Positions 1 to 64,000 of a stretch of 64,000 bases of DNA are shown here, one piece after another. The stretch is from Mobula hypostoma (lineage: Eukaryota). Both the position numbers and the translations under genes were made by a program. Location: positions 91,328,001 to 91,392,000 of the forward strand of contig NC_086108.1 in the NCBI RefSeq assembly GCF_963921235.1, in the 5' to 3' direction. The notes under the pieces were generated by a model. That model did not search any database, was not told where the DNA came from, and was given only the letters and a program-made list of their open reading frames with translations. How positions within the stretch are numbered: the first letter of the stretch is position 1; each line of letters opens with the position of its first letter.

Positions 1-143
1 CAGGTGGGAAGGATGGAGTAGAGTGCAGAGGCTATGACATCATCAGTGGACTGATTTGAGTGATAGGCAAACTGGAAAGGGTCCAATGTAGCAGGAAGAT
101 GGGATTTAATGCAATCCATAACTAGCCACTCAAAGTACTTCAT
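1..143 (-). mobile_element. Rex1/Babar-type LINE RT fragment, truncated by the window edge
   Basis: Minus strand translates MKYFEWLVMDCIKSHLPATLDPFQFAYHSNQSTDDVIASAL, matching the LDPLQFAY..RSTDDAI RT motif also seen at ~45720-45840. Confidence 0.8.
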
Positions 144-849
144 TTAAGGCTTGGAAAGTAGTCAAGGGACCCGTGAAGATGGCAGTGAGTACCCTTAAAA
201 TGACATCAGTTCACTTATCTGCATCCCTTAGTTCCAAGGTGTTGCAATTTCCATTTTATATGTGTTGTCTCTCTTCCAAAAGGCATTATTTTTGCTGTAA
301 CAATAAAAGTAATCAGATGTACGTTCTAGTGAACACCAGCTATTTATGTTAAGAAATAATTTGAAGCAATTTTCTTTAATGTAGGGAAAAGAATAACCTG
401 CCTGCGGTGGGAAAGACTGAGCATGAATATTTCAATCTTAATCAGAAGAGGCTCCTACAAGTCATTCACTGATGACTTGTATCTGGTGCAAGATGATGTA
501 GAATTAATCAAATTACACTCACTTAGTTAGTCAGATGTACATTGATTCTTACTTTAAGCAATTTTTGTGTTACATGATTATATGCAAATTATACTTCAAC
601 TGCATGATTGGCTTGTTAAATTAGTAGAGTTCAAAGAACCATGGATCTGTATTTGATAGAACTTCATATACCACAGTTTGATCATAATTTTGACAGGAAA
701 TATATTTAGGGAAAGATACATGAATTCTTTTGTACTTTTAACTTCAATGCCCTTTTAAAACCAATTCCAAAAAGAGATGGGGGAGATCCTAAAATGGATT
801 TTTTGCAACTGGGTTGATTCAGGCGACATATAGTGAGGCAAAACAGCAG

Positions 850-1530
850 TGAGGTCATGAATCCTATACAGATTACAGAGCAGGAGGTGTCTTGAGGCAA
901 ATAAGGGTGGGCAAATCCCCAGGGCCTGACAATGTGGTCCCTTAGATCCTGTGGGAGGCTAGTGCAAAAATTGCAGGTGTCCTCAGAACAGGTGAGATGT
1001 TGGAGGATTGGAGGATAGTTAATGTTGTTCCAATGTTTAAGAAAGGCTCTAAAAATAAGCTGGGAAATTGTAGGATGGTGAACCTGACATTGGTAGTGGG
1101 TAAGTTATTGGAAGGTATTCCAAGGAATCCGATATATAAGTATTTCTATAGACAGAGACTGATAAGAGTAGTCAACAGTGTTTAGTGCTTGGTAGGTCAC
1201 GTCTAACTAATCTTATAGAGTATTTTGAGGAAGTTACCAGGGATGTTGATGAAGGCAAGGCAGTGGATGTTGTCTACATGGACTTTAGCAAGACTTTTGA
1301 CAGGATCCTGCAAGGAAGCTTATGCAAGTAGGTTTAGTTGCTAGGCATTCAGGAAGAGGTAGTAAATTGGATTAGACATTGGCTTCATGAGAGAAGCCAG
1401 ACAGAGGCTTGTGATTAGTGGTGTGAAGCAGGGATCAGTGTTTAATCCGTTGTTGTTTGTCATCTATATCATGGATCTAACCGATAATGCGGTAAACTGG
1501 ATCAGAAAATTTCAGAATGACACCCAGACT
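850..1530 (+). mobile_element. Decayed CR1 LINE ORF2 (RT) fragment
   Basis: ORF 997-1185 reads EDWRIVNVVPMFKKGSK..GNCRMVNLT; downstream remnants of YMDFSK and QGSV motifs; many stops. Confidence 0.85.
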
Positions 1531-2304
1531 TGACGACCTGTGTTACAGGGAAAAATTGAATATTGAATAAAGTTTTAACCTATTCAACTCTGGAGCCTCG
1601 ATCCTCGGCATCAATCCCTGGATATACCAATCACTGAACACTTGGCCTCGAATTCCAATTTCACTGATTTGTGAACCCAGGGGATCATCAAACTTTTCCT
1701 CCAGAGATGGGAAAATGTGGCCAAAATGAAGAATAAGAAAGTGACAAGAAAGGAAATATGGAAATATTTTACTCCAGAAATCATCTCTGTGAATAAAAAT
1801 AATTGCCAATAGGAATATAGAAAATATACAGCACAGTATGTAGAATATAGAATAGGAAGCTACTTAACCTGCAAGTCTGTTCAATAAGGCAACTGCAGTT
1901 CTGTGAGGCAACTCCATGTGCCTGCCATTTTTTATATCTCAAATTAACTTCATTTTCCAAAATCGTTTCAACAATTAACCTAGCATATATTGCCATTTGT
2001 GGAAATTTCTCTTCCTTCCTGACAATACAAATGGTCTATAACTTTTCTCCTGAAAGCTAGGCTCCTGTTTTCAAAGTAAGTCCCAAAGTGTTGGTTAATT
2101 GGTATACCCCTGGTGTAGGTGGGGGGAGGAAAGCAAAAGAAAAGGGTTGGGTATATGACAGTGAATAAAGTACAGGGAAATACATGATGAGAATGGAACG
2201 GCTTGCATTGCTCTGAGAGCCAGCATTGGCTCAATGAAGCAAATGGCCTCTTTCTATCTTGTAAAATATGAATAAATACAAGAAATATAATCAGTTTGGC
2301 AAAA

Positions 2305-4329
2305 GACTAAATCAAGGAAGGTAGTGCACCTGTGGCTGACAAGGGAAATTAGGGATAGTATCAATTCCAAAGAAGAAGCATACAAATTAGCCAGAAAAAG
2401 TGGCTCACCTGAGGACTGGGAGAAATTCAGAGTCCAGCAGAGGAGGACAAAGGGCTTAATTAGGAAGGGGAAAAAAGATTATGAGAGAAATCTGGCAGGG
2501 AACATAAAAACTGACTGTAAGGATTGGTTAAAACAAATGTAGGTCCCCTACAGACAGAAACAGGTGAATTGATTATGGGGAGCAAGGACATGGCAGACCA
2601 ATTGAATAACTACTTTGGTTATGTCTTCACTAAGGAGGACATAAATAATCTTCCGGAAATAGTAGGGGACAGAGGGTCCAGTGAGACGGAGGAACTGAGG
2701 GAAATGCATGTTAGTAGGGAAGTGGTGTCAGGTAGATTGAAGGGATTAAAGGCAGATAAATCCCCAGGGCCAGATGGTCTGCATCCGAGAGTGCTTAAGG
2801 AAGTAGCCCAAGAAACAGTGGATGCATTAGTGATAATTTTTCAAAACTCTTTAGATTCTGGATTAGTTCCTGAGGATTGGAGGGTGGCTAATGTAACCCC
2901 ACTTTTTAAAAAAGGAGGGAGAGAGAAACCAGGGAATTATAGACCAGTTAGCCTGACATCGGTGGTGGGGAAAATGCTAGAGTCAGTTATCAAAGATGTG
3001 ATAACAGCACATTTGGAAAGCGGTGAAATGATCGGACAAAGTCAGCATGGATTTGTGAAAGGAAAATTATGTCTGACGAATCTCATAGAATTTTTTGAGG
3101 ATGTAACTAGTAGAGTGGATAGGGGAGAACCAGTGGATGTGGTATATTTGGATTTTCAAAAGGCTTTTGACAAGGTCCCACACAGGAGATTAGTGTGCAA
3201 ACTTAAAACACATGGTATTGGGGGTAAGGTATTGATGTGGATAGAGAATTGGTTGGCAGACAGGAAGCAAAGAGTGGGAATAAACGGGACCTTTTCTGAA
3301 TGGCAGGCAGTGACTAGTGGGGTACCGCAAGGCTCAGTGCTGGGACCCCAGTTGTTTACAATATATATTAATGACTTAGATGAGGGAAATAAATGCAGCA
3401 TCTCCAAGTTTGCGGATGACACGAAGCTGGGCGGCAGTGTTAGCTGTGAAGAGGATGCAGGGTGACTTGGATAGGTTGGGTGAGTGGGCAAATTCATGGC
3501 AGATGCAATTTAATGTGGATAAATATGAGGTTATCCACTTAGGTGGCAAAAACAGGAAAATAGATTATTATCTGAATGGTGGCCGATTAGGAAAAGGGGA
3601 GGTGCAACGAGACCTGGGTGTCATTATACACCAGTCATTGAAAGTGGGCATGCAGATACAGCAGGTGGTGAAAAAGGCGAATGGTATGCTGGCATTCATA
3701 GCAAGAGGATTCGAGAACAGGAGCAGGGAGGTACTACTGCAGTTGTACAAGGCCTAGGTGAGACCACACCTGGAGTATTGTGTGCAGTTTTGGTCCCCTA
3801 ATCTGAGGAAAGACATCCTTGCCATAGAGGGAGTACAAAGAAGTTTCACCAGATTGATTCCTGGGATGGCAGGACTTTCATATGATGAAAGATTGGATTG
3901 ACTAGGCTTATACTTGTTGGAATTTAGAAGACTGAGGGGGGATCTTATTGAAACATATAAAATCCTAAAGGGATTGGACAGGCTAGATACAGGAAGATTG
4001 TTCCCGATGTTGGGGAAGTCCAGAATGAGGGGTCACAGTTTGAGGATAAAGGGGAAGCCTTTTAGGACCGATATGAGGAAAAACTTCTTCACACAGAGAG
4101 TGGTGAATCTGTGGAATTCTCTGCCACAGGAAACAGTTGAGGCCAGTTCATTGGCTATATTTAAGAGGGAGTTAGATATGGCCCTTGTGGCTAAAGGGAT
4201 CAGGGGGTATGGAGGGAAGGCTGGGGCGGGGTTCTGAGTTGGATGATCAGCCATGATTATACTGAATGGCAGTGCAGGCTCGAAGGGCCAAATGGCCTAC
4301 TCCTGCACCTATTTTCTATGTTTCTATGT
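2305..4329 (+). mobile_element. Young 5'-truncated CR1 LINE (ORF2 RT, 3' UTR, microsatellite tail)
   Basis: ORFs 2324-2542, 2524-3465 ([44 protein letters not shown]), 3380-3757 and 3914-4237; ends in TTTCTATGTTTCTATGT; few disablements. Confidence 0.97.
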
Positions 4330-4779
4330 TTAATCAGGTTTAACATCACTGCCATATGTCATGAACAACAGAAAATCTGCAGATGCTGGAAATCCAAGCA
4401 ACACACATATGTCATGAAATTTGTTAAATATAAATATGAGAATCTTAGAATTATAAGCCAACAAGAATAGTTTCATTCTATTAGTTACTATTAGTTTACT
4501 GAAGACATTGGGTAAGTCAGCTTTTAACCTTGTAAAATCCAGGAAATACAACCCTGGTTTGTTTAATTTGTGTTGCAAGAGTGAAGTGTTCAGTACAGAT
4601 CTACTTGACTGTTAAATTAAAATCCACTCCAACCGCAGCCAAACTAAAACCATTTCATTCCCAAGGATTTTCCTTTATTTGGTACCTACCTAACTTGAAT
4701 TCAATTTCTATAGTCATAGAGTGATGTAGAGGTCCAGCTTGGATCAGACCCTTCGGCCCTACAATGATAAATTTATGCT

Positions 4780-4945
4780 AATCCTACTAACAGACCACAG
4801 CTTTGGCACATGGGAGAAAACTGGAGTATCTGGAGGAAACCCAATCAATCACAGGGAGAACGTGTAAGCATAGAGACAGCACCCGATATCAGGATTGAAC
4901 CCGGGTCTCTGGCATTGTGAGGCTGTGATTCTGCTCATTTCGCCC
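4780..4945 (-). mobile_element. tRNA-derived V-domain SINE (HE1-like), partial
   Basis: GGGAGAAAACTGGAGTATCTGGAGGAAACCCA..CACAGGGAGAACGTG is the reverse complement of the V domain; GGATTGAACCC is a reversed B box. Confidence 0.7.
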
Positions 4946-5129
4946 TTCTACCTCTCAATAATAACAATGGATTTGGGCTTGATTGAGGTGGCCTGGCTGC
5001 AGAAGGAAGGGTGTCCGATTAGCTGAGGACCCCATCATTTCAGCAGCTTCACCTCATTCATTGCCCTGGGGACTCACCCCTGATCAGCTCCCTTGTTTAT
5101 TGCCTGGCTCAGTTTCTGTTTCTTGTATT

Positions 5130-5422
5130 ATTTATTGATTTTTATTTATTTATTGAGATACTGCACAGAATAGGCCCTTCCAGCTCTTCGAGCTGCACTG
5201 CCCAGCAATCCCCCGAATTAATCCTACCCTAATTAGATGATAATTTACAATGACCAATTAACCTTCCAATCTTTGGACTGTGGGAGGAAACTGGAGCCCC
5301 AGAGGAAACCCACGCAGTCAGGAGAAGAGCATACAAACTCTTTTCAGGCAACTGCAGAATTGAACCGAGAATTATTCACCTGTACTGTAAAGCATGGTGC
5401 TAACCACTACACTACTGTGCCA
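5130..5422 (-). mobile_element. tRNA-derived V-domain SINE with CR1-like 3' tail
   Basis: (TTTA)n tail, GGCCCTTCCAGC, TGTGGGAGGAAACTGGAG..GGAAACCCACGC, GAATTGAACC. Related copies at ~8640-8815(+), 26396-26685(+), 34890-35090(-), 35860-36110(-), 39480-39610(-), 43545-43830(+), 62560-62810(-) and 63820-64000(+). Confidence 0.8.
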
Positions 5423-5612
5423 AGATCAAGTATGTGTGTAATATTACTTCTTGGCTCTGCAGTGGATGAGCCAGACACAATGTCACAAATAATAAAGTTA
5501 TACTTTTTATTCACAAACAGATGGCCCAGAAATATATCTAATTCCTAGCTCAACATTGTGAGATACTGTTAGGCATAGATTGGGTAACCATAGTCAAATG
5601 CCCAAAACTTAC

Positions 5613-5714
5613 ATGCGTTTGTAGCTGGGGTCCTCATTGAGGAGTGACTTGTCCACTTCCTTTGGCAGGGGCAAGAGGAATTCCAAACTTTGAATTCACC
5701 TGAATTCCCAGAGT
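5613..5714 (-). other. Candidate 102-nt internal exon of an unidentified host transcript
   Basis: On the minus strand, a polypyrimidine tract ends in TTTTTTGTTCTTTTTACATTTACTAG (acceptor) and the 3' edge reads CAT|GTAAGT (donor). Length is divisible by 3. One frame is open (phase 1-1): SGNSGEFKVWNSSCPCQRKWTSHSSMRTPATNA. The sequence is non-repetitive. Confidence 0.5.
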
Positions 5715-5889
5715 CTAGTAAATGTAAAAAGAACAAAAAAAGTCTGGATAATTTTTCTGGTCCTCCAAGGGAAATAACCACTAATGGAAAAATGCCTGGA
5801 AGCAAGCTAGACTATCTATGCTGGAGTCTCGGCAAGGTTTTGGAAAGCATTCACAAATTGGCTGAAGGACAGCTTTTATCCAGATCTCC

Positions 5890-6211
5890 TGTGACGAAAG
5901 ACCTAGGCGAAGACGGTTAGAACACAAGTGTTGGAGTATCTAAAACCAGACTAGTGACATGATACGAGACTGAAACAATGACAGGGTTCTAAACTATACG
6001 GCGCTAGATGAGAATCAAAAGTGGAACTGATGATTGAACACCAAATCTTAGTTCAAGTGCTCTTTAAATATTAAAATCCTGGCTCCAAAACATGTCTTCC
6101 AATTGCCAGAGTGGGCCTGAATCTTTAAGGGGACGTGCCAGCTACCTATATTCCAGAGAGTCGGGGCATCTAAACCCCGGAAGGTGGTGCGGTCAAGTGT
6201 GTCTTATAACA
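5890..6211. mobile_element. Possible solo LTR
   Basis: Begins TGTGAC and ends TATAACA (TG..CA) and is richer in CpG than its flanks. No clean TSD (CTCC vs TTCT). Confidence 0.3.
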
Positions 6212-7206
6212 TTCTTTGCCTCACAACCTAACTTGATATGATCTTATACTTTATCGTTTACCTGACCTGCACCTTTTTCAATAACTTTTACACTTTATCC
6301 TGCATTGCTATTGTTTTACCTTATTCTAACTCAATGAACTTGTAATGATTTGATCTGTATAAACAGTATGCAAGCCAAGCTTTTCACTGTACCTTGTAAC
6401 AATAATAAACCAATACCAATATTTCTCCCTGAGGACTTCAGTAACTTAAAAGAACTCCAGAAAGCACCATATCTATGCACAGTCACAGTAACAGCCTGTA
6501 ATTCATTACAACTAATCAGCAACTAGAGAAAGGTGCCTCTATCATCCCAGCCCCTGCACAAATGTGTAGGCACGCAATGACTGACATTGGAAACAATTCA
6601 GCACACAGCCAAAAATTTGAGGGAAGTAATTTACTTTCAACTATCTGATGGCTACTTCCATCAGAACGTGACTCAACCGGGGTGTCGGATATTTTGCAGC
6701 AGAGAGAGAGACAATTTTGAAGCAGTGCCTCTTTGTAGTGAAGCACTTATATTGTACATTTGAAATGCAGATATAGAGATGAGCACGCTTGTCTGCACTG
6801 TGAGATTAATGATCCAGGTATCATAATGCAGGGAGTTGTGGTATTTGAATACTAAAGATAGAAGTAGGGAGAATTCCCTAGAAGAATAACAAACACTTGC
6901 TTTATTCAGGGCAGTTAGACTCAATTCCTGCAAGAGATGTCAGTTACTTTGACAATAATCCAAAACCAAAAGGATATTATTGTTTATAAGAAATGCAGTA
7001 CATACTCCATGAAAAAATAATGTCTTATTTTTCCGGGTAAAAGTATAACAACATTCTCTAGGGTTGTCTCTAGGGGTCGAGGGTGACTTGCTTCCACATC
7101 AGTTCTAAATAATGGAAGACGCCAATGCATAATTTCTTTTAACATAAGATAGCCTCTGCATATCAGCTACTGCACAGACTAGACAGAGCTACATTTTGGT
7201 TTATAG

Positions 7207-7280
7207 GCACACGTATGCACGTACGTGCCTGCGTGCACGCACACACTCACTCACATTAATGTAAGCACACACACATGCGT
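7207..7280. repeat. Degenerate alternating purine-pyrimidine (CA/CG/TG) tract
   Basis: GCACACGTATGCACGTACGTGCCTGCGTGCACGCACACAC..., followed by a ~550-bp C/T-rich low-complexity stretch (7310-7860). Confidence 0.7.
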
Positions 7281-9519
7281 AAAAAACATGTACAAGTACT
7301 CTGGATTACCTATTCTTTCTCACATGCTTCCCTCACTGTCCCGACTCTAATCCCCCAAACTAATTGCCTTCCTTGTATCCCTCCCGCTCAGTTCCTCTTT
7401 CCACTCTTCAGCACCCCACCCTCCATTTCGCTCTCCAGTTCTGCTCCTTCATAACCGCTAACATTAACTCAGTCCTCAACTCTTTCTCTTTTTCAGCTTC
7501 CTTCCCATTTATTCTTTCACACAATGCCCTTCCCCTCTCACACACACCTCTTGCCCCCACCCTCTTCATTCATACCCTTCTGTCTCAATTCCCAACTCTT
7601 ATTTCGATCTATTCCATGCACCCGCTTCACTAACCCTCTTCTTCTTATCTCCTGTCTTCTTGTTTATTTTGCCTTTCAGTCCCCCATGAATATTTTTAGC
7701 CATACTCCCACCCCAGACATGCAGCCAATGGTCTTTCCCAACTCTCCAGCAGTCGATCACTCTCAGGGAGAGGCCGATCCCTAACCATGGCTCTTCACTC
7801 TCTTCAATTGCTGTTTACCCTTCCTACCCTTCCAACTTCTGTTCTCAGTACCCACGTCTCTTGAGGTCTGCAGCATTATCCAAAGATATTTAACATGTTT
7901 AAAAGGTACATCTCTCAGTTAAATGATGTTAAATATGTCATACTCTACGCTTCTGTTCATCTCCAATTTAGAAATTAAGTTGATAAAAATGTAAGTTAGA
8001 AATGAGGGAAATGATGAAAATGTATTTGTAGGATAAAGTTACAGCCAGGAATTACAGTTCCATCACTGCTTCAGTATTTTTCAAAGTTCAAAGTAAGTTT
8101 TACTGTCAGAATGTATATATATCATCACATACAATGCTGAGATTCATTTTCCTGCGGGCATACTCAGCAAATCTATAGAACAGAAACTCTAACAGGATCG
8201 ATGAAAGATCAACCAGAAGACAACAAACTGCAAATGCAAATATAAATAAATAGCAATCAATAACAAGAACATGAGACAACAAGATAAAGAGTCCTTAACA
8301 TGAGGTCATTGGTCATGGGAACATCTCAGCACATGACTGCAGTTAACCCCTTTTGTTCAAGAGCCTGATGGTTGAGGGTTAGTAAACCGTAATTGCATAA
8401 AAACATTAACATCCTCAAATCTCTCAAATTCCTCTACATTTTTCCCACAGCAGCGCATTCCTTCTTATTCCATATTCTTCAGTACATCAGAGTCCCACAA
8501 AGATGGTGTTGGGTGAGCACATGTAGGAGAATAGTGCAATCAGGAAACACGGAAATTTGAAGAAGTGGCTGCTGCCCAGTTGAAACAAATTGCCAAACAG
8601 CAGTACCATATTCTTTACATCACAAAGGCTGTTTACTCATCTCCGTATCGTGTCATATCCCATATCCAACTCAGCCTCACTGCACCAGAGACCTGTGTTG
8701 ATTCCCGATTTTGGATTGTGTCCCTGTAGAGCTTGTATGTTCTTTCTATGACCCCACGTATACATTTGTAGGTTGATGATCCATTTTAAATTGCCCCTTA
8801 GTGTGCAGGTGAATATTAAGCCATAAGGTATAGGAGCAGCATTAGGCCATTTGGCCCATTGAGTCTGCTTCGCCATTTCATCATGGCTGATCCATTTCCC
8901 CTCTCAGCCCCAATCTCCTACAAGACCATAAGATAGAATAAGGATATTTGGCTCACTGAGTCTGGTGATTGTGGGGGGAGGGGGTTGTGATTTATGAGAA
9001 GGTGGGGAAAACATTAAAAGATTTAGCATAAGATCAGCGAAAGTGGATGCTTAAGGGTCAGCACACACTCTATGAATGGAAAGGTAAGTATCCATGTCTC
9101 TTTATGACTCTAAAACTCCAAATTTACCTTCATCTCCACTGCACTTCAGTTCCTCCAATACAGCCACCAGACACATAAAGTTCATCTCATTGGAAATACC
9201 ATATTGCTGAAATCTTGCTTGTTAATCTACCCTTTTCCAAAAATTAGATTCTCATCCTTGTGTTTATATCCCTTCATATCTATAACTTTCCCTAATTCTG
9301 TAACTTGCCCAAAATCTACAAACTGCCTTTCTACCTTTTCTCTCTCTCTTCTGTTGACTCACCATCCCCAATCCCCCAAACTTATTCAGACGTCTAAGAT
9401 CAATGATTAGTAATTATTTTCCTAAATCTCTCTGCCTCTCCAATATCCTTCTCTCCTTTAAAACTCCACCTAAATCCTGCTTTTTAACAAGAAGGGGCTT
9501 CTTCCTCCTTCCTTTCCAG

Positions 9520-9615
9520 TCCTTATGAAAGGTTTCATCCTGAAATATTAACTGTTTATTCCTTTCCATAGATGGTGGCTGATCTGCTGAGTTCCTCCAG
9601 CATTTTGTGCGTGTT
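9520..9615 (+). mobile_element. Short Penelope-derived (pLTR-like) repeat with a decayed hammerhead motif
   Basis: CAGTCCTTATGAAAGGTTTCATCCTGAAATATTAACTG...CTGCTGAGTTCCTCCAGCATTTTGTG; same family as 33945-34085 and as the 3' end of the Penelope fragment at 60235-60330. Confidence 0.7.
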
Positions 9616-9942
9616 ACTCTATCTCATAACAAAATGGTCACACTATTTAATTTTTCATTTTTTCTATTGTCAAAGATTTTTCTTTATGCCTCTATGATAT
9701 ACTTTGAAATTGTTTTTAATATTTGTATGTTTATTGTTGTTGCGTCAATGCCACTATTAATTTCAACAGGGAACATGGCATATGAGTCTACTTGAATTAA
9801 AATTCTATTCTGCTGCATCCTCCCAACCATTTCTCCTGACACACTCAGTTACAGAGTTGTCCTTCTTAAAAATGACTTAATCTGGCTGAACAACTGCTGT
9901 CTACAAGAAGGAAGGGGGGCAGAAGAAAGGAAATTAGACCCG

Positions 9943-12097
9943 GAGACCATGAGACATGGGAGCAGAATTAGGCCATATGGCCCATCAAGTCTGCTCCACC
10001 ATTCGATCATGGCTGATCCTTTTTTTTCTCCTCCTCAACCCCGGTTCCTGGTCTTCTCCCCGTAACCTTTGATGCAATGTCCAATCAAGAACCTATCAAA
10101 CTCTGCCATAAATACATCCAAAGACCTGGCCTCGACAGCTGCATGTGGCAACAAATTCAACATCCTTTAGCTAAAGAAATTTCTCCGCATCTCTGTTTTG
10201 AAAGGGAACCCCTCTATCCTGAGGCTGTGCCCTCTTGTCCTAGACTCTCCCACCATGGGAAACATCCTTTCCACATCTACTCTGTCTAGGCTTTTCAACA
10301 TTTGAAAGGTTTCAATGAGAATCCCACTTATCCTTCCGCATTCCAGCAAGTACAGACCCAGAGCCATCAAACGTTCCTCGTATGATAACCCTTTCATTCC
10401 TGGAATCATCCTTGTGAAACTCCTCTAAACACTCTCTGATGCCAGCACACCTTTTGGAAGATGAGGGGCCCGAAACTGTTCACAGTACTCAAGGTGAGGC
10501 CTCACCAGTGCCTTATAAAGCTTCAGCATCACACCCTTGTTCTTGTAATATAGACCTCTTGAAATGAATCTAACATGGCATTTGCCTTCCTCACCACCAA
10601 CTTGACCTTCAAGTTACTTTTTAGGGTGTTCTGCACAAGAACTCCCAAGTCCCCTTGCATCTCAGATTTTTGGATTTTCTGCCCATTTAGAAAATAGTCC
10701 GCACATTTATTTCTATTACCAAAGTGCATGACCAAGCATTTTCCAACATTGTATTTCATTTGCCACTTTCTTTCCTATTCTCCTAATCTGTCCAAGTCCT
10801 TCTGCATCCTACCCGTTTCCTCAACACTACCTGCCCCTACATCAACCTTCATATCATCTGCAAACTTGGCAACAAAGCCTTCTATTCCATCGTCTAAATC
10901 ATTTACATGCAGCATGTAAAGAAGTGGTCCCAACACCGACCCCTGCGGAATACCACTAGTCACTGCCAGCGAACCGGAAAAGGATCCCTTTATTCCCACT
11001 CACTGCCTCCTACCAATCAGACAATGCTCTAACCATGTTTGTACTTCCCTGTAATACCATGGGCTCTTAACTTGGTAAGTAGCCTCGTGTTTGGCAACTT
11101 GTCAAAGGCCATCTGAAAGTCCAAATATACAACATCCACTACATCTCCTTTATGTATCCTACTTGTAATCTCCTCAAAGAATTCCAACAAGTTTGTCAGA
11201 CAAGATTTTACCTTAAGGAAACCACACTGACTTTGTGCTATCATATTCTGTGTCATCAAGAACTCCATAACCTCATCCTTGACAATTGACTCCAAGATCT
11301 TCTCAACCACTGAGGTCAAGCTAACTGGTCTATAATTTCCTTTCTGCTGCCTTCCTCCATTTTAAGCAGTGGAATGACTTCTGCAATTTTCAGTCCTCTG
11401 GCACGATGTCAGAGATTTTTGAAAGAAAATTTCTAATGCCACCACAATCTCTAACACTACCTCTTTCAGTACCCTAGCGTGCAGTTCCTCTGGTGTGGGT
11501 GATTTATGTACCTTCAGGTCTTTCAGCTTTTTGAGCACCTTCTCTCTTGTAATAGTAACTGCACCCACTTCTCTTCCTTCACACACTATAACATCAGGCA
11601 TTCTGCTAGTGTGTTCCACAGTGAAGACTCCTGCAAAATACTCATTTAGTTCATCAGCCACCTCCATGTCCCCTGTTATTATTTCTCCCGCCTCATTTTC
11701 TAACGGTCCTATATTCACTCTCACTTCTCTTTTATTTTTAACATACTTGAAAGCACTTTTACTATCCACTTTGATATTATTTGCTAGCCTGCATTCATAT
11801 TTCATCTTTTCCCTTCTAAAGATCTTTTTAGTTGTTCTCTGTAGGTTTATAAAAACTTCCCAATCCTCCATCTTCCCACTAATATTTGCTTTGTTGTATG
11901 CCCTTTCTTTTGCTTTTACAATAGCTTTGACTTCCCTTGTCAGCCATGGTTGTACTATTTTACCATTTTTGGAATATATATGTTCTGTATCTTCCTCATT
12001 TTTCCCAGAAAAGAAATGCCATTGCTGCTCTGCTGACAACCCTAACAGCAACTCCTTCCAGTTTACTTCGGGCCATCTCCTCTCCAATATCACTGTA
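9943..12097 (-). mobile_element. 5'-truncated CR1 LINE, disrupted
   Basis: Minus-strand ORFs 11362-12093, 11029-11319 (YLDFQMAFDK), 10775-10999 ([14 protein letters not shown]), 10529-10759 and 10167-10409; CR1 3' tail at ~9943-10070. Confidence 0.95.
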
Positions 12098-12099
12098 AT

Positions 12100-15000
12100 T
12101 TTCAGTTATATGCCAGTTAACCTGACTTCAGTGTTAGGGAAGATGTTGGAGTCCATTATTAAGGTTAAGATTTTGGGGTAGTTGGAGGTACATGATAAAA
12201 TAGACCAAAAGTCAGCATGATTTCAGTACTCTCAAATCTGTTAGAATTCTTTGAGGAAATAACAGGCAGGATAAACAAAGAGTCAATCGATATTGTTTAT
12301 TTGGATTTTCAGAAGGCCTTTGACAAGGTGCCACACATGAGGCTGCTTAACAAGATAAGAGCCCATGGTGTTACAGGAAAGGCACTGGCATGGTTAGAAG
12401 ACTAGCTGAATGGTAGGAGCTAAAGAGTGGAAATAAAGGAGACCTTTTCTGCTTGGCTTCAGGTGACTAGTGTCGCAGAAGTTGGTGTTGGGAGTTCATC
12501 TTTTCACATAGTATGTCAATGATTCGGATAATGTATTAAATGGCTTAGAGGCCAAGTTTGCGAAGTATACAAAGATAAATGGAGGGGCAGATAGTGTTAA
12601 AAAAGGAAGAAGTTTGCAGAAGAACTTAAATAGATTGGGAAATTAGGCAAAAAAGTGGCAGATGGACTATAGTTTAGATAAGTGTATAGTCAAGCGCTTT
12701 GGTAGAAAAAATAAAGGCGTAGACTATTTTATAAATGGGGAATTCAAAAATCAGAGATGCCAAGGGACTTTGGAGTCCTCATGCAGGATTCCCTAAAGGT
12801 TAACTTGCAGATTGAGTTAATGGTAAGGAATGCAAATGCAATGTTAGTATGCATTTCAAGAGGATAAGAATATAAGAGCAAGAATGTCATGCTGAGGCTT
12901 TATAAGGCATTGATCAGACCACACTTGGAGTATTGCGAGAAGTTTTTGAATGCTTATCTCAGAAAAGATCTGCTGGCATTGGGAAGGATCCAGGGGAGGC
13001 TCAGGAGAATGTTTCCAAGAATGAAACGGTTAACATATGAGGAGTGTTCAAATGCTTGGGTCTGTACTCACTGGAGTTTAAAAGAATGAGGGGGGAATCT
13101 CAATGAGCCCTATTGAATGTTGAAAGGCCTAGATAGTGTTAATGTGGGGAATGTGGGAGCAAATTTGTAAGGAGATTCCAGATATTTGTAATAAGCACAA
13201 GGTTGTGTGTGGGAGATTTTAATTTTCCACACAAAGACTGGGAAGCGCATTCTGTAAAAAGGCTGGATGGTTTGGAGTTTGTCAAATGTATGCAAGATAG
13301 ATTTTTGCAGCAATACATAGAGGTACCAACTAGAGAAGGGGCAGTGTTGGATCTCCTGTTAGGGAATGAGATAGGGCAGGTGATGGAGGTATGTGTTGGG
13401 GAGCACTTCGGGTCCAGTGATCACAATACCATTAGTTTCAATATAATTATGCAGAAGGATAGGACTGGAACCAGGGTTGAGATTTTTGATTGGAGAATGG
13501 CTAAATTTGAGGAGATGCGAAAGGATTTAGAAGGAGTGGATTGGGACAATTTGTTTCATGGGAAGAATGTAATAGAGAAATGGAGGTCATTTAAAGGTGA
13601 AATTTTGAGGGTACAGGATCTTTATGTTCCTGTTAGGTTGAAAGGAAAGGTTAAAAGTTTGAGAGAGCCATGATTTTCAAGGGATATTGGAAACTTGGTT
13701 CGGAAAAAGAAAGGGATCTACAATAAATATAGGCAGCATGGAGTTAATGAGGTGCTTGAGGAATATAAAGAATGTAAAAAGAATCTTAAGAAAGGAATTA
13801 GAAAAGCTAAAAGAAGATATGAGGCTGCTTTGGCAAGTAAGGTGAAAATAAATCCAAAGGATTTCTACAGTTATATTAATAGCAAAAGGATAGTGAGGGA
13901 TAAAACTGGTCCCTTAGAGAATCAGAGTGGATGGCTATGTGCAGAGCCAAAAGAGATGGGGGAGATTTTGAACAATTTCTTTTCTTCGGTATTCACTAAG
14001 GAGAAGGATATTGAATTGTGTAAGGTAAGGGAAACAAGAAGGGTAGTTATGGAAAGTATGATGATTAAAGAAGAGGAAGTACTGGTGCTTTTAAGGAATA
14101 TAAAAATGGATAAGTCTCCAGGTCTGGTCAAGATATTCCCTAGGTCCTTGAGGGAAGTTAGTGTGGAAATAGCAGGGGCTCTGACAGAAATATTTCAAAT
14201 GTCATTAGAAACAGGGATGGTGCCGGAGAATTGGCATATTGCTCATGTTGTTCCATTGTTTAAAAAGGGTTCTAAGAGTAAACCTAACAATTATTGGCCT
14301 GTAAGTTTGACTTCAGTGGTGGGTAAATTGATAGAAAGTATTCTTAGAGATGGTATATATAATTATCTGGATAGACAGGATCTGATTAGGAACAGTCAAC
14401 ATGGATTTGTGCATGGAAGGTCATGTTTGACAAATCTTATTGAATTTTTTGATGAGGTTACTAGGAAAGTTGACAAGGGTAAAGCGGTGGATGTTGTCTA
14501 TATGGTCTTCAGTAAGGCCTTTGACAAGGTTCCACACGGAAGGTTAGTTAGGAAGGTTCAGTCGTTAGGCATTAATATCAAAGTAGTAAAATGGATTCAG
14601 CAGCGGCTGGATGGGAGACCACAGAGATTAGTGGTGGATAACTGTGTGTCAGATTGGAGGACAGTGTGGACCGGTGTGCCTCAGGGATCTGTACTGGGTC
14701 CAGTATAGTTTGTCATATATATTAATGATCTGAATGATGGGGTGGTAAATTGGATTAGTAAGTATGCAGATGATACTAAGAGAGGTGGCGTTGTGGATAA
14801 TGAAGTAGGTTTTCAAAGCTTGCAGAGAGATTTAGGCCAGTTAGAAGAGTGGCCTGAGAGATGGCAGATGGAGTTTAATGCTGATAGATGTGAGGTGCTA
14901 CATTTTGGTAGGACTAATTAAAATAGGACATACATGGTAAATGGTAGGGCATTGAAGAATGCTGTAGAACAGAGGGATCTAGGAATAATGGTGCATAGTT

Positions 15001-15972
15001 CCCTGAAGGTGGAATCTCATGTGGATAGGGTGGTGAAGAAAGCTTTTGGTATGCTGGCCTTTATTAATCAGAGCATTGAGTATAGGAGTTGGGATGTAAT
15101 GTTGAAATTGTATAAGGCATTGGTGAGGCCAAATTTGGAGTATTGTGTACAGTTCTGGTCACCAAATTATGGAAAGATGTCAATAAAATTGAGAGAGTAC
15201 AGAGGAGATTTGCTAAAATGTTACCTGGGTTTCATCTCCTAAGTTACAGAGAAAGGTTGAACAAGTTAGGTCTTTATTCTTTGGAGCATAGAAGGTTGAG
15301 GGGGGACTTAACAGAGGTGTTGAGGAGATAGATAGAGTTGACGTGGATAGGCTTTTTCCATTGAGAATAGGGGATATTCACACAAGAGGACATGAGTTGA
15401 GAATTAAAGGGCAGAAGTTTAGGGGTAACACGAGGGGGAACTTCTTTACTCAGAGAGTGGTAGCTGTGTGGAACGAGCTTCCAGCAGAAGTGGTTGAGGC
15501 AGGTTCGATGTTGTCATTTAAAGTTAAATTGGATAGATATATGGACAGGAAAGGAATGGAGGGTTATGGGCTGAGTGCAGGTCGGTGGGCCTAGGTGAGA
15601 GTAAGAGTTTGGCATGGACTAGAAGGGCCGAGATGGCCTGTTTCCATGCTGTAATTGTTATATAGCTATATGGTTAAGTCTCAGAACCTCAGAATAGAGG
15701 AATATCCATTTAGAACAGAGATGAGGAGAAATTTCTTTCACCAGGGAGTGTTGAACCTGTAGTATTTGTTGCCACAGACAGCTGTGGAGGCCAAGATATT
15801 GAGTATATTTAAAGCAGAAAGTGATAGGTTCTTGATTAGTCAGTGTCAAATGTTATGGCGAGAAGGCAGCAGAATAGCATTATGGTGGATAATAATCAAC
15901 CATAATGGAATGGTGGAGCAGGCTTGATGGGCTGAGTAGCCCAATTCTGCCCCTATGTCTCATGGTCTTATG
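12100..15972 (+). mobile_element. Older CR1 (12100-13152 plus 15672-15972) split by a younger CR1 insertion
   Basis: [13 protein letters not shown] at 12217-12405 and LYKALIRPHLEYC at 12889-13089. The 3' portion resumes at ~15675 (AGAACAGAGATGAGGAGAAATTTC) and ends in TATGTCTCATGGTCTTATG. Confidence 0.85.
13153..15670 (+). mobile_element. CR1 LINE ORF2 (partial APE endonuclease plus RT), nested
   Basis: ORF 13203-13673 (GDFNFP, LDLLL, SDHN are APE motifs), 13695-14708 (RT), 14934-15242 and 15343-15594, followed by its own 3' tail. Confidence 0.95.
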
Positions 15973-16159
15973 GGCTTATATGATCATCTTCACTTTTCTA
16001 GCCATCCAGACCCATTTATTTACTTCCTCACATTGTGTTATTCCTCTGTCACTTCGACAGCCTCCTTGCTTCTGTGCCCCTCACCATGTCTCTATGTACC
16101 ACCAGCTTCATCCACTCAAAATGCAAAACATGTTGCATAACCTCTTCTGTATATATATC

Positions 16160-17155
16160 TTGCATTCATCCAGTGCTTTTTTTAAAACAGGATTACACCA
16201 AAGCGGGTTACAGCTAGTGAAATACTTCTTTAATATGGTGACCGTCGTAATGTAGGTAATACAACAACCAGTTTACAGACATGAAGCTCCCAGAAATGGT
16301 AACCAGGTAATATGTCTTGGTGCTGTCAGTTAAAGGATAGATTTTGGGCAGAATACTAGGGAGAATATTCCTACATTCTTCCAATTGTGTCAGGGGAGGC
16401 CTCGGTTTAATGTCTCAGACTCAGATACAGGTATTTTTTATTACATGTATATAAAAACATACAGTGAAATGCATCATTTGTGTTAACAACCAACACAAGG
16501 ATGTGCTGGGGCAACCTTCAAGTGTTGCTATACCAACGGAGCATGCCCACTGTGCCTGGCATACCACGAGACAATGGACAGCATAACAAGCCCCACCTGA
16601 ACACATACATGTGCACCCGCACACATAAGGCAACGGACAGCATCTCTAATAGCGGAACGCCCCCTCAGCTCCTTTCTAAGGTAGGCCCTCAGAGCTAAGG
16701 ATAATTTGCTTCCACTTCCATGAATTCTGAGGTGGCTGCTGAGGCTGAAGTGGGATCTTCAGAGTTAACTACAGGAGGGACAGCTTGCACTGGAAGAAGC
16801 AGGTCAGTGGCTAGTTTGGCAGATGGTCTGCACCTTTTCTTTATTATTTTTTGAAATGGGGATTCCTATGCTGCTGCCAAAGAGGCTCATAGTTCATAGT
16901 GGCCTCCTGGATGCTCCATTCCATATTAATCTGTGACAGGTCTGGGATTACTATACTATAAATGGATGAGGATGTTACAGTTCACTCAAGGATGCTTTAA
17001 GAATGCACTTAAAACGGTTTCTCTTTCTCCTGGTAATCTCTTGGAATGACTGAGAGCTGTTTCCGCCCCATCAGCAAAGCACTGAGTATTAGCTTGGAGT
17101 TTGTGCTCTGGACAGGATTGAACTGCAAACTTCTGAATCAGAGGGAAAAGTGCAC
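16160..17155 (-). mobile_element. Deu-domain SINE (SacSINE1/AmnSINE1-like) fragmented by younger inserts
   Basis: AGGATAGATTTTGGGCAGAATACTAGGGAGAATATTCC...GGGGAGGCCTCGGTTTAATGTCTCA (16333-16417) resembles the reverse complement of the Deu domain. It continues at ~16630-16670 and ~17065-17155, with a SINE tail (16420-16560) and an RTE-like piece (16680-17050) in between. Confidence 0.6.
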
Positions 17156-17509
17156 TTCATGCAGCAAATGTTTAGGCCTAAGTTATTAACATTATAATAT
17201 AATGTCTCATATTAGTTACAGCTTTCCAGTAACATCAATGTTAATTGTGAAACTACGTGAAATGACAAATTATAGTTTGATTGGTGACGTACAAGTACAG
17301 TTTTTGAATTTTTTTCTGATTAAAAAGGAAAGATTTGCTTGACAGTGCAAGCCAATTATTCATTCCAGACTAGTGAGAAAAGGGTGGACTAAAGGAATGG
17401 AATGTTTACAAGTCAGTTGGTGTCCCACAGAAATTTTCACTGCAACTGTATAAAATGGAGTTCTTCTAAAATTTGTGTTATTCCAATCTTGACCATTTTC
17501 TAATTTCAA

Positions 17510-17960
17510 GTCCAAATTTCAAAATAAACTTATTATCAAAGTATGTATAGCATGTCACCAGATACTACCCTGAGATTCATTGTCTTGCAAGCATCCAAAT
17601 AGAACGAAGAAATACAATAGAATCTATGAAAAACTACAGACAAAGACTGACCATGTGCAAAAGAAGACAATCTGTGTAAATACAAATAATAATAATGATA
17701 AATAAGTAAAAAATAATAACACTGAGAACATGACTTGTAAATTCCTTGGAAGTGAGTACATAGGTTGAGTGGAATCAGTTCAGTGTTGAGGTGAGTGAAG
17801 GTACCCATGCCAGTTCAGGAGCCTAAGGATTGAAGGGTAATAACTGTTCCGGAAGTTGATGGTGTGGGACCCAAGACTCCTGTACCTCCTTCCTGATGAC
17901 AGCAGTGAGAAGAGAGTGTGGCCAGAATAGTGGGTGTCCTTGATGATGGATGCTCCTTTC
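17510..17960 (-). mobile_element. Rex1/Babar-type LINE 3' end
   Basis: Minus strand encodes SIIKDTHYSGHTLFSLLSSGRRYRSL; the 3' UTR has AATCTCAGGGTAGTAT..AATAAGTTTATTTTGAA. Related tails at ~8080-8385 and 51130-51420. Confidence 0.75.
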
Positions 17961-20900
17961 TCATAAGACTATAAGATATAGGAGCAGAAGTAAGCCATTT
18001 GGTCCATCAAGTCTGCTCTGCCATTCAATCATGGGTTGATCCAATTCTTCCAGTCATCCCCACTCCCCTGCCTTCTCCCCATACCCCTTGATGCCCTGGC
18101 GAAACAAGAACCCACTATCTCTGCCTTAAATTCACCCAATGACTTGGCCTCCACAGCCATTCATGGCAACAAATTCCACAGATTTACCACCGTCTGACTA
18201 AAGTAGTTCCTCTGCATCTCTGTTCTAAATGGACGTCCTTCAATACTGAAGTTGTGTCCTCGTGTCCTAGGCTCCCATACCATGGGAAATAACTTTGCCA
18301 TATCTAATCTGTTAACATTCTGAATGTTTCTATGAGATCCCCCTCATTCTCTCCTGAACTCCAGGGAATACAGCCCAAGAGCTGCCAGATGTTCCTCATT
18401 CTGTAACCCTTTCATTCCTGGAATCATTCTCATGACTCTTCTCTGAACCCTCTCCAATGTCAGTATATCCTTTTTAAAATAAGGAGCCAAACTACACTCA
18501 ATACTCCAAGTGTGGACTCACGAGTGCCTTATAGAGCTTCAACATCACATCCCTGCTCTTATATTCTATACCTCTAGAAATGAATGCCAACATTGCATTC
18601 ACCTTCTGCACCACCGACTCAAACTGGAAGGTTAACCTCTAGGGTATCCTGCACAAGGACTCCTAAGTCCCTTTGCAGCTCTGCATTTTGAATTCTCTCC
18701 TCATCTAAATAATAGACTGCTCATTTATTTCTTCCACCAAAGTGCATGACCATACACTTTCCAACATTGTACTTCATTTGCCACTTCTTTGCCCATTCAA
18801 ACTATGTAAGTCTCTCTGCAGGCTCTTTGTTTCCTCAGCACTACCAGCTCCTCCACCTATCTCTGTATCACTGGCAAATATAGCCACAAATCCATTAATC
18901 CCATAGTCCAAATCATTGACATACATCGTAAAAAGCAGCGGTCCCAACACCGACCCCTGTGGAACTCCACTGGTACCAGCAACCAGCCAGAATAGGATCC
19001 CTTTATTCCCACTCTCTGTTTTCTGCTGACCAGCCAATGCTCCACCCACGTTAGTAACTCCCCTGTAATTCCATGGGCTCTTATCCCGCTAAGCAGCCTC
19101 ATTTACGGCACCTGGTCAAAGGCCTTCTGAAAATCCAAGTTCATCATATCTACTGCATCTCCTTTGTCTACCCTGTTTGTAATTTCCTCAAATAATTGGA
19201 GCAGATTTGTCAGGTAGGATTTTTCTTTCAGGAAACCATGCTGGCTCTGGTCTATCTTGTCATGTGCCTCCAGGTACCCCGTAATCTCATCCCTAACAAT
19301 CGATTCCAACAACTTCCCAACCACTGATGTCAGGTTAACAGGTCTATAGTTTCCTTCCTGCTGTCTCTCACCCTTCTTAAATAGTGGAGTAACATTTGCA
19401 ATTTTCTAGTTATCCGCTACAATGCCAGAATCTATCGATTCTTGAAAGATCTTTGTCTCCAGTGTTCGCAATCTCTCCAGTTACTTCCTTCAGAGCCCGA
19501 TGGTGCATTCCATCAGGTCCAGGAGATTTATCCACCCTCAGACCATTAAGCTTCCTGAGCACCTTCTCAGTCGTAATTTTCACTGCATGTACTTTACTTC
19601 CCTGATACTCTTCAATGTCTGGTATACTGCAGATGTCTTCCACTGTGAAGCCTGATGCAAAATATGCATTCAGTTCCTCTGTCATCTCTGTATCTCTCAT
19701 TACAATATCTCCAGCATCATTTTCTATTGGTCCTATATCTACGCTTGACTCTCTTTTACCCTTTATATACTTTAAAAAATGCTTTTAGTATCTCCTTTTA
19801 TATTAGTTGCCAGCTTCCTTTTGTAATTCATCTTTTCCTTCCTAATGACCTTCTTAGTTTCCTTCTGCAAGTTTTAAAAAATTTCCCAATCCTCTATCTT
19901 CTCACTAGCTTTCGCTTCCTTGTATGCTCTGGCTTTTGGTTTTACTTTGGATCTGACTTCACTTGTCAGCCATGGTAGTGTTGTTCTTCCATTCAAAAAT
20001 TTCTTCTTATTTGGAATATATCTGTCTTGCACTTCCCTCATTTTTCACAGAAAGTCCAGCCATTGCTGCTCTGCTGTCCTTCTTGCTAGTGTCTCTTTCC
20101 AGTCAACTTGGGCCAGTTCCCCTCTCATGCCATTGTAATTTCATTTATTCCACTAAAATACTGACACATTGGAATTTAGTTTCTCCTTCTCAAATTTCAA
20201 AGTGAACTCGATCATATTGTGATCACTGTTCCCTAAGGGTTACTTAATCGTAAGCTCTCTTATTACCTCTGGATCATTGCACAACACCTAATCCAGCACA
20301 GCTGATCCCCTAGTGGGCTCAACAACAAGCTGTTCTAAAAAGCCATCCCTTCGACATTCTCCAAATTCACTCTTGAGGTCCAGTACTGGCCTGGTTTTCC
20401 CAATCCACCTTCATGTTAAAATCCCCAATGATTATCACGACATTACCCTTCTGACACGACCTTTCTGTCTCCTGCTGTAATTTGTAATCCACATCTCGGC
20501 TGCTGTTTGGAGGCCTGTATACAATTGCCATTAGGATCCTTTTCCCCTTGCCATTTCTTAACTCAACCCATAGAGACTCTACACCTTCCGATTCTATATC
20601 ATCCCTTTCTAATGATTTAATATTAATTTATACACACAGAGCCACACCACCTCCTCTGCCTACCAACCTATCTTTTCGATACACGGTATATCCTTGGACG
20701 TTCAGCTCCCAATGGCAGCCTTCCTTTAGCCAAGTTTCAGAGATGACCACAATATCATACTTGCCAATCTGTAGCTGAATTCCAAGATCGTCCATTTTAT
20801 TTCTTGTGCTGCGTGCATTCAAGTATAACACTTTCAATCCAGTATTTGTTGCTTTCTGTTGTAAATCATCCCATTGACTGTGATTATGCCTCATCTCCTG

Positions 20901-22045
20901 TCTGTCCTTTCTATCATCTCTGTTGCATGCTATCTTTGATTTATTTCTGTTCTCCCCTTTTTCAGCCCTATCATTCTGGTTCCCATCCCCCTGCCAAATT
21001 AGTTTAAACCCTCCCTAACAGCTTGATTAGCCTGCCTGCTAGGACATTTGACCCCTTTGGGTTCAGGTGTAACCCATCCTTTTGTACAGGTCGTACCTCT
21101 TCCAGAAGAGGCCTAATGATCTAATGAAGCCCTGCCCCTTACACCAATCACTCTGCCATGCATTAATATGCCTGATCATGCTATTCTTGCGCTTGTTAGC
21201 ACGTGGCACAGGCATCAGTCCTGAGATTACTACCCTGGAGGTCCTGCTTTTCAGCTTCCTACCCAACTCCCTGAATTCTCTCTTCAGGACCTCCTTCCTT
21301 TTTCTACCTATGTCATTGGTGCCAACATGTACCAAAACTTCTGACTGTTCACCCTCTCCCTTCAGAATACTCAGCACCTGACTCATGACATCCCATACCC
21401 TGGCACCTGGGAGGCAACACACCATGCAGGTATCTCTCTCAGGCTGACAGAACCTCCTGTCTGTTCCCCTCACTATGGAATCCCCTATGACTACCACATT
21501 CTTCATCTTCTTCTCTCCCTTCTGCACCACAAAACCAGGCTCAGCACCAGAGACTCAATCACTGTGGTCTTCCTCTGTCAGGTCACCCCGTCAACAGCAT
21601 CCAAAAACGAGATAACAATTAGTGAGGGGGATGGCCACAGGGATACTCTCTACTATCTGAGCTCTTCCTTTCCCTTCCCTGACGGTCACCCCAGGAGTTG
21701 TCTAACTCCTGCGGCCTTGGAGTGACTAACTCCTTGTAGCTCCTATCTATCTCCTGCTCACTTTGCCTAATAAGCTGTAGGTGATTAAGGATTAGCTGCA
21801 GATCACTAACACAGTCTCTGAGGAGCTGCATCTCGCTGTACCTGGCGCCGATGTGGCCACCTGGGAGACTGGAAGATTCCCAGGATTCCCACATCTGACA
21901 CCCAGAGCAAAGTACTAACCCTACAGACATGCTGTCTATTCCTCAAAAAAAATGCAAGGAAAAAACGTGTCCACTTACCTCGCTGAAGCCTGAATGAGCC
22001 AAAGCCTTACCACTCTGACTCAGACCACTCCATTGACCATTGCTC
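17961..22045 (-). mobile_element. Near full-length but disrupted CR1 LINE (ORF1 plus ORF2)
   Basis: ORF1 has an N-terminal CSGCQMW zinc-finger-like motif (21619-21930) and an SGNH esterase (VVIGDSIVRG..LPGARV..HVGTND, 21063-21530). ORF2 has APE (YLNARS..ISETWL, 20628-20894) and RT (19103-19324, 18774-19049). Tail at ~17961. Confidence 0.95.
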
Positions 22046-22261
22046 TTTTGATGACCGCTCCGCTAGTTAGTGTCTTCCTTTTATGCCTGAACCTTCCCTG
22101 CTCTCCAACTCACGATTGGTGCTCTGGGGCTTTGGGGCTCTAACGTTTTTCTGATGCTCATTCTTTCTAGGTTCTTCTGTTTTTTTTTGTGGATGTCTGC
22201 GAAAACCAAGTGTTTCAGATTGTACACATTCTCTGATAATAAATGGAACCATTTGAACTGT

Positions 22262-22503
22262 GCATCTATCAAGGCTTGTCAAAGTTTTAGATGACATGAC
22301 AGACTTCTGCAAACTTCTAACAAAGTACAGGGACTGTTGTGCTTTCTTTGTAATGCCGCTTGCATGCTAGCCCAGAAACAGATCCTTTGATATGATCGTG
22401 CCAAGGAATTTAAAGCTGCTGATCCTCTCCACTTGCAATCCCCCAATGAGGGCTGGCCCATGAACTTCTGGTTTCTTCTTCCTGTAGTCAATAATCACAT
22501 ATT
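22262..22503 (-). mobile_element. Rex1/Babar LINE C-terminal fragment
   Basis: IIDYRKKKPEVHGPALIGGLQVERISSFKFLG in ORF 22367-22810. Confidence 0.8.
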
Positions 22504-22833
22504 TTAATGGAAGCTTAAGTTCGCTTTGCTTATCGCTTAATGGTGACCAAATTGAATTCCAGCCAGAGCAAACAATGGCAAGGATGTCTGTGTTGATTTC
22601 CAACAGAGAATGTTTGTTACATATTATAATAGTGTGGGAAGCTTTTGTCCACAAGGCAGTAGACAAATGGACCCTGGGATCCACTAATAAGCCTAGACAA
22701 AGACAGAGAATGCTGGAGGCACTCAGTGGGAAAGACTCACTTTTTCCCTCTAAATGTAGCTTCACCTGGTGAGTACGTCCAGCGTTTCCAGTTTCAGCTT
22801 TGGACTTCAAGCATTTGCAGTGTTTTCGGCTCT

Positions 22834-23691
22834 ACATAGAAACATAGAAACATAGAAACATAGAAACATAGAAAATAGGTGCAGGAGTAGGCCATTCGGC
22901 CCTTCGAGCCTGCACCGCCATTTATTATGATCATGGCTGATCATCCAACTCAGAACCCCGCCCCAGCCTTCCCTCCATACCCCCTGACCCCCGTAGCCAC
23001 AAGGGCCGTATCTAACTCCCTCTTAAATATAGCCAATGAACTGGCCTCAACTGTTTCCTGTGGCAGAGAATTCCACAGATTCACCACTCTCTGTGTGAAG
23101 AAGTTTTTCCTAATCTCGGTCCTAAAAGGCTTCCCCTCTATCCTCAAACTGTGGCCCCTCGTTCTGGACTTCCCCAACATCGGGAACAATCTTCCTGCAT
23201 CTAGCCTGTCCAATCCCTTTAGGGTCTTATACGTTTCAATCAGATCCCCCCTCAATCTTCTAAATTCCAACGAGTACAAGCCCAGTTCATCCAGTCTTTC
23301 TTCATATGAAAGTCCTGCCATCCCAGGAATCAATCTGGTGAACCTTCTTTGTACTCCCTCTATGGCAAGGATGTCTTTCCTCAGATTAGGGGACCAAAAC
23401 TGCACACAATACTCCAGGTGTGGTCTCACCAAGGCCTTGTACAACTGCAGTAGTACCTCCCTGCTCCTGTACTCGAATCCTCTCGCTATAAATGCCAGCA
23501 TACCATTCGCCTTTTTCACCGCCTGCTGTACCTGCATGCCCACTTTCAATGACTGGTGTATAATGACACCCAGGTCTCGTTGCACCTCCCCTTTTCCTAA
23601 TCGGCCACCATTCAGATAATAATCTGTTTTCCTATTTTTGCCACCAAAGTGGATAACTTCACATTTATCCACATTAAATTGCATCTGCCAT
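22834..23691 (-). mobile_element. Very young 5'-truncated CR1 with an uninterrupted ORF2 C-terminus
   Basis: ORF 22950-23684 has no stops; (ACATAGAA)n tail at 22835-22873; near-identical inverted copy of ~3495-4329. Confidence 0.97.
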
Positions 23692-24788
23692 GATAAACCT
23701 TAGTTTGCAAAAGCAACAAGGGAACCAGTTAAAACTAAAAGGACAACATGGCAAATAGTGCAGGTTTGTGTGCCTTCCAGTAGCTAACTACACACCCAGA
23801 TTTTCAGCAAAGAAGTGTGAGTCTTAGAAAGCCAGCAAATGAAGAACATTGTGCTTCTGTTCCAGATGAGAGAGCGAGAAAGCTGTGGTTGCTCAGACAG
23901 AGTAAGATAAGGTCATGGCTGGTGCTTTTCCTTCGATGGAGATCTGAATCAAATATTGACACAAACAATCTTTACAGTTGCAAGTAGCACTGAAGCTACT
24001 AATGCAGGGTTTTGGGCAGACTAAGATGAATGTTGTAAATAAAAGGCCTCAAGATTCTGCCTATGTGAAATCATGTTTGAATGTGTCACTGTGAATAATT
24101 CATGTTTGAGCTGTGTTTGGTGCCATTTTCTATACCGATGGCAGTTCAAGTGATTTGCAAACTTGACGTTGTTGTTGGATGTGAAAATATTTGTACGCAA
24201 ATAGACAAATGTCATCTGTTTTGTATACTGTATATTTTGTACATTGTAATTTTTGGTTTTGTATACTTTGCATGTTATTTAGTAAGATTCTTTGTGGGTT
24301 CACAATCTCAGAGTGTGTCTTTGCAGCTGGAAAACTCCCTCCTGTGTTACTGACCCATGAATGTTCTAACCAAAGAAAGTGTTCTGTTTTTACGTTCATT
24401 AAATATTTAAATTTCTATGGTGAGTCTTTAAAGAAATTATGTACTAAAGTTTAAAGACTGAACATTTAACTTGCAGAACGACATGTGTTCTTCGGGTTTG
24501 CTTCCTTTCATTTTCAATAATTATTTGTTTAAATGATAGACGACCAGATATGTTGACTGATAATGGAGAAGAAACATGGAAGTTATAGTGGGTGACTTTA
24601 ATTTCTCCCAAAGTAACATCCTTAGTATCAATACACCCAAGAAGTTTTCTAGACACATTTTGGGGAAGGGGCCATACTAGACTTTGTATTGGAAGTGACC
24701 TACCCGAGTGAATATAGTTTCAATGGGAGAACATTTTGGGAACTGCGATCATAACTCAGTAAGTTAAGGATATAGACAAGACTGGACT

Positions 24789-25292
24789 ACACCCACTTTA
24801 TTAGGTACTCTCTGTCCCTAATAAAGTGATTACTGAGTGTATTTCTGTATGTTCATGGTCTTATACTGCTGTACCCCTATCTACTTTAAGGAGATATGCA
24901 CACCACTGTTGTAGTGCATAGTTATTTGAATTACTTTCGCCTTCCTTCAGCTTCAACTAGTCTCGATGTTCTCTTCTGACCTCACTCATTAACAAGACAT
25001 TTTGGCCAACTGAACTGCTGCCTTCTGCATGTATTTTGATTTCGAATCTCAGAAGATCAGCAGTATCTGAGTTACTCAAACCATTCCATCTGGCACCAAA
25101 AAATAATCTACAATCATAGTCACTTAGATCACATTTCTTCCCCATTCTGACGATTGCTCTGCATGCCAACTGAGCTGCTTGACCATATCTGCATGCTTTT
25201 ATGCACTGAGTAGCTGCCACATGATCGGCTGATTAGATATTTGCATTAACAAGTAAGTGTACAGGTATACCTAATAAAGTGGCTACTATAAG
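24789..25292 (-). mobile_element. Non-autonomous Tc1-like DNA transposon
   Basis: Inverted ends CACTTTATTAGGTA / TACCTAATAAAGTG; ORF 24957-25220 contains MGKKCDLSDYDCRLFFGARWNGLSNSDTADLL, a Tc1 N-terminal HTH remnant. Confidence 0.8.
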
Positions 25293-25469
25293 TAGGAGAT
25301 GGTGCTAAATTGAGGAAAAGATTATTACAAGAAGAATCTCAGCCCAAAGCTTTGACTGTTTACTCATTTCCATGAACACTGCCTAGCCTGCTGAGTTTCT
25401 CCAGCATCTTGTGTGTGTTGCTTGGATTTCCAACATCTGCTGATTTTCTCCTGTTTGCAGTAGTATATT

Positions 25470-26960
25470 AAACAGGAGCTGGGATGAGTAGATCGGGTGT
25501 GGCTGTTATTGAGAAAGTCTTGTAAGAAGGAAAGACAAAAGTGGCGAGGTTGGGAAACCTTGGGTGAATAGAGACGTTGCAAATTTAGTCAAAAAGGAAA
25601 AGAAAATATTCGTAAGGTCTAAGAAGCTCAAATTACCTAGAGCCTTTCAGGAATATAAATGAGCCAAGTGTGAATCAGAAGGCTTATGAAATCTGTTTGG
25701 CGAGTTGGGTTAAAGAGGACGTGAGGAAAGCTTGATCAAGATAGGGCTGTTTCTCCTTTTAACAAAGGAACACAAGAGGTGACATGACAGAAGTGAATAA
25801 GATGATAAGAGGCATAGATAGAGTGGACAGCCAAAACCTTTATTCCAGGGAAGCAGTGGCTAATACAAGAGCACATTCTGTACAGTTAAAATGATTGAAG
25901 GAAAGTGTTGGGGAGATGTCAGAGATAGTTATTTTTTGCACAGAGACTGGCAAGTGCATGAAATGCACTGCTGAGGTCTGTGATAGAGGCTGATACATTA
26001 GAGACAGGTACAAAGAAACTTAGGCACATGGATGATAGAAAAATGGATGGCTACTGTATGTGGGAGGGTAGGGTTAGGTTGATCTTGGAGTAGGTTAAAA
26101 GGTCAGTACAACATTGTGGGCCAAAGGACCTATACTATGCTGTAGTGTTCCATGTTCCAAGTTTATTTTCACATTGCATCTATATAAAACTTTCCTTATT
26201 TGGAGTCTTGTGTGCAGTTCTGGTATCGAAGTCACATGAAAGATTTGAAGACTTTGGAGAAGGTGCAAAAAGAGGTTCACCGGGATGTTTCGTGGATTAC
26301 AGAACATTAGAAATGAGGAGAGGTGGACAAACCTGGATTGTTTCTTCTGCAGCGTCAGAGGCTGAGGAGCAAACCGATGGAAGTATATAAAATATGGTAG
26401 CGCAGTGTGCCGCTATTGCAGTTCAGGGTGTAGGAGTTCAGAATTCAATTCTGGCATCCTCTGTAAGAAAGTTTGTACACTCCTCCCATATGCACGCAAG
26501 TTTTCTCTGGGTGCATCAGGTTCCTCTCACAGTTCAAAGACATACTGCTTAGTAGGTTAATTGGTCATTGTAAAATTGTCCCGTGATTAGGCTAGAGTTA
26601 ATAGGGTTAAATCAGTAGGTTGCTAGGCCAGAAGGGCCTGTTCTGTGCTCTATCTTGAAATAAAATAAAAAAATAAAATAAAATAATGTGAGACATAACC
26701 AGCATAAGTAGTCAAGATGAAAATGTCAAAAGATTAGGGAGGTGAAAGGGGAAAGTTTAAAGGATAGCATGTGCCTGGAATGTGCTGCCATGGGAAGAGG
26801 CGGAATCAGCTATGATTGCAATATTTAAGAAGCATTTACACAGGGAATGGAGCGACACAGAACCACATGCAGGCTGATGAATTCAGTCTGGATTCACCTC
26901 AAGGCCAGCACAGACATCATTAGCCAAAGAGCCAGTTTCTGGGCTGTACTCTTCTATGTT
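25470..26960 (+). mobile_element. Cluster of decayed CR1 3' fragments with a nested V-SINE (26396-26685)
   Basis: Remnants of IRGIDRVDSQ, FFTQR and CVQFW motifs; CR1 tails (GGGCCAAAGGACCT..TGCTGTAGTGTTCCATGTTC). Confidence 0.75.
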
Positions 26961-27054
26961 GTATGTTCAATATTGTATATCCCTAATTATCACTGAAATG
27001 AGGAGACAGTTAATAGTCAAATACAAAAGTTGTTCTAATGCCACATAAAATATA

Positions 27055-27252
27055 AAGCAACACACACAGAATGCCAGAGGAACACAGTAAGTCAAGCAGC
27101 ATCTATGGAAAAGAGTTTAGGCCAAGGGTCTCGGCTCAAACTTTGACTGTTTACCCTTTTCCATAGATGCTGCCTGAGCTGCTGCGTACCTCTGGCATTC
27201 TGCATATGTTGCTTTAGATTTCCAGCATCTGCAGACTTTCTCATGTTTGTGA
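27055..27252. mobile_element. Fold-back Penelope-derived element
   Basis: AAAGCAACACACACAGAATGCCAGAGG..GCAGCATCTATGGAAAAG is inverted against CTTTTCCATAGATGCTGC..CCTCTGGCATTCTGCATATGTTGCTTT; the centre holds an AAGGGTCTCGGCTCAAAC hammerhead remnant. Confidence 0.75.
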
Positions 27253-27663
27253 TTTACTACTCCCCATATAACCCTGATTGGGTAAGAATAACTGATTCCA
27301 TTCTCCAAGCATTAATGACAGGGGTGCAGTGCTGCTGGAGCTCTCTGGAGCACTGCTCCGGCACCTCTGTAAAAAACAATCAAAATAAACAGGTGGGGAA
27401 TTTAACAGCAGCGGCATATTAAATAGAGGGAATTTTACAGAAGCGGGGATTGGGGAGAGGGGGTGGTGGCCTGTGGGGAAAATACCACTAATAACATTAG
27501 GATATTTGATCATTTTTGGTGAAATCCTGGAGCCGTGACTGTTTTTTTATTTTGGTATTTGTGAAATTCCCCCTCGCTCGACCCGTTGTCCCAGCATGCC
27601 CTGCTGTAGCCTCCCGCCATTTCACCGATCCTCAGTCTCTCTCCGGCACTCGTTGTTTGAGCA

Positions 27664-29535
27664 TTGTTTGCCGCGAAAATAAAAATCTTAGATCTTTTGA
27701 AAAGTGGCACGTTGCCTGCCGAAGTGGGCCATAAGGTCGGTAAGAACGAATCGAGCATTTGCACAATAAAGCAGAAAGAAGCTGAAATTCGTGGAAGTGT
27801 TAGTGCTACCCCTACAACGGCAAAAATGGTCTCTCTGGTTCGTTCAATTTTTCGTTCTGCATATTATTTAGCTCAGAATGACAGACCATACTCTGATCAC
27901 TTTGGCTTATTGGAACTTCAAAAAAATGGTATTGGCATTGAATTGGACTGCATTCCCACACTAGTGCTACAGAGATAATTAATCACGTAGCCATTAATAT
28001 GAAAAAGAAAATTTGCCAGCATATCAAGCAGATAAATAGCAAATTTTCTGTTCTCATTGATGAATCAACAAGCCTGAGCATTAAGACTGCCCTAATAGTT
28101 CATTTGAAATGTGGGAGTAATAAGGAAGGTGATCCCCATTTTATGTTTTTAGATCTAATTGAACTGCCTGATCAGAAAGCTGCAACTATTGCTAAGCATC
28201 TATTGAACTGTCTCAATAACCATGGGTTTGATGACTCTTACTTGAAACAGAACCTTGTAGCATTTGCTAGTGATGGGGCGAGCGTAATGCTTGGTGTCAA
28301 ATCCGGTGTTGCTACAATTCTCAAGGAACATTACCCTGATGTGATAATTTGGCACTGTCTTAATCACAGAGTAGAACTTGCAGTAGGTGATTCGGTGAGA
28401 GAAGTTCACGGAATAAATCATTTTCAATCATTTATGGACAAATTGTACTCCATTTACAGTAGATTACCTCTAAATCAAAAGGAACTTTCTGAATGTGCCT
28501 CTCAACTAGAACAACAAATTTGCAAAATAGGCTGTGTTCTGGGCACCAGGTGGGTAGCTAGCTCGTTTCGAACAGTTTCAGCAGTCTGACAAAATTATGA
28601 AGCACTGTGTTTTCATTTTGAAAAAGCAATGAAGGATGAAACAAGATCTGGGAGTGACAGATAAACCTATGAAGGTCTGTTGAAAAGATTCTCTTCAGAA
28701 CAGTCTCTATTGGACTTAGCTCTAATGTATGACACGTTGCATGAACTTGGTTTACTGTCAGAGCGTTTACAGAAACGCACTACTACGATTTTTTATGCAG
28801 ACAAACTGATCCAATGGAGCATAAGATCACTGCATGGACTGAAAGAGCAACCTGGTACAAAAACTCTAGAAGCTCAAGAGGCAGTTGAAAAGCAGAAGTT
28901 TGGAGAAATTACCTTAACAAGCAACAACAAAATTGTCTCCATTAATTATCTAAAGTTTCTTACTAGTCTTATAAACAAATTGCAGCACCGTATGTTCATG
29001 GCAACATCCTTGAAAGGTTCTCAAACTTCTAAACCTCAAGGTATGTATAAATCCCTGCTAAATCAAATGTGTGTCCTTTATAAAGATAACTGGCCTGCTG
29101 AAATACTGCCTAATTATGGAGAAGCTGCAATATCATCTCTCTGTAAGAGGTTTAAGCTTTCCTCTTCCTCTCTAATAAATGCCTTCAGAGATTATGTGGA
29201 GGATCGTGGATGCCGCATCCCCCAAGACTTACACCCATTACTGAGCTGTTCACAAGCTATTCCTGTTAGTACTGCTGAGTGTGAGAGAGGATTCAGTCAT
29301 ATGAATTTGATAATAACAACACGCTCAAGGATTCTCATATATCTATGTATCAGTGCTTATGTTTGTTAAACTACACAGACCTCCTCTAGTTCAGTGGAAT
29401 CCTGAGCCGTATGTCACATCATTGCTGCGGTACCACAGATCAGCAGATGACACCAGGACAAGAGTTGCTTCAGACCCCAAACACACATTACGCCAGACCC
29501 TTTGTGGACGTCATTTTGAAACTTCTCATTGGTAG
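27664..29535 (+). pseudogene. Disrupted KIAA1586-like hAT transposase with a Tigger/pogo-type N-terminal HTH
   Basis: hAT motifs IDEST, SDGASVMLG, WHCLNHR, TRW and STAECERGFS; frameshifts near 27945 and 29345; TGA at 28587-28589 where Trp is expected. The first ~60 codons (KIKILDLLKSG..GKNESSICTIKQKEAEIRGS..TAKMVSLVR) resemble Tigger transposase. Confidence 0.88.
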
Positions 29536-29824
29536 CATTTGGTAAGTAGGTAATTAGCTTTAAATTGGTAAAATACATGATCACCATCTTTTTCTTTACT
29601 TGCTTGATAATTATATTTTATGATCATTAGTGAGTGCAACTGTGCAATACTTCGTCATATTATTAAATTAAATATATGTTTTATCGTACCAGTTATACAC
29701 TGAAATGTAGTGATGGGCTATAATCTTGTTAATGTCTGAACTATCACTATATTTCTGTGGAGCTCTGGAATTCATATATTTCTTTCACTTTGGTTTAGTG
29801 CTTGACATTATAAGAAACCCTATT

Positions 29825-29929
29825 CATATATCAATATCCCAATTTGTGTACCTGCTCATTACATGAATGGGGCAAGGAAGTTGCCCAGTACATGAAATGA
29901 GCAGGTACACAAATTGGATGTGACATATG
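29825..29929. repeat. Long inverted repeat (hairpin) in the hAT 3' subterminal region
   Basis: Perfect 22-bp arms at 29839-29860 and 29896-29917 (CCAATTTGTGTACCTGCTCATT); imperfect pairing extends inward to a GGAAG loop and outward. Confidence 0.9.
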
Positions 29930-30016
29930 TATAGAGAGGATATAGGAAATGGGAGGCATTTTGTCAGCTCCGGCACCTGAAAAATTAGCACTACACCCCT
30001 GATTAATGAACCGGAA

Positions 30017-30232
30017 ATCACAAATGCGAGAGATTCCACAGATGCTGGAAATCCAAGCACATAGAAAATGCTAAAGGAACTCATCAGGTCAGGCAGCATC
30101 TATAGATAGGAACAAAGATTCAACCATTACGGGATGAGACCAGATGAAGGGCCTTGGCTCAGAACATTGACTCTTTAGTCCTTTCCATAGATGCCGCCTG
30201 AAGTGCTGAGTTTGTCCAGCATTTTGTGTGCT
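30017..30232. mobile_element. Fold-back Penelope-derived element, decayed
   Basis: Left arm AAAATGCTAAAGGAACTCATCAGGTCAGGCAGCATCTAT, right arm ATAGATGCCGCCTGAAGTGCTGAGTTTGTCCAGCATTTT, centre CAGATGAAGGGCCTTGGCTCAGAACATTGACT. Confidence 0.7.
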
Positions 30233-30669
30233 TTATTAATGAACTAGATGATCTTTTTTAATGAGAATCATCTAATTTCTGTTAATGAGATAAGCTTTTG
30301 TTAAAATTCTGTATTTATTTAGTTAGCTGATATATTAATTAGAATGTTAACTAATGCACAGATTAATTCAATTAATTCAAGCCTAATGTACATTATTTTT
30401 GACAGACCCCCTTCAGCACTCACACTTTGAAGATTTGTTAAATAAGAACAACCTAAAAAGTTAGTGAATCAATGTAACAGACAAAGACAGATGAGACCAG
30501 GAATGACTTTGTTTCATTCCAAAGTTATAGAACTTCTGTACTTCAAGGATAGATTCTCCTTAAGAATTGTAATATTGGAGTGTGTACAAATTGTGGGGAA
30601 TTTCTTAAACAAGAATAATTATAATTTATGTTAATATGGCAATCAATATTATACATTAGAGTGATTAGA

Positions 30670-31580
30670 GCATAGAACCAAAATTAGGCGATTCAGCCTA
30701 TCAAGTCTGACTTTCTATCATGCTTGAATTATTATCCCTCTCAGCTGCACTCATCTGCCTTCTCCCCATAACCTTTGATGCCTTTACTAACTGAGAACCT
30801 ATCAACTTCCGCTTTAATGACTTGGCCTCCACAGTCATCCATGGCAATGAATGCCAGAGATTCACCACTTTCTGACTGAAGAAATACTTTTTCATCTCTG
30901 TTCTGAAGGGGCATCTTTGTACTTTGAGGCTGTGCCCTCTAGTCCTAGACTGCCCGACTACAGGAAACAGCCTCTTCACATCCACTCTATCCAGGCCTCA
31001 GAAAACAAGGATGTCCCTTTAGAACAGAGACGAGAAGGAATTGTTTTAGTCAGAGGGTGGTGAATCTGTAGAATTACTCAGTCTGAAGAAATTTAAAGAT
31101 ATCTAGAGAAAAATGGTCAACAATTTTTCTTAGATAAGTTGTCCAAAATTGCTCACAACACTCCAAATGCGGTCTGACCAATGCCTTATGGCAGCCTTGC
31201 TCTTATATTCCAGTCCTTTCGAAATGATTTTGTATTTGCCACCTTACCACCAACTCAACCTGCAAATTAACCTTTCAGGAGAGTCTAAGACCAGAGAATA
31301 CAAGAATAAACCTTCAGAACAGAAGTGAGGAGCAATTTCTTTTGTCAGAGAGTGGTGAATCTGTGGAATTCATTGCCACAAGCGGCTGTGGAGGTCAAGT
31401 CATTGACTATATTTAAAGTGGAGGTTGATAGGTTTTTGATTTGTAATGGAATCAAAAGTTACAGGGAGAAGGCAGGAGAATGGGATTGAGAGGGATAATA
31501 AATCAGCCATGATGGAATGGCAGAGCAGACTCAATAGGCTGAATAGCTGAATTCTGCTCATAAGTCTTATGGTTTCATAT
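30670..31580. mobile_element. Rearranged CR1 3' fragments in alternating orientation
   Basis: Minus-strand ORF 30701-30985 (SRTRGHSLK..FFSQKVVNLW); the same region recurs on the plus strand at ~31000-31075 and 31280-31580. Confidence 0.8.
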
Positions 31581-31663
31581 CTAAGATTCAAGATTTTTTA
31601 ATGTCATTTCCTGTACACGAGTGTAAAGATAATGAAATAATTGTGACTCCAGATCCAATGCAG

Positions 31664-31882
31664 CAGGGGTCCCCAATTTTTTTTGCACCGCGGACCAGTT
31701 TAATATTGACGATATTCTTGCGGACCTGCCATCGGAGGGGGGGGTGGGAGGTGTTCAAGTTCAAGCGTAACACGGAATGAGGAAAGGTGCAGCTGACGCA
31801 TATTGTTTCATATCGCCAAATCATATCGTTTCCTCGCGGCCTGGAAGCACATGCTTTACGGCCCAGTGGTTGGGGACCACTG
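31664..31882. mobile_element. hAT (Charlie-like) MITE
   Basis: TIRs CAGGGGTCCCCAA / TTGGGGACCACTG; 8-bp TSD CAATGCAG (31656-31663) and CAATACAG (31883-31890). Confidence 0.88.
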
Positions 31883-32194
31883 CAATACAGTACAAAAAAA
31901 AATCAGAAAAGATAAAGAACACAATATTAATACAAAAATACATAAAATAGCTTGTGTACAGAGATTAATTGTATGTCTATAAAATGACACTAGACTGTAC
32001 AGGATATAATGAAGTAGTGGTGGAGATAGTGGGTGGAGGTGTTGATCAGCCTTGTTGTTTGGAAGAAGTAAGTTTTTGAGTTTGGTGGTCTTCGAGTAGA
32101 TACAATGTAGCCTCCTCCCTGATGGAAGTGGGAGTACTGTTCCATCTACTTATACCCACCTCACCATCCCCTTCCACTCTTCGTCAACTGTGTG

Positions 32195-33122
32195 TACAGC
32201 ACAGTACAGGCCCTTCGGCCCACAATGTTGTGCCGACCTTCAAACCCTGCCTCCCATGTAAACCCCCACCTTAAATCCTTCCATATACCTGTCCAGTAGT
32301 CTCTTAAACTTCACTAGTGTATCTGCCTCCACCACTGACTCAGGCAGGGTATTCCAGGCACCAACCGCTCCCTGAGTAAAAATCCTTCCTCTAATATCCC
32401 CTTTGAACTTCCCATCCCTATCCTTAAAGCCATGTCCTCTTGTATTGAGCAGTGGTGCCCTGGGGAAGAGGCGCTGGCTATCCACTCTATCTATTCCTCT
32501 TATTATCTTGTACACATCTATCATGTCTCCTCTCATCCTCCTTCTCTCCAAAGAGTAAAGCCCTAGCTCCCTTAATTTCTGATCATAATGCATACTCTCT
32601 AAGCCAGGCAGCATCCTGGTAAATCTCCTCTGTACCCTTTACAATGCTTCCACATCCTTCCTATAGTGAGGTGACCAGAACTGGACACAGTACTCCAAGT
32701 GTGGCCTAACCAGAGTTTTATAGAACTGCATCATTTCATCACGACTCTTAAACTCTGTGCCTCGACTTATGAAAGCTAACACCCCATAAGTTTTCTTAAC
32801 TACCCTATCCACCTGTGAGGCAACTTTCAGGGATCTGTGGACATGTACCCCCAGATCCCTCTGCTCCTCCACACTACCAAGTATCCTGCCATTGACTTTG
32901 TACTCTGCCTTGGAGTTTGTCCTTCCAAAGTGTACCACCTCACACTTCTCCGGGTGAAACTCCATCTGCCACTTCTCAGCCCACTTCTGCATCCTATCAA
33001 TGTCACTCTGCAATCTGCGACAATCTTCTACACTATCTACAACACCACCAACCTTTGTGTCGTCTGCAAAGTTGCCAACCCACCCTTCTACCCCCACATC
33101 CAGGTCGTTAATAAAAATCACG
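32195..33122 (-). mobile_element. 5'-truncated CR1 LINE
   Basis: ORFs 32639-33145 (FINDLD..FADDTK..LEYCVQFW) and 32240-32614; tail ACAGCACAGTACAGGCCCTTCGGCCC. Confidence 0.95.
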
Positions 33123-33944
33123 AAATCACAATTATAAACGGACAATCTTTTCTGTTCCCTTTATGTCTTGGTGCAGAGCCTCAACCCAAAGTATCAATTT
33201 ACACCTTTTGCCACCACAAATACTGCTTGCCCCGCTGAGTCCTTCCTGCATTCTTTTATTGTATGCGGTTGTTTTCATCAGGGTTTTATAAAGTTCTTCA
33301 TGAATTTTTTAGCCTTCTACTATGTGCCTGTATTATAAGCCCAGGATCCTCTATGCTTTTCCGGTCATTTTCTCAATCAGCCATTTCAATGCAGTATGTG
33401 CACATAAACCCAGGTCTCCGTGTTCATGTAGTCATATTAGAATTATATCTTCCAGTTCCTATTGACTTTTCTCACCAATTGTAGCAAGGCATCATCTGTC
33501 AACCTTGCTGCACCTGTTCAGTTTCTTGCTCATCCAGAATCACAATTACAAGTTCCTTTTTGAAAATTGGAGTCAGTAGCAGTGGACAACTCAGTTCCTC
33601 AAACATGATTCATTATTCAACACAATCGTGGCTAATCTGACTGCATCATCAGCTCTGCATTCTACCTCCTACTCAGTAAAATTTTTATACCTACTTGCAT
33701 ATCAGGAATCAACCTCCTACTTCTAAATATTCAGTAACTGCTTCAACCACCCTTAGAAGAAGTCAGTCTATGACTTTTGAAACTAATTATTTTAACTTAT
33801 CTCTGTTAAAATGGAAACACTTAAGATTATGCTACAATCTTTAGTCATTAATTGTATTTTTTTTATATATGAAGAAGCATTCAGTCTAGATCCACCTGGC
33901 TGAAGTTTTTTGATGTTTCAAACAAGCCTTTCCGAACTTTCAGA

Positions 33945-34085
33945 CGAGGAAATCTGCAGATGCTGGAATTTCAAGCAACACACATAAAAGTTGCTGGTGA
34001 ACGCAGCAGGCCAGGCAGCATCTCTAGGAAGAGGTACAGTCGACGTTTCAGGCCGAGACCCTTCGTCAGGACTAACTGAAAAAAG
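33945..34085 (-). mobile_element. Short Penelope-derived element, best-preserved copy
   Basis: Retains CpGs and contains the intact hammerhead motif; homologous to the 3' end of the GIY-YIG-coding fragment at 59262-60330. Confidence 0.85.
34038..34073 (-). ncRNA. Minimal type I hammerhead ribozyme motif (Penelope-associated)
   Basis: Minus-strand RNA: AGUC-CUGACGA-AGGGUCUCGGCCU-GAAAC-GUC^-GACU. Helix I is AGUC/GACU, the CUGANGA and GAAA cores are present, helix II can form, helix III is a loopless palindromic ACGU, and the cleavage triplet is GUC. Confidence 0.75.
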
Positions 34086-34714
34086 AAATAGTAAGAGCAT
34101 AGACTAAACTTTTATAGCTTGTTAGTTTGCTTTTTAAATCTTCCACTGAAAATCCTTCCAGTTTTACCTAGTCTTGTCTTGTATCTAGTTTTTCCTTCCT
34201 TATTAATCTCTTAGTCAATCTCTGATGAGATTCCAGTGGCATCTTCTTCCTCAGTAAAGAATGAAGTGATGTACTCAGTTAGTACTTCAGCTGTGTCTTC
34301 TGCCTTCAGAAGCAAGCTTCCATTTTGATCCTGTGTGCCATCCTTTCTTGTTCACATACCAAGAAGTGTTTTTGGATTCCTTTTTATGTTTTCTGTCAAT
34401 CTTCCTCGCCCGTTGAAACTTATCATGAAAAAAAAGATTTGAATTCCATAAGGGCCTCATGGGGATTGGATAAAAATTGCAAAAATTTTAAAGTCTCTAA
34501 TGACTTTAAATGTATATAAATGTATATACATTTATACATTGGAAATATTGAATAATTTTGAAATGATCATTTCAGGGGACATTTGAAGTGATTATGCATA
34601 TTTAATTATTAGAAGATGATAAATGTATATACATCAACTTTTCACACATCAAAGAAGGTCATTTGGCCTGTCAAGTTTATGCTAGGTCTCAGAGTAATAC
34701 CGTCACTCCATAGA

Positions 34715-35525
34715 CCGCCAGACCATAAGACATAGGAGCAGAATTAGGCCATTGGGCCCACTGAGTCTGCTTTGCCACACCATCATGGCTGATTTATTAT
34801 CTTTCTCATCCCCATTCTCCTGCTTTCTCCCCACTTTGATGCCTTTACTAATCAAATACACATCAACTTCTGCTTTAAATATACTCAAAGATACAGTGTG
34901 GAACAAGTCCTTCTGGGTCTTTTGAGCTGCGCTGCACAGCAACCCTTGATTTAACCCTGGCCTAATCATGGGACAATTTACAATGATCAACTAAAGTACC
35001 AACCAGTACATCTTTGGACTGTCAGAGGAAACCCAAGTGGTCAGATGGAGAACATACAAACTCGTTACAGACAGTGGGTATTGAACCACAGACATCTGTG
35101 GCAATGAGTTCCACAGATCCACCACCCTCTGGCAAAAGAAGTTCCTCCTCACCTCTGTTTGTTGTTGTTCCTCTCCTCACCTTGAGGTGCACCAAGTGAC
35201 AACCTTGCCATTTCTTTGGTATTTGTCTGTGTTTATTTTTACAAGGCCAGGTTGCTAGCTCAGCGGGTATGGAAACATGTGCAAGGAGCCAGCTGGATGG
35301 AACCCAGGACCACTTGCCTCAAAGTGTGTATAGCTGTTCTCAAGGTACATCCTTCTATTCTGAGGATGTGCTAGTCTCCCCCAGTTTTGGAAATATTCTC
35401 TCCACATCCACTCTGTCTAGGCCTTGCAATATTCAATAGGTTTCAATGAGATCAGCCCTCATTCTTTTAAACTCCAGTGAGTACAGGCCCAGAGCCATTC
35501 AATGTTCTTCACATGTTAACTCTTT
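34715..35525 (-). mobile_element. CR1 3' fragment with two nested SINEs
   Basis: Tail AGACCATAAGACATAGGAGCAGAATTAGGCC; CR1 resumes at ~35095 and ~35335 around inserts at 34890-35090 and 35160-35330. Confidence 0.75.
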
Positions 35526-36769
35526 TCTCACCTGTTCCCCTTTAAACTAATCACTCTCATCTACCTGCTGAGTCAATTCCCCACTGATTCTCCCGTCACC
35601 TACCCATCTACATTTGGGGAACTTCCCCTCAAATGCTCTGTATTCTTCCCGATTCCCAATTAGTCTACTTACAGTATGTTCTTGGGAACTTTAACCCAAT
35701 CTCCATCAGACCCTTGTGGAATTCAATTCTTTACACAAGGAATTTCAAAGCATGAGAGAAGCTGAACAGAAAATATAGAAGGGAATACAAAATGTTCTCT
35801 TGGCATCTAATTGGAAAAATGGGAAAAGGGATCAAAAAGGAAAACATTTTTAAAATTTGAGTTATTTATTTATTAAGATACAGTGCAGAACAGGCCCTTC
35901 CAGTCCTTCAAGCTGCACTGGCCAGCAATCCCCCAATTTAACCCTCGCCTACTCATGGGACAAGTAACCTACCAGCCGGTATGTTTTTGAACTGTGGGAG
36001 GAAACCAGGGCACCCAGAGGAAACCCACGTGGTCAGAGGGAGAACGTACAAACTCATTACAGACAGTGGCGGGAATTGAACCCAGGTTTCCGCTAACCAC
36101 TACACTACCATGCCACACTACTATACGACTGTACCACTCTACTTACGGAAACACGCAGAGCTCGCTAGAGAAACCCACACAGTAACAGATACAGCTTGCA
36201 AACTCCACACCAACAGCATCCAAGTTCAGGATGCAGCCCCAATTGCTTGAGAATGACCAGAATTTAATCTTAAACGGTTGCCTTTCTTATTAAAATTTAT
36301 CTAGACGCTGCTTGTGTTTTCTGTTGCTTTAACCAGTTTTCCTTGTCAGAAAGGTAAAATGTATGTGAGATTAATAAGTTCTAAATACTTGGAAATAAAA
36401 TAAAATAAAAGATTAATGGAATACAGCACAAAATCATTTTCAAATTATTATGGCTCTGAAAATAACATAAGCAATTTGTAATGGAAAATATTGAATTATG
36501 TTTGAAATGAAAGATTTTGGCACATTCTGTTTTGACTTGGGCACTGATATAAAGAATGTGTATTCTAAATACTAGTTTCAATCTTAAATAATAAGTTGTA
36601 TTTCGTCTTCAATAAACTTGCTTTTTTTAAAGAAAAAATCGCTTTTATTTGCTCACAATTAATAATTGTTTTTATTCCAAAGGATGTGAATTGAACTATT
36701 TAATTCAGAATGGTTCCAGTTGGAACATTTTACTTAAGACACAGTTTAATTTTGGTGAATTGGTAAATT

Positions 36770-37430
36770 GAAAAATTGGTTCATTGTTGTCACATGCACT
36801 GCTGTACAGTGAAAAAATTGTCTCTATATAGGTAATTACCTCTTTATAGGTAATTTTATCACATCAGTGCATCGAGGTAGTGCAAAAGAAAAAAAGTAAC
36901 AGAGTGCAGAATGAAGTTACAGCAAAAGTGCAGATTGGGCAGACAATAAGCTGCAAAGCCATAACGAGGTAGAATGTCCGTTCGAGAGTCCATCTTATTG
37001 TACTAGGGGACTGTTCAATAGTCTGATAATAGTGGGATAGATTTGTCCTTGAGCCCAGTGGTACGTACTTTGAGGCTTTTGTATCTTCTGTCCGCTCTGT
37101 CCAATGAGAGGGGGGGAGAAGGGAGAATGACTGGGGTGGGTGGGGTCTTTGACTGTGTTGGTCACTTTCCCAAGGCAGCAAAAGGTATGGACAGAGTCCA
37201 GTCAGGGGAAGCTGGTTTCCACGTTGTGCTGACCTGTGTCCACAACTCTCACCACTTTCTTGTGGAGCGGTTGCCGTAGCAATCTGTGATGCATCTGCAC
37301 AGGATGCTTTCTAAGGTGCATCTACAAAAATTAATGAGGGTCGAAGGGGACATACCTTGTTCTGCTGACATGGAGGACAAGGTTGTTGCCATGACACCAT
37401 GCCACTAGCCTCTCTATTTCCTTCCCATAA
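36770..37430 (-). mobile_element. Rex1/Babar LINE 3' fragment
   Basis: GATGCTTTCTAAGGTGCATCTACAAAAATTAATGAGGG is the reverse of LINFCRCTLESIL; HPTPVILP..KYVP C-terminal remnant; 3' UTR. Confidence 0.75.
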
Positions 37431-37982
37431 ATGTTGTCACGTTGGTTGATTTATGATGAAGAGTATCGAAGTTATTTACGAGAGAGCAAAGAGAAGTTAA
37501 GGGAAAGATTCTGTCTCCTACTATTACATATTGCTGAAGTGCTTTTGCTTATAATATGTGCTTTTTGAAAAGCCTTTACAAATATTCAGTCTAAGTTAGG
37601 GAGTGTTAACAATTATCATTTTGAAACCACCTTGAGGAAGGAACAAAAAGACCATGCCAAAATTTAAGGTGATATTGACTTTTTTTTAAGAACGTGAATA
37701 CTTGCCCTTTTCTCATTGTTACCATCAGGGACAATGTCTTCCCATCTGCCATTAGATTGCTAAATGGACATTGAACCCATGAACACATGAACACTACTTC
37801 ACTTTTTTTCTCTTTTTTTTTCTACTTATTTAATTTAACTTACTTTAGTATATATTTGTTTCCTACCACGATTTACAGTTTTTATTATTATATATTGCAA
37901 TATACTGCTGCCATATAACAACAAGTTTCACAACATATGCTGATGATATTAAATCTGATTCTGACTTGTGAGGCTATGTAAG

Positions 37983-38212
37983 TGATGCACTATCAATTAC
38001 TCCAAAAGACTGGAAGTAGAGTAGATACTGAAAGGCTTTTATTAACAGTAAAATGGGTCCTCGTCCATGCTGTGTCTGTCCTGGACTGAGGGAGGAGCAG
38101 TGGCACAATCGCCTTTATTCAGGGGTCTGTGGGAGGAGCCACAGGAGCAGTTGGCAGAGGGGTGTGTCCAGACAGGTCACCCAGTTACAACATATATACA
38201 TGGTTTACCACA
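37983..38212 (-). mobile_element. Solo LTR (230 bp)
   Basis: TG...CA termini (TGATGC..ACCACA); perfect 5-bp TSD GTAAG (37978-37982 and 38213-38217); AATAAA on the minus strand. Confidence 0.8.
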
Positions 38213-38346
38213 GTAAGGGAGCCTGCCTTTTGGGGAAATTTAACAACTTCCTTGCCAGCATCCAACTAAAAACGACAACTCAGAACTGATTTGTCCAAAT
38301 GTTCTAGGAAACTCTGTAAAGGGATACCAAAAAGAACATACTCAAG

Positions 38347-38347
<1 letters not shown>

Positions 38348-38378
<31 letters not shown>
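38348..38378. repeat. (AC)n microsatellite
   Basis: About 15 perfect AC units. Confidence 0.95.
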
Positions 38379-38384
<6 letters not shown>

Positions 38385-39161
38385 CCATGCAAACCCCTCC
38401 TAGCTTGTAGAAATTAATTCACATTTAACAAGGCTGTCCCAGTGAAACTGATTTTGCACTTCTGTTTTTGTGTATGTTCTGTACTTGACTGAGCAGATTC
38501 AGAACTCCATTGTGTTTAATAATTAAAAGAATGTTATCTTCAAACTTTGCTTAGGGTCGGTTGTTCCATTTAAGGAGCCGGGACATCATATTGAAATAGC
38601 ATCTTAACTCTGAATTGTTTCAATGTTTCTTTCCACCATCCAGCTTCTTCCCCCTCCCCCATCCGACTTCTGACCAGACAATGAATTCACCCGTGAACAT
38701 TACATCACAATTTTTGCTCTCTTTTTGCACTAATTACTTAGCCACAAAGCAACAAATTTCACGACATATGCTGGTGATATTAAACCTAATCCTCGTTTGG
38801 ATTTTGATACAGCATGGAACATAGAGAGGTATGAAAGAGAAACAGGGCCCTTCAGTTCACAATGCTGTGCTGACCTATCTAACCAATCTCATCTGCTTGC
38901 ACACGGTCCATGTCCCTCCATTCCCTGCCTGTCAGCGTTCCTGACCAAATGCTTCTCGGTCATCAATATCACATCTGCTTCTCCCACCTCCCCTGGCAAC
39001 GCACTGCAAGCATTTGACATTCTCTCTGTTAAAGACTTACCTTCCTTAACATCTCCCCCTCTCACTTTAAAGTTTTGCTCTCCAGTAGTCAGAGATTTAA
39101 AGAGATTAATGATTAGCTTTACTTGTCACATGTACATCGAAACATAAAATGAAATGTGTTG

Positions 39162-39363
39162 ACACAAGAAAATCTGCAGATGCTGGAGATCCAAAGCAAC
39201 ACACACAAAATGCTGGAGGAGCTCAGTAGGCCAGGCAGCATCTGTGGAAAAGAGTAAACAGTCAGAATTGAAGAAGTGTCCTGGCCTGAAACATTGACTG
39301 TTTACTCTTTTCCATAAATGCTGCCTGGCCTACTGAGTTCCTCCAACATTTTGTGTGTGTTGC
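39162..39363. mobile_element. Fold-back Penelope-derived element with 69-bp inverted arms
   Basis: Arms 39196-39264 and 39295-39363 match at 65 of 69 positions; the 30-nt spacer contains TTGAAGA..GGCCTGAAACATT, a decayed hammerhead core. Confidence 0.9.
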
Positions 39364-39889
39364 AATGAGATGCAATATTTGAGTCAAATCAAATCAGTGA
39401 GGATGTGCTGGGCAGCCTGCAAGAGTTGCCACCCTTCTGGTGCCAACATAGCAACCCCACAACTCACTACACCTAACCGTAAGTCTTTGGAATGTGGGAA
39501 GAAACTGGAGTACCGGGAGGAAAATCACACTATCACGTGGAGAATTTATAAACTCCTTACAGCAGCAGGAATCGAACCCAGGTAGTGCTGCAATAGTATT
39601 ACACTAACTGCAAGACTCCAAGTATAAACCCTATCCAAGCCTTTCATTACTTTATAAATTTCTATCAGCTCCAGTGCTTCAGAGAGAACAATGTAATTTT
39701 GCCCAATCTCTCCTTATGGTTAATCTCAAGGTTTAGTAGGTATAGGTATTATTACTAATAGTGTTTCTCCTTATTAGTTCAGATGAAGGGTCTCCAACCT
39801 GGAATGTCAACTGGTTATCTCTCCACAGATTCTGCCTGGCCTGCTGAGCATTTCCAGAATTTCTACTTTTATGTCAGTAGATGCCAGAC

Positions 39890-40138
39890 TTGGCACTGAC
39901 AGTCATATCCATAAGGTATGTTGCATCAGGAATTATTTCCAGTTAGCAGAAGATTTCCTTCCACGCTTCTCTGACGTACTGGGAAATTGTGTATGAGGCA
40001 AGTTACAGCAGTGGTTTGCCATTGCCTTCTGCCAGGTGAGTTTTTTTTTAAGAGATCACCAGCACTTACCGGAAGCCGGCTGGATCCAAACTCGGGACCT
40101 CTCGCCCCGAAGTCCAGCGCTGATGTCACTACGCCACC
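39890..40138 (-). mobile_element. tRNA-headed SINE with an RTE/BovB-type segment
   Basis: Minus strand has A box GGTGGCGTAGTG and B-box-like GAGTTTGGATCC, then GAAGGCAATGGCAAACCACTGCTGTAACTTGCC. Confidence 0.7.
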
Positions 40139-40184
40139 ATAGATTGGTTTCATACTTCTAGTATGACTATGGGTTGGAAGGACT

Positions 40185-40795
40185 TAGAGTCATAGAAAAG
40201 TACAGCACAGAAATAAGCCCTTCAGCCCATCTAAACCCTGCTGAACCATTTAAACAGTCTACTCCCATCGACTTGCACCGGGACCATAGCCCTCCATACG
40301 CCTACCATCCATGTACCTATCCAAACTTCTCTTAAACATTGAAATCAAGTTTACATGCTCCACTGGCAGCACATTCCACATGCTCGCCACCCTCTAAGTG
40401 AAGAAGTTTCCCCTCGTTCCCCTTAAACTTTTCACCTATCACCCTTAACCTATGGCCTCTGCTTGTAATCCCACCTAACCTCAGTAGAAAAAGCCTACTT
40501 GCATTTACCCTATGTATACCCCTCATAATTTTGTACAACTCTATCAAATGCCCCTCAGTATTCTACATTCCAAAAAATAAGGTCCTAACCTATTCAATCT
40601 TTCTTTATAACTCAGGTCCTCCAGACACAGCAACATCCCGGTAAATCTTCTCTGTATTCTTTCAATCTTACTTACATCCTTCCTGTAAGTAGGGGAGCAA
40701 AACTGCACACAATACTCCAAATTAGGGCTCACCAATGTCTTATACAATTACAATATAACATTCATCTCCTCTACTCAATATTTTGATTTGTGAAG
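40185..40795 (-). mobile_element. CR1 3' fragment
   Basis: ORFs 40544-40747 (LEYCVQF) and 40332-40547; tail at ~40185-40235. Confidence 0.9.
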
Positions 40796-41774
40796 CTCCT
40801 GTTTTCTTTATAATGCTCTTTGGTTCAGAATTCAGTTAGTGTTAACCTTATTTTACTTGCGTGAGGAGACATGACTGTTGACAGTAAATGGATGGCTACA
40901 AAGGCCAAACCTTGATCTTCTATAAGGGCTGCCTCACCAAGGACCTGTCCCATTGTCCAGACTTATCTCCTGCTGACCCCACGCCCATACATAATTCCTC
41001 CAGAAGAGATGATCGCTGTGCCCTATCCTATTCCTGCACCTTCTGATTTGAAGCAGGCGGAGAGTTAAACTTGAGTGCACTCTATTAGGCCTTACATATA
41101 CAGTGACCAGACAGCTGTGTCAATTATAAACTAGTGGAGGCATTAAAATACTATTCAAAGAGTGTTGAATAATATCAATACAATTATAATAGAAAATGAA
41201 ACAGAAATGCATTAATTAAAACACACTAAAATGCAAGTTATTAAAAAGATTAAATTGAAGTAAAGTAAGTGAAGCATTTTCTTTTTTCACAATGTTAAAT
41301 TCACATCAGCTTCTCGACGTAAAGTCACAGAATGTTTCCTTCAAGCTGCAGGAGGCTGTGGGCCAGATGGAATTATCGGCATCTGGCTTTCAGCTTGGTG
41401 TGGAAATCTGGATTTAATCCCACATGGGCAGATTTTCAAACCTGGATGTGGAACATCTGATTGTTGGCACTTTCCTTTGGACCCTGCGGCTATGAGACAG
41501 CACCTTTCCACTTGTACAAAACTGGAGATCTTTGCAGAGTATGTTAATTCAGATCAGTTGGGGTTAATAGTGAAAACTTGATTTTTTAAAAATCTAAACA
41601 GACAAGGACTGACAATGTCCTTTCCTGGTTATATATTAAGTGGACAGTTTCCTATTGGCTTCCTCCAAGCTTGCCTGCAAGGAAGCAGGTCTGATAAACT
41701 GCTCATACCCGGCCCATTGCTATTTTGGCTCTGTGGAGGTGCAAGATCCTCCAAATTCACAAAAACAGTTTAAA

Positions 41775-42190
41775 TAAACCATGCTGCATGGACTAGAGAG
41801 CATGTCTTATGAAGATAGGCTGAGCGAGCTAGGGTTTTTCACCTTGAATTGAAGGAAGACGAGAGATGACTTGATAGGCATGTACAAGATGATAAGAGGC
41901 ACAGATCGAGTGGACATGATTTTAGGGTGATTGGAGGAAAGTATAGGGGCGATGTCAGAGATGAATTCTTTAAGCAGAGTGAGGTGTATGTGTGGAATGC
42001 CCTGCTTGGGGGGTGGTGGAAGAAGATGATGATACGTTAGAGGCATTTTAAGATCTTAGATTGATGATAGAAAAATGGAGGTCTATGTAGGAGGGAAGGG
42101 TTAAATTGATCTTTGAGTAGTTTAAAAGCTTGGTACAACATCATGGTCCAAAACGCCTGCACTATGCTGTAGTGTTCCATGATCTATATT
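41775..42190 (+). mobile_element. CR1 3' fragment
   Basis: SYEDRLSELGF and YKMIRG remnants; tail TGCTGTAGTGTTCCATG. Confidence 0.8.
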
Positions 42191-42204
42191 ATTTAAACCA
42201 ATAT

Positions 42205-42620
42205 CAGTGTCCTCTCTGAATCCAACACCCCAGAAATGAGTTCCTAGCTACACTCATGCAGTTACATTAGGCAAGCCACATTATTTGTATGCTCAACATC
42301 AGATAAGAGACAGACGCTCTGTTCTGAGTTACACCATGGGAAGAGTTTACTAGGCAAACAGAGGTCAAGGTTCAAGGATGTTCTCAAAGCCTTCAGGAAG
42401 TTCAACAATCCCCCTGGTCCCTGGAAACCTCTGACCCATGAGCATCAATATGGAGAAAGATAATTCAGGATGGTGCTGACGACTTCAAGGCTATGCACTG
42501 AGACACCAGGAGGTTCTACTGAAGCAGTGGGAGGAGCATATCACTGGAACAGGCATTATCTGCCTTATCCTTTGGCAAGTTTGCACAATGATCTCAACCC
42601 TTCACCTTAAAACCGGAGTG
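42205..42620 (+). mobile_element. Old RTE-clade LINE C-terminal fragment
   Basis: Translates in pieces as QTLCSELHHGKSLLGKQRSRFKDVLKA..WKPLTHE..WRKIIQDG, resembling the RTE/BovB C-terminus. Confidence 0.65.
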
Positions 42621-45002
42621 AAAGTTGTCATCATCTCACAGTCCTGTCCAAAATGGAGCTGCTGAGGCTACCTTTGAAATCCGACTGATATCAGCTATTG
42701 AATAGTAGTTCCATTCACAGCAATAAGGTGGAACCTGATGAAACCTAGAAGCTGACATCTGCTTCATAAACCCAGCTGAAGTACCTTGAGGAAAAACTGG
42801 GTCATGAATCACAAATTCATTGCATCAGAGATGGAAGCCCATTTTCTTTTATTGATGCAAGTTAAATAATGTCATTTTAGGCAGCCGTAAACAGTGTTCT
42901 GCCTTCAGTATATTATATCAATGATTTATTCTGGCTGCTATATAATTTTAATTAGTCATTCTAGCTCGAGCAGTGCTATCTGGAGTCATTTGGGTGGCCC
43001 ACAGAAATCAAGGGTACACTGACCATGTAACTTAACATATAAGCATAGAAAACCTACAGCACAGTACAGGCCTTTTGGCCCACAATGCTGTGCCGAAAAT
43101 GTACTTATTTTAGAAATTACTTAGGGTTACACAGAGCCCTCTATTTTTCTAAGTTCCATGTACCTGTCCAAGAGTCTCCATGCCTATTAGTGGACAGACT
43201 GGAGAAACGGAGACTCTTCTCCCTTTTGTACAGATCCCCCTGGCGATTTATTAAAAATGCTGTAAGTCACACAGGGTCTGGACAAAGTGAATAAAAAAGG
43301 TTTTGTTCCTAATGGTGGACGGGTAAAGAATCAGAGGATGCGGACCTGAAGCTACTAGCAAATCAAACCACAGATAAGATGATGAAAGTATAAAACCATA
43401 CAAAATAGAAACAGAAGTAGACTATCAAACCTTTTGAAGCATCTCCACTATTTTTATCAACACCATGGTAATCTACTACTTCAGTGCCCTCTTCCTGCCC
43501 TTTCCCACATCTCATGATTCCCTTAATGCCCATTGATTGATAGTGCAGCATGGTAGTGTAGCGGCTTGTGTGATGCTTTGGAATGCTGGCTGTAAGATCA
43601 AGGACTTCCTGTCTGGAAGGAGATTGTATGTTCTCCCTATGACCACATGGGTTTCTTCCAGGTGCCCCAGCTTCCTTCCACATGCCAAAGATGCAAGAGT
43701 TGCGTGCATGCTATGTTGGTGTTGGAAGCACGTGAACACTTATAGGCTGTCTCCAGCACAGCTTTGACACAAACGACGCATTTCACTGTACATTTCAATG
43801 TTTTGATGTACATGTGACAAATAAAGCTAATATGTTAACCAATCTCTGTTTTAAATGAGTACAACAACTTTGATCCACAGGGGTAGATAATTCCAAAGGT
43901 TTGCTCCCACTGAGTGAAGGAAGTTCTCATCTTAGTCTAGAGAAACATGTCTCATTTGAGAGTATACAGTACATGTTTATAGTTAAGTGACAATAAACTT
44001 GACTTGAATTGACATTAGAAACAAAATCCTTCCTGTGATGGCAAATCTATACCAGGCACCAGTAAGAACTTACAAAAGTAGGAACAATGGATTCTAATTC
44101 TCAGGGGAAGCAGAACCAACTATTGACATAACTCAACTTAATAAATGGAGGACCTACAAATCCCACTGTCCACTCTTTATATATGGAGAGGTACAGGAGT
44201 GGAAAAAAAAGACATTTTAATCAAGGAGGTACTCTTAAAAGTTCCTTTTGCACTGTATTGCTGTTCTGTACTATATTGAATTGTCGCCATCAATTTACAC
44301 AGAGCAAATGTCCTCTGATGGAAGTTGAAATAGTTGAGGTGAATGGCTAAGACGGAAGAGTCTGGAATTGGGAGCACTAAGCAATCTGCAAGAGGGACTT
44401 GTTGCATTAAGCAGCATCCACGGGAGGAAAGGAATTGTCAACGCTGATAAGTATAATGACAGGTTTCGTGTCAGAGTGAATAGTGGGAGACTGTACCTAT
44501 TGGAGGGGGTTGTATGGAAAGGTCAAGAACTGGAAGCACATAGGTATAAAATAAAGGGGATGAGGACTGAGAATGACATTAACAATATTTTTATTATGTA
44601 GCCTGTGGTTCAAAGCTGGAATAGAAGTAGACTACAGCAAAGGAGTGTCCTGTGAATTTTAAATGGTGTTCAATAAAAATAAAATTTACTCAGTCTGGGA
44701 CTGCTCATATGGACTTTCAACATAAACGTAGACAGAACAGTGTGAGTTGGACTCTAGCCCATGCAACAATTGTTTGGACCTGAGTGAATTCTGTTATTGG
44801 TGGTAGAGTTTTCTTCAGCGTAGAGGCTGAAGGCCATGAAGGAAGTGCTGGAGAGTGGATAATGAGGTAGGTTACAGAGAAAAGTCACAGAAGATTGCAA
44901 GGGCGGTTGCATGAAGGATGCTTCCAGATGGACTACGCTTCCTTTATTTTTTCCTTGTGTTCTTATTGCAGTAGTTTGATTTTTAAATTATTTTTAATTT
45001 TC

Positions 45003-47077
<2,075 letters not shown>

Positions 47078-49829
47078 ACTATGTTTTATAAAATGGAGAA
47101 GAGAACTGTTCACTAAGTGTAATCTAACCAAGAAGGGACTTAGCCCGAACCATCAACTGTTTCCTCTTTTCCACAGATGTTGCCTGGCCTGCTGAGCTCT
47201 TCTAGCATTTTGTATGTGTTAATCTAACTAATGTTTTATACATGTTTAACACAAGTATGATTTTACTTTCTTTCCTCTTGAACTGAACCTAGTGCTGTGT
47301 ATGCTATTAAGTTATCTGATCATTCTTTGCAGCATGTGTACCTGCACTTTCTCTGTAGTTGTTACACTTTATTTTGAATTCTGTTATTGCTTTATCTTAC
47401 CTCAGTGAACTGTGTAATGAATTGATCTCTATGAAAAGTAGGTAGGACAAGCCTTTTTACTGTACCTTGGTACATGTGAAAATGATAAACCAATTACAAT
47501 TCCAATTGCAATGAACCTTGTGCAATGTTACTTCTCCGCTTTAAGCCATGATTCACAGACCAGATGACCAGTTGAAGAGCCATTACCCACAAGGCTATAC
47601 ACAAAAACTCGGAAGTGGGGTTAACCAAAAATCCATTTTTAGCAGGTGTGGAAATGGCAAAGTTAACGGCCTCCTTCTGAACTATTAACATCTGTCACTT
47701 AAGATCCTTTGACCTTTACTCGCTGTTCTTGTTTTGCAGTTGGAAGCTATCTATTCCATGGCTTTTAATAGAACATAGAACGCAGAACATAACACAGAGA
47801 GCATAGAAGGTAAACAGTATGCTTTGAGCCCTTCAGCCCATAATGTACCAGGACTTCAAAAGTTTTTAACTTTAATCATGAACATTAACATATCAAGGAC
47901 TCTTCAAATATATCAGGGCAGAAATTCTTCAATGCATATCAATATGCATCAAGTTTCTGAAAACGTGATATTTTACCATGCAGGGAGGCAAACATATTGT
48001 CCATAGTTGCATAAGCCTTGTATGTCAACACACACCAATATCTTCACTTTGCATGGTTCTGTCATTGCAAAGAGCTCAATGCAAGTTTCTTAGGTAATAT
48101 GTTTTGTAAATTGAGAACTGGGAGGGAAGAAGATGAGAAGATCAGTGGGAAAGATTGGTGGGAGCGGTGAAGGCTGTGTTGGAAGCAGGGTAAGCTGAGA
48201 GATAATTTGAGCAGGCCTGAGGGAAAGATTCTGTGAGAGAGTTTGCCAGTGGGGGAAAATGAGCAGGGATTAGGATTAGAATTGAGAAAATGCTCAAGTG
48301 GTGAGGAGAACTATAGGGTAACTAAGCAGGCAGATGGATGTTGGAATGGTGGTGCCAAAGAAATACTTTGATGGGTGCGAATGAAGAAGCTAAGGAAGTC
48401 ATTAGGGACAATGTGGAGCAGGTTGCAGGTGGTAGCAGCACCCAATAGAACATACTGAAGTGAACAAAGTAATACATTGAAACTAACAATCAGGCTTTTT
48501 AATAAAATTGGCATTCATAGAGCATATACAGGAAATTTCATGTTAGATCAGGCATTCTAGGCCATTACTGTACATTTTCAAAGCATTCAATAAAGCTGAT
48601 CAAGTATAAATATAATGCCGGAATGCTTCTGTATGTTAATCTGGAACAGACATGTTTGGGTTGAAAGCATAGCTTCAACAATCACATATTAATGCTTGAA
48701 GTACAAAACCTAACTGGATAAACACTTTTTTTAAAAAAAACACAATGGCAGCTAGAAGATGAACAGTGTGCAAGGGACATATTCACAGAGGATGAAAATT
48801 TTCATTATTTGTACAAATACGTATATGCTTAAAATCATAACAGCAATATACCACTCATCTTAACTGATAATCTTGCATTCTATACCAAGGTGAACAGTTA
48901 ATAAAATCAAAGCTTACAAAATAAGAGAATAAACTGTACATTAAATTGCCAAACAATTATTTCTTTTAAAATGTGCACATGTTCAATAAGCTCGGCAGAT
49001 CAGGCAGTATTAGAGCAGGGAAAAACAGAGTTCGCATTTTATATAAATCAAGGAACAGTCTGTGATGGGGTTCAGACCTGGAGTTCTGCTCCCTCCTCCC
49101 TTGTCCTATGGCTTAATAGCTGCTCATATCAAACTATTATGGTGAAGAGAAATTGATTCAAAGCACTGTCTTTATTTCCCCCTCTGTAAAACCTGCTGCA
49201 TATTCCAGGACTTCCTGCTCTTATTTCCAGATTTCCAAAATCCACAGTTCTTTTTTTTTTGTTTCCAGTGAAAGTCTAGACTTTGATAAAATATTGGAAG
49301 TTTGCATACCAAAGATCTCCTCCAACCAGTCACTGCTGATTGAGGAGAGACAATTTCATAGCCTACGATTACCAGGATATACAAGGATAATAATTAATGT
49401 TTATTTTTGTTAGGCTAGCCATTTAATTGTCCCTTTACAAAGCATACTAGACTTGCTGGCTACAGGCAGTGAATACTAAATACTGAGATAAGTTTGTTTA
49501 TTAGTAAATGAGGCTATAATCCTTAAAAACACCAAATCTCAAAAATATTGTAATATATTCTGAATGGCACTGTAATACCTTATTTTTTATTATTTATACC
49601 AATAACTTAAAAATTATTGTTTAAGTAACCGACTAGCAACTTTTATAGAAATAGCTCGCATTCATTCAATAAACTTTATCATAAGTGTAGTTTAGCAGCA
49701 TTCAGGTTATGAAAATTAATTTTTTTAGAAAAAGTTTGACTTGCATCTACATAGAACTGTCAAATGTATTGGGAAATAATTAAAACGATGCCTCTAATTG
49801 CACACCATCTTTCATGTAGCAAGATAGTC

Positions 49830-50385
49830 GTAGACTCACAGAGTCATGCAGCATGGAAGAAGGCCATTCAGCCTATCATATCTAATCCCACTAGCCGCCT
49901 CAATCCATCTTCCAGCACTTGGCTACAGCATTTGAAGCCTAGGTAATTGAGGTGTTCATCTAGACCAGGGTTTCCAACCTGGGGTCTGCAGACCCCTTAG
50001 TTAATGCTAGGGGTCCATTGCATAAAAAAGGTCAGGAAACCCTGATCCAGACACTTCTTAAATGCAGTTCACCACTCTGCTTCCACTGTTTTCTCTGGCA
50101 GTACATCCCAAGTATTAACATTTTCTGGGTGAAAACCTTCTAAACCTCTGTCTCCGTACCAAAAATCTGTGCCCTCTAGTTTCATTCATCTCTGATAAGG
50201 GGGAAAAGATTCCTGCAGTCTATCCTACACCTCTCAGAGTTTTACCCCAATCATGACCGGCCCCCTAACCTCCTCCCCCCCATGGAATACTGACTCTCCA
50301 ATCTTTCCTCATAACTGAAATACTCCATCCCAGGTGAATCTCCTCTGTAAACCCTTCCAGCACTCTCCCATCCTTCCAATGAATA
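49830..50385 (-). mobile_element. Old CR1 3' fragment
   Basis: Tail CATGCAGCATGGAAGAAGGCCATTCAGCC; TGTGCCCTCTAGT is the reverse of TRGH. Confidence 0.7.
49966..50044. mobile_element. 79-bp hAT/Charlie-like MITE
   Basis: TIRs CAGGGTTTCC / GGAAACCCTG; TSD ATCTAGAC (49958-49965) and ATCCAGAC (50045-50052); internal perfect palindrome GGGGTCTGCAGACCCC. Confidence 0.85.
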
Positions 50386-50489
50386 GTGGCAAGGGGTTTC
50401 GCATAAACAGTCTCAAGAAAATAAAATCTGAATTGCTCTATAAGCTATCCAAGTTCCGAGAAAATGCTGTACAAATGAAGTGAAAAGCA

Positions 50490-51720
50490 AACATGGGCAG
50501 ATGCTAGACATCCGAAATAAAAATGGAAAATTCTGGAACAGGTCAGGGCAACTTTGTGGAGAGAGACGCAAAGTTATGTTTTAGGTCAGAAACAAATAAG
50601 ACAACAGGTACAGTTACATGTTCGGAATGGTGGGGGCGGGGTGTATAAAGATCAAAGGGAATGTCTGTGCAAGATGGACACTAGGGCTGTCTAGGCAACA
50701 CAAGTAATGTAACATCACTTCAAATTTGGGGCTCAATGCTTATCATATGTCCCAAGAAGTTGAAATAGGGGTAATTACTGAGGCAGTGGAGAAGAAAAAC
50801 TGCTGGAACTGTGAGATGCAGAACACAAAAGTGGATGGAAGTTGGAAATATGTAGTAAACACTCAACGGGTCAGGCAGCATCTGTGGAAAGAGAAAAAAA
50901 TGACTTACCACAGGGCGGTGAATTGTCCACTTCTGACACAGAGGAAGGGCTAGTTATCTGAAATTGTTAGATTCACTGTTCCTTCCCAAGGACTGTAATA
51001 TGTCTAGTCAGATGATGAATTGCTGTTACATGAAGCTACATAGGGCTTCATTGAAGTAGTGTGGGAGCCCAAAGGCAGAGCTAGAGTAAGATAGCAAATT
51101 ACAATGGCAGGCAAATGGAAATGCCAGCTTCAAAGTTCAAAGTAAATTTGTTATCAAAGTACAGATATGACACTGTTCACTACCTTGAGATTCATTTTCT
51201 TGCAGGCTTCACAAAAAAAAAAGAAATAGAATGGAATTAATGAAAAGCCAAGCACAGAGACTGACAAATAACCAATGTGCAAAAGACAAACAGTGTAAAA
51301 ATACTGTAAATACATAAATAATATTGAGAACATGAAAGCGAGTCCACAGGTTGTGAGTTCAGAGTTGAGGTGAGGGAAGTTATCCATTCTGGTTCAGGAC
51401 CCTGTTGTTTGAAAGGGGATCACCCACTAAAGGGGGTCACTCAATCTGTGCTTGAATTTTCCACTGCAGATGAGATCACACCATAAAAATTGAATATGAT
51501 GCATTACATCTGAAGAAGAGCTTCCCCCGAAAGCCTGTTTAGATCCTGATTGTGGAAAGGGAAGAATTAAAATGGCAGATGTGACATTGCATGGGAAATG
51601 GTCAGTGGTTGGTGGATTTGGAAAAATGAACCCAGAAACTGCAGAGGAAGTGCTCCCTTTAGAATAATGAGCAGGAAAGAAAGAAGATATGGCTGGTTAC
51701 AGAATCTTATTACAGTTGAA
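50490..51720 (-). mobile_element. Old Penelope fragment (GIY-YIG C-terminus plus pLTR pieces) with a LINE tail inserted at 51130-51420
   Basis: Minus strand 50952-51130 resembles 59790-59970 (PFACH..GLPHYFNEA..QQFI..LDILQ..NNFR); pLTR-like pieces at 50490-50570 and 50800-50890. Confidence 0.55.
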
Positions 51721-52269
51721 AGGATAACTTGCGAGACTGTGGGGAAAATGTGGTTGGATGGGATGGGGTAATTCCATTAAGAGCTAGCCTAGACTCAATG
51801 GACCAAAACTCCTCCTTGAATAGAATAGCAATTGTATTAAAATATGACTCTTTTCTTGCTAATCGTGGGAGAGAAATCAACCAATTGTATCCACGTGTAA
51901 AGATAATAGAAGTAAACAACAACGCAAATAGAAAAAGGGTTGACTAAATCTTTATCCATTTCACTAATTTAGATGAGAAAAGGCTATACTCCAAGATGGT
52001 GGTCAATAAAGCCTATTCTGTCCAAAATACTTAGAAGCTTACTTCTGTCATTCTGTGATTCCAAGTACCATTTGTTTGAAGGTTGACAGGGGATTAAAGA
52101 AAGCCTTTTAACCTTTAAATTATTTTTAATCTGGCTGAAAAGATAAATGCACTCGATAAATATTTAAATCTAAATATCCAGGGGTACCTGATGTTGGCAT
52201 TTTTTTCTTTCTTTAGTGACTCTTCCAAGAGAAGTGCACAACACTGTCTGCCAGCAGCTGGTTCAGTTA

Positions 52270-52902
52270 ATCAGGTGGTTAAGCGGGACATGGTGCTTGG
52301 CTTTCATTACTTAGATGAGTGGGTTCAAGAACCACGAAGTAATGTTGCAGCTCTATGCAACCCTGGTTAGACCATACCTGGAACATTGCGTTCAGTTCTG
52401 GTCACCTTGTTTTAGGAATGATGTGGAAGCTTTAGAGAAGGTGCAGAGGAGATTGATCAGGATGCTGCCTGGATAAGAGAATACAGCTTATGAGGATAGA
52501 TTGAGCGGACTAGGGCTTTTCTTTTTGGAGCAAAGAAGAATGACTTGATTGAGCTGTACAAGATGATAAGAGGCATGTAATGAGTGAATAGTTTTCCAAG
52601 GGCAGAATGACTAATATGAGGGGGCATATTTGTAAGGAAATTGGAGGAAAGCATGCAGGGGTGGAGGAGGTCAGAAGTAGTTTGTTGTTTTCTTTAAACA
52701 CAGAATGGTGGGTATGTGGTATGCCTTGCCAGGGCTGGGGATAAAGGATATCATCTACGTGCCCATCTAAGAAATGTGCCCATTCTTAGATGGGCACATA
52801 GATGATAGAAAAATTAGGGCTACGTAGGAGAGAGATAGATTGATCTTAGAGAAGACTAAAAGATGGGTTGAAGGGCCTGTAATATGCTGTACTGTTCTAA
52901 GT
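52270..52902 (+). mobile_element. CR1 3' fragment
   Basis: LQLYATLVRPYLEHCVQFWSP remnant; tail GAAGGGCCTGTAATATGCTGTACTGTTCTA. Confidence 0.85.
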
Positions 52903-54430
52903 CCTGCAATGCAAAGAGAGCCCAGCAGGGCTAAAATGGGTTTGATTGATTTTGGCAAATATCACAAATACTATGGAAGAAGTGAGCTCTAGCCATTTCC
53001 TCCTACACCTATAAGAATAAGGCACGTGGCACACTGACAACACAGTTTACCTCTGTGCCTACGCCTACCATATAGCATGCCTGCTTTAATTTGCAGGCAC
53101 TGTTTTACTAAATGTCAAGGTCAACACGTCAGATTGGGTTGGTAAACCCATAGATCCAATATTCGTAAAAACATCATTAAATTCCTTTTTGCTTATGAGC
53201 GTGGGCTCAAATGTATTATAAGCATTTCCTACCTTTAAAGTTTTTCCTTTTCACTGAAATATTTAACATCAATATGACTATTTGAGGGGCAAAACTTATT
53301 ATGGTCATTCTTTTCATAAAAAAGAAATCAAAGCCTTAAATCGTGCTGCATTTTGTCCGAGCAGGGAGAATGCTGTGGAATAAAATGAAAGGAGCATTCC
53401 ATATGCCCAGAGCTAAGGTTTTCAAAATGGACAATTTCTCATCCATGTACTCTGGATGTCAAATTAATGTTGCACAATCAGTTTCATAAGTCCTCCTTAA
53501 AGACCATATAATATTGGATCAAATGTGCTTCTAAACAGGTATTTCTACTTCCATCTCCATCAATCTAATCTGATAGTGTCTCCTGCCCAGAAACTCCATT
53601 TCATGGTAATAACCAGGGGATTACAAATTCTCGTCACTGTAGAGAGCCTGCTAGGATTCAATTTTATTTTGTTTCTGGTTGCACCTAGCCTAGCAGCATT
53701 TATAAATCTTTTTTCTAATATTGGATTGCCGGACTGCAGGGTAAGTGGAGTACAATTACATAATTATATAGTGCATACTAGTATTTCACAAGGTTCTCTG
53801 AGCTCCAGCCAACAGCACCAGTAGCAACTACACTTGCAACTTTCCGGCATCTCCTGCCCCCACCAGACTCCTAAATATGAATGATGGCTAAGATAGGAGG
53901 GGAAAGAAATTACCAATGAGCTACAGCAAATGCAATTTAGCTACTCTGTTTAAGCCAATGCAGCATTAATATACTTGGCCAGATTAATTGATCTCCGACT
54001 CTATATTTTGCAACTGAATATCTGGATCTAGAAATCCTTGCTGGTTATTGCTCTGCCAATGACCTATGCTTGAGTGTGCAGGAACAGGGCAAGGTCACTC
54101 CTTCGTCTGTGTTATAGAAAGATCAAAAAAAACCTCATTCCTTTTAACAGTGCTAACCTGTCCTTGAATAACTTCTCGATAGAACGTCTTGCTATTCTGC
54201 ACTGCACCATTTGACGAATACAAGGGAGAGAATGTTGTAATTATTGCTGACTGCCAAGGGGAAGATTGCAGTGTATGTTGCCGAGTGCAGTATGTGCTAA
54301 CAATGCTGGATTCTGACCAACATTAAACTTGGCAAATTATCAGTTTATTATAAGCTTTTCTCATGTGACTTTATTATCATCACACATGAAAGACTTGTCT
54401 TGCATATCATCCATACAATAAAATATTTCA

Positions 54431-54530
54431 GGCAACACACATCAAAGTTGCTGGTGAACGCAGCAGGCCAGGCAGCATCTCTGGAAAGAGGTACAGTCGA
54501 TGTTTCAGGCTGAGACCCTTCGTCAGGACC
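54431..54530 (-). mobile_element. Short Penelope-derived element ending at a hammerhead motif (54495-54530)
   Basis: Minus-strand RNA GGUC-CUGACGA-AGGGUCUCAGCCU-GAAAC-AUC-GACU; nearly identical to 33975-34073. Confidence 0.8.
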
Positions 54531-54588
54531 ACATTGAGGTAGTACTCAACGTAACATAATGCAGAATAAAGTGTTACAATGCAAAGTA

Positions 54589-55006
54589 CGCCTCCAAAAT
54601 GACCACAACCATATCATGGTTTGGAGGCTCGAGTGCCTCAGTGACCAGGAGAGCTATGTTGGCTGGATTCAGGGCCTTGTGCTTTGGCTCTTGGTAGGGT
54701 CACCCATACCAAACAGGTCAAAGGGTAGAGGCCAGACTAAAAGTGGTTCACTAGTCTTCCAGGTTCAGAGGTTCAGCTCAGGGCTAACACCATGACTGGT
54801 AAAACAAAATTGCTACAGAAGCAGCAATGAAACATCCTCCCACATCTGAGCACGGCAGTATTCCTGAGTCTTCACTGGGGACTTGCCTGGCTGACAGTAG
54901 TGAAAACCCAGAGGAAGCTACTGACATCATAAAGGAAGGCCTGAACACTGCCAGAGATGAAGGACCTTCATTGCTGCCCTAAATGCCAGCGGCGTGACGG
55001 GCAGTA
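54589..55006 (+). mobile_element. Non-autonomous RTE (Expander/Rex3-like) element, 5' UTR joined to 3' tail
   Basis: GTGCCTCAGTGACCAGGAGAGCTATGTTGGCTGG..GGTAGGGTCACCCATACCAAACAGGTC..GAGGCCAGAC resembles an Expander-type 5' UTR; the end GCTGCCCTAAATGCCAGCGGCGTGACGGGCAGTA resembles an RTE 3' end; no ORF. Confidence 0.55.
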
Positions 55007-56428
55007 CGTGAGCAATTATACAAAGTGCAGTGCATGTAGCCAGTAAATGCAAGGTCACAGTGAGGTAGGTTGTGAGGTCAAGAATCCATTTGGGGTTATG
55101 TTCATCACTCACCAGTTTTTAAGGATCTGTTCCAAACTCTAAAGAATGTTGGAAGATATTTGTCTCTCTCTTTAGTACCCAGTGAAATAGATTATTGGGC
55201 CCAGAGGATTTTTCAGCATTTAGGACCGGTAATTTCTCTAGCATCTTCATTAATATTAACTATATTCAGTTCTCCACCCTCTCTTGACCCATGACTTCCC
55301 AACATAACTGAGAGATTATGTGTCCTTCTTTGTGAAGACAGAACAAAACTACTTCTATTCAAAGTTCTGCCTTTTCTTTGTTCCTAGTTATAATACTTCC
55401 CAATTCGAACTGCAGGGCATTTGCATTTGTCTTTGCTAACTTTTTTCTCTTCACAGATTCATAGAAGCTTTTATTTCTCATTTCTCTGCAAGCTCAATCT
55501 CAAACTCCATTCTCCTTCTGTGAATTGAAGTTTTGTCCTCCTTTTCTGAAATCTAAACTGTGCCCAATCCTCAGGTCTGGGGCTTTTTCTTGCAACTTTT
55601 TAAGACTTCTCTTTGAATTTAGTGCTGTACTGACCTTCACTTTGTGGGCCACAGCCCCGAGGAGACATCAGATTTTGTAGAAGGAAAGAGAGTTTAAAAG
55701 AAGTGAAAGGGGTACTCGGCACATTTTGCATGTCTCAGTTCCCAAGGAGACACTGGAATGCGTAGAGGGAGAGAGAGTTTAAAGAAGCAAGAGGGGGCAG
55801 TTGGCACATAATTAGGCACTTGGCAAGGACAACAAAAAGAAGTTAGATTTAAGCAGACCGGCCATTGTGGGAGCAACTGTTATGTGAGTGGGCCAGTGTT
55901 GGAGTGGGGAGTTGAGGCTTTGGTTCATTAAGGCTTTGGCAAGGAGAGGTGTAGGTTGTAAGTAGATTTTTTTTTCATAATTTATTTTTTTTTTTGCACA
56001 TTTAGAAAAGTGGGGACGCTGGACAGGATACTGGAATGCTCCTCTTACGGGATGTGGGAAAGCAGGAAGGCCTACTGTGTCCCTGGTGACGAGAGCAGCC
56101 AGAAGTGCAGCTTCTAACAGACAGCGTTATGGAGCTGGAGCCGGAACTGCATTAATTCCAGCTTACTCAGGAGGCTGAGGGGCTGATAGACAAGACAGGG
56201 AGGTAGTTGCACCAAAAGCGTAGAACGCAGGTAACTGGGTGACCTTCAGGAGGGTGAAAAGAGGGGATAGGTAGCCAGGTATGCCTGTGGCCATTTCCCT
56301 CAGCAACGAGTATACTGCATTGGATACTGTTGGGATGGAATGACCTAGCAGTGGACAGGCACAGTGGATAGGTCTCTGGCACTGAGTCTGGCTCTGTGGC
56401 TCAGAAGGAAAGGGGGAGAAAAGGTGAT

Positions 56429-57912
56429 CTGTAATTCAAAGGTTTGAAGGTCTAATTTAATGTCAGAGAAATGTATACAATATACATCCTGAAATGCTTT
56501 TTCTTCACAACCATCCACGAAAACAGAGAAGTGCCCCAAAGAATGAACGGCAGTTAAATGTGAGAACCCCAAAATACTCTCCAGCTCCCCCCTCCCGTGA
56601 GTAAGTGGCAGCGAGCAACAATCCCCCCTCCTCCCACCAGCAAAAAAAAGTGCATCGGTACCATTACCAAGCCCAAGTGTGTGCTAAGCAAAAGCAAAGA
56701 CACAATCCAAGTTTACCCCAGAGGTCTCATATTTCATCTGCCATTCGACAACCCACAGGTTCTCTCTCTCCCTGGCAAAGGAGAAGGAGGTGTCCCCCTA
56801 TTTTCACAGCGAGTGGGAGACATAACAACAACCCACTGGTTTACTTACTTTACTTTATACTTTATTGTCGCCACACAACTAATACTAGAACATACAATCG
56901 TCACAACGATATTTGATTCTGCGCTTCCTGCTGCCTGGATTACAAATCAATAGTAATTATTAAAAATTTAAATTATAAATCATAAATAGAAAATAGAAAA
57001 ATGGTAAGTAAGGTAGTGCAAAAAAACTGAGATGCAGTTCCGGATATTTGGAGGGTACGGTCCTGATCGGGGTCAGGATCCGTTCAGCAGTCTTATCACA
57101 ATTGGAAAGAAGCTGTTCCCAAATCTGGCCGTACGAGTCTTCAAGCTCCTGAGCCTTCTCCCGGAGGGAAGAGGGACAAAAAGTGTGTTGGCTGGGTGAG
57201 TCGTGTCCTTGATTATCCTGGCAGCACCGCTCCGACAGTGTGCGGTGTAAAGTGAGTCCAAGGACGGAAGGTTGGTTTGTGTGATGTGCTGCGCTGTGTT
57301 CACGATCTTCTGCAGTTTCTTCCGGTCTTGGACAGGACAACTTCCATACCAAATTGTGATGCACCCTAGAAGAATGCTTTCTACTGTGCATCTATAAAAA
57401 TTAATGAGTGTTTTAGGGGACAGGCCAAATTTCTTTAGTTTTCTCAGGAAGTAAAGGCGCTGGTGGGCCTTCTTGGCAGTGGACTCTGCTTGGTTCTGCT
57501 TGGTTGCTTTTACAATGGTAAAAGTCCATTTCATCGCTTTTTTTCGAGCTCTGTGTCCAAAGATCTACAATGAAAGATTTTCCTGCCTCCCTGATGACAG
57601 ACGATTCTCCTGCCATGACACCGACCCTCGATCCACCCGTCTCCAGAGCCCCGAGATCTTAGGCTTCCAAACACGAGTGAGACTCTCAGGCCAAACCCTT
57701 CACATGTCGAATAACGGCCAGTCGTGAACCCCCAAGAACGGATCCCATTCCCGCAAAGAACCGAAGCCTGCGTGGAACTCCAGGTCAGGGTCTTCAAAAG
57801 AACCCTGAAAAGGAAAAATAATCATATTGAAGGTGGAAATAGAGCTTTTTCCAAAGATGCAAGCAAAGGAATCACCATTAGGCTCCATTAACCCTCCTAA
57901 GCTCCGCCTTCA
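56429..57912 (-). mobile_element. Unclassified non-coding retroposon inserted in CR1 ORF1
   Basis: Flanked by GTGAT on both sides; the minus-strand 3' end has ATTAAA and a degenerate TTGAA/CTTCAAAC tail; a related 3' end lies at ~22060-22260(+). Confidence 0.55.
56841..57495 (-). mobile_element. Young Rex1/Babar 3' fragment, nested in the preceding element
   Basis: ORF 57073-57534 reads AKKAHQRLYFLRKLKKF..LPSGRRLRSLKTRTARFGNSFFP; (AAGTA)n tail; its 3' UTR is nearly identical to 59450-59662. Confidence 0.9.
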
Positions 57913-59261
57913 AGTGATAGGGGATTCGTTAGTTAGAGGAACAGAAAGGAGGTTTTATAGACTATAATGAAATTCCCAGATGGTTTATTACCTTCCCTGT
58001 AGCAGGGTCAGAGATATCTCGCATAAAGTCCATGTCATTCTGAAGGGGGGTGGGGAAAGCGTGAGTAGACAGAGATTGTGGTGCATGTTGTTACCAATGG
58101 CATGGATAGGAGGGATGATGAGGTCCTGCAAAGTGAGTTCAGTGAGTTAGGTGACAAGCGAAAGGGCAAGACCTCCAGGGTTGTCATCTCAGGATTGCTA
58201 CCCATGCCACATGCTAGTGAGGCTGGAAATAGAAATATTTCAACAATGCCTAAGGAGATGGTGCAGTAGGGAGGGCTTCAGATTTTTGGATCATTGGGCT
58301 CTCTTGCAGGGAAGGTGAGACCTGTACAGGAGGGACAATTCAATTTACACCTGAACTGGAAAGGAACTAATGTCCTAGGGGGAAGGTTTGTGAATGCTGC
58401 ACGGTGAGGGGGCTTAAACTAGAATTGCAGGGGAATGGAAACCAGAGCACCAGAACAGATAGTGGAATGGTTGTGGAGAAAGATGTGTTAAGCCTACATA
58501 TAAAGTCAGGAACCAAAATGTTGAGCATGGTAGGACTAATGTTCTGTGCTGCATATAATCCAATGTAAGGAGTATCGTAGGACAGGCAGATAAGCTTAGG
58601 GCATGGATCAACATGTGAAATTATGACATTGTAACCATTAGTGAGACTTGGTTGCAGGAGGGGCAGGACTGGCAGTTCACAGTTCCGGGGTTCCTTTGTT
58701 TTAGAAGTGATAGAGTGGGAGGGATAGTGTTACTAGTCAGGGCAGTTTTCAGTTAGGACAGACTGGAGAGCTCCTCCAGGGAGGCTTTATGGGTAGAATG
58801 GAGGAAGAAGAAAGATATGACCACGTTAATGGGATAATATTATGGACCACCCAACAGTCCACGGGATTTAGAGGAGCAAATTTTTTGAGAGATCACAGAC
58901 TGTTGGAAGAAACAGAAGGGTGTGAAAGTAGGTGATTTTAACATTTCCACATATTGAGTGGGTCTCCCATACTCTAAAAGGACTGGACGGGAAAGAGGTT
59001 TCAAATATATTCAGTGATGTTTCCTTGATCAACACATCAACCCAAATAAAGAGAGTGTGATACTACTAGATCTCCTATTAGGGAATGAGACAAGGTAGGT
59101 GACAGAAGTTTGTGTAGGATAACACTTTTCTTCTAATGATCATAATGCCATTAATTTAAAGGTAATTGTGGAAAAGGATAGATTTAGTACTCGGGGTGAG
59201 ATTCTGAATTAGGAAGAGGCCAGTTTTGATGGTATCATAAAGGATCTGACAAGGGTGGATT

Positions 59262-60330
59262 GTGGAATCCCTCACCCCACTTTCTGCTTTCCGCAGGGAT
59301 TGCTCTCTTGTCCATTTCTCCCTCCCCACTGATCTTCCTCCTGGTACTTATGCTTGCAAGCGGAACAAGTGTCGCACTTGCCCTACACCTCCTCCCTCAC
59401 TACCATTCAGGGCCCCAAATGGTCCTTCCAGGTGAGGCAACACTTCACCTTTACTTTATTGTCGCCAAACAATTGATACTAGAGCATACAATCATCACAG
59501 CGATATTTGATTCTGCGCTTCGCGCTCCCTGGATTACAAATTGATAGTAAATATTAAAAATTTAAATTTGAAATCATAAATAGAAAATAGAAAAGGGAAA
59601 GTAAGGTAGTGCAAAAAAAATATGAGGCAGGTCTGGATATTTGGAGGGTACGGCCCAGATCCCTATGAGTCTGTTGGGGTCATATTCTGTGTCTGATGTT
59701 CTTGGGGTGGCCTCCTGTATATCGGTGAGACCCAACGTAAATTGGGAGACCGCTTCGCCCAGCACCTACGTTCCATCTGCCAGAAAAAGCAGGATCTCCC
59801 AGTGGCCACCCATTTTAATTCCACTTCCCATTCCTATTCCAATATGTCTATCCATGGTCTCCTCCACTGTTGTAATGAGGCCACACTTAGGATGGAGAAA
59901 CAGCACCTCACATTCCATCTGGGTAGCCTCCAACATGATGGCATGAACATCGATTTCTCGAACATCTGGTAATTCCCTCCCCCTTCATCATTCACCATCC
60001 CCTTTTCCCTCTGTCACCTTATTTTCTTGCCTGCCCATCGCCTCTCTCTGGTGCTTCTCCCCCCTTTTCTTTTTTCCTCTTCTATCAGACTCCCCTTCTC
60101 TAGCCCTGTATCTCTTTCATCAATCAACTTCCCAGCTCTTTCCTTCATCCATCCCCCTTTAGAATTCACCTATCACCTTGTGTTTCTCTCTCCCCTCCCC
60201 CATCTTTTTAATCTACTCCTCAGCATTTTTTCTCCAGTTCTGCCAAAGGGCCTTGGACCGAAATGTCAACTGTACTCTTTTCCAGAGATGTTGTCTGACC
60301 TGCTGAGCTCCTCCAACATTTTGAGTGTGG
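59262..60330 (+). mobile_element. Penelope-like element 3' fragment (GIY-YIG endonuclease plus pLTR), interrupted by a Rex 3' UTR at 59450-59662
   Basis: LLYIGETQRKLGDRFAQHLRSICQKKQDLPVATHFN..EKQHLTFHLGSLQHDGMN; C/T-rich spacer; ends in the pLTR-type repeat with decayed CTGCCAAAGGGCCTTGGACCGAAATGTCAACTG. Confidence 0.9.
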
Positions 60331-62215
60331 GGCTAAAAGAAGACACGAGATTGCTCTAGCAGACAAGGTGAAGGAGAATCCTATAAGGGCTTCTACAGAT
60401 ATATTAACAACAAATGGATAGCAAGAGACAAAATTGGTCTTCTCAAAAATCAGAGTCGTAATCTATGTGTGGATCCAAATGAGTTGGGATCGATTTTAAA
60501 TGGACATTTTGTATCGGTATTTACTCAGAGTCTATAGATGTGAGGCAATGCAGCAGCGGGGTCACTGACCCCATACAGATTACAGAGGAGGAGGCATTTG
60601 CTGTCTTGATGCACATTCAGGTGGCCTGACAAGATGTTTCCTCAGATCCTGTAGGAGACTAGTGCAGAAATTGCAGGGGTCTTATTTAAAACAACCTTAG
60701 CTACGACTGAAATGCCAGAGGATTGGAGGATAGCTAATGTTGTTTAAGAAAGACTCTAAGAATAAGCCAGGAAATTTTAGGCCAGTAAGTCTGACATCAG
60801 TAGTGGGAAAGTTATTGAAAAGTATTCTAAGGGACTGGATATATTAGTATCTGGATAGACAGGGATCGATTTGGGATAGTCAAAATGGCTTTGTGCATGG
60901 TAAATCATATATAACCAATCATAGATTTTTTTTGAGGAGGTTAACTGGAAAGTGGATGAAGGCAAGTCAATAGATGTTCACCAGATGGACTTTAACAAGG
61001 CATTTGACAAGGTCCCTCATGAGAGGTTGGCCAAGAAGGTTCAATTGATTGGCATTCAAGATAAGATAGTAAGCAGGATTAGACATTGGTTTTGTAGAAG
61101 AAGCCAGAGAGCTGTTGGAGATAATTGCCTCTCTGACTGGAGGCCTAGTGACTTGTGGTGTGACGTAGGGACTGGTGCTGGGTCCATTACTGTTTGTCAT
61201 CTATATCAACAATCTGGATGATAATGTGGTAAGCTGGATTTGCAAATTTGAAGAAGCACTAAAATTGGGGATATAGCAGATAGCAAGGAAGACTACCAAA
61301 GCTTGCAGTGGGATCTGGAACAGCTGGGAAAATGGGCAGATAGGGTTTAACGCAGATAAGTGTGAAGTGTTGCACTTTGTGACGACCAGCCAGGGTAGGT
61401 CTTACACTGTGAGCACTCGGGTGCTGAGGAGTGTGATAGAACAGAGGGATCCGGGAATACAGATTCATGATTCCTCAAAAGTGGTGTCAAAGGTAGGTAA
61501 GGCTGTAAAGAAAACTCTTTGGACATTGGCCTTCATAAATCAAAGTACTGATGAGATGTTGTGTTGAAGTTGTACAAGACATTGCTGAGGCCTAAATTGG
61601 TCCGTTGAAGTTTTACAAGACATTGCTGAGGCCTAAATTGGTCCATTCCAGATTTGGTCACGTACCTACAGAAAAGTTGCAAATATGATTGATAGAGTGA
61701 AGAGAAAATTTACAAGGATGTTGCCAGATTTTAAGAATCTGAGTTATAGGGTAAGGTTGAATAGGTTAGGCCTTAATTCCCTAGAATGTAAGACTAAGGG
61801 GAGTCTGACTGAGGTACACAAAATTATATGGGTTATAGATAGGATAAACGCAAGCAGACTTTTTCCACTGAGGTTGGGTGAGACTGCAATTAGAAGTCAT
61901 GGGTCAAGGGGAACATGAGGGGGAATTTCTTCACTGAGACGGTGGCGAGAATGTGGAACGAGTTGCTTGCGGAGGTGGTGCATAGGGGTCAATTTCAACA
62001 TTTAAGAGAAATTTGGTAGGTTCATGGATAAGAGGGGTACAGAGGGCTATGCTCCAGGTGCAGCTCAATGGAACTAGGCAGATTAGATGGGCCAAAGGGC
62101 TTGTTTCTGTGCTGTAGTGTACTATGAATCTACAGCATTGTAATCTAAGTTTGAGCCCTCTTTCCTTATTTTTGTAACAAACAGGAATGATTAACTATTG
62201 TAATCCAGCTGTATA

Positions 62216-62895
62216 CAGTACTGTGCAACAGACTTAGATACATGTAAAGAAAATTCTGTAAAGCAAAAATACTTTCAAAAATAATGAAATGATAAATTTC
62301 TGAGTAAAAGTTTCAAAAAATTCACTAAAATGAGCAGTAAGCAGTCAAAAACTAAATCAAATCAATATTTGGTCTGAACACCCTTTGCTTTTAAAACTGA
62401 ATCAATTCCCCTAGCTGCATGGTTATGCAGTCTTATAAGAAAATTGACTAGTAGGTTGTTCCAAACATCTTAGAGACCTTGTCACAGTCCTTCTGAAGAC
62501 TTTGGCTGTCTGACCTCCTCTGTCTCTCCAGGTAATCTGAGACAGCTGCTAGGATTTTTTTATTTTATTTGCTTATTTATTGAGATACAGCGTGGAATAG
62601 GCCCTTCGAGTCACGCTACTCAGCAACCCCTGATTTAACCCTGGCCTAATCACAGGACAATTTATAATGACCAATTAACCTACCAACCAGTATGTCTTTA
62701 AACTGTGGGAGGAAACCAGAGCACCTGGAGAAAACCCACAGGATCACAGAGAGAACATACAAACTCCGTACGATGGCAGTGGTACTGTAACTTGTTGTGC
62801 TAACCTTGTCACTCATGATCAGGGCTTTGTGGAGGTCCTACCATCCAAAACCATATAAAAAAATCTAGCAGGACTAAAACTTTTGCACAGTCCTG
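62216..62895. mobile_element. Non-autonomous Tc1-like transposon with a nested V-SINE
   Basis: Left end TA|CAGTACTGTGCAACAGACTTAG and right end CTAAAACTTTTGCACAGTCCTG are imperfect inverted repeats. Confidence 0.7.
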
Positions 62896-63094
62896 GTTAT
62901 ATTCTTTAAATAAATATTAGTCTTTGTCCATTCTCCGTTAATCCATTTGGTAAGCTCCCTCTTTATACTCACAATAACTTCTCTATATTTATGTTCAGAT
63001 GAAGAGCCTCAACCCTAAAAGTCATTTGTTATTTTTCTCTCCACAGAGGCTGCCTGACCTGCTGAGTTCCTCCAGCAGTTCAGTTTTGCACACC

Positions 63095-63755
63095 AAAATG
63101 TGTAGTCAGGTACAAAAATAATTCTGAATAATAATGGAATGTTACCCTTCATGATTTGGGGGCTAAATTATAAATGGAGAAGGGCATATTACAAAAACAA
63201 ATTGCTAATGAGAAGATAACTCCAGCACTGTGATGCATCTGGGCCCTGTTCTTTAGTTAGGATAGATTGATTCTAGAAGTTCAGAACACAATTCATCTGA
63301 ACATTATCAAGGACCCAGTGATTGTATTCTGAAGTGTGTTAACAGAAAACAGATGCTCTTCCATGAAATACGGTATAAAAGGCAACGACATGATTTAATT
63401 GAAGCTTACAGGAATAATCAATAGGGTAGATGTTGAGAAGGATATTCCACTGAGGAAGGATACAAGACAAAAGGACAAACTTAACAATCAAAGCCGAGTA
63501 TTTCGAAAAGGAACTTGCGAAACCTTTCTTCCTACTCAGGATTATGATGGAACACACTTCACTAGCCTGAATGAGTGCTGCACCATAATACTGTAGGAGC
63601 TTAAAATCATCCAGGAACAAGGTAGTTCACTTGAACCCTCTTCTACAAAAGGCAGTAAATGTTGGTACAATTAATAATTTTATAATTAAGATTGACATAT
63701 ATGTAGTGGAGCAGATTATGGATAGTACATTGAGCCAAGGAAAGCAAGTGGCACT
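63095..63755 (+). mobile_element. Very old CR1 3' fragment
   Basis: GIINRVDVEKDIPL remnant (63399-63596) and other degraded CR1 C-terminal motifs. Confidence 0.55.
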
Positions 63756-64000
63756 TTTTTTGATTCATCTATGCCCATGGGTGTAGCTGGCAAGGCCAGT
63801 CCTTTTGGATTGTGGGTGTCATAGTGGCTTCATAGTTCCAGAAATCTGGGTTCAATCCTAACCTCTGGTGCTGTCTGTGTGAAGTTCGTATGTCTCATGA
63901 TTACATGGATTTCTTATAATTGACAACCCAAGATATGTCTTTTTTGACACTGTAAACTGCCTCCAGAGTAGGTGGGTGGTAGATTTGTTGGGAATGTCAG

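Follow-up and report, generated by a model that had tools for sequence, protein, structure and literature searches.

The window analysed here, 64,000 nucleotides of Mobula hypostoma DNA (NC_086108.1, 91,328,001 to 91,392,000, forward strand), carries a dispersed short repeat and a 3′ fragment of a Penelope-like element (PLE) with a copy of that repeat at its end. An nhmmer profile built from 13 arms of the window, seeds that match by construction, detected 21 arms, spread over 17 sites and scoring 6.7-183 bits (20 of them at least 9.9), against a top score of 6.4 bits in control windows, one of them reversed and 19 shuffled locally; four further hits, weaker at 0.9-3.2 bits, were left out of the arm count. 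The repeat is present at all 15 sites named in an earlier, sequence-only reading of this DNA and at two more, 48979-49010 and 50487-50587. The high density claimed there stands, with one site per 3.8 kb measured rather than about one per 5 kb; four of the units listed (22700, 27055, 30017, and 39162) are indeed repeat, each of them a head-to-head inverted pair and not a single unit. The copies form about three subfamilies. Their 3′ ends are bimodal, with 13 arms at +52 to +74, eight at +97 to +111 and none between, and the difference between these classes, about 35-40 nt, is the tail referred to below. Positions within arms are given on a scale where 0 is the base before the predicted hammerhead cut and core C3 is -27. 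The copies are as follows.

4366..4405, minus strand: 40-bp tail-only insertion, about +61 to +102, without hammerhead, with a 13-bp target duplication
9500..9618, plus strand: single arm, -34/-47 to +69, core mutated (nhmmer, alignment)
22697..22840, both strands: old inverted pair of the diverged group C, its minus arm spanning +38 to +60 and its tailed plus arm about +7 to +100
25331..25461, plus strand: single arm, -22 to +105, tailed (nhmmer, alignment)
27053..27258, both strands: inverted pair; minus arm +9 (or -12) to +72, untailed, plus arm -21 to +111, tailed
30012..30234, both strands: 223-bp inverted pair; minus arm -18 to +111, tailed, plus arm -28 to +66, untailed
33150..33258, plus strand: old single arm, group C, -30/-46 to +58 (nhmmer, alignment)
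33945..34095, minus strand: subfamily B arm, about -47/-60 to +97, tailed (nhmmer; 93-94% to 54431)
34037..34074, minus strand: best-preserved minimal type I hammerhead (descriptor hit), predicted cut between 34042 and 34041
39157..39363, both strands: inverted pair; minus arm 0/+1 to +102, tailed, plus arm -26/-32 to +67, untailed
39764..39878, plus strand: single arm, group C, -31/-39 to about +70 (nhmmer, alignment)
47129..47219, plus strand: 91-bp single arm, -22/-24 to +64, without the helix I 5′ strand, with a 9-bp target duplication
48979..49010, minus strand: weak short arm, absent from the earlier list (nhmmer E 0.009)
50487..50587, minus strand: old arm, group C, -11 to about +100, tailed, absent from the earlier list (nhmmer E 2e-4)
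50800..50897, minus strand: old group C arm beginning at +6; where it ends is uncertain (at +57, or with a diverged tail) (nhmmer, alignment)
54426..54529, minus strand: untailed arm of subfamily B, -30 to +74, with an intact core and a broken palindrome in helix III (GAAAC-AUC)
62987..63085, plus strand: single arm, group C, -30/-67 to +56 (nhmmer, alignment)

The remaining site belongs to the PLE fragment, hereafter the parent.

59263..60329, plus strand: parent, 5′-truncated 3′ fragment of an apparent Neptune/Nematis-type PLE (tblastn, Pfam, protein identity)
59452..59664, minus strand: later insertion into the parent, the terminal ~215 bp of another non-LTR element (87% to window 56847-57068)
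60235..60272, plus strand: decayed hammerhead position of the parent, with CTGCCAA as core and mutations in helix II and around the cut triplet; cut predicted to follow 60267

The parent contains a CX4CX2C linker (CKRNKCRTC at about 59356-59382, upstream of the endonuclease; the CX2-5CxxC motif is defined in PMC8557442), a GIY-YIG endonuclease (Pfam PF01541, E 0.0038, below the gathering score), a stop at 59970-59972, a pyrimidine-rich UTR, the decayed hammerhead, and a short end without tail. Its relative P0002 aligned by tblastn at 59274-59384 (68%), 59381-59449 (96%), and 59667-60113 (62%), and its protein is 79-82% identical to PLE-like proteins of rays (Hypanus and Mobula), with a matching C-terminal end. 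Linker, endonuclease, and this identity therefore mark it, on its predicted protein, as the C-terminal part of an EN+ PLE of Neptune/Nematis type. The reverse transcriptase (RT) is absent because the window copy is truncated before it; a YIDD motif lies upstream in the same ORF in the relatives P0002, P0004, and P0008 (read by eye). The reading frame is damaged by a frameshift near 59383 and an in-frame stop near 59694, and split by the 59452..59664 insertion. No target duplication flanks the parent, and ~260 bp of its CR1 target have been replaced. Contigs of two organisms cover it in large numbers (66,749 and 57,793), with depth in all 29 bins, ORF part included; depth varies more than 100-fold along it with local divergence, and hence gives no truncation profile.

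The repeat copy at 60235-60329 is joined to the GIY-YIG-coding part through ~260 bp of pyrimidine-rich UTR. The earlier proposal that it is the natural 3′ end of such an element holds as to contiguity; the end itself lies about 6 nt short of the short terminus, lacks a tail, and is passed by 417 and 422 contigs of the two organisms. With the parent contiguous with GIY-YIG, and 3′ ends and inversions following the published PLE pattern, both PLE origin and PLE-driven mobilisation are upheld. In a tree of low power, made from 17 of the 21 arms (at least 85 nt), the parent was placed among group-A stumps without a resolved position, and no clade within group A excludes it; 33945 and 54431 form a supported pair (100/99). 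What the earlier reading had named as its own refutation, namely 5′-truncated PLE insertions with no independent subfamily, thus largely describes these copies. Group C is 47-65% identical to the parent, and its PLE origin rests on homology, since the window holds no ORF-bearing group C parent.

Head-to-head inverted pairs occur at four of the 17 sites, in every case with the tail on one arm only, which matches the pattern published for EN+ PLEs (Fig. 2 legend of PMC8557442; PMC3846280). AT-rich, exact target duplications of 13, 10, and 9 bp were found at three sites, above control, with none significant at the other 14. The 13-bp repeat (4353-4365 and 4406-4418) bounds the tail-only insertion and had no equal among 272 control pairs; the 9-bp repeat (47120-47128 and 47220-47228) bounds the 91-bp arm, and exact 9-bp matches arose in 2/272 controls; the 10-bp repeat (30002-30011 and 30235-30244) encloses the 223-bp pair. 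Around the 39162 pair, a 9-bp duplication with one mismatch is not significant (p 0.11). The junctions of the pairs hold overlaps or palindromic bases: a 2-bp overlap in 30012..30234, and in 39157..39363 helix I sequence legible on both strands, within a hairpin of z = -16. The 22697..22840 pair adjoins a CR1 3′ end, and its left arm scores only 6.7 bits. Two microRNA-like Rfam matches (39229-39330 and 30096-30194) overlap inverted pairs; for annotation, hairpins of this repeat mimic microRNA precursors and MITEs.

Description of the family as hammerhead-bearing is right for few copies: a minimal hammerhead is kept in only 2/21 arms by a descriptor scan (background 0.04 hits per shuffled window) that missed the parent's. 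The best of them, 34037..34074, has a 5-bp helix I, CUGACGA, one extra A, helix II, and GAAAC-GUC. The 33945 copy, in which it lies, shows the CUGANGA/GAAA cores, helices I/II, NUH, an extra base after A9, and a palindromic 15.2-16.2, with the G-C pair replaced by a G10.1-U11.1 wobble; the palindrome of the minimal hammerhead (min-HHR) is missing from the 54431 copy. Helices I and II of 34037..34074 are present in the minimum free energy (MFE) fold (z = -0.33), and MFE folding of seven copies, with z values between -1.4 and +1.1, did not set the hammerhead apart. Among seven Rfam matches at E up to 1, all below the gathering score, there was no hammerhead family; an exact 26-base pattern had no match in metagenome contigs or in prokaryote genome contigs. 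An intact GGCCCGAAAC-GUC-GACUG consensus does occur among loose ends of contigs (run X18). In most stumps either the 5′ strand of helix I or the core is missing, and the copies are probably not working ribozymes.

The 5′ ends are found anywhere from +61 to -1005, with 7-10 of the 21 in a soft mode at -32 to -18, in the core or helix I, and only 1/21 arms extends past -70. Between 15 and 16 of the 21 arms run through the predicted scissile bond and one starts within 3 nt of it; ribozyme cleavage therefore does not set the ends, and the suggestion that element boundaries reflect ribozyme processing is not supported by these counts or by the tail-only insert, which has its target duplication and no hammerhead. 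Five copies were said to begin at the core: 47130 (-22/-24, bounded by its duplication) and 54431 (-30) do so, 9520 (-34 to -47) does not, and 39775 (-31 to -39) and 62993 (-30 to -67) are ambiguous.

Overall, we suggest that the copies very probably record single, abortive insertion events in a ray genome, catalysed by the RT/GIY-YIG protein of several Neptune-type PLE subfamilies with very high copy numbers. The endonuclease would nick AT-rich DNA, a preference shown in vitro for Poseidon (PMC11167929), with a stagger of 9-13 nt, the three target duplications being its trace here. Reverse transcription would begin within the terminal-repeat RNA at either of two sites ~35-40 nt apart, giving short or tailed arms; two end classes are seen, and the two start sites are carried over by analogy from the anole element, whose start site is AC-rich whereas the short end here is GU-rich on the sense strand (PMC11167929). 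The template would be RNA uncut by the hammerhead, as the arms spanning the cut suggest; uncleaved RNA is the dominant substrate in vitro in that study. Synthesis would mostly stop once 40-160 nt had been copied, with many of the stops 18-32 nt upstream of the cut. About one event in four would add a second arm in inverted orientation, for which the simplest route is priming at the opposite nick from the alternative start site; overlaps of 2-5 bp within the hammerhead helices would then join the two cDNAs. The architecture is seen, and twin priming is the presumed route to it. Copies would decay afterwards, CpG sites of the motif included. The stumps appear as no self-propagating family, neither a retrozyme nor a separate SINE.

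Plain random truncation may be too simple for the 5′ ends, since 7-10 stops of 21 at -32 to -18 exceed a constant-hazard expectation under core-nearest end calls. A serious though minority possibility, which refines the preferred reading rather than excluding it, is that these ends are determined by position: the same machinery would copy mainly a short terminal-repeat RNA starting (by transcription start or splice acceptor) at the hammerhead's upstream edge, or RT would stop at the fold. The first geometric null was too generous, very short arms being missed, and was redone conditional on reaching +10; among such arms the excess at -32 to -18 has a fixed-window P of 0.017 to <0.0001, and permuting observed lengths over arms gives P 0.03 to 5e-5. 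Seven 5′ ends have their position given by a target duplication, by the junction of a pair, or by purine-rich flanking sequence. The interval was, however, picked after the data were seen, and scan P is 0.20-0.51 with conservative end calls against 0.0004-0.07 with liberal ones, so that the proposed link of boundaries to ribozyme structure is suggestive only. Moreover, the ends scatter over at least 15 nt, and because UTRs differ between subfamilies (loose ends at 59959-59974), false alignment stops near -32 can result; by eye, flanks upstream of -30 are not common to the copies. The median 5′ end is -14.5 in tailed arms and -28/-30 in short ones, a gap of 13.5-15.5 nt that is intermediate between the expectations for ends set by position (0) and by length (about 38). 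A polypyrimidine tract and YAG precede helix I in all three copies with clear upstream sequence, the place where the Drosophila virilis intron ends according to PMC4209133; yet the AG is needed by helix I anyway, and no UTR-spanning intron was present among the 15 of 470 contig joints listed, which leave spliced RNA as the cause of ends near -30 unsupported.

Another minority possibility is that, instead of two primers being used, one cDNA or antisense template folds back and primes itself to give the inverted pairs, which the endonuclease trims later, as proposed in PMC3846280 and PMC8557442. The overlapping or palindromic junction bases fit it, and the shorter arm of the 27055 and 22700 pairs lies wholly within the span of the longer, which fold-back explains as well as twin priming does; in 30017 and 39162, by contrast, either arm has sequence missing from its partner, a tail on one side and further upstream reach on the other. 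The idea that pair arms share private mutations, through one template or gene conversion, was rejected: they share 1-2 such variants, no more than the 0-4 of 42 unrelated pairs.

It is highly improbable that, as the strong form of the earlier reading would have it, the copies make up a non-autonomous family of their own, SINE-like or retrozyme, 105-145 nt long and amplifying from its own short copies, possibly via hammerhead-made circular RNA. The 17 sites in 64 kb, the modal length of about 100 nt, and the 33945 and 54431 pair would suit it, and retrozymes do derive from PLE terminal repeats and occur in one chondrichthyan genome (bioRxiv 10.64898/2026.07.22.740005); however, the window has no tandem array of the unit (nhmmer arms; 11 TRF rows) and no two intact hammerheads in tandem, 5′ ends vary from +61 to beyond -1000, group A offers no clade without the parent, and a minimal hammerhead, which requires a dimer (PMC4209133), is intact in only 2/21 arms, most stumps lacking its helix I 5′ strand or its core. 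That self-cleavage fixes the template 5′ end, with copies stopping at the cut, is barely credible, the one favourable arm (39162 minus) having a junction also readable as helix I microhomology and the anole element yielding no reads that end at the cut (PMC11167929).

A bolder version of the preferred reading, which we consider unlikely as a whole, would make a short uncleaved terminal-repeat RNA starting at the hammerhead's upstream edge the dominant template of Neptune-type PLEs in rays, with a protein dimer priming at both nicks from two internal start sites and the cDNAs joined via the hammerhead helices. If true, the hammerhead would mark a structural boundary and help to join cDNAs, and would not act as a nuclease, while each genome's many stumps would directly record PLE integration in vivo. 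PMC8557442 and PMC11167929 leave undecided what PLE hammerheads do and how inverted, tailed insertions originate; with many small exact-boundary insertions in ray genomes, end mapping alone could separate cleavage, RNA start, and RT stalling, as well as fold-back from twin priming. Our literature search found no paper joining Penelope, hammerhead ribozyme, and cartilaginous fish; Repbase, Dfam, and the 2026 bioRxiv supplements lay outside it and may list the family.

Several known systems come close to these copies. Complex EN+ PLE insertions (Arkhipova et al. 2013, PMC3846280; Craig et al. 2021, PMC8557442) show 5′ truncation, an adjacent inverted 5′-truncated pLTR, and an optional 30-40 bp tail, with target-site duplications of about 8-13 bp; head-to-head arms, a one-end tail, 9-13 bp duplications, and junction overlap are common to both, whereas the inserts here are nearly all cut to 40-225 bp and very dense. 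Type I min-HHRs have been described from the pLTRs of metazoan PLEs, among them the fish elements Xena, Poseidon, and Neptune (Cervera and De la Pena 2014, PMC4209133), and share with our motif the CUGANGA core, extra base after A9, short helix I, and loopless palindromic helix III; they are mostly single dispersed motifs tied to truncated PLEs, with some opposite-strand pairs 100-700 bp apart, as here. Unlike them, the window motif has a helix II of 4-5 bp, and the text at hand names no cartilaginous fish and maps no 5′ ends against the motif. Poseidon of Anolis (PAc; Frangieh et al. 2024, PMC11167929) likewise has two termini set apart by the tail, ~60-110 nt downstream of the cut, AT-rich targets, copying of uncleaved RNA, and nicking and extension of both strands; PAc belongs to a different clade, the parent here having the CX2-5CxxC linker. 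Metazoan non-LTR retrozymes (Cervera and De la Pena 2020, PMC7229834; Li et al. 2026, bioRxiv 10.64898/2026.07.22.740005) are also PLE-related and non-coding, carry a type I hammerhead, and include dispersed monomers, yet they form head-to-tail arrays with a hammerhead in every unit and circular RNAs, in contrast to the head-to-head pairs, absent arrays, and minimal, mostly broken motif of the window. In kind, then, these copies are mostly ordinary PLE biology, truncated PLE ends with minimal hammerheads having been described since 2014.

Our profile search of the window, which has a GC content of 41% and abounds in decayed RT-coding LINE frames, recovered 21 copies (arms) of the short hammerhead-region repeat at 17 sites, each named here by its approximate window position. 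These include all 15 sites listed in the sequence-only reading. The profile was built from 13 arms of the same window; 20 control windows reached at most 6.4 bits, four matches at 0.9-3.2 bits were left out of the count, and arm 22703-22727 (6.7 bits) was kept solely as the mirror of its neighbour. The repeats derive from a Penelope-like element (PLE), as had been proposed: the repeat end at 60235 is joined via a UTR of ~260 bp to a GIY-YIG-coding fragment. The observation is confirmed and the interpretation supported in part, its PLE origin being upheld and cleavage as the element boundary not.

Other features of the window
27660-29370 (+): two degenerate reading frames (215 aa, 234 aa) of a hAT-like transposase, with a hAT dimerisation match that is weak (E 0.053)
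29833-29922: hairpin of ~87 bp, almost perfect and with no relation to the PLE repeat; its best Rfam match stays below gathering score
40586-40693 (-): fragment resembling U6 snRNA, scoring 27.7 bits (gathering score 44; E 0.008)
21063-21554 (-): LINE ORF1 remnant; GDSL/SGNH esterase fold match, E 6.5e-6
about 57900-58360 (+): LINE ORF1 remnant; GDSL/SGNH esterase-fold likeness by eye
22834-23699 (-) and 2521-4330 (+): near-identical CR1-like 3' ends with a (ACATAGAA)n tail, adjoining PLE stumps 22700 and 4365, respectively
56847-57564 and 45340-46530 (both -): non-LTR fragments that encode RT and belong to another clade, presumably Rex1/Babar-like by their motifs; the terminal part recurs in the PLE at 59452-59664

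The hairpin lies upstream of the 30017 pair at a distance of ~100 bp and could be a MITE or the end of a transposon; the U6-like fragment is likely a retropseudogene.

The parent, 59263-60329, is the end of a PLE truncated at its 5' side. It aligns in three pieces with a Mobula protein (P0002) and comprises a CX4CX2C linker, a frameshift, a later insertion of ~215 bp (87% to 56847-57068) and a GIY-YIG domain with one stop; linkers of this type mark the Neptune and Nematis clades (PMC8557442). Eight of 12 candidates were homologous to the GIY-YIG fragment; every one belongs to Hypanus, Mobula or Leucoraja, with the closest matching at 79-82%, which makes a ray the most likely host. Three ray and skate gene models (P0003, P0005, and P0006) match the endonuclease at 60-70%, two of them under host-gene names (a kinase-domain isoform and a mucin), probably through annotation read-through into repeats. 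The insertion lies in a CR1-like LINE; relative to the copy at 13143-14716, ~260 bp of this target are absent. A 5-bp repeat stands at both junctions (59262/60330), and comparison of the flanks with mismatched controls gave no significant target duplication. The pyrimidine-rich UTR running from the coding part to the repeat looks intron-like as a whole (59968-60237, +), bounded at the stop codon by GT and at helix I by a polypyrimidine tract plus CAG; in D. virilis Penelope an intron ends at helix I (PMC4209133). None of the contig joints listed supports such an intron. Public contigs covering 59665-60360 at no less than 80% number 66,749 in one organism and 57,793 in another; hundreds continue beyond 60329 with tail-like letters, and hundreds depart just 3' of the parent stop codon. 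Accordingly, the parent family is very abundant, its subfamilies diverge within the UTR, and the parent copy is clipped about 6 nt before the short terminus.

The hammerhead itself has largely decayed. One complete minimal type I motif, in the 33945 copy (34037-34074, -), has a helix I of 5 bp, CUGACGA, one extra A, helix II and GAAAC-GUC, matching the minimal PLE hammerhead of PMC4209133, which is poorly active and acts only as a dimer. A descriptor scan found two matches (33945 and 54431) against 0.04 per shuffled window; the core is missing or mutated in the remaining 19 arms, the parent included. An Rfam scan of the window returned no hammerhead, and the folding energy of the copies, unremarkable, did not single it out. 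The core is CAGATGA (U4 to A) in three arms (30140, 39779, and 62996) and CTGCCAA in the parent, perhaps as subfamily variants whose core is inactive. A tree of 17 of the 21 arms gives about three groups: A (the parent, its branching within the group unsettled, plus nine arms, which match the majority line at 79-92%), B (33945 and 54431, 93% identical to each other and with support of 100/99) and C, which is older and loosely knit (55-68%).

Hammerhead cleavage does not set the 5' boundary. With zero at C17 of the predicted scissile bond (core C3 at -27, helix I 5' strand at -32..-28) and ends called by eye from alignments, 15-16 of the 21 arms span the cut and a single one, the minus arm of 39162, starts within 3 nt of it. 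Copying ran through the cut site in these arms, consistent with the in vitro copying of uncleaved RNA described in PMC11167929. The claimed link between ends and ribozyme is not supported for cleavage and is suggestive for the region: between 7/21 (conservative calls) and 10/21 (core-nearest calls) of the 5' ends form a soft mode at -32..-18, the parent alone reaching beyond -70. For this one 64-kb window, with 18-19 arms reaching +10, the fixed-window P is 0.017 (conservative) or <0.0001 (core-nearest); allowing for window choice, the scan P is 0.20 or 0.005, and with one arm per site 0.21-0.51 or 0.0004-0.07. Subfamily-specific UTRs draw alignment ends towards -32, although in seven arms a duplication, a junction or a purine-rich flank pins the 5' end down. 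We regard the tendency as real but unproven; if upheld, it suggests the 5' terminus of the RNA or RT halting at the fold rather than catalysis.

Two classes of 3' end are seen, +52..+74 (13 arms) and +97..+111 (8 arms), with the gap between empty and the assignment of 50897 uncertain. A tail of ~35-40 nt separates them; PMC11167929 interprets such a tail as what lies between two internal sites of RT initiation. Exact target duplications above control occur at 3 of 17 sites, 13 bp (4365), 10 bp (30017) and 9 bp (47130), all AT-rich; among 272 mismatched flank pairs, two reach 9 bp and none 13. The 4365 insertion is a 40-bp tail without hammerhead and the 47130 copy starts within the core; each is a complete insertion unable to form the ribozyme.

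Four sites (22700, 27055, 30017, and 39162; folding z = -16 for the last) are head-to-head inverted pairs, the tail being confined to one arm in all four. PMC11167929 describes two internal initiation sites, with both strands nicked and extended, and a predicted dimer; we infer that the pairs of this window arise by priming at both nicks. At 30017 and 39162, either arm contains sequence absent from its partner, and the junctions overlap by 2-5 bp within the hammerhead region. Fold-back with later trimming is a possible alternative, which the 27055 and 22700 pairs fit. A short uncleaved RNA template combined with twin priming and the hammerhead as boundary is, taken as a whole, a doubtful proposition.

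The window holds no tandem array of the unit, which places the repeat outside the retrozyme definition (PMC7229834; bioRxiv 10.64898/2026.07.22.740005). In the papers searched, PMC6431247 among them, we found none joining Penelope, hammerhead ribozyme and cartilaginous fish, nor any that charts 5' ends relative to the motif. The kind of element is known from print: PMC4209133 records lone motifs, dispersed and "probably related to truncated PLEs", as well as opposite-strand pairs, and inverted pairs with a one-sided tail are the arrangement seen in PMC8557442 (Fig. 2) and PMC3846280.

Follow-up and report, generated by a model that had tools for sequence, protein, structure and literature searches.

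The window, by which we mean the whole stretch of 64,000 nucleotides of Mobula hypostoma DNA that was analysed, contains at 27319-30001 a 2683-bp element that belongs to the hAT transposons as a decayed, KIAA1586-like copy, and in which a Tigger remnant runs in frame into the hAT transposase gene. The best explanation, to which we give a probability of about 0.85, is that a Tigger inserted into a hAT element, that deletions fused the two reading frames, and that the shortened element was a passenger, likely moved in trans by an intact hAT transposase. The Tigger target was a TA within the non-coding 5' region of a KIAA1586-like element. Later deletions, which presumably arose when gaps were repaired at short homologies while hAT was active in a single burst, joined the Tigger coding sequence in frame to the hAT gene. 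The products would be non-autonomous deletion derivatives with intact hAT ends, with the zinc-finger-bearing copies as their probable helpers; their in-frame state would be due to chance, and their copy number to a jackpot. The genome retains the insertion site, the excision footprints, the deletion series, the hAT-type amplification of the deleted forms (with 8-bp duplications) and their neutral decay.

The element has the 8-bp duplication, the short inverted ends and the transposase homology of a hAT; its features are collected in Table 1.

Table 1. Features of the hAT element and of its join to Tigger (window coordinates)
Feature	Position	Strand	Remarks
Target-site duplication, left copy, 8 bp	27311..27318	.	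8/8 identical to 30002-30009
hAT left terminal inverted repeat, 15 bp	27319..27333	+	14/15 complementary to right repeat; same end in copies at other sites
5' non-coding end of hAT	27334..27593	+	found too in Tigger-free copies L077-L079
Tigger 5' non-coding remnant	27594..27668	+	matches free Tigger L026 1205-1279; deleted here: first ~145 bp of Tigger, its left end and ~14 bp of hAT flank
Tigger coding remnant, ~codons 26-83	27668..27843	+	second half of CENP-B_N/psq HTH plus linker
Tigger-to-hAT deletion junction, in frame, two shared bases	27842..27843	+	Tigger codon 83 to hAT frame base ~544
KIAA1586-like hAT transposase core, minus first ~181 codons (start and zinc finger)	27842..29520	+	
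hAT right terminal inverted repeat	29987..30001	-	
Target-site duplication, right copy	30002..30009	.	

A stop-free frame of 105 amino acids (27661-27978) crosses the join and reads as quoted in the preliminary description, which had recognized in it a run from Tigger-like into hAT-like sequence. Residues 6-61 of this frame are 82% identical (46/56) to the N-terminus of P0003, a full Tigger transposase with CENP-B_N, Tc5 HTH and DDE_1 domains. Pfam, in contrast, finds no family at E≤10 in the 61-amino-acid Tigger part of the window, because half of the first HTH has been lost. The profile check that had been suggested gave a weak Dimer_Tnp_hAT match (E=0.053, Pfam) for the window hAT halves, and no CENP-B_N, Tc5 or DUF4371 match was found in the window's own frames. 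Faint Pfam matches to ECR1_N_2 and STb_secrete in these frames (E 0.009-0.37) were taken as chance. Beyond the junction, the frame matches the KIAA1586-like hAT protein P0001 of Latimeria, in agreement with the family first assigned to this part. hAT transposases share the motif set D, D, CxxH, RW, E, and catalytic-type motifs are discernible in the window core, although its frame is broken. The DDE/RW motifs of these enzymes have been described (PMC10641963).

DNA similarity changes from free Tigger to hAT at the junction, whose two bases fit either parent. The heptamer TTCGTTC, pointed out as repeated around this place, is indeed there twice; however, the second copy is native to hAT, being present in unfused copies, and the first was created by the join. 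The Tigger DNA of the element is internal only (L026 1205-1279 and 1412-1582), with neither inverted end nor the TA duplication, in line with the lack of Tigger TIRs noted before, and the match stops at codon 83, without the Tc5 HTH and the DDE_1 catalytic domain. About 130 bp with the Tigger start codon are missing at ~27670, the first in-frame ATG lies at 27826, as had been reported, and the window copy has Thr (27709-27711) where other copies have an internal Met. The zinc finger of the parent hAT form (Cys pair at residue 94, His pair at 143) is wholly deleted in the window copy, in which its absence had been remarked. In the hAT 3' end, a hairpin at 29839-29917 (37-bp arms, 89% complementary, 5-base loop) is found in other copies too.

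Compared with the family majority, the window core has two stops (28587-28589 and 28662-28664) and three frameshifting indels, with damage near 27940 and near 29320-29345. The open frame does not continue: the one-base loss near 27940 shifts it. There is neither an intact frame of 600-800 amino acids with a start codon nor an N-terminal zinc finger, as an autonomous hAT would have, and the window hAT element is dead.

On either side (27048-27221 and 30015-30230), the element is flanked by short inverted repeats that belong to a common family of small interspersed elements. Besides the hAT element, the window frames of at least 130 amino acids are LINE-like fragments only, with no host gene evident among them, and the window appears to be repeat-rich non-genic DNA. 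Fragments at 2521-3465, 11362-14708, 22950-23699, 32240-33160, 45608-46235 and 57073-57564 are taken by us to be CR1/L2-type, reverse transcriptase-like.

Free Tigger copies are about 1.6 kb long with short inverted ends, and they are flanked by TA at the left in 19 of 19 and at the right in 14 of 15 cases where this was found. In the long hAT form, about 965 bp of non-coding sequence lie between one TA and the start codon. When 30 copies of the hAT 5' non-coding block were compared, 24 had the Tigger right end and TA, four a footprint, one a single TA and one a deletion over the site. Where the left flank is intact (16 copies), two copies have the single TA of an empty site and 14 have TA, three to four Tigger-end bases and TA. 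Copies L154-L169 carry four-base footprints in 13/16 and a three-base footprint in 1/16; 11 of these 16 are on small contigs and may be duplicated segments. Footprints of 2-4 bp are known for Tc1/mariner elements, a range fitting those found here (PMC7913693). The Tigger excision footprints within hAT were themselves propagated.

Empty, footprint and filled sites all occur; Tigger therefore inserted into hAT, with the two elements oriented alike, and in some cases left it again. The insertion was nested in the hAT 5' non-coding part and the deletions came later, which was one of the two origins offered in the preliminary description. In the lineage that kept Tigger, the first deletion took the Tigger left end and the second the start codon, which is missing from the hAT-borne coding copies; a ladder of deletions into or past the hAT gene followed. 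The free Tigger majority (L081-L100) has a stop at codon 150, where the hAT-borne copies have Tyr, and this is the sole difference in that stretch. By this comparison, the nested Tigger derives from a form that predates the codon-150 stop.

The window junction is found in three copies genome-wide, on three contigs (pattern search; control 0), and their separate target duplications (8/8, 7/8 and 7/8) show that it is not unique to the window copy; the uniqueness that had been named at the outset as a refutation is thus not seen. With a 171-base query that covers the join, 40 of 523 candidates were scored and 41 matches obtained; three of these span the join, at the same three places as in the pattern search. 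Most other copies keep about 420 extra bases between the two halves. At the long junction, Tigger extends to about codon 161, including the whole Tc5 HTH, and is followed in frame by the hAT frame from base ~353 on; this point lies midway through the zinc finger, half of which is deleted. At least 94 copies have this junction (pattern search; control 0), a floor, as 12 of 36 further fetched copies belong there too. The native hAT start is kept at 95 places, and the left join, from hAT flank to truncated Tigger, is present in 172 copies. Furthermore, DNA contigs of organisms B and C run across the long junction with 31 or more letters to either side of it; among the pieces listed (best 32 of 1743), those of organisms D and E do not bridge it. 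Four of 36 sampled copies (L189, L192, L194 and L198) form another deletion class, a non-coding element of about 1.2 kb in which Tigger codon ~165 is joined to the hAT 3' non-coding end.

Some of these data speak against a mere passenger. Among the coding-to-coding classes, the one that far outnumbers the rest is in frame, with its Tc5 HTH whole, the out-of-frame sister join a few bases from the long junction is rare (2/36 sampled copies), and the internal Met is present in 35 of 48 hAT-borne copies. The founder of the 94-copy class may thus have made a working fusion of about 750 amino acids from the internal Met, with the Tigger Tc5 HTH and the hAT catalytic core, which would have aided its spread, the window form being a later deletion; we regard this as unlikely. 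The occurrence of the long junction in organisms B and C and the catalytic-type motifs kept in the majority frames are in its favour. The majority sequence of 34 long-junction copies (L104 left out) consists of frames of 234 and 550 amino acids, split only at an A-run located 26 codons beyond the window junction; majority sequences break there in fused and unfused classes alike and do not by themselves give the ancestral frame, so that run lengths were counted copy by copy. In copy L124, no stop interrupts a run of 311 codons that takes in both the join and the A-run, and there is a complete Tc5 HTH (E=1.9e-8, Pfam), CENP-B_N below the cut-off and a weak match to CENP-B 1hlv (E=0.022). On these grounds, an unbroken frame of some 750 codons was probably, or at least possibly, present in the founder of the 94-copy class.

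Against this, the modal A-run, of 8 bases, is out of frame: this state was observed in 29 of 41 long-junction rows (L217, of another junction class, being included among the 41) and in two of the three window-type copies. In favour of the founder fusion, the in-frame 10-base run is kept in 5/41 long-junction rows, and L134 has the ancestral, interrupted form typical of unfused copies. In-frame junctions are not enriched, as four of eight distinct coding-to-coding junctions (long, window, L190 and L208) are in frame and four (L201, L219, L188 and L186/L217) out of frame, p=0.26 against one third. For this count 14 copies were tested, L186 and L217 were taken as one class, and five copies were excluded: L205 and L206, in which the long junction has lost one base, L221 and L196, in which it is accompanied by local indels, and L189, which joins the 3' non-coding end.

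In addition, lineage-specific substitutions are lacking. Sixty copies of all classes lie 2.4-5.5% from one majority sequence (class means 2.6-3.8%, about 3.6% overall) in a star tree with no subfamilies resolved, and at none of 1250 sites do the 33 fused and the 22 unfused copies differ more than expected by chance (lowest p=0.02). Given the equal distances, the star tree and the lack of a separating site, the fused form therefore has no history of its own. Uncorrected dN/dS values were 0.79, 0.72 and 0.69 in the copies, versus 0.83 in free Tigger controls; the range of 0.69-0.79 was obtained in long-junction copies, together with 68 stops and 131 frameshifts. As judged from these values the copies decay neutrally, which is a weak test of the founder: DNA transposases act in trans, so that neutral decay of the copies is uninformative in this respect.

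The HTH of pogo/Tc1 transposases is expected to bind the ends of its own element. Because both Tigger ends were lost in the fused classes, including the 94-copy class, the HTH would have had no cognate site on its own element. The loss of half of the hAT finger also weighs against a working founder: Tgf2 without its finger no longer bound its ends, and its activity fell from 56% to 21-25% (PMC4890040), and Hermes cannot do without the BED region in vivo (PMC10368747). It is improbable that the founder produced an active natural cross-superfamily transposase, with the Tigger Tc5 HTH replacing half of the zinc finger on a complete hAT catalytic core, which may have guided hAT insertions to Tigger ends. 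The window class, with no Tc5 HTH, no finger and Thr for Met, is the weakest case for a working fusion. The other origin offered at first, a domain swap yielding a working chimeric transposon, is unsupported, because the Tigger start codon is deleted family-wide, the internal Met is absent from the window copy, the HTH has no remaining Tigger end to bind, and in-frame joins show no excess. A protein search with L124 (25 matches among 2666 candidates of 546-2000 amino acids) gave none that joins a Tigger HTH to a KIAA1586-type core, which is weak evidence of absence.

It is less probable still that the three window-junction copies each underwent their deletion separately after insertion, at one and the same short homology, rather than stemming from a common deleted master. 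The three copies do not cluster in the core tree, the break shares only two bases plus a near-match, and single-copy junctions are common; however, the tree resolves none of the classes, the three copies break at exactly the same base, the window copy and L101 share an upstream transversion missing from the majority, and the other single-copy deletions all break elsewhere. A direct swap of domains, in which the Tigger piece was captured or recombined between coding sequences and not brought in by transposition, would agree with the finding that no hAT copy has both Tigger ends (0/16 with intact left flank), but it is largely refuted, and hardly credible, since the right Tigger end with TA, the empty TA and the footprints are all at one site ~965 bp upstream of the hAT start.

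Relatives of both parents occur in other vertebrates. P0010 of Tiliqua scincoides is a SCAN-domain protein that ends in a closely related Tigger CENP-B_N and Tc5 HTH (68% identity to the L124 frame), and the KIAA1586-like P0001 of Latimeria is 57% identical over 65% of the L124 frame. The skink and coelacanth relatives hint at a wide or horizontal spread of the two parents.

The L124 protein search also brought out P0002, P0004, P0027, P0040 and P0042, the proteins of a GTF2I-like host gene at C71:44639543-44698659 of this genome (L182:2044-2595, L182:4052-4156, L183:702-2660). These ray proteins, annotated as GTF2IRD2-like, start with this Tigger family's intact CENP-B_N and Tc5 HTH, followed by GTF2I and then by a hAT transposase of a family different from that of the window, whose exon is open for 653 codons. 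The Tigger of this gene is internally deleted with both ends and TA kept; it gives the first coding exon, with its own start codon, and the splice donor lies within the Tigger 3' part. Database records for the gene were found in Mobula, Hemitrygon akajei, Hypanus sabinus and a fourth accession series. The Tigger frame is intact in one of 20 free copies examined, namely the exon of this gene, which has 6 silent and 6 replacement changes (dN/dS 0.27, p=0.08 versus pooled copies, not significant). The gene has likely captured transposases twice, in parallel to GTF2IRD2 of mammals, which has been called placental-specific (preprint 10.1101/2020.05.07.082677). It is a stronger candidate for a working Tigger-plus-hAT chimera than the window element, of which it is no part. 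A second, far more diverged Tigger-like frame (L184:3106-3663, 32% identity to the P0002 N-terminus) is located 2 kb upstream of the first GTF2I exon of a neighbouring paralogue on C71. Neither a ray GTF2I fusion nor a natural Tigger-hAT chimera was found reported in the literature; subscription journals, Repbase/Dfam entries and supplements could hold such reports.

Several known systems resemble the window element in part. MER6, a Mariner-derived MITE with a V-SINE domain, is a composite non-autonomous transposon (PMC6887750) and likewise holds foreign element sequence between intact ends, spread by a burst of the carrier. Here, in contrast, both cargo and carrier are DNA transposons, of different superfamilies, the insertion site is preserved with footprints, and deletions join two reading frames in frame. 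The core, the 8-bp duplication, the short inverted ends and a parent form with an N-terminal zinc finger are shared with KIAA1586-like hAT elements, whereas the window copy has a Tigger remnant in place of start and finger, and a broken frame. With Tigger/pogo elements (PMC7386202 and P0003) the family shares N-terminal sequence of the CENP-B_N and Tc5 HTH region, with no Pfam match in the window copy, and the free Tigger copies have TA duplication and short inverted ends; the window element is without the ends, the start codon and the DDE domain. As in GTF2IRD2, SETMAR and POGK/POGZ, a transposase domain is joined in frame to a foreign domain (10.1101/2020.05.07.082677, PMC10641963 and PMC7386202); those, however, are described as single-copy spliced host genes under selection, whereas the window-type join is multi-copy, unspliced, decaying and inside a mobile element. 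Deletion derivatives from single events have been considered the first steps to non-autonomous families (PMC4423477).

The copy counts per junction, the census of frames and the sites found empty or with footprints record the rise of a fusion frame between superfamilies with unusual completeness, as in a fossil series, with the empty site, the filled site, the footprints propagated by the carrier and a deletion ladder that leads to in-frame joins, one of which was amplified about a hundredfold. They also call for caution, as an in-frame, multi-copy chimera with target duplications is not proof of a working hybrid. If the founder fusion had been active, it would represent natural domain swapping between transposon superfamilies, akin to the DNA-binding-domain swaps made by engineers.
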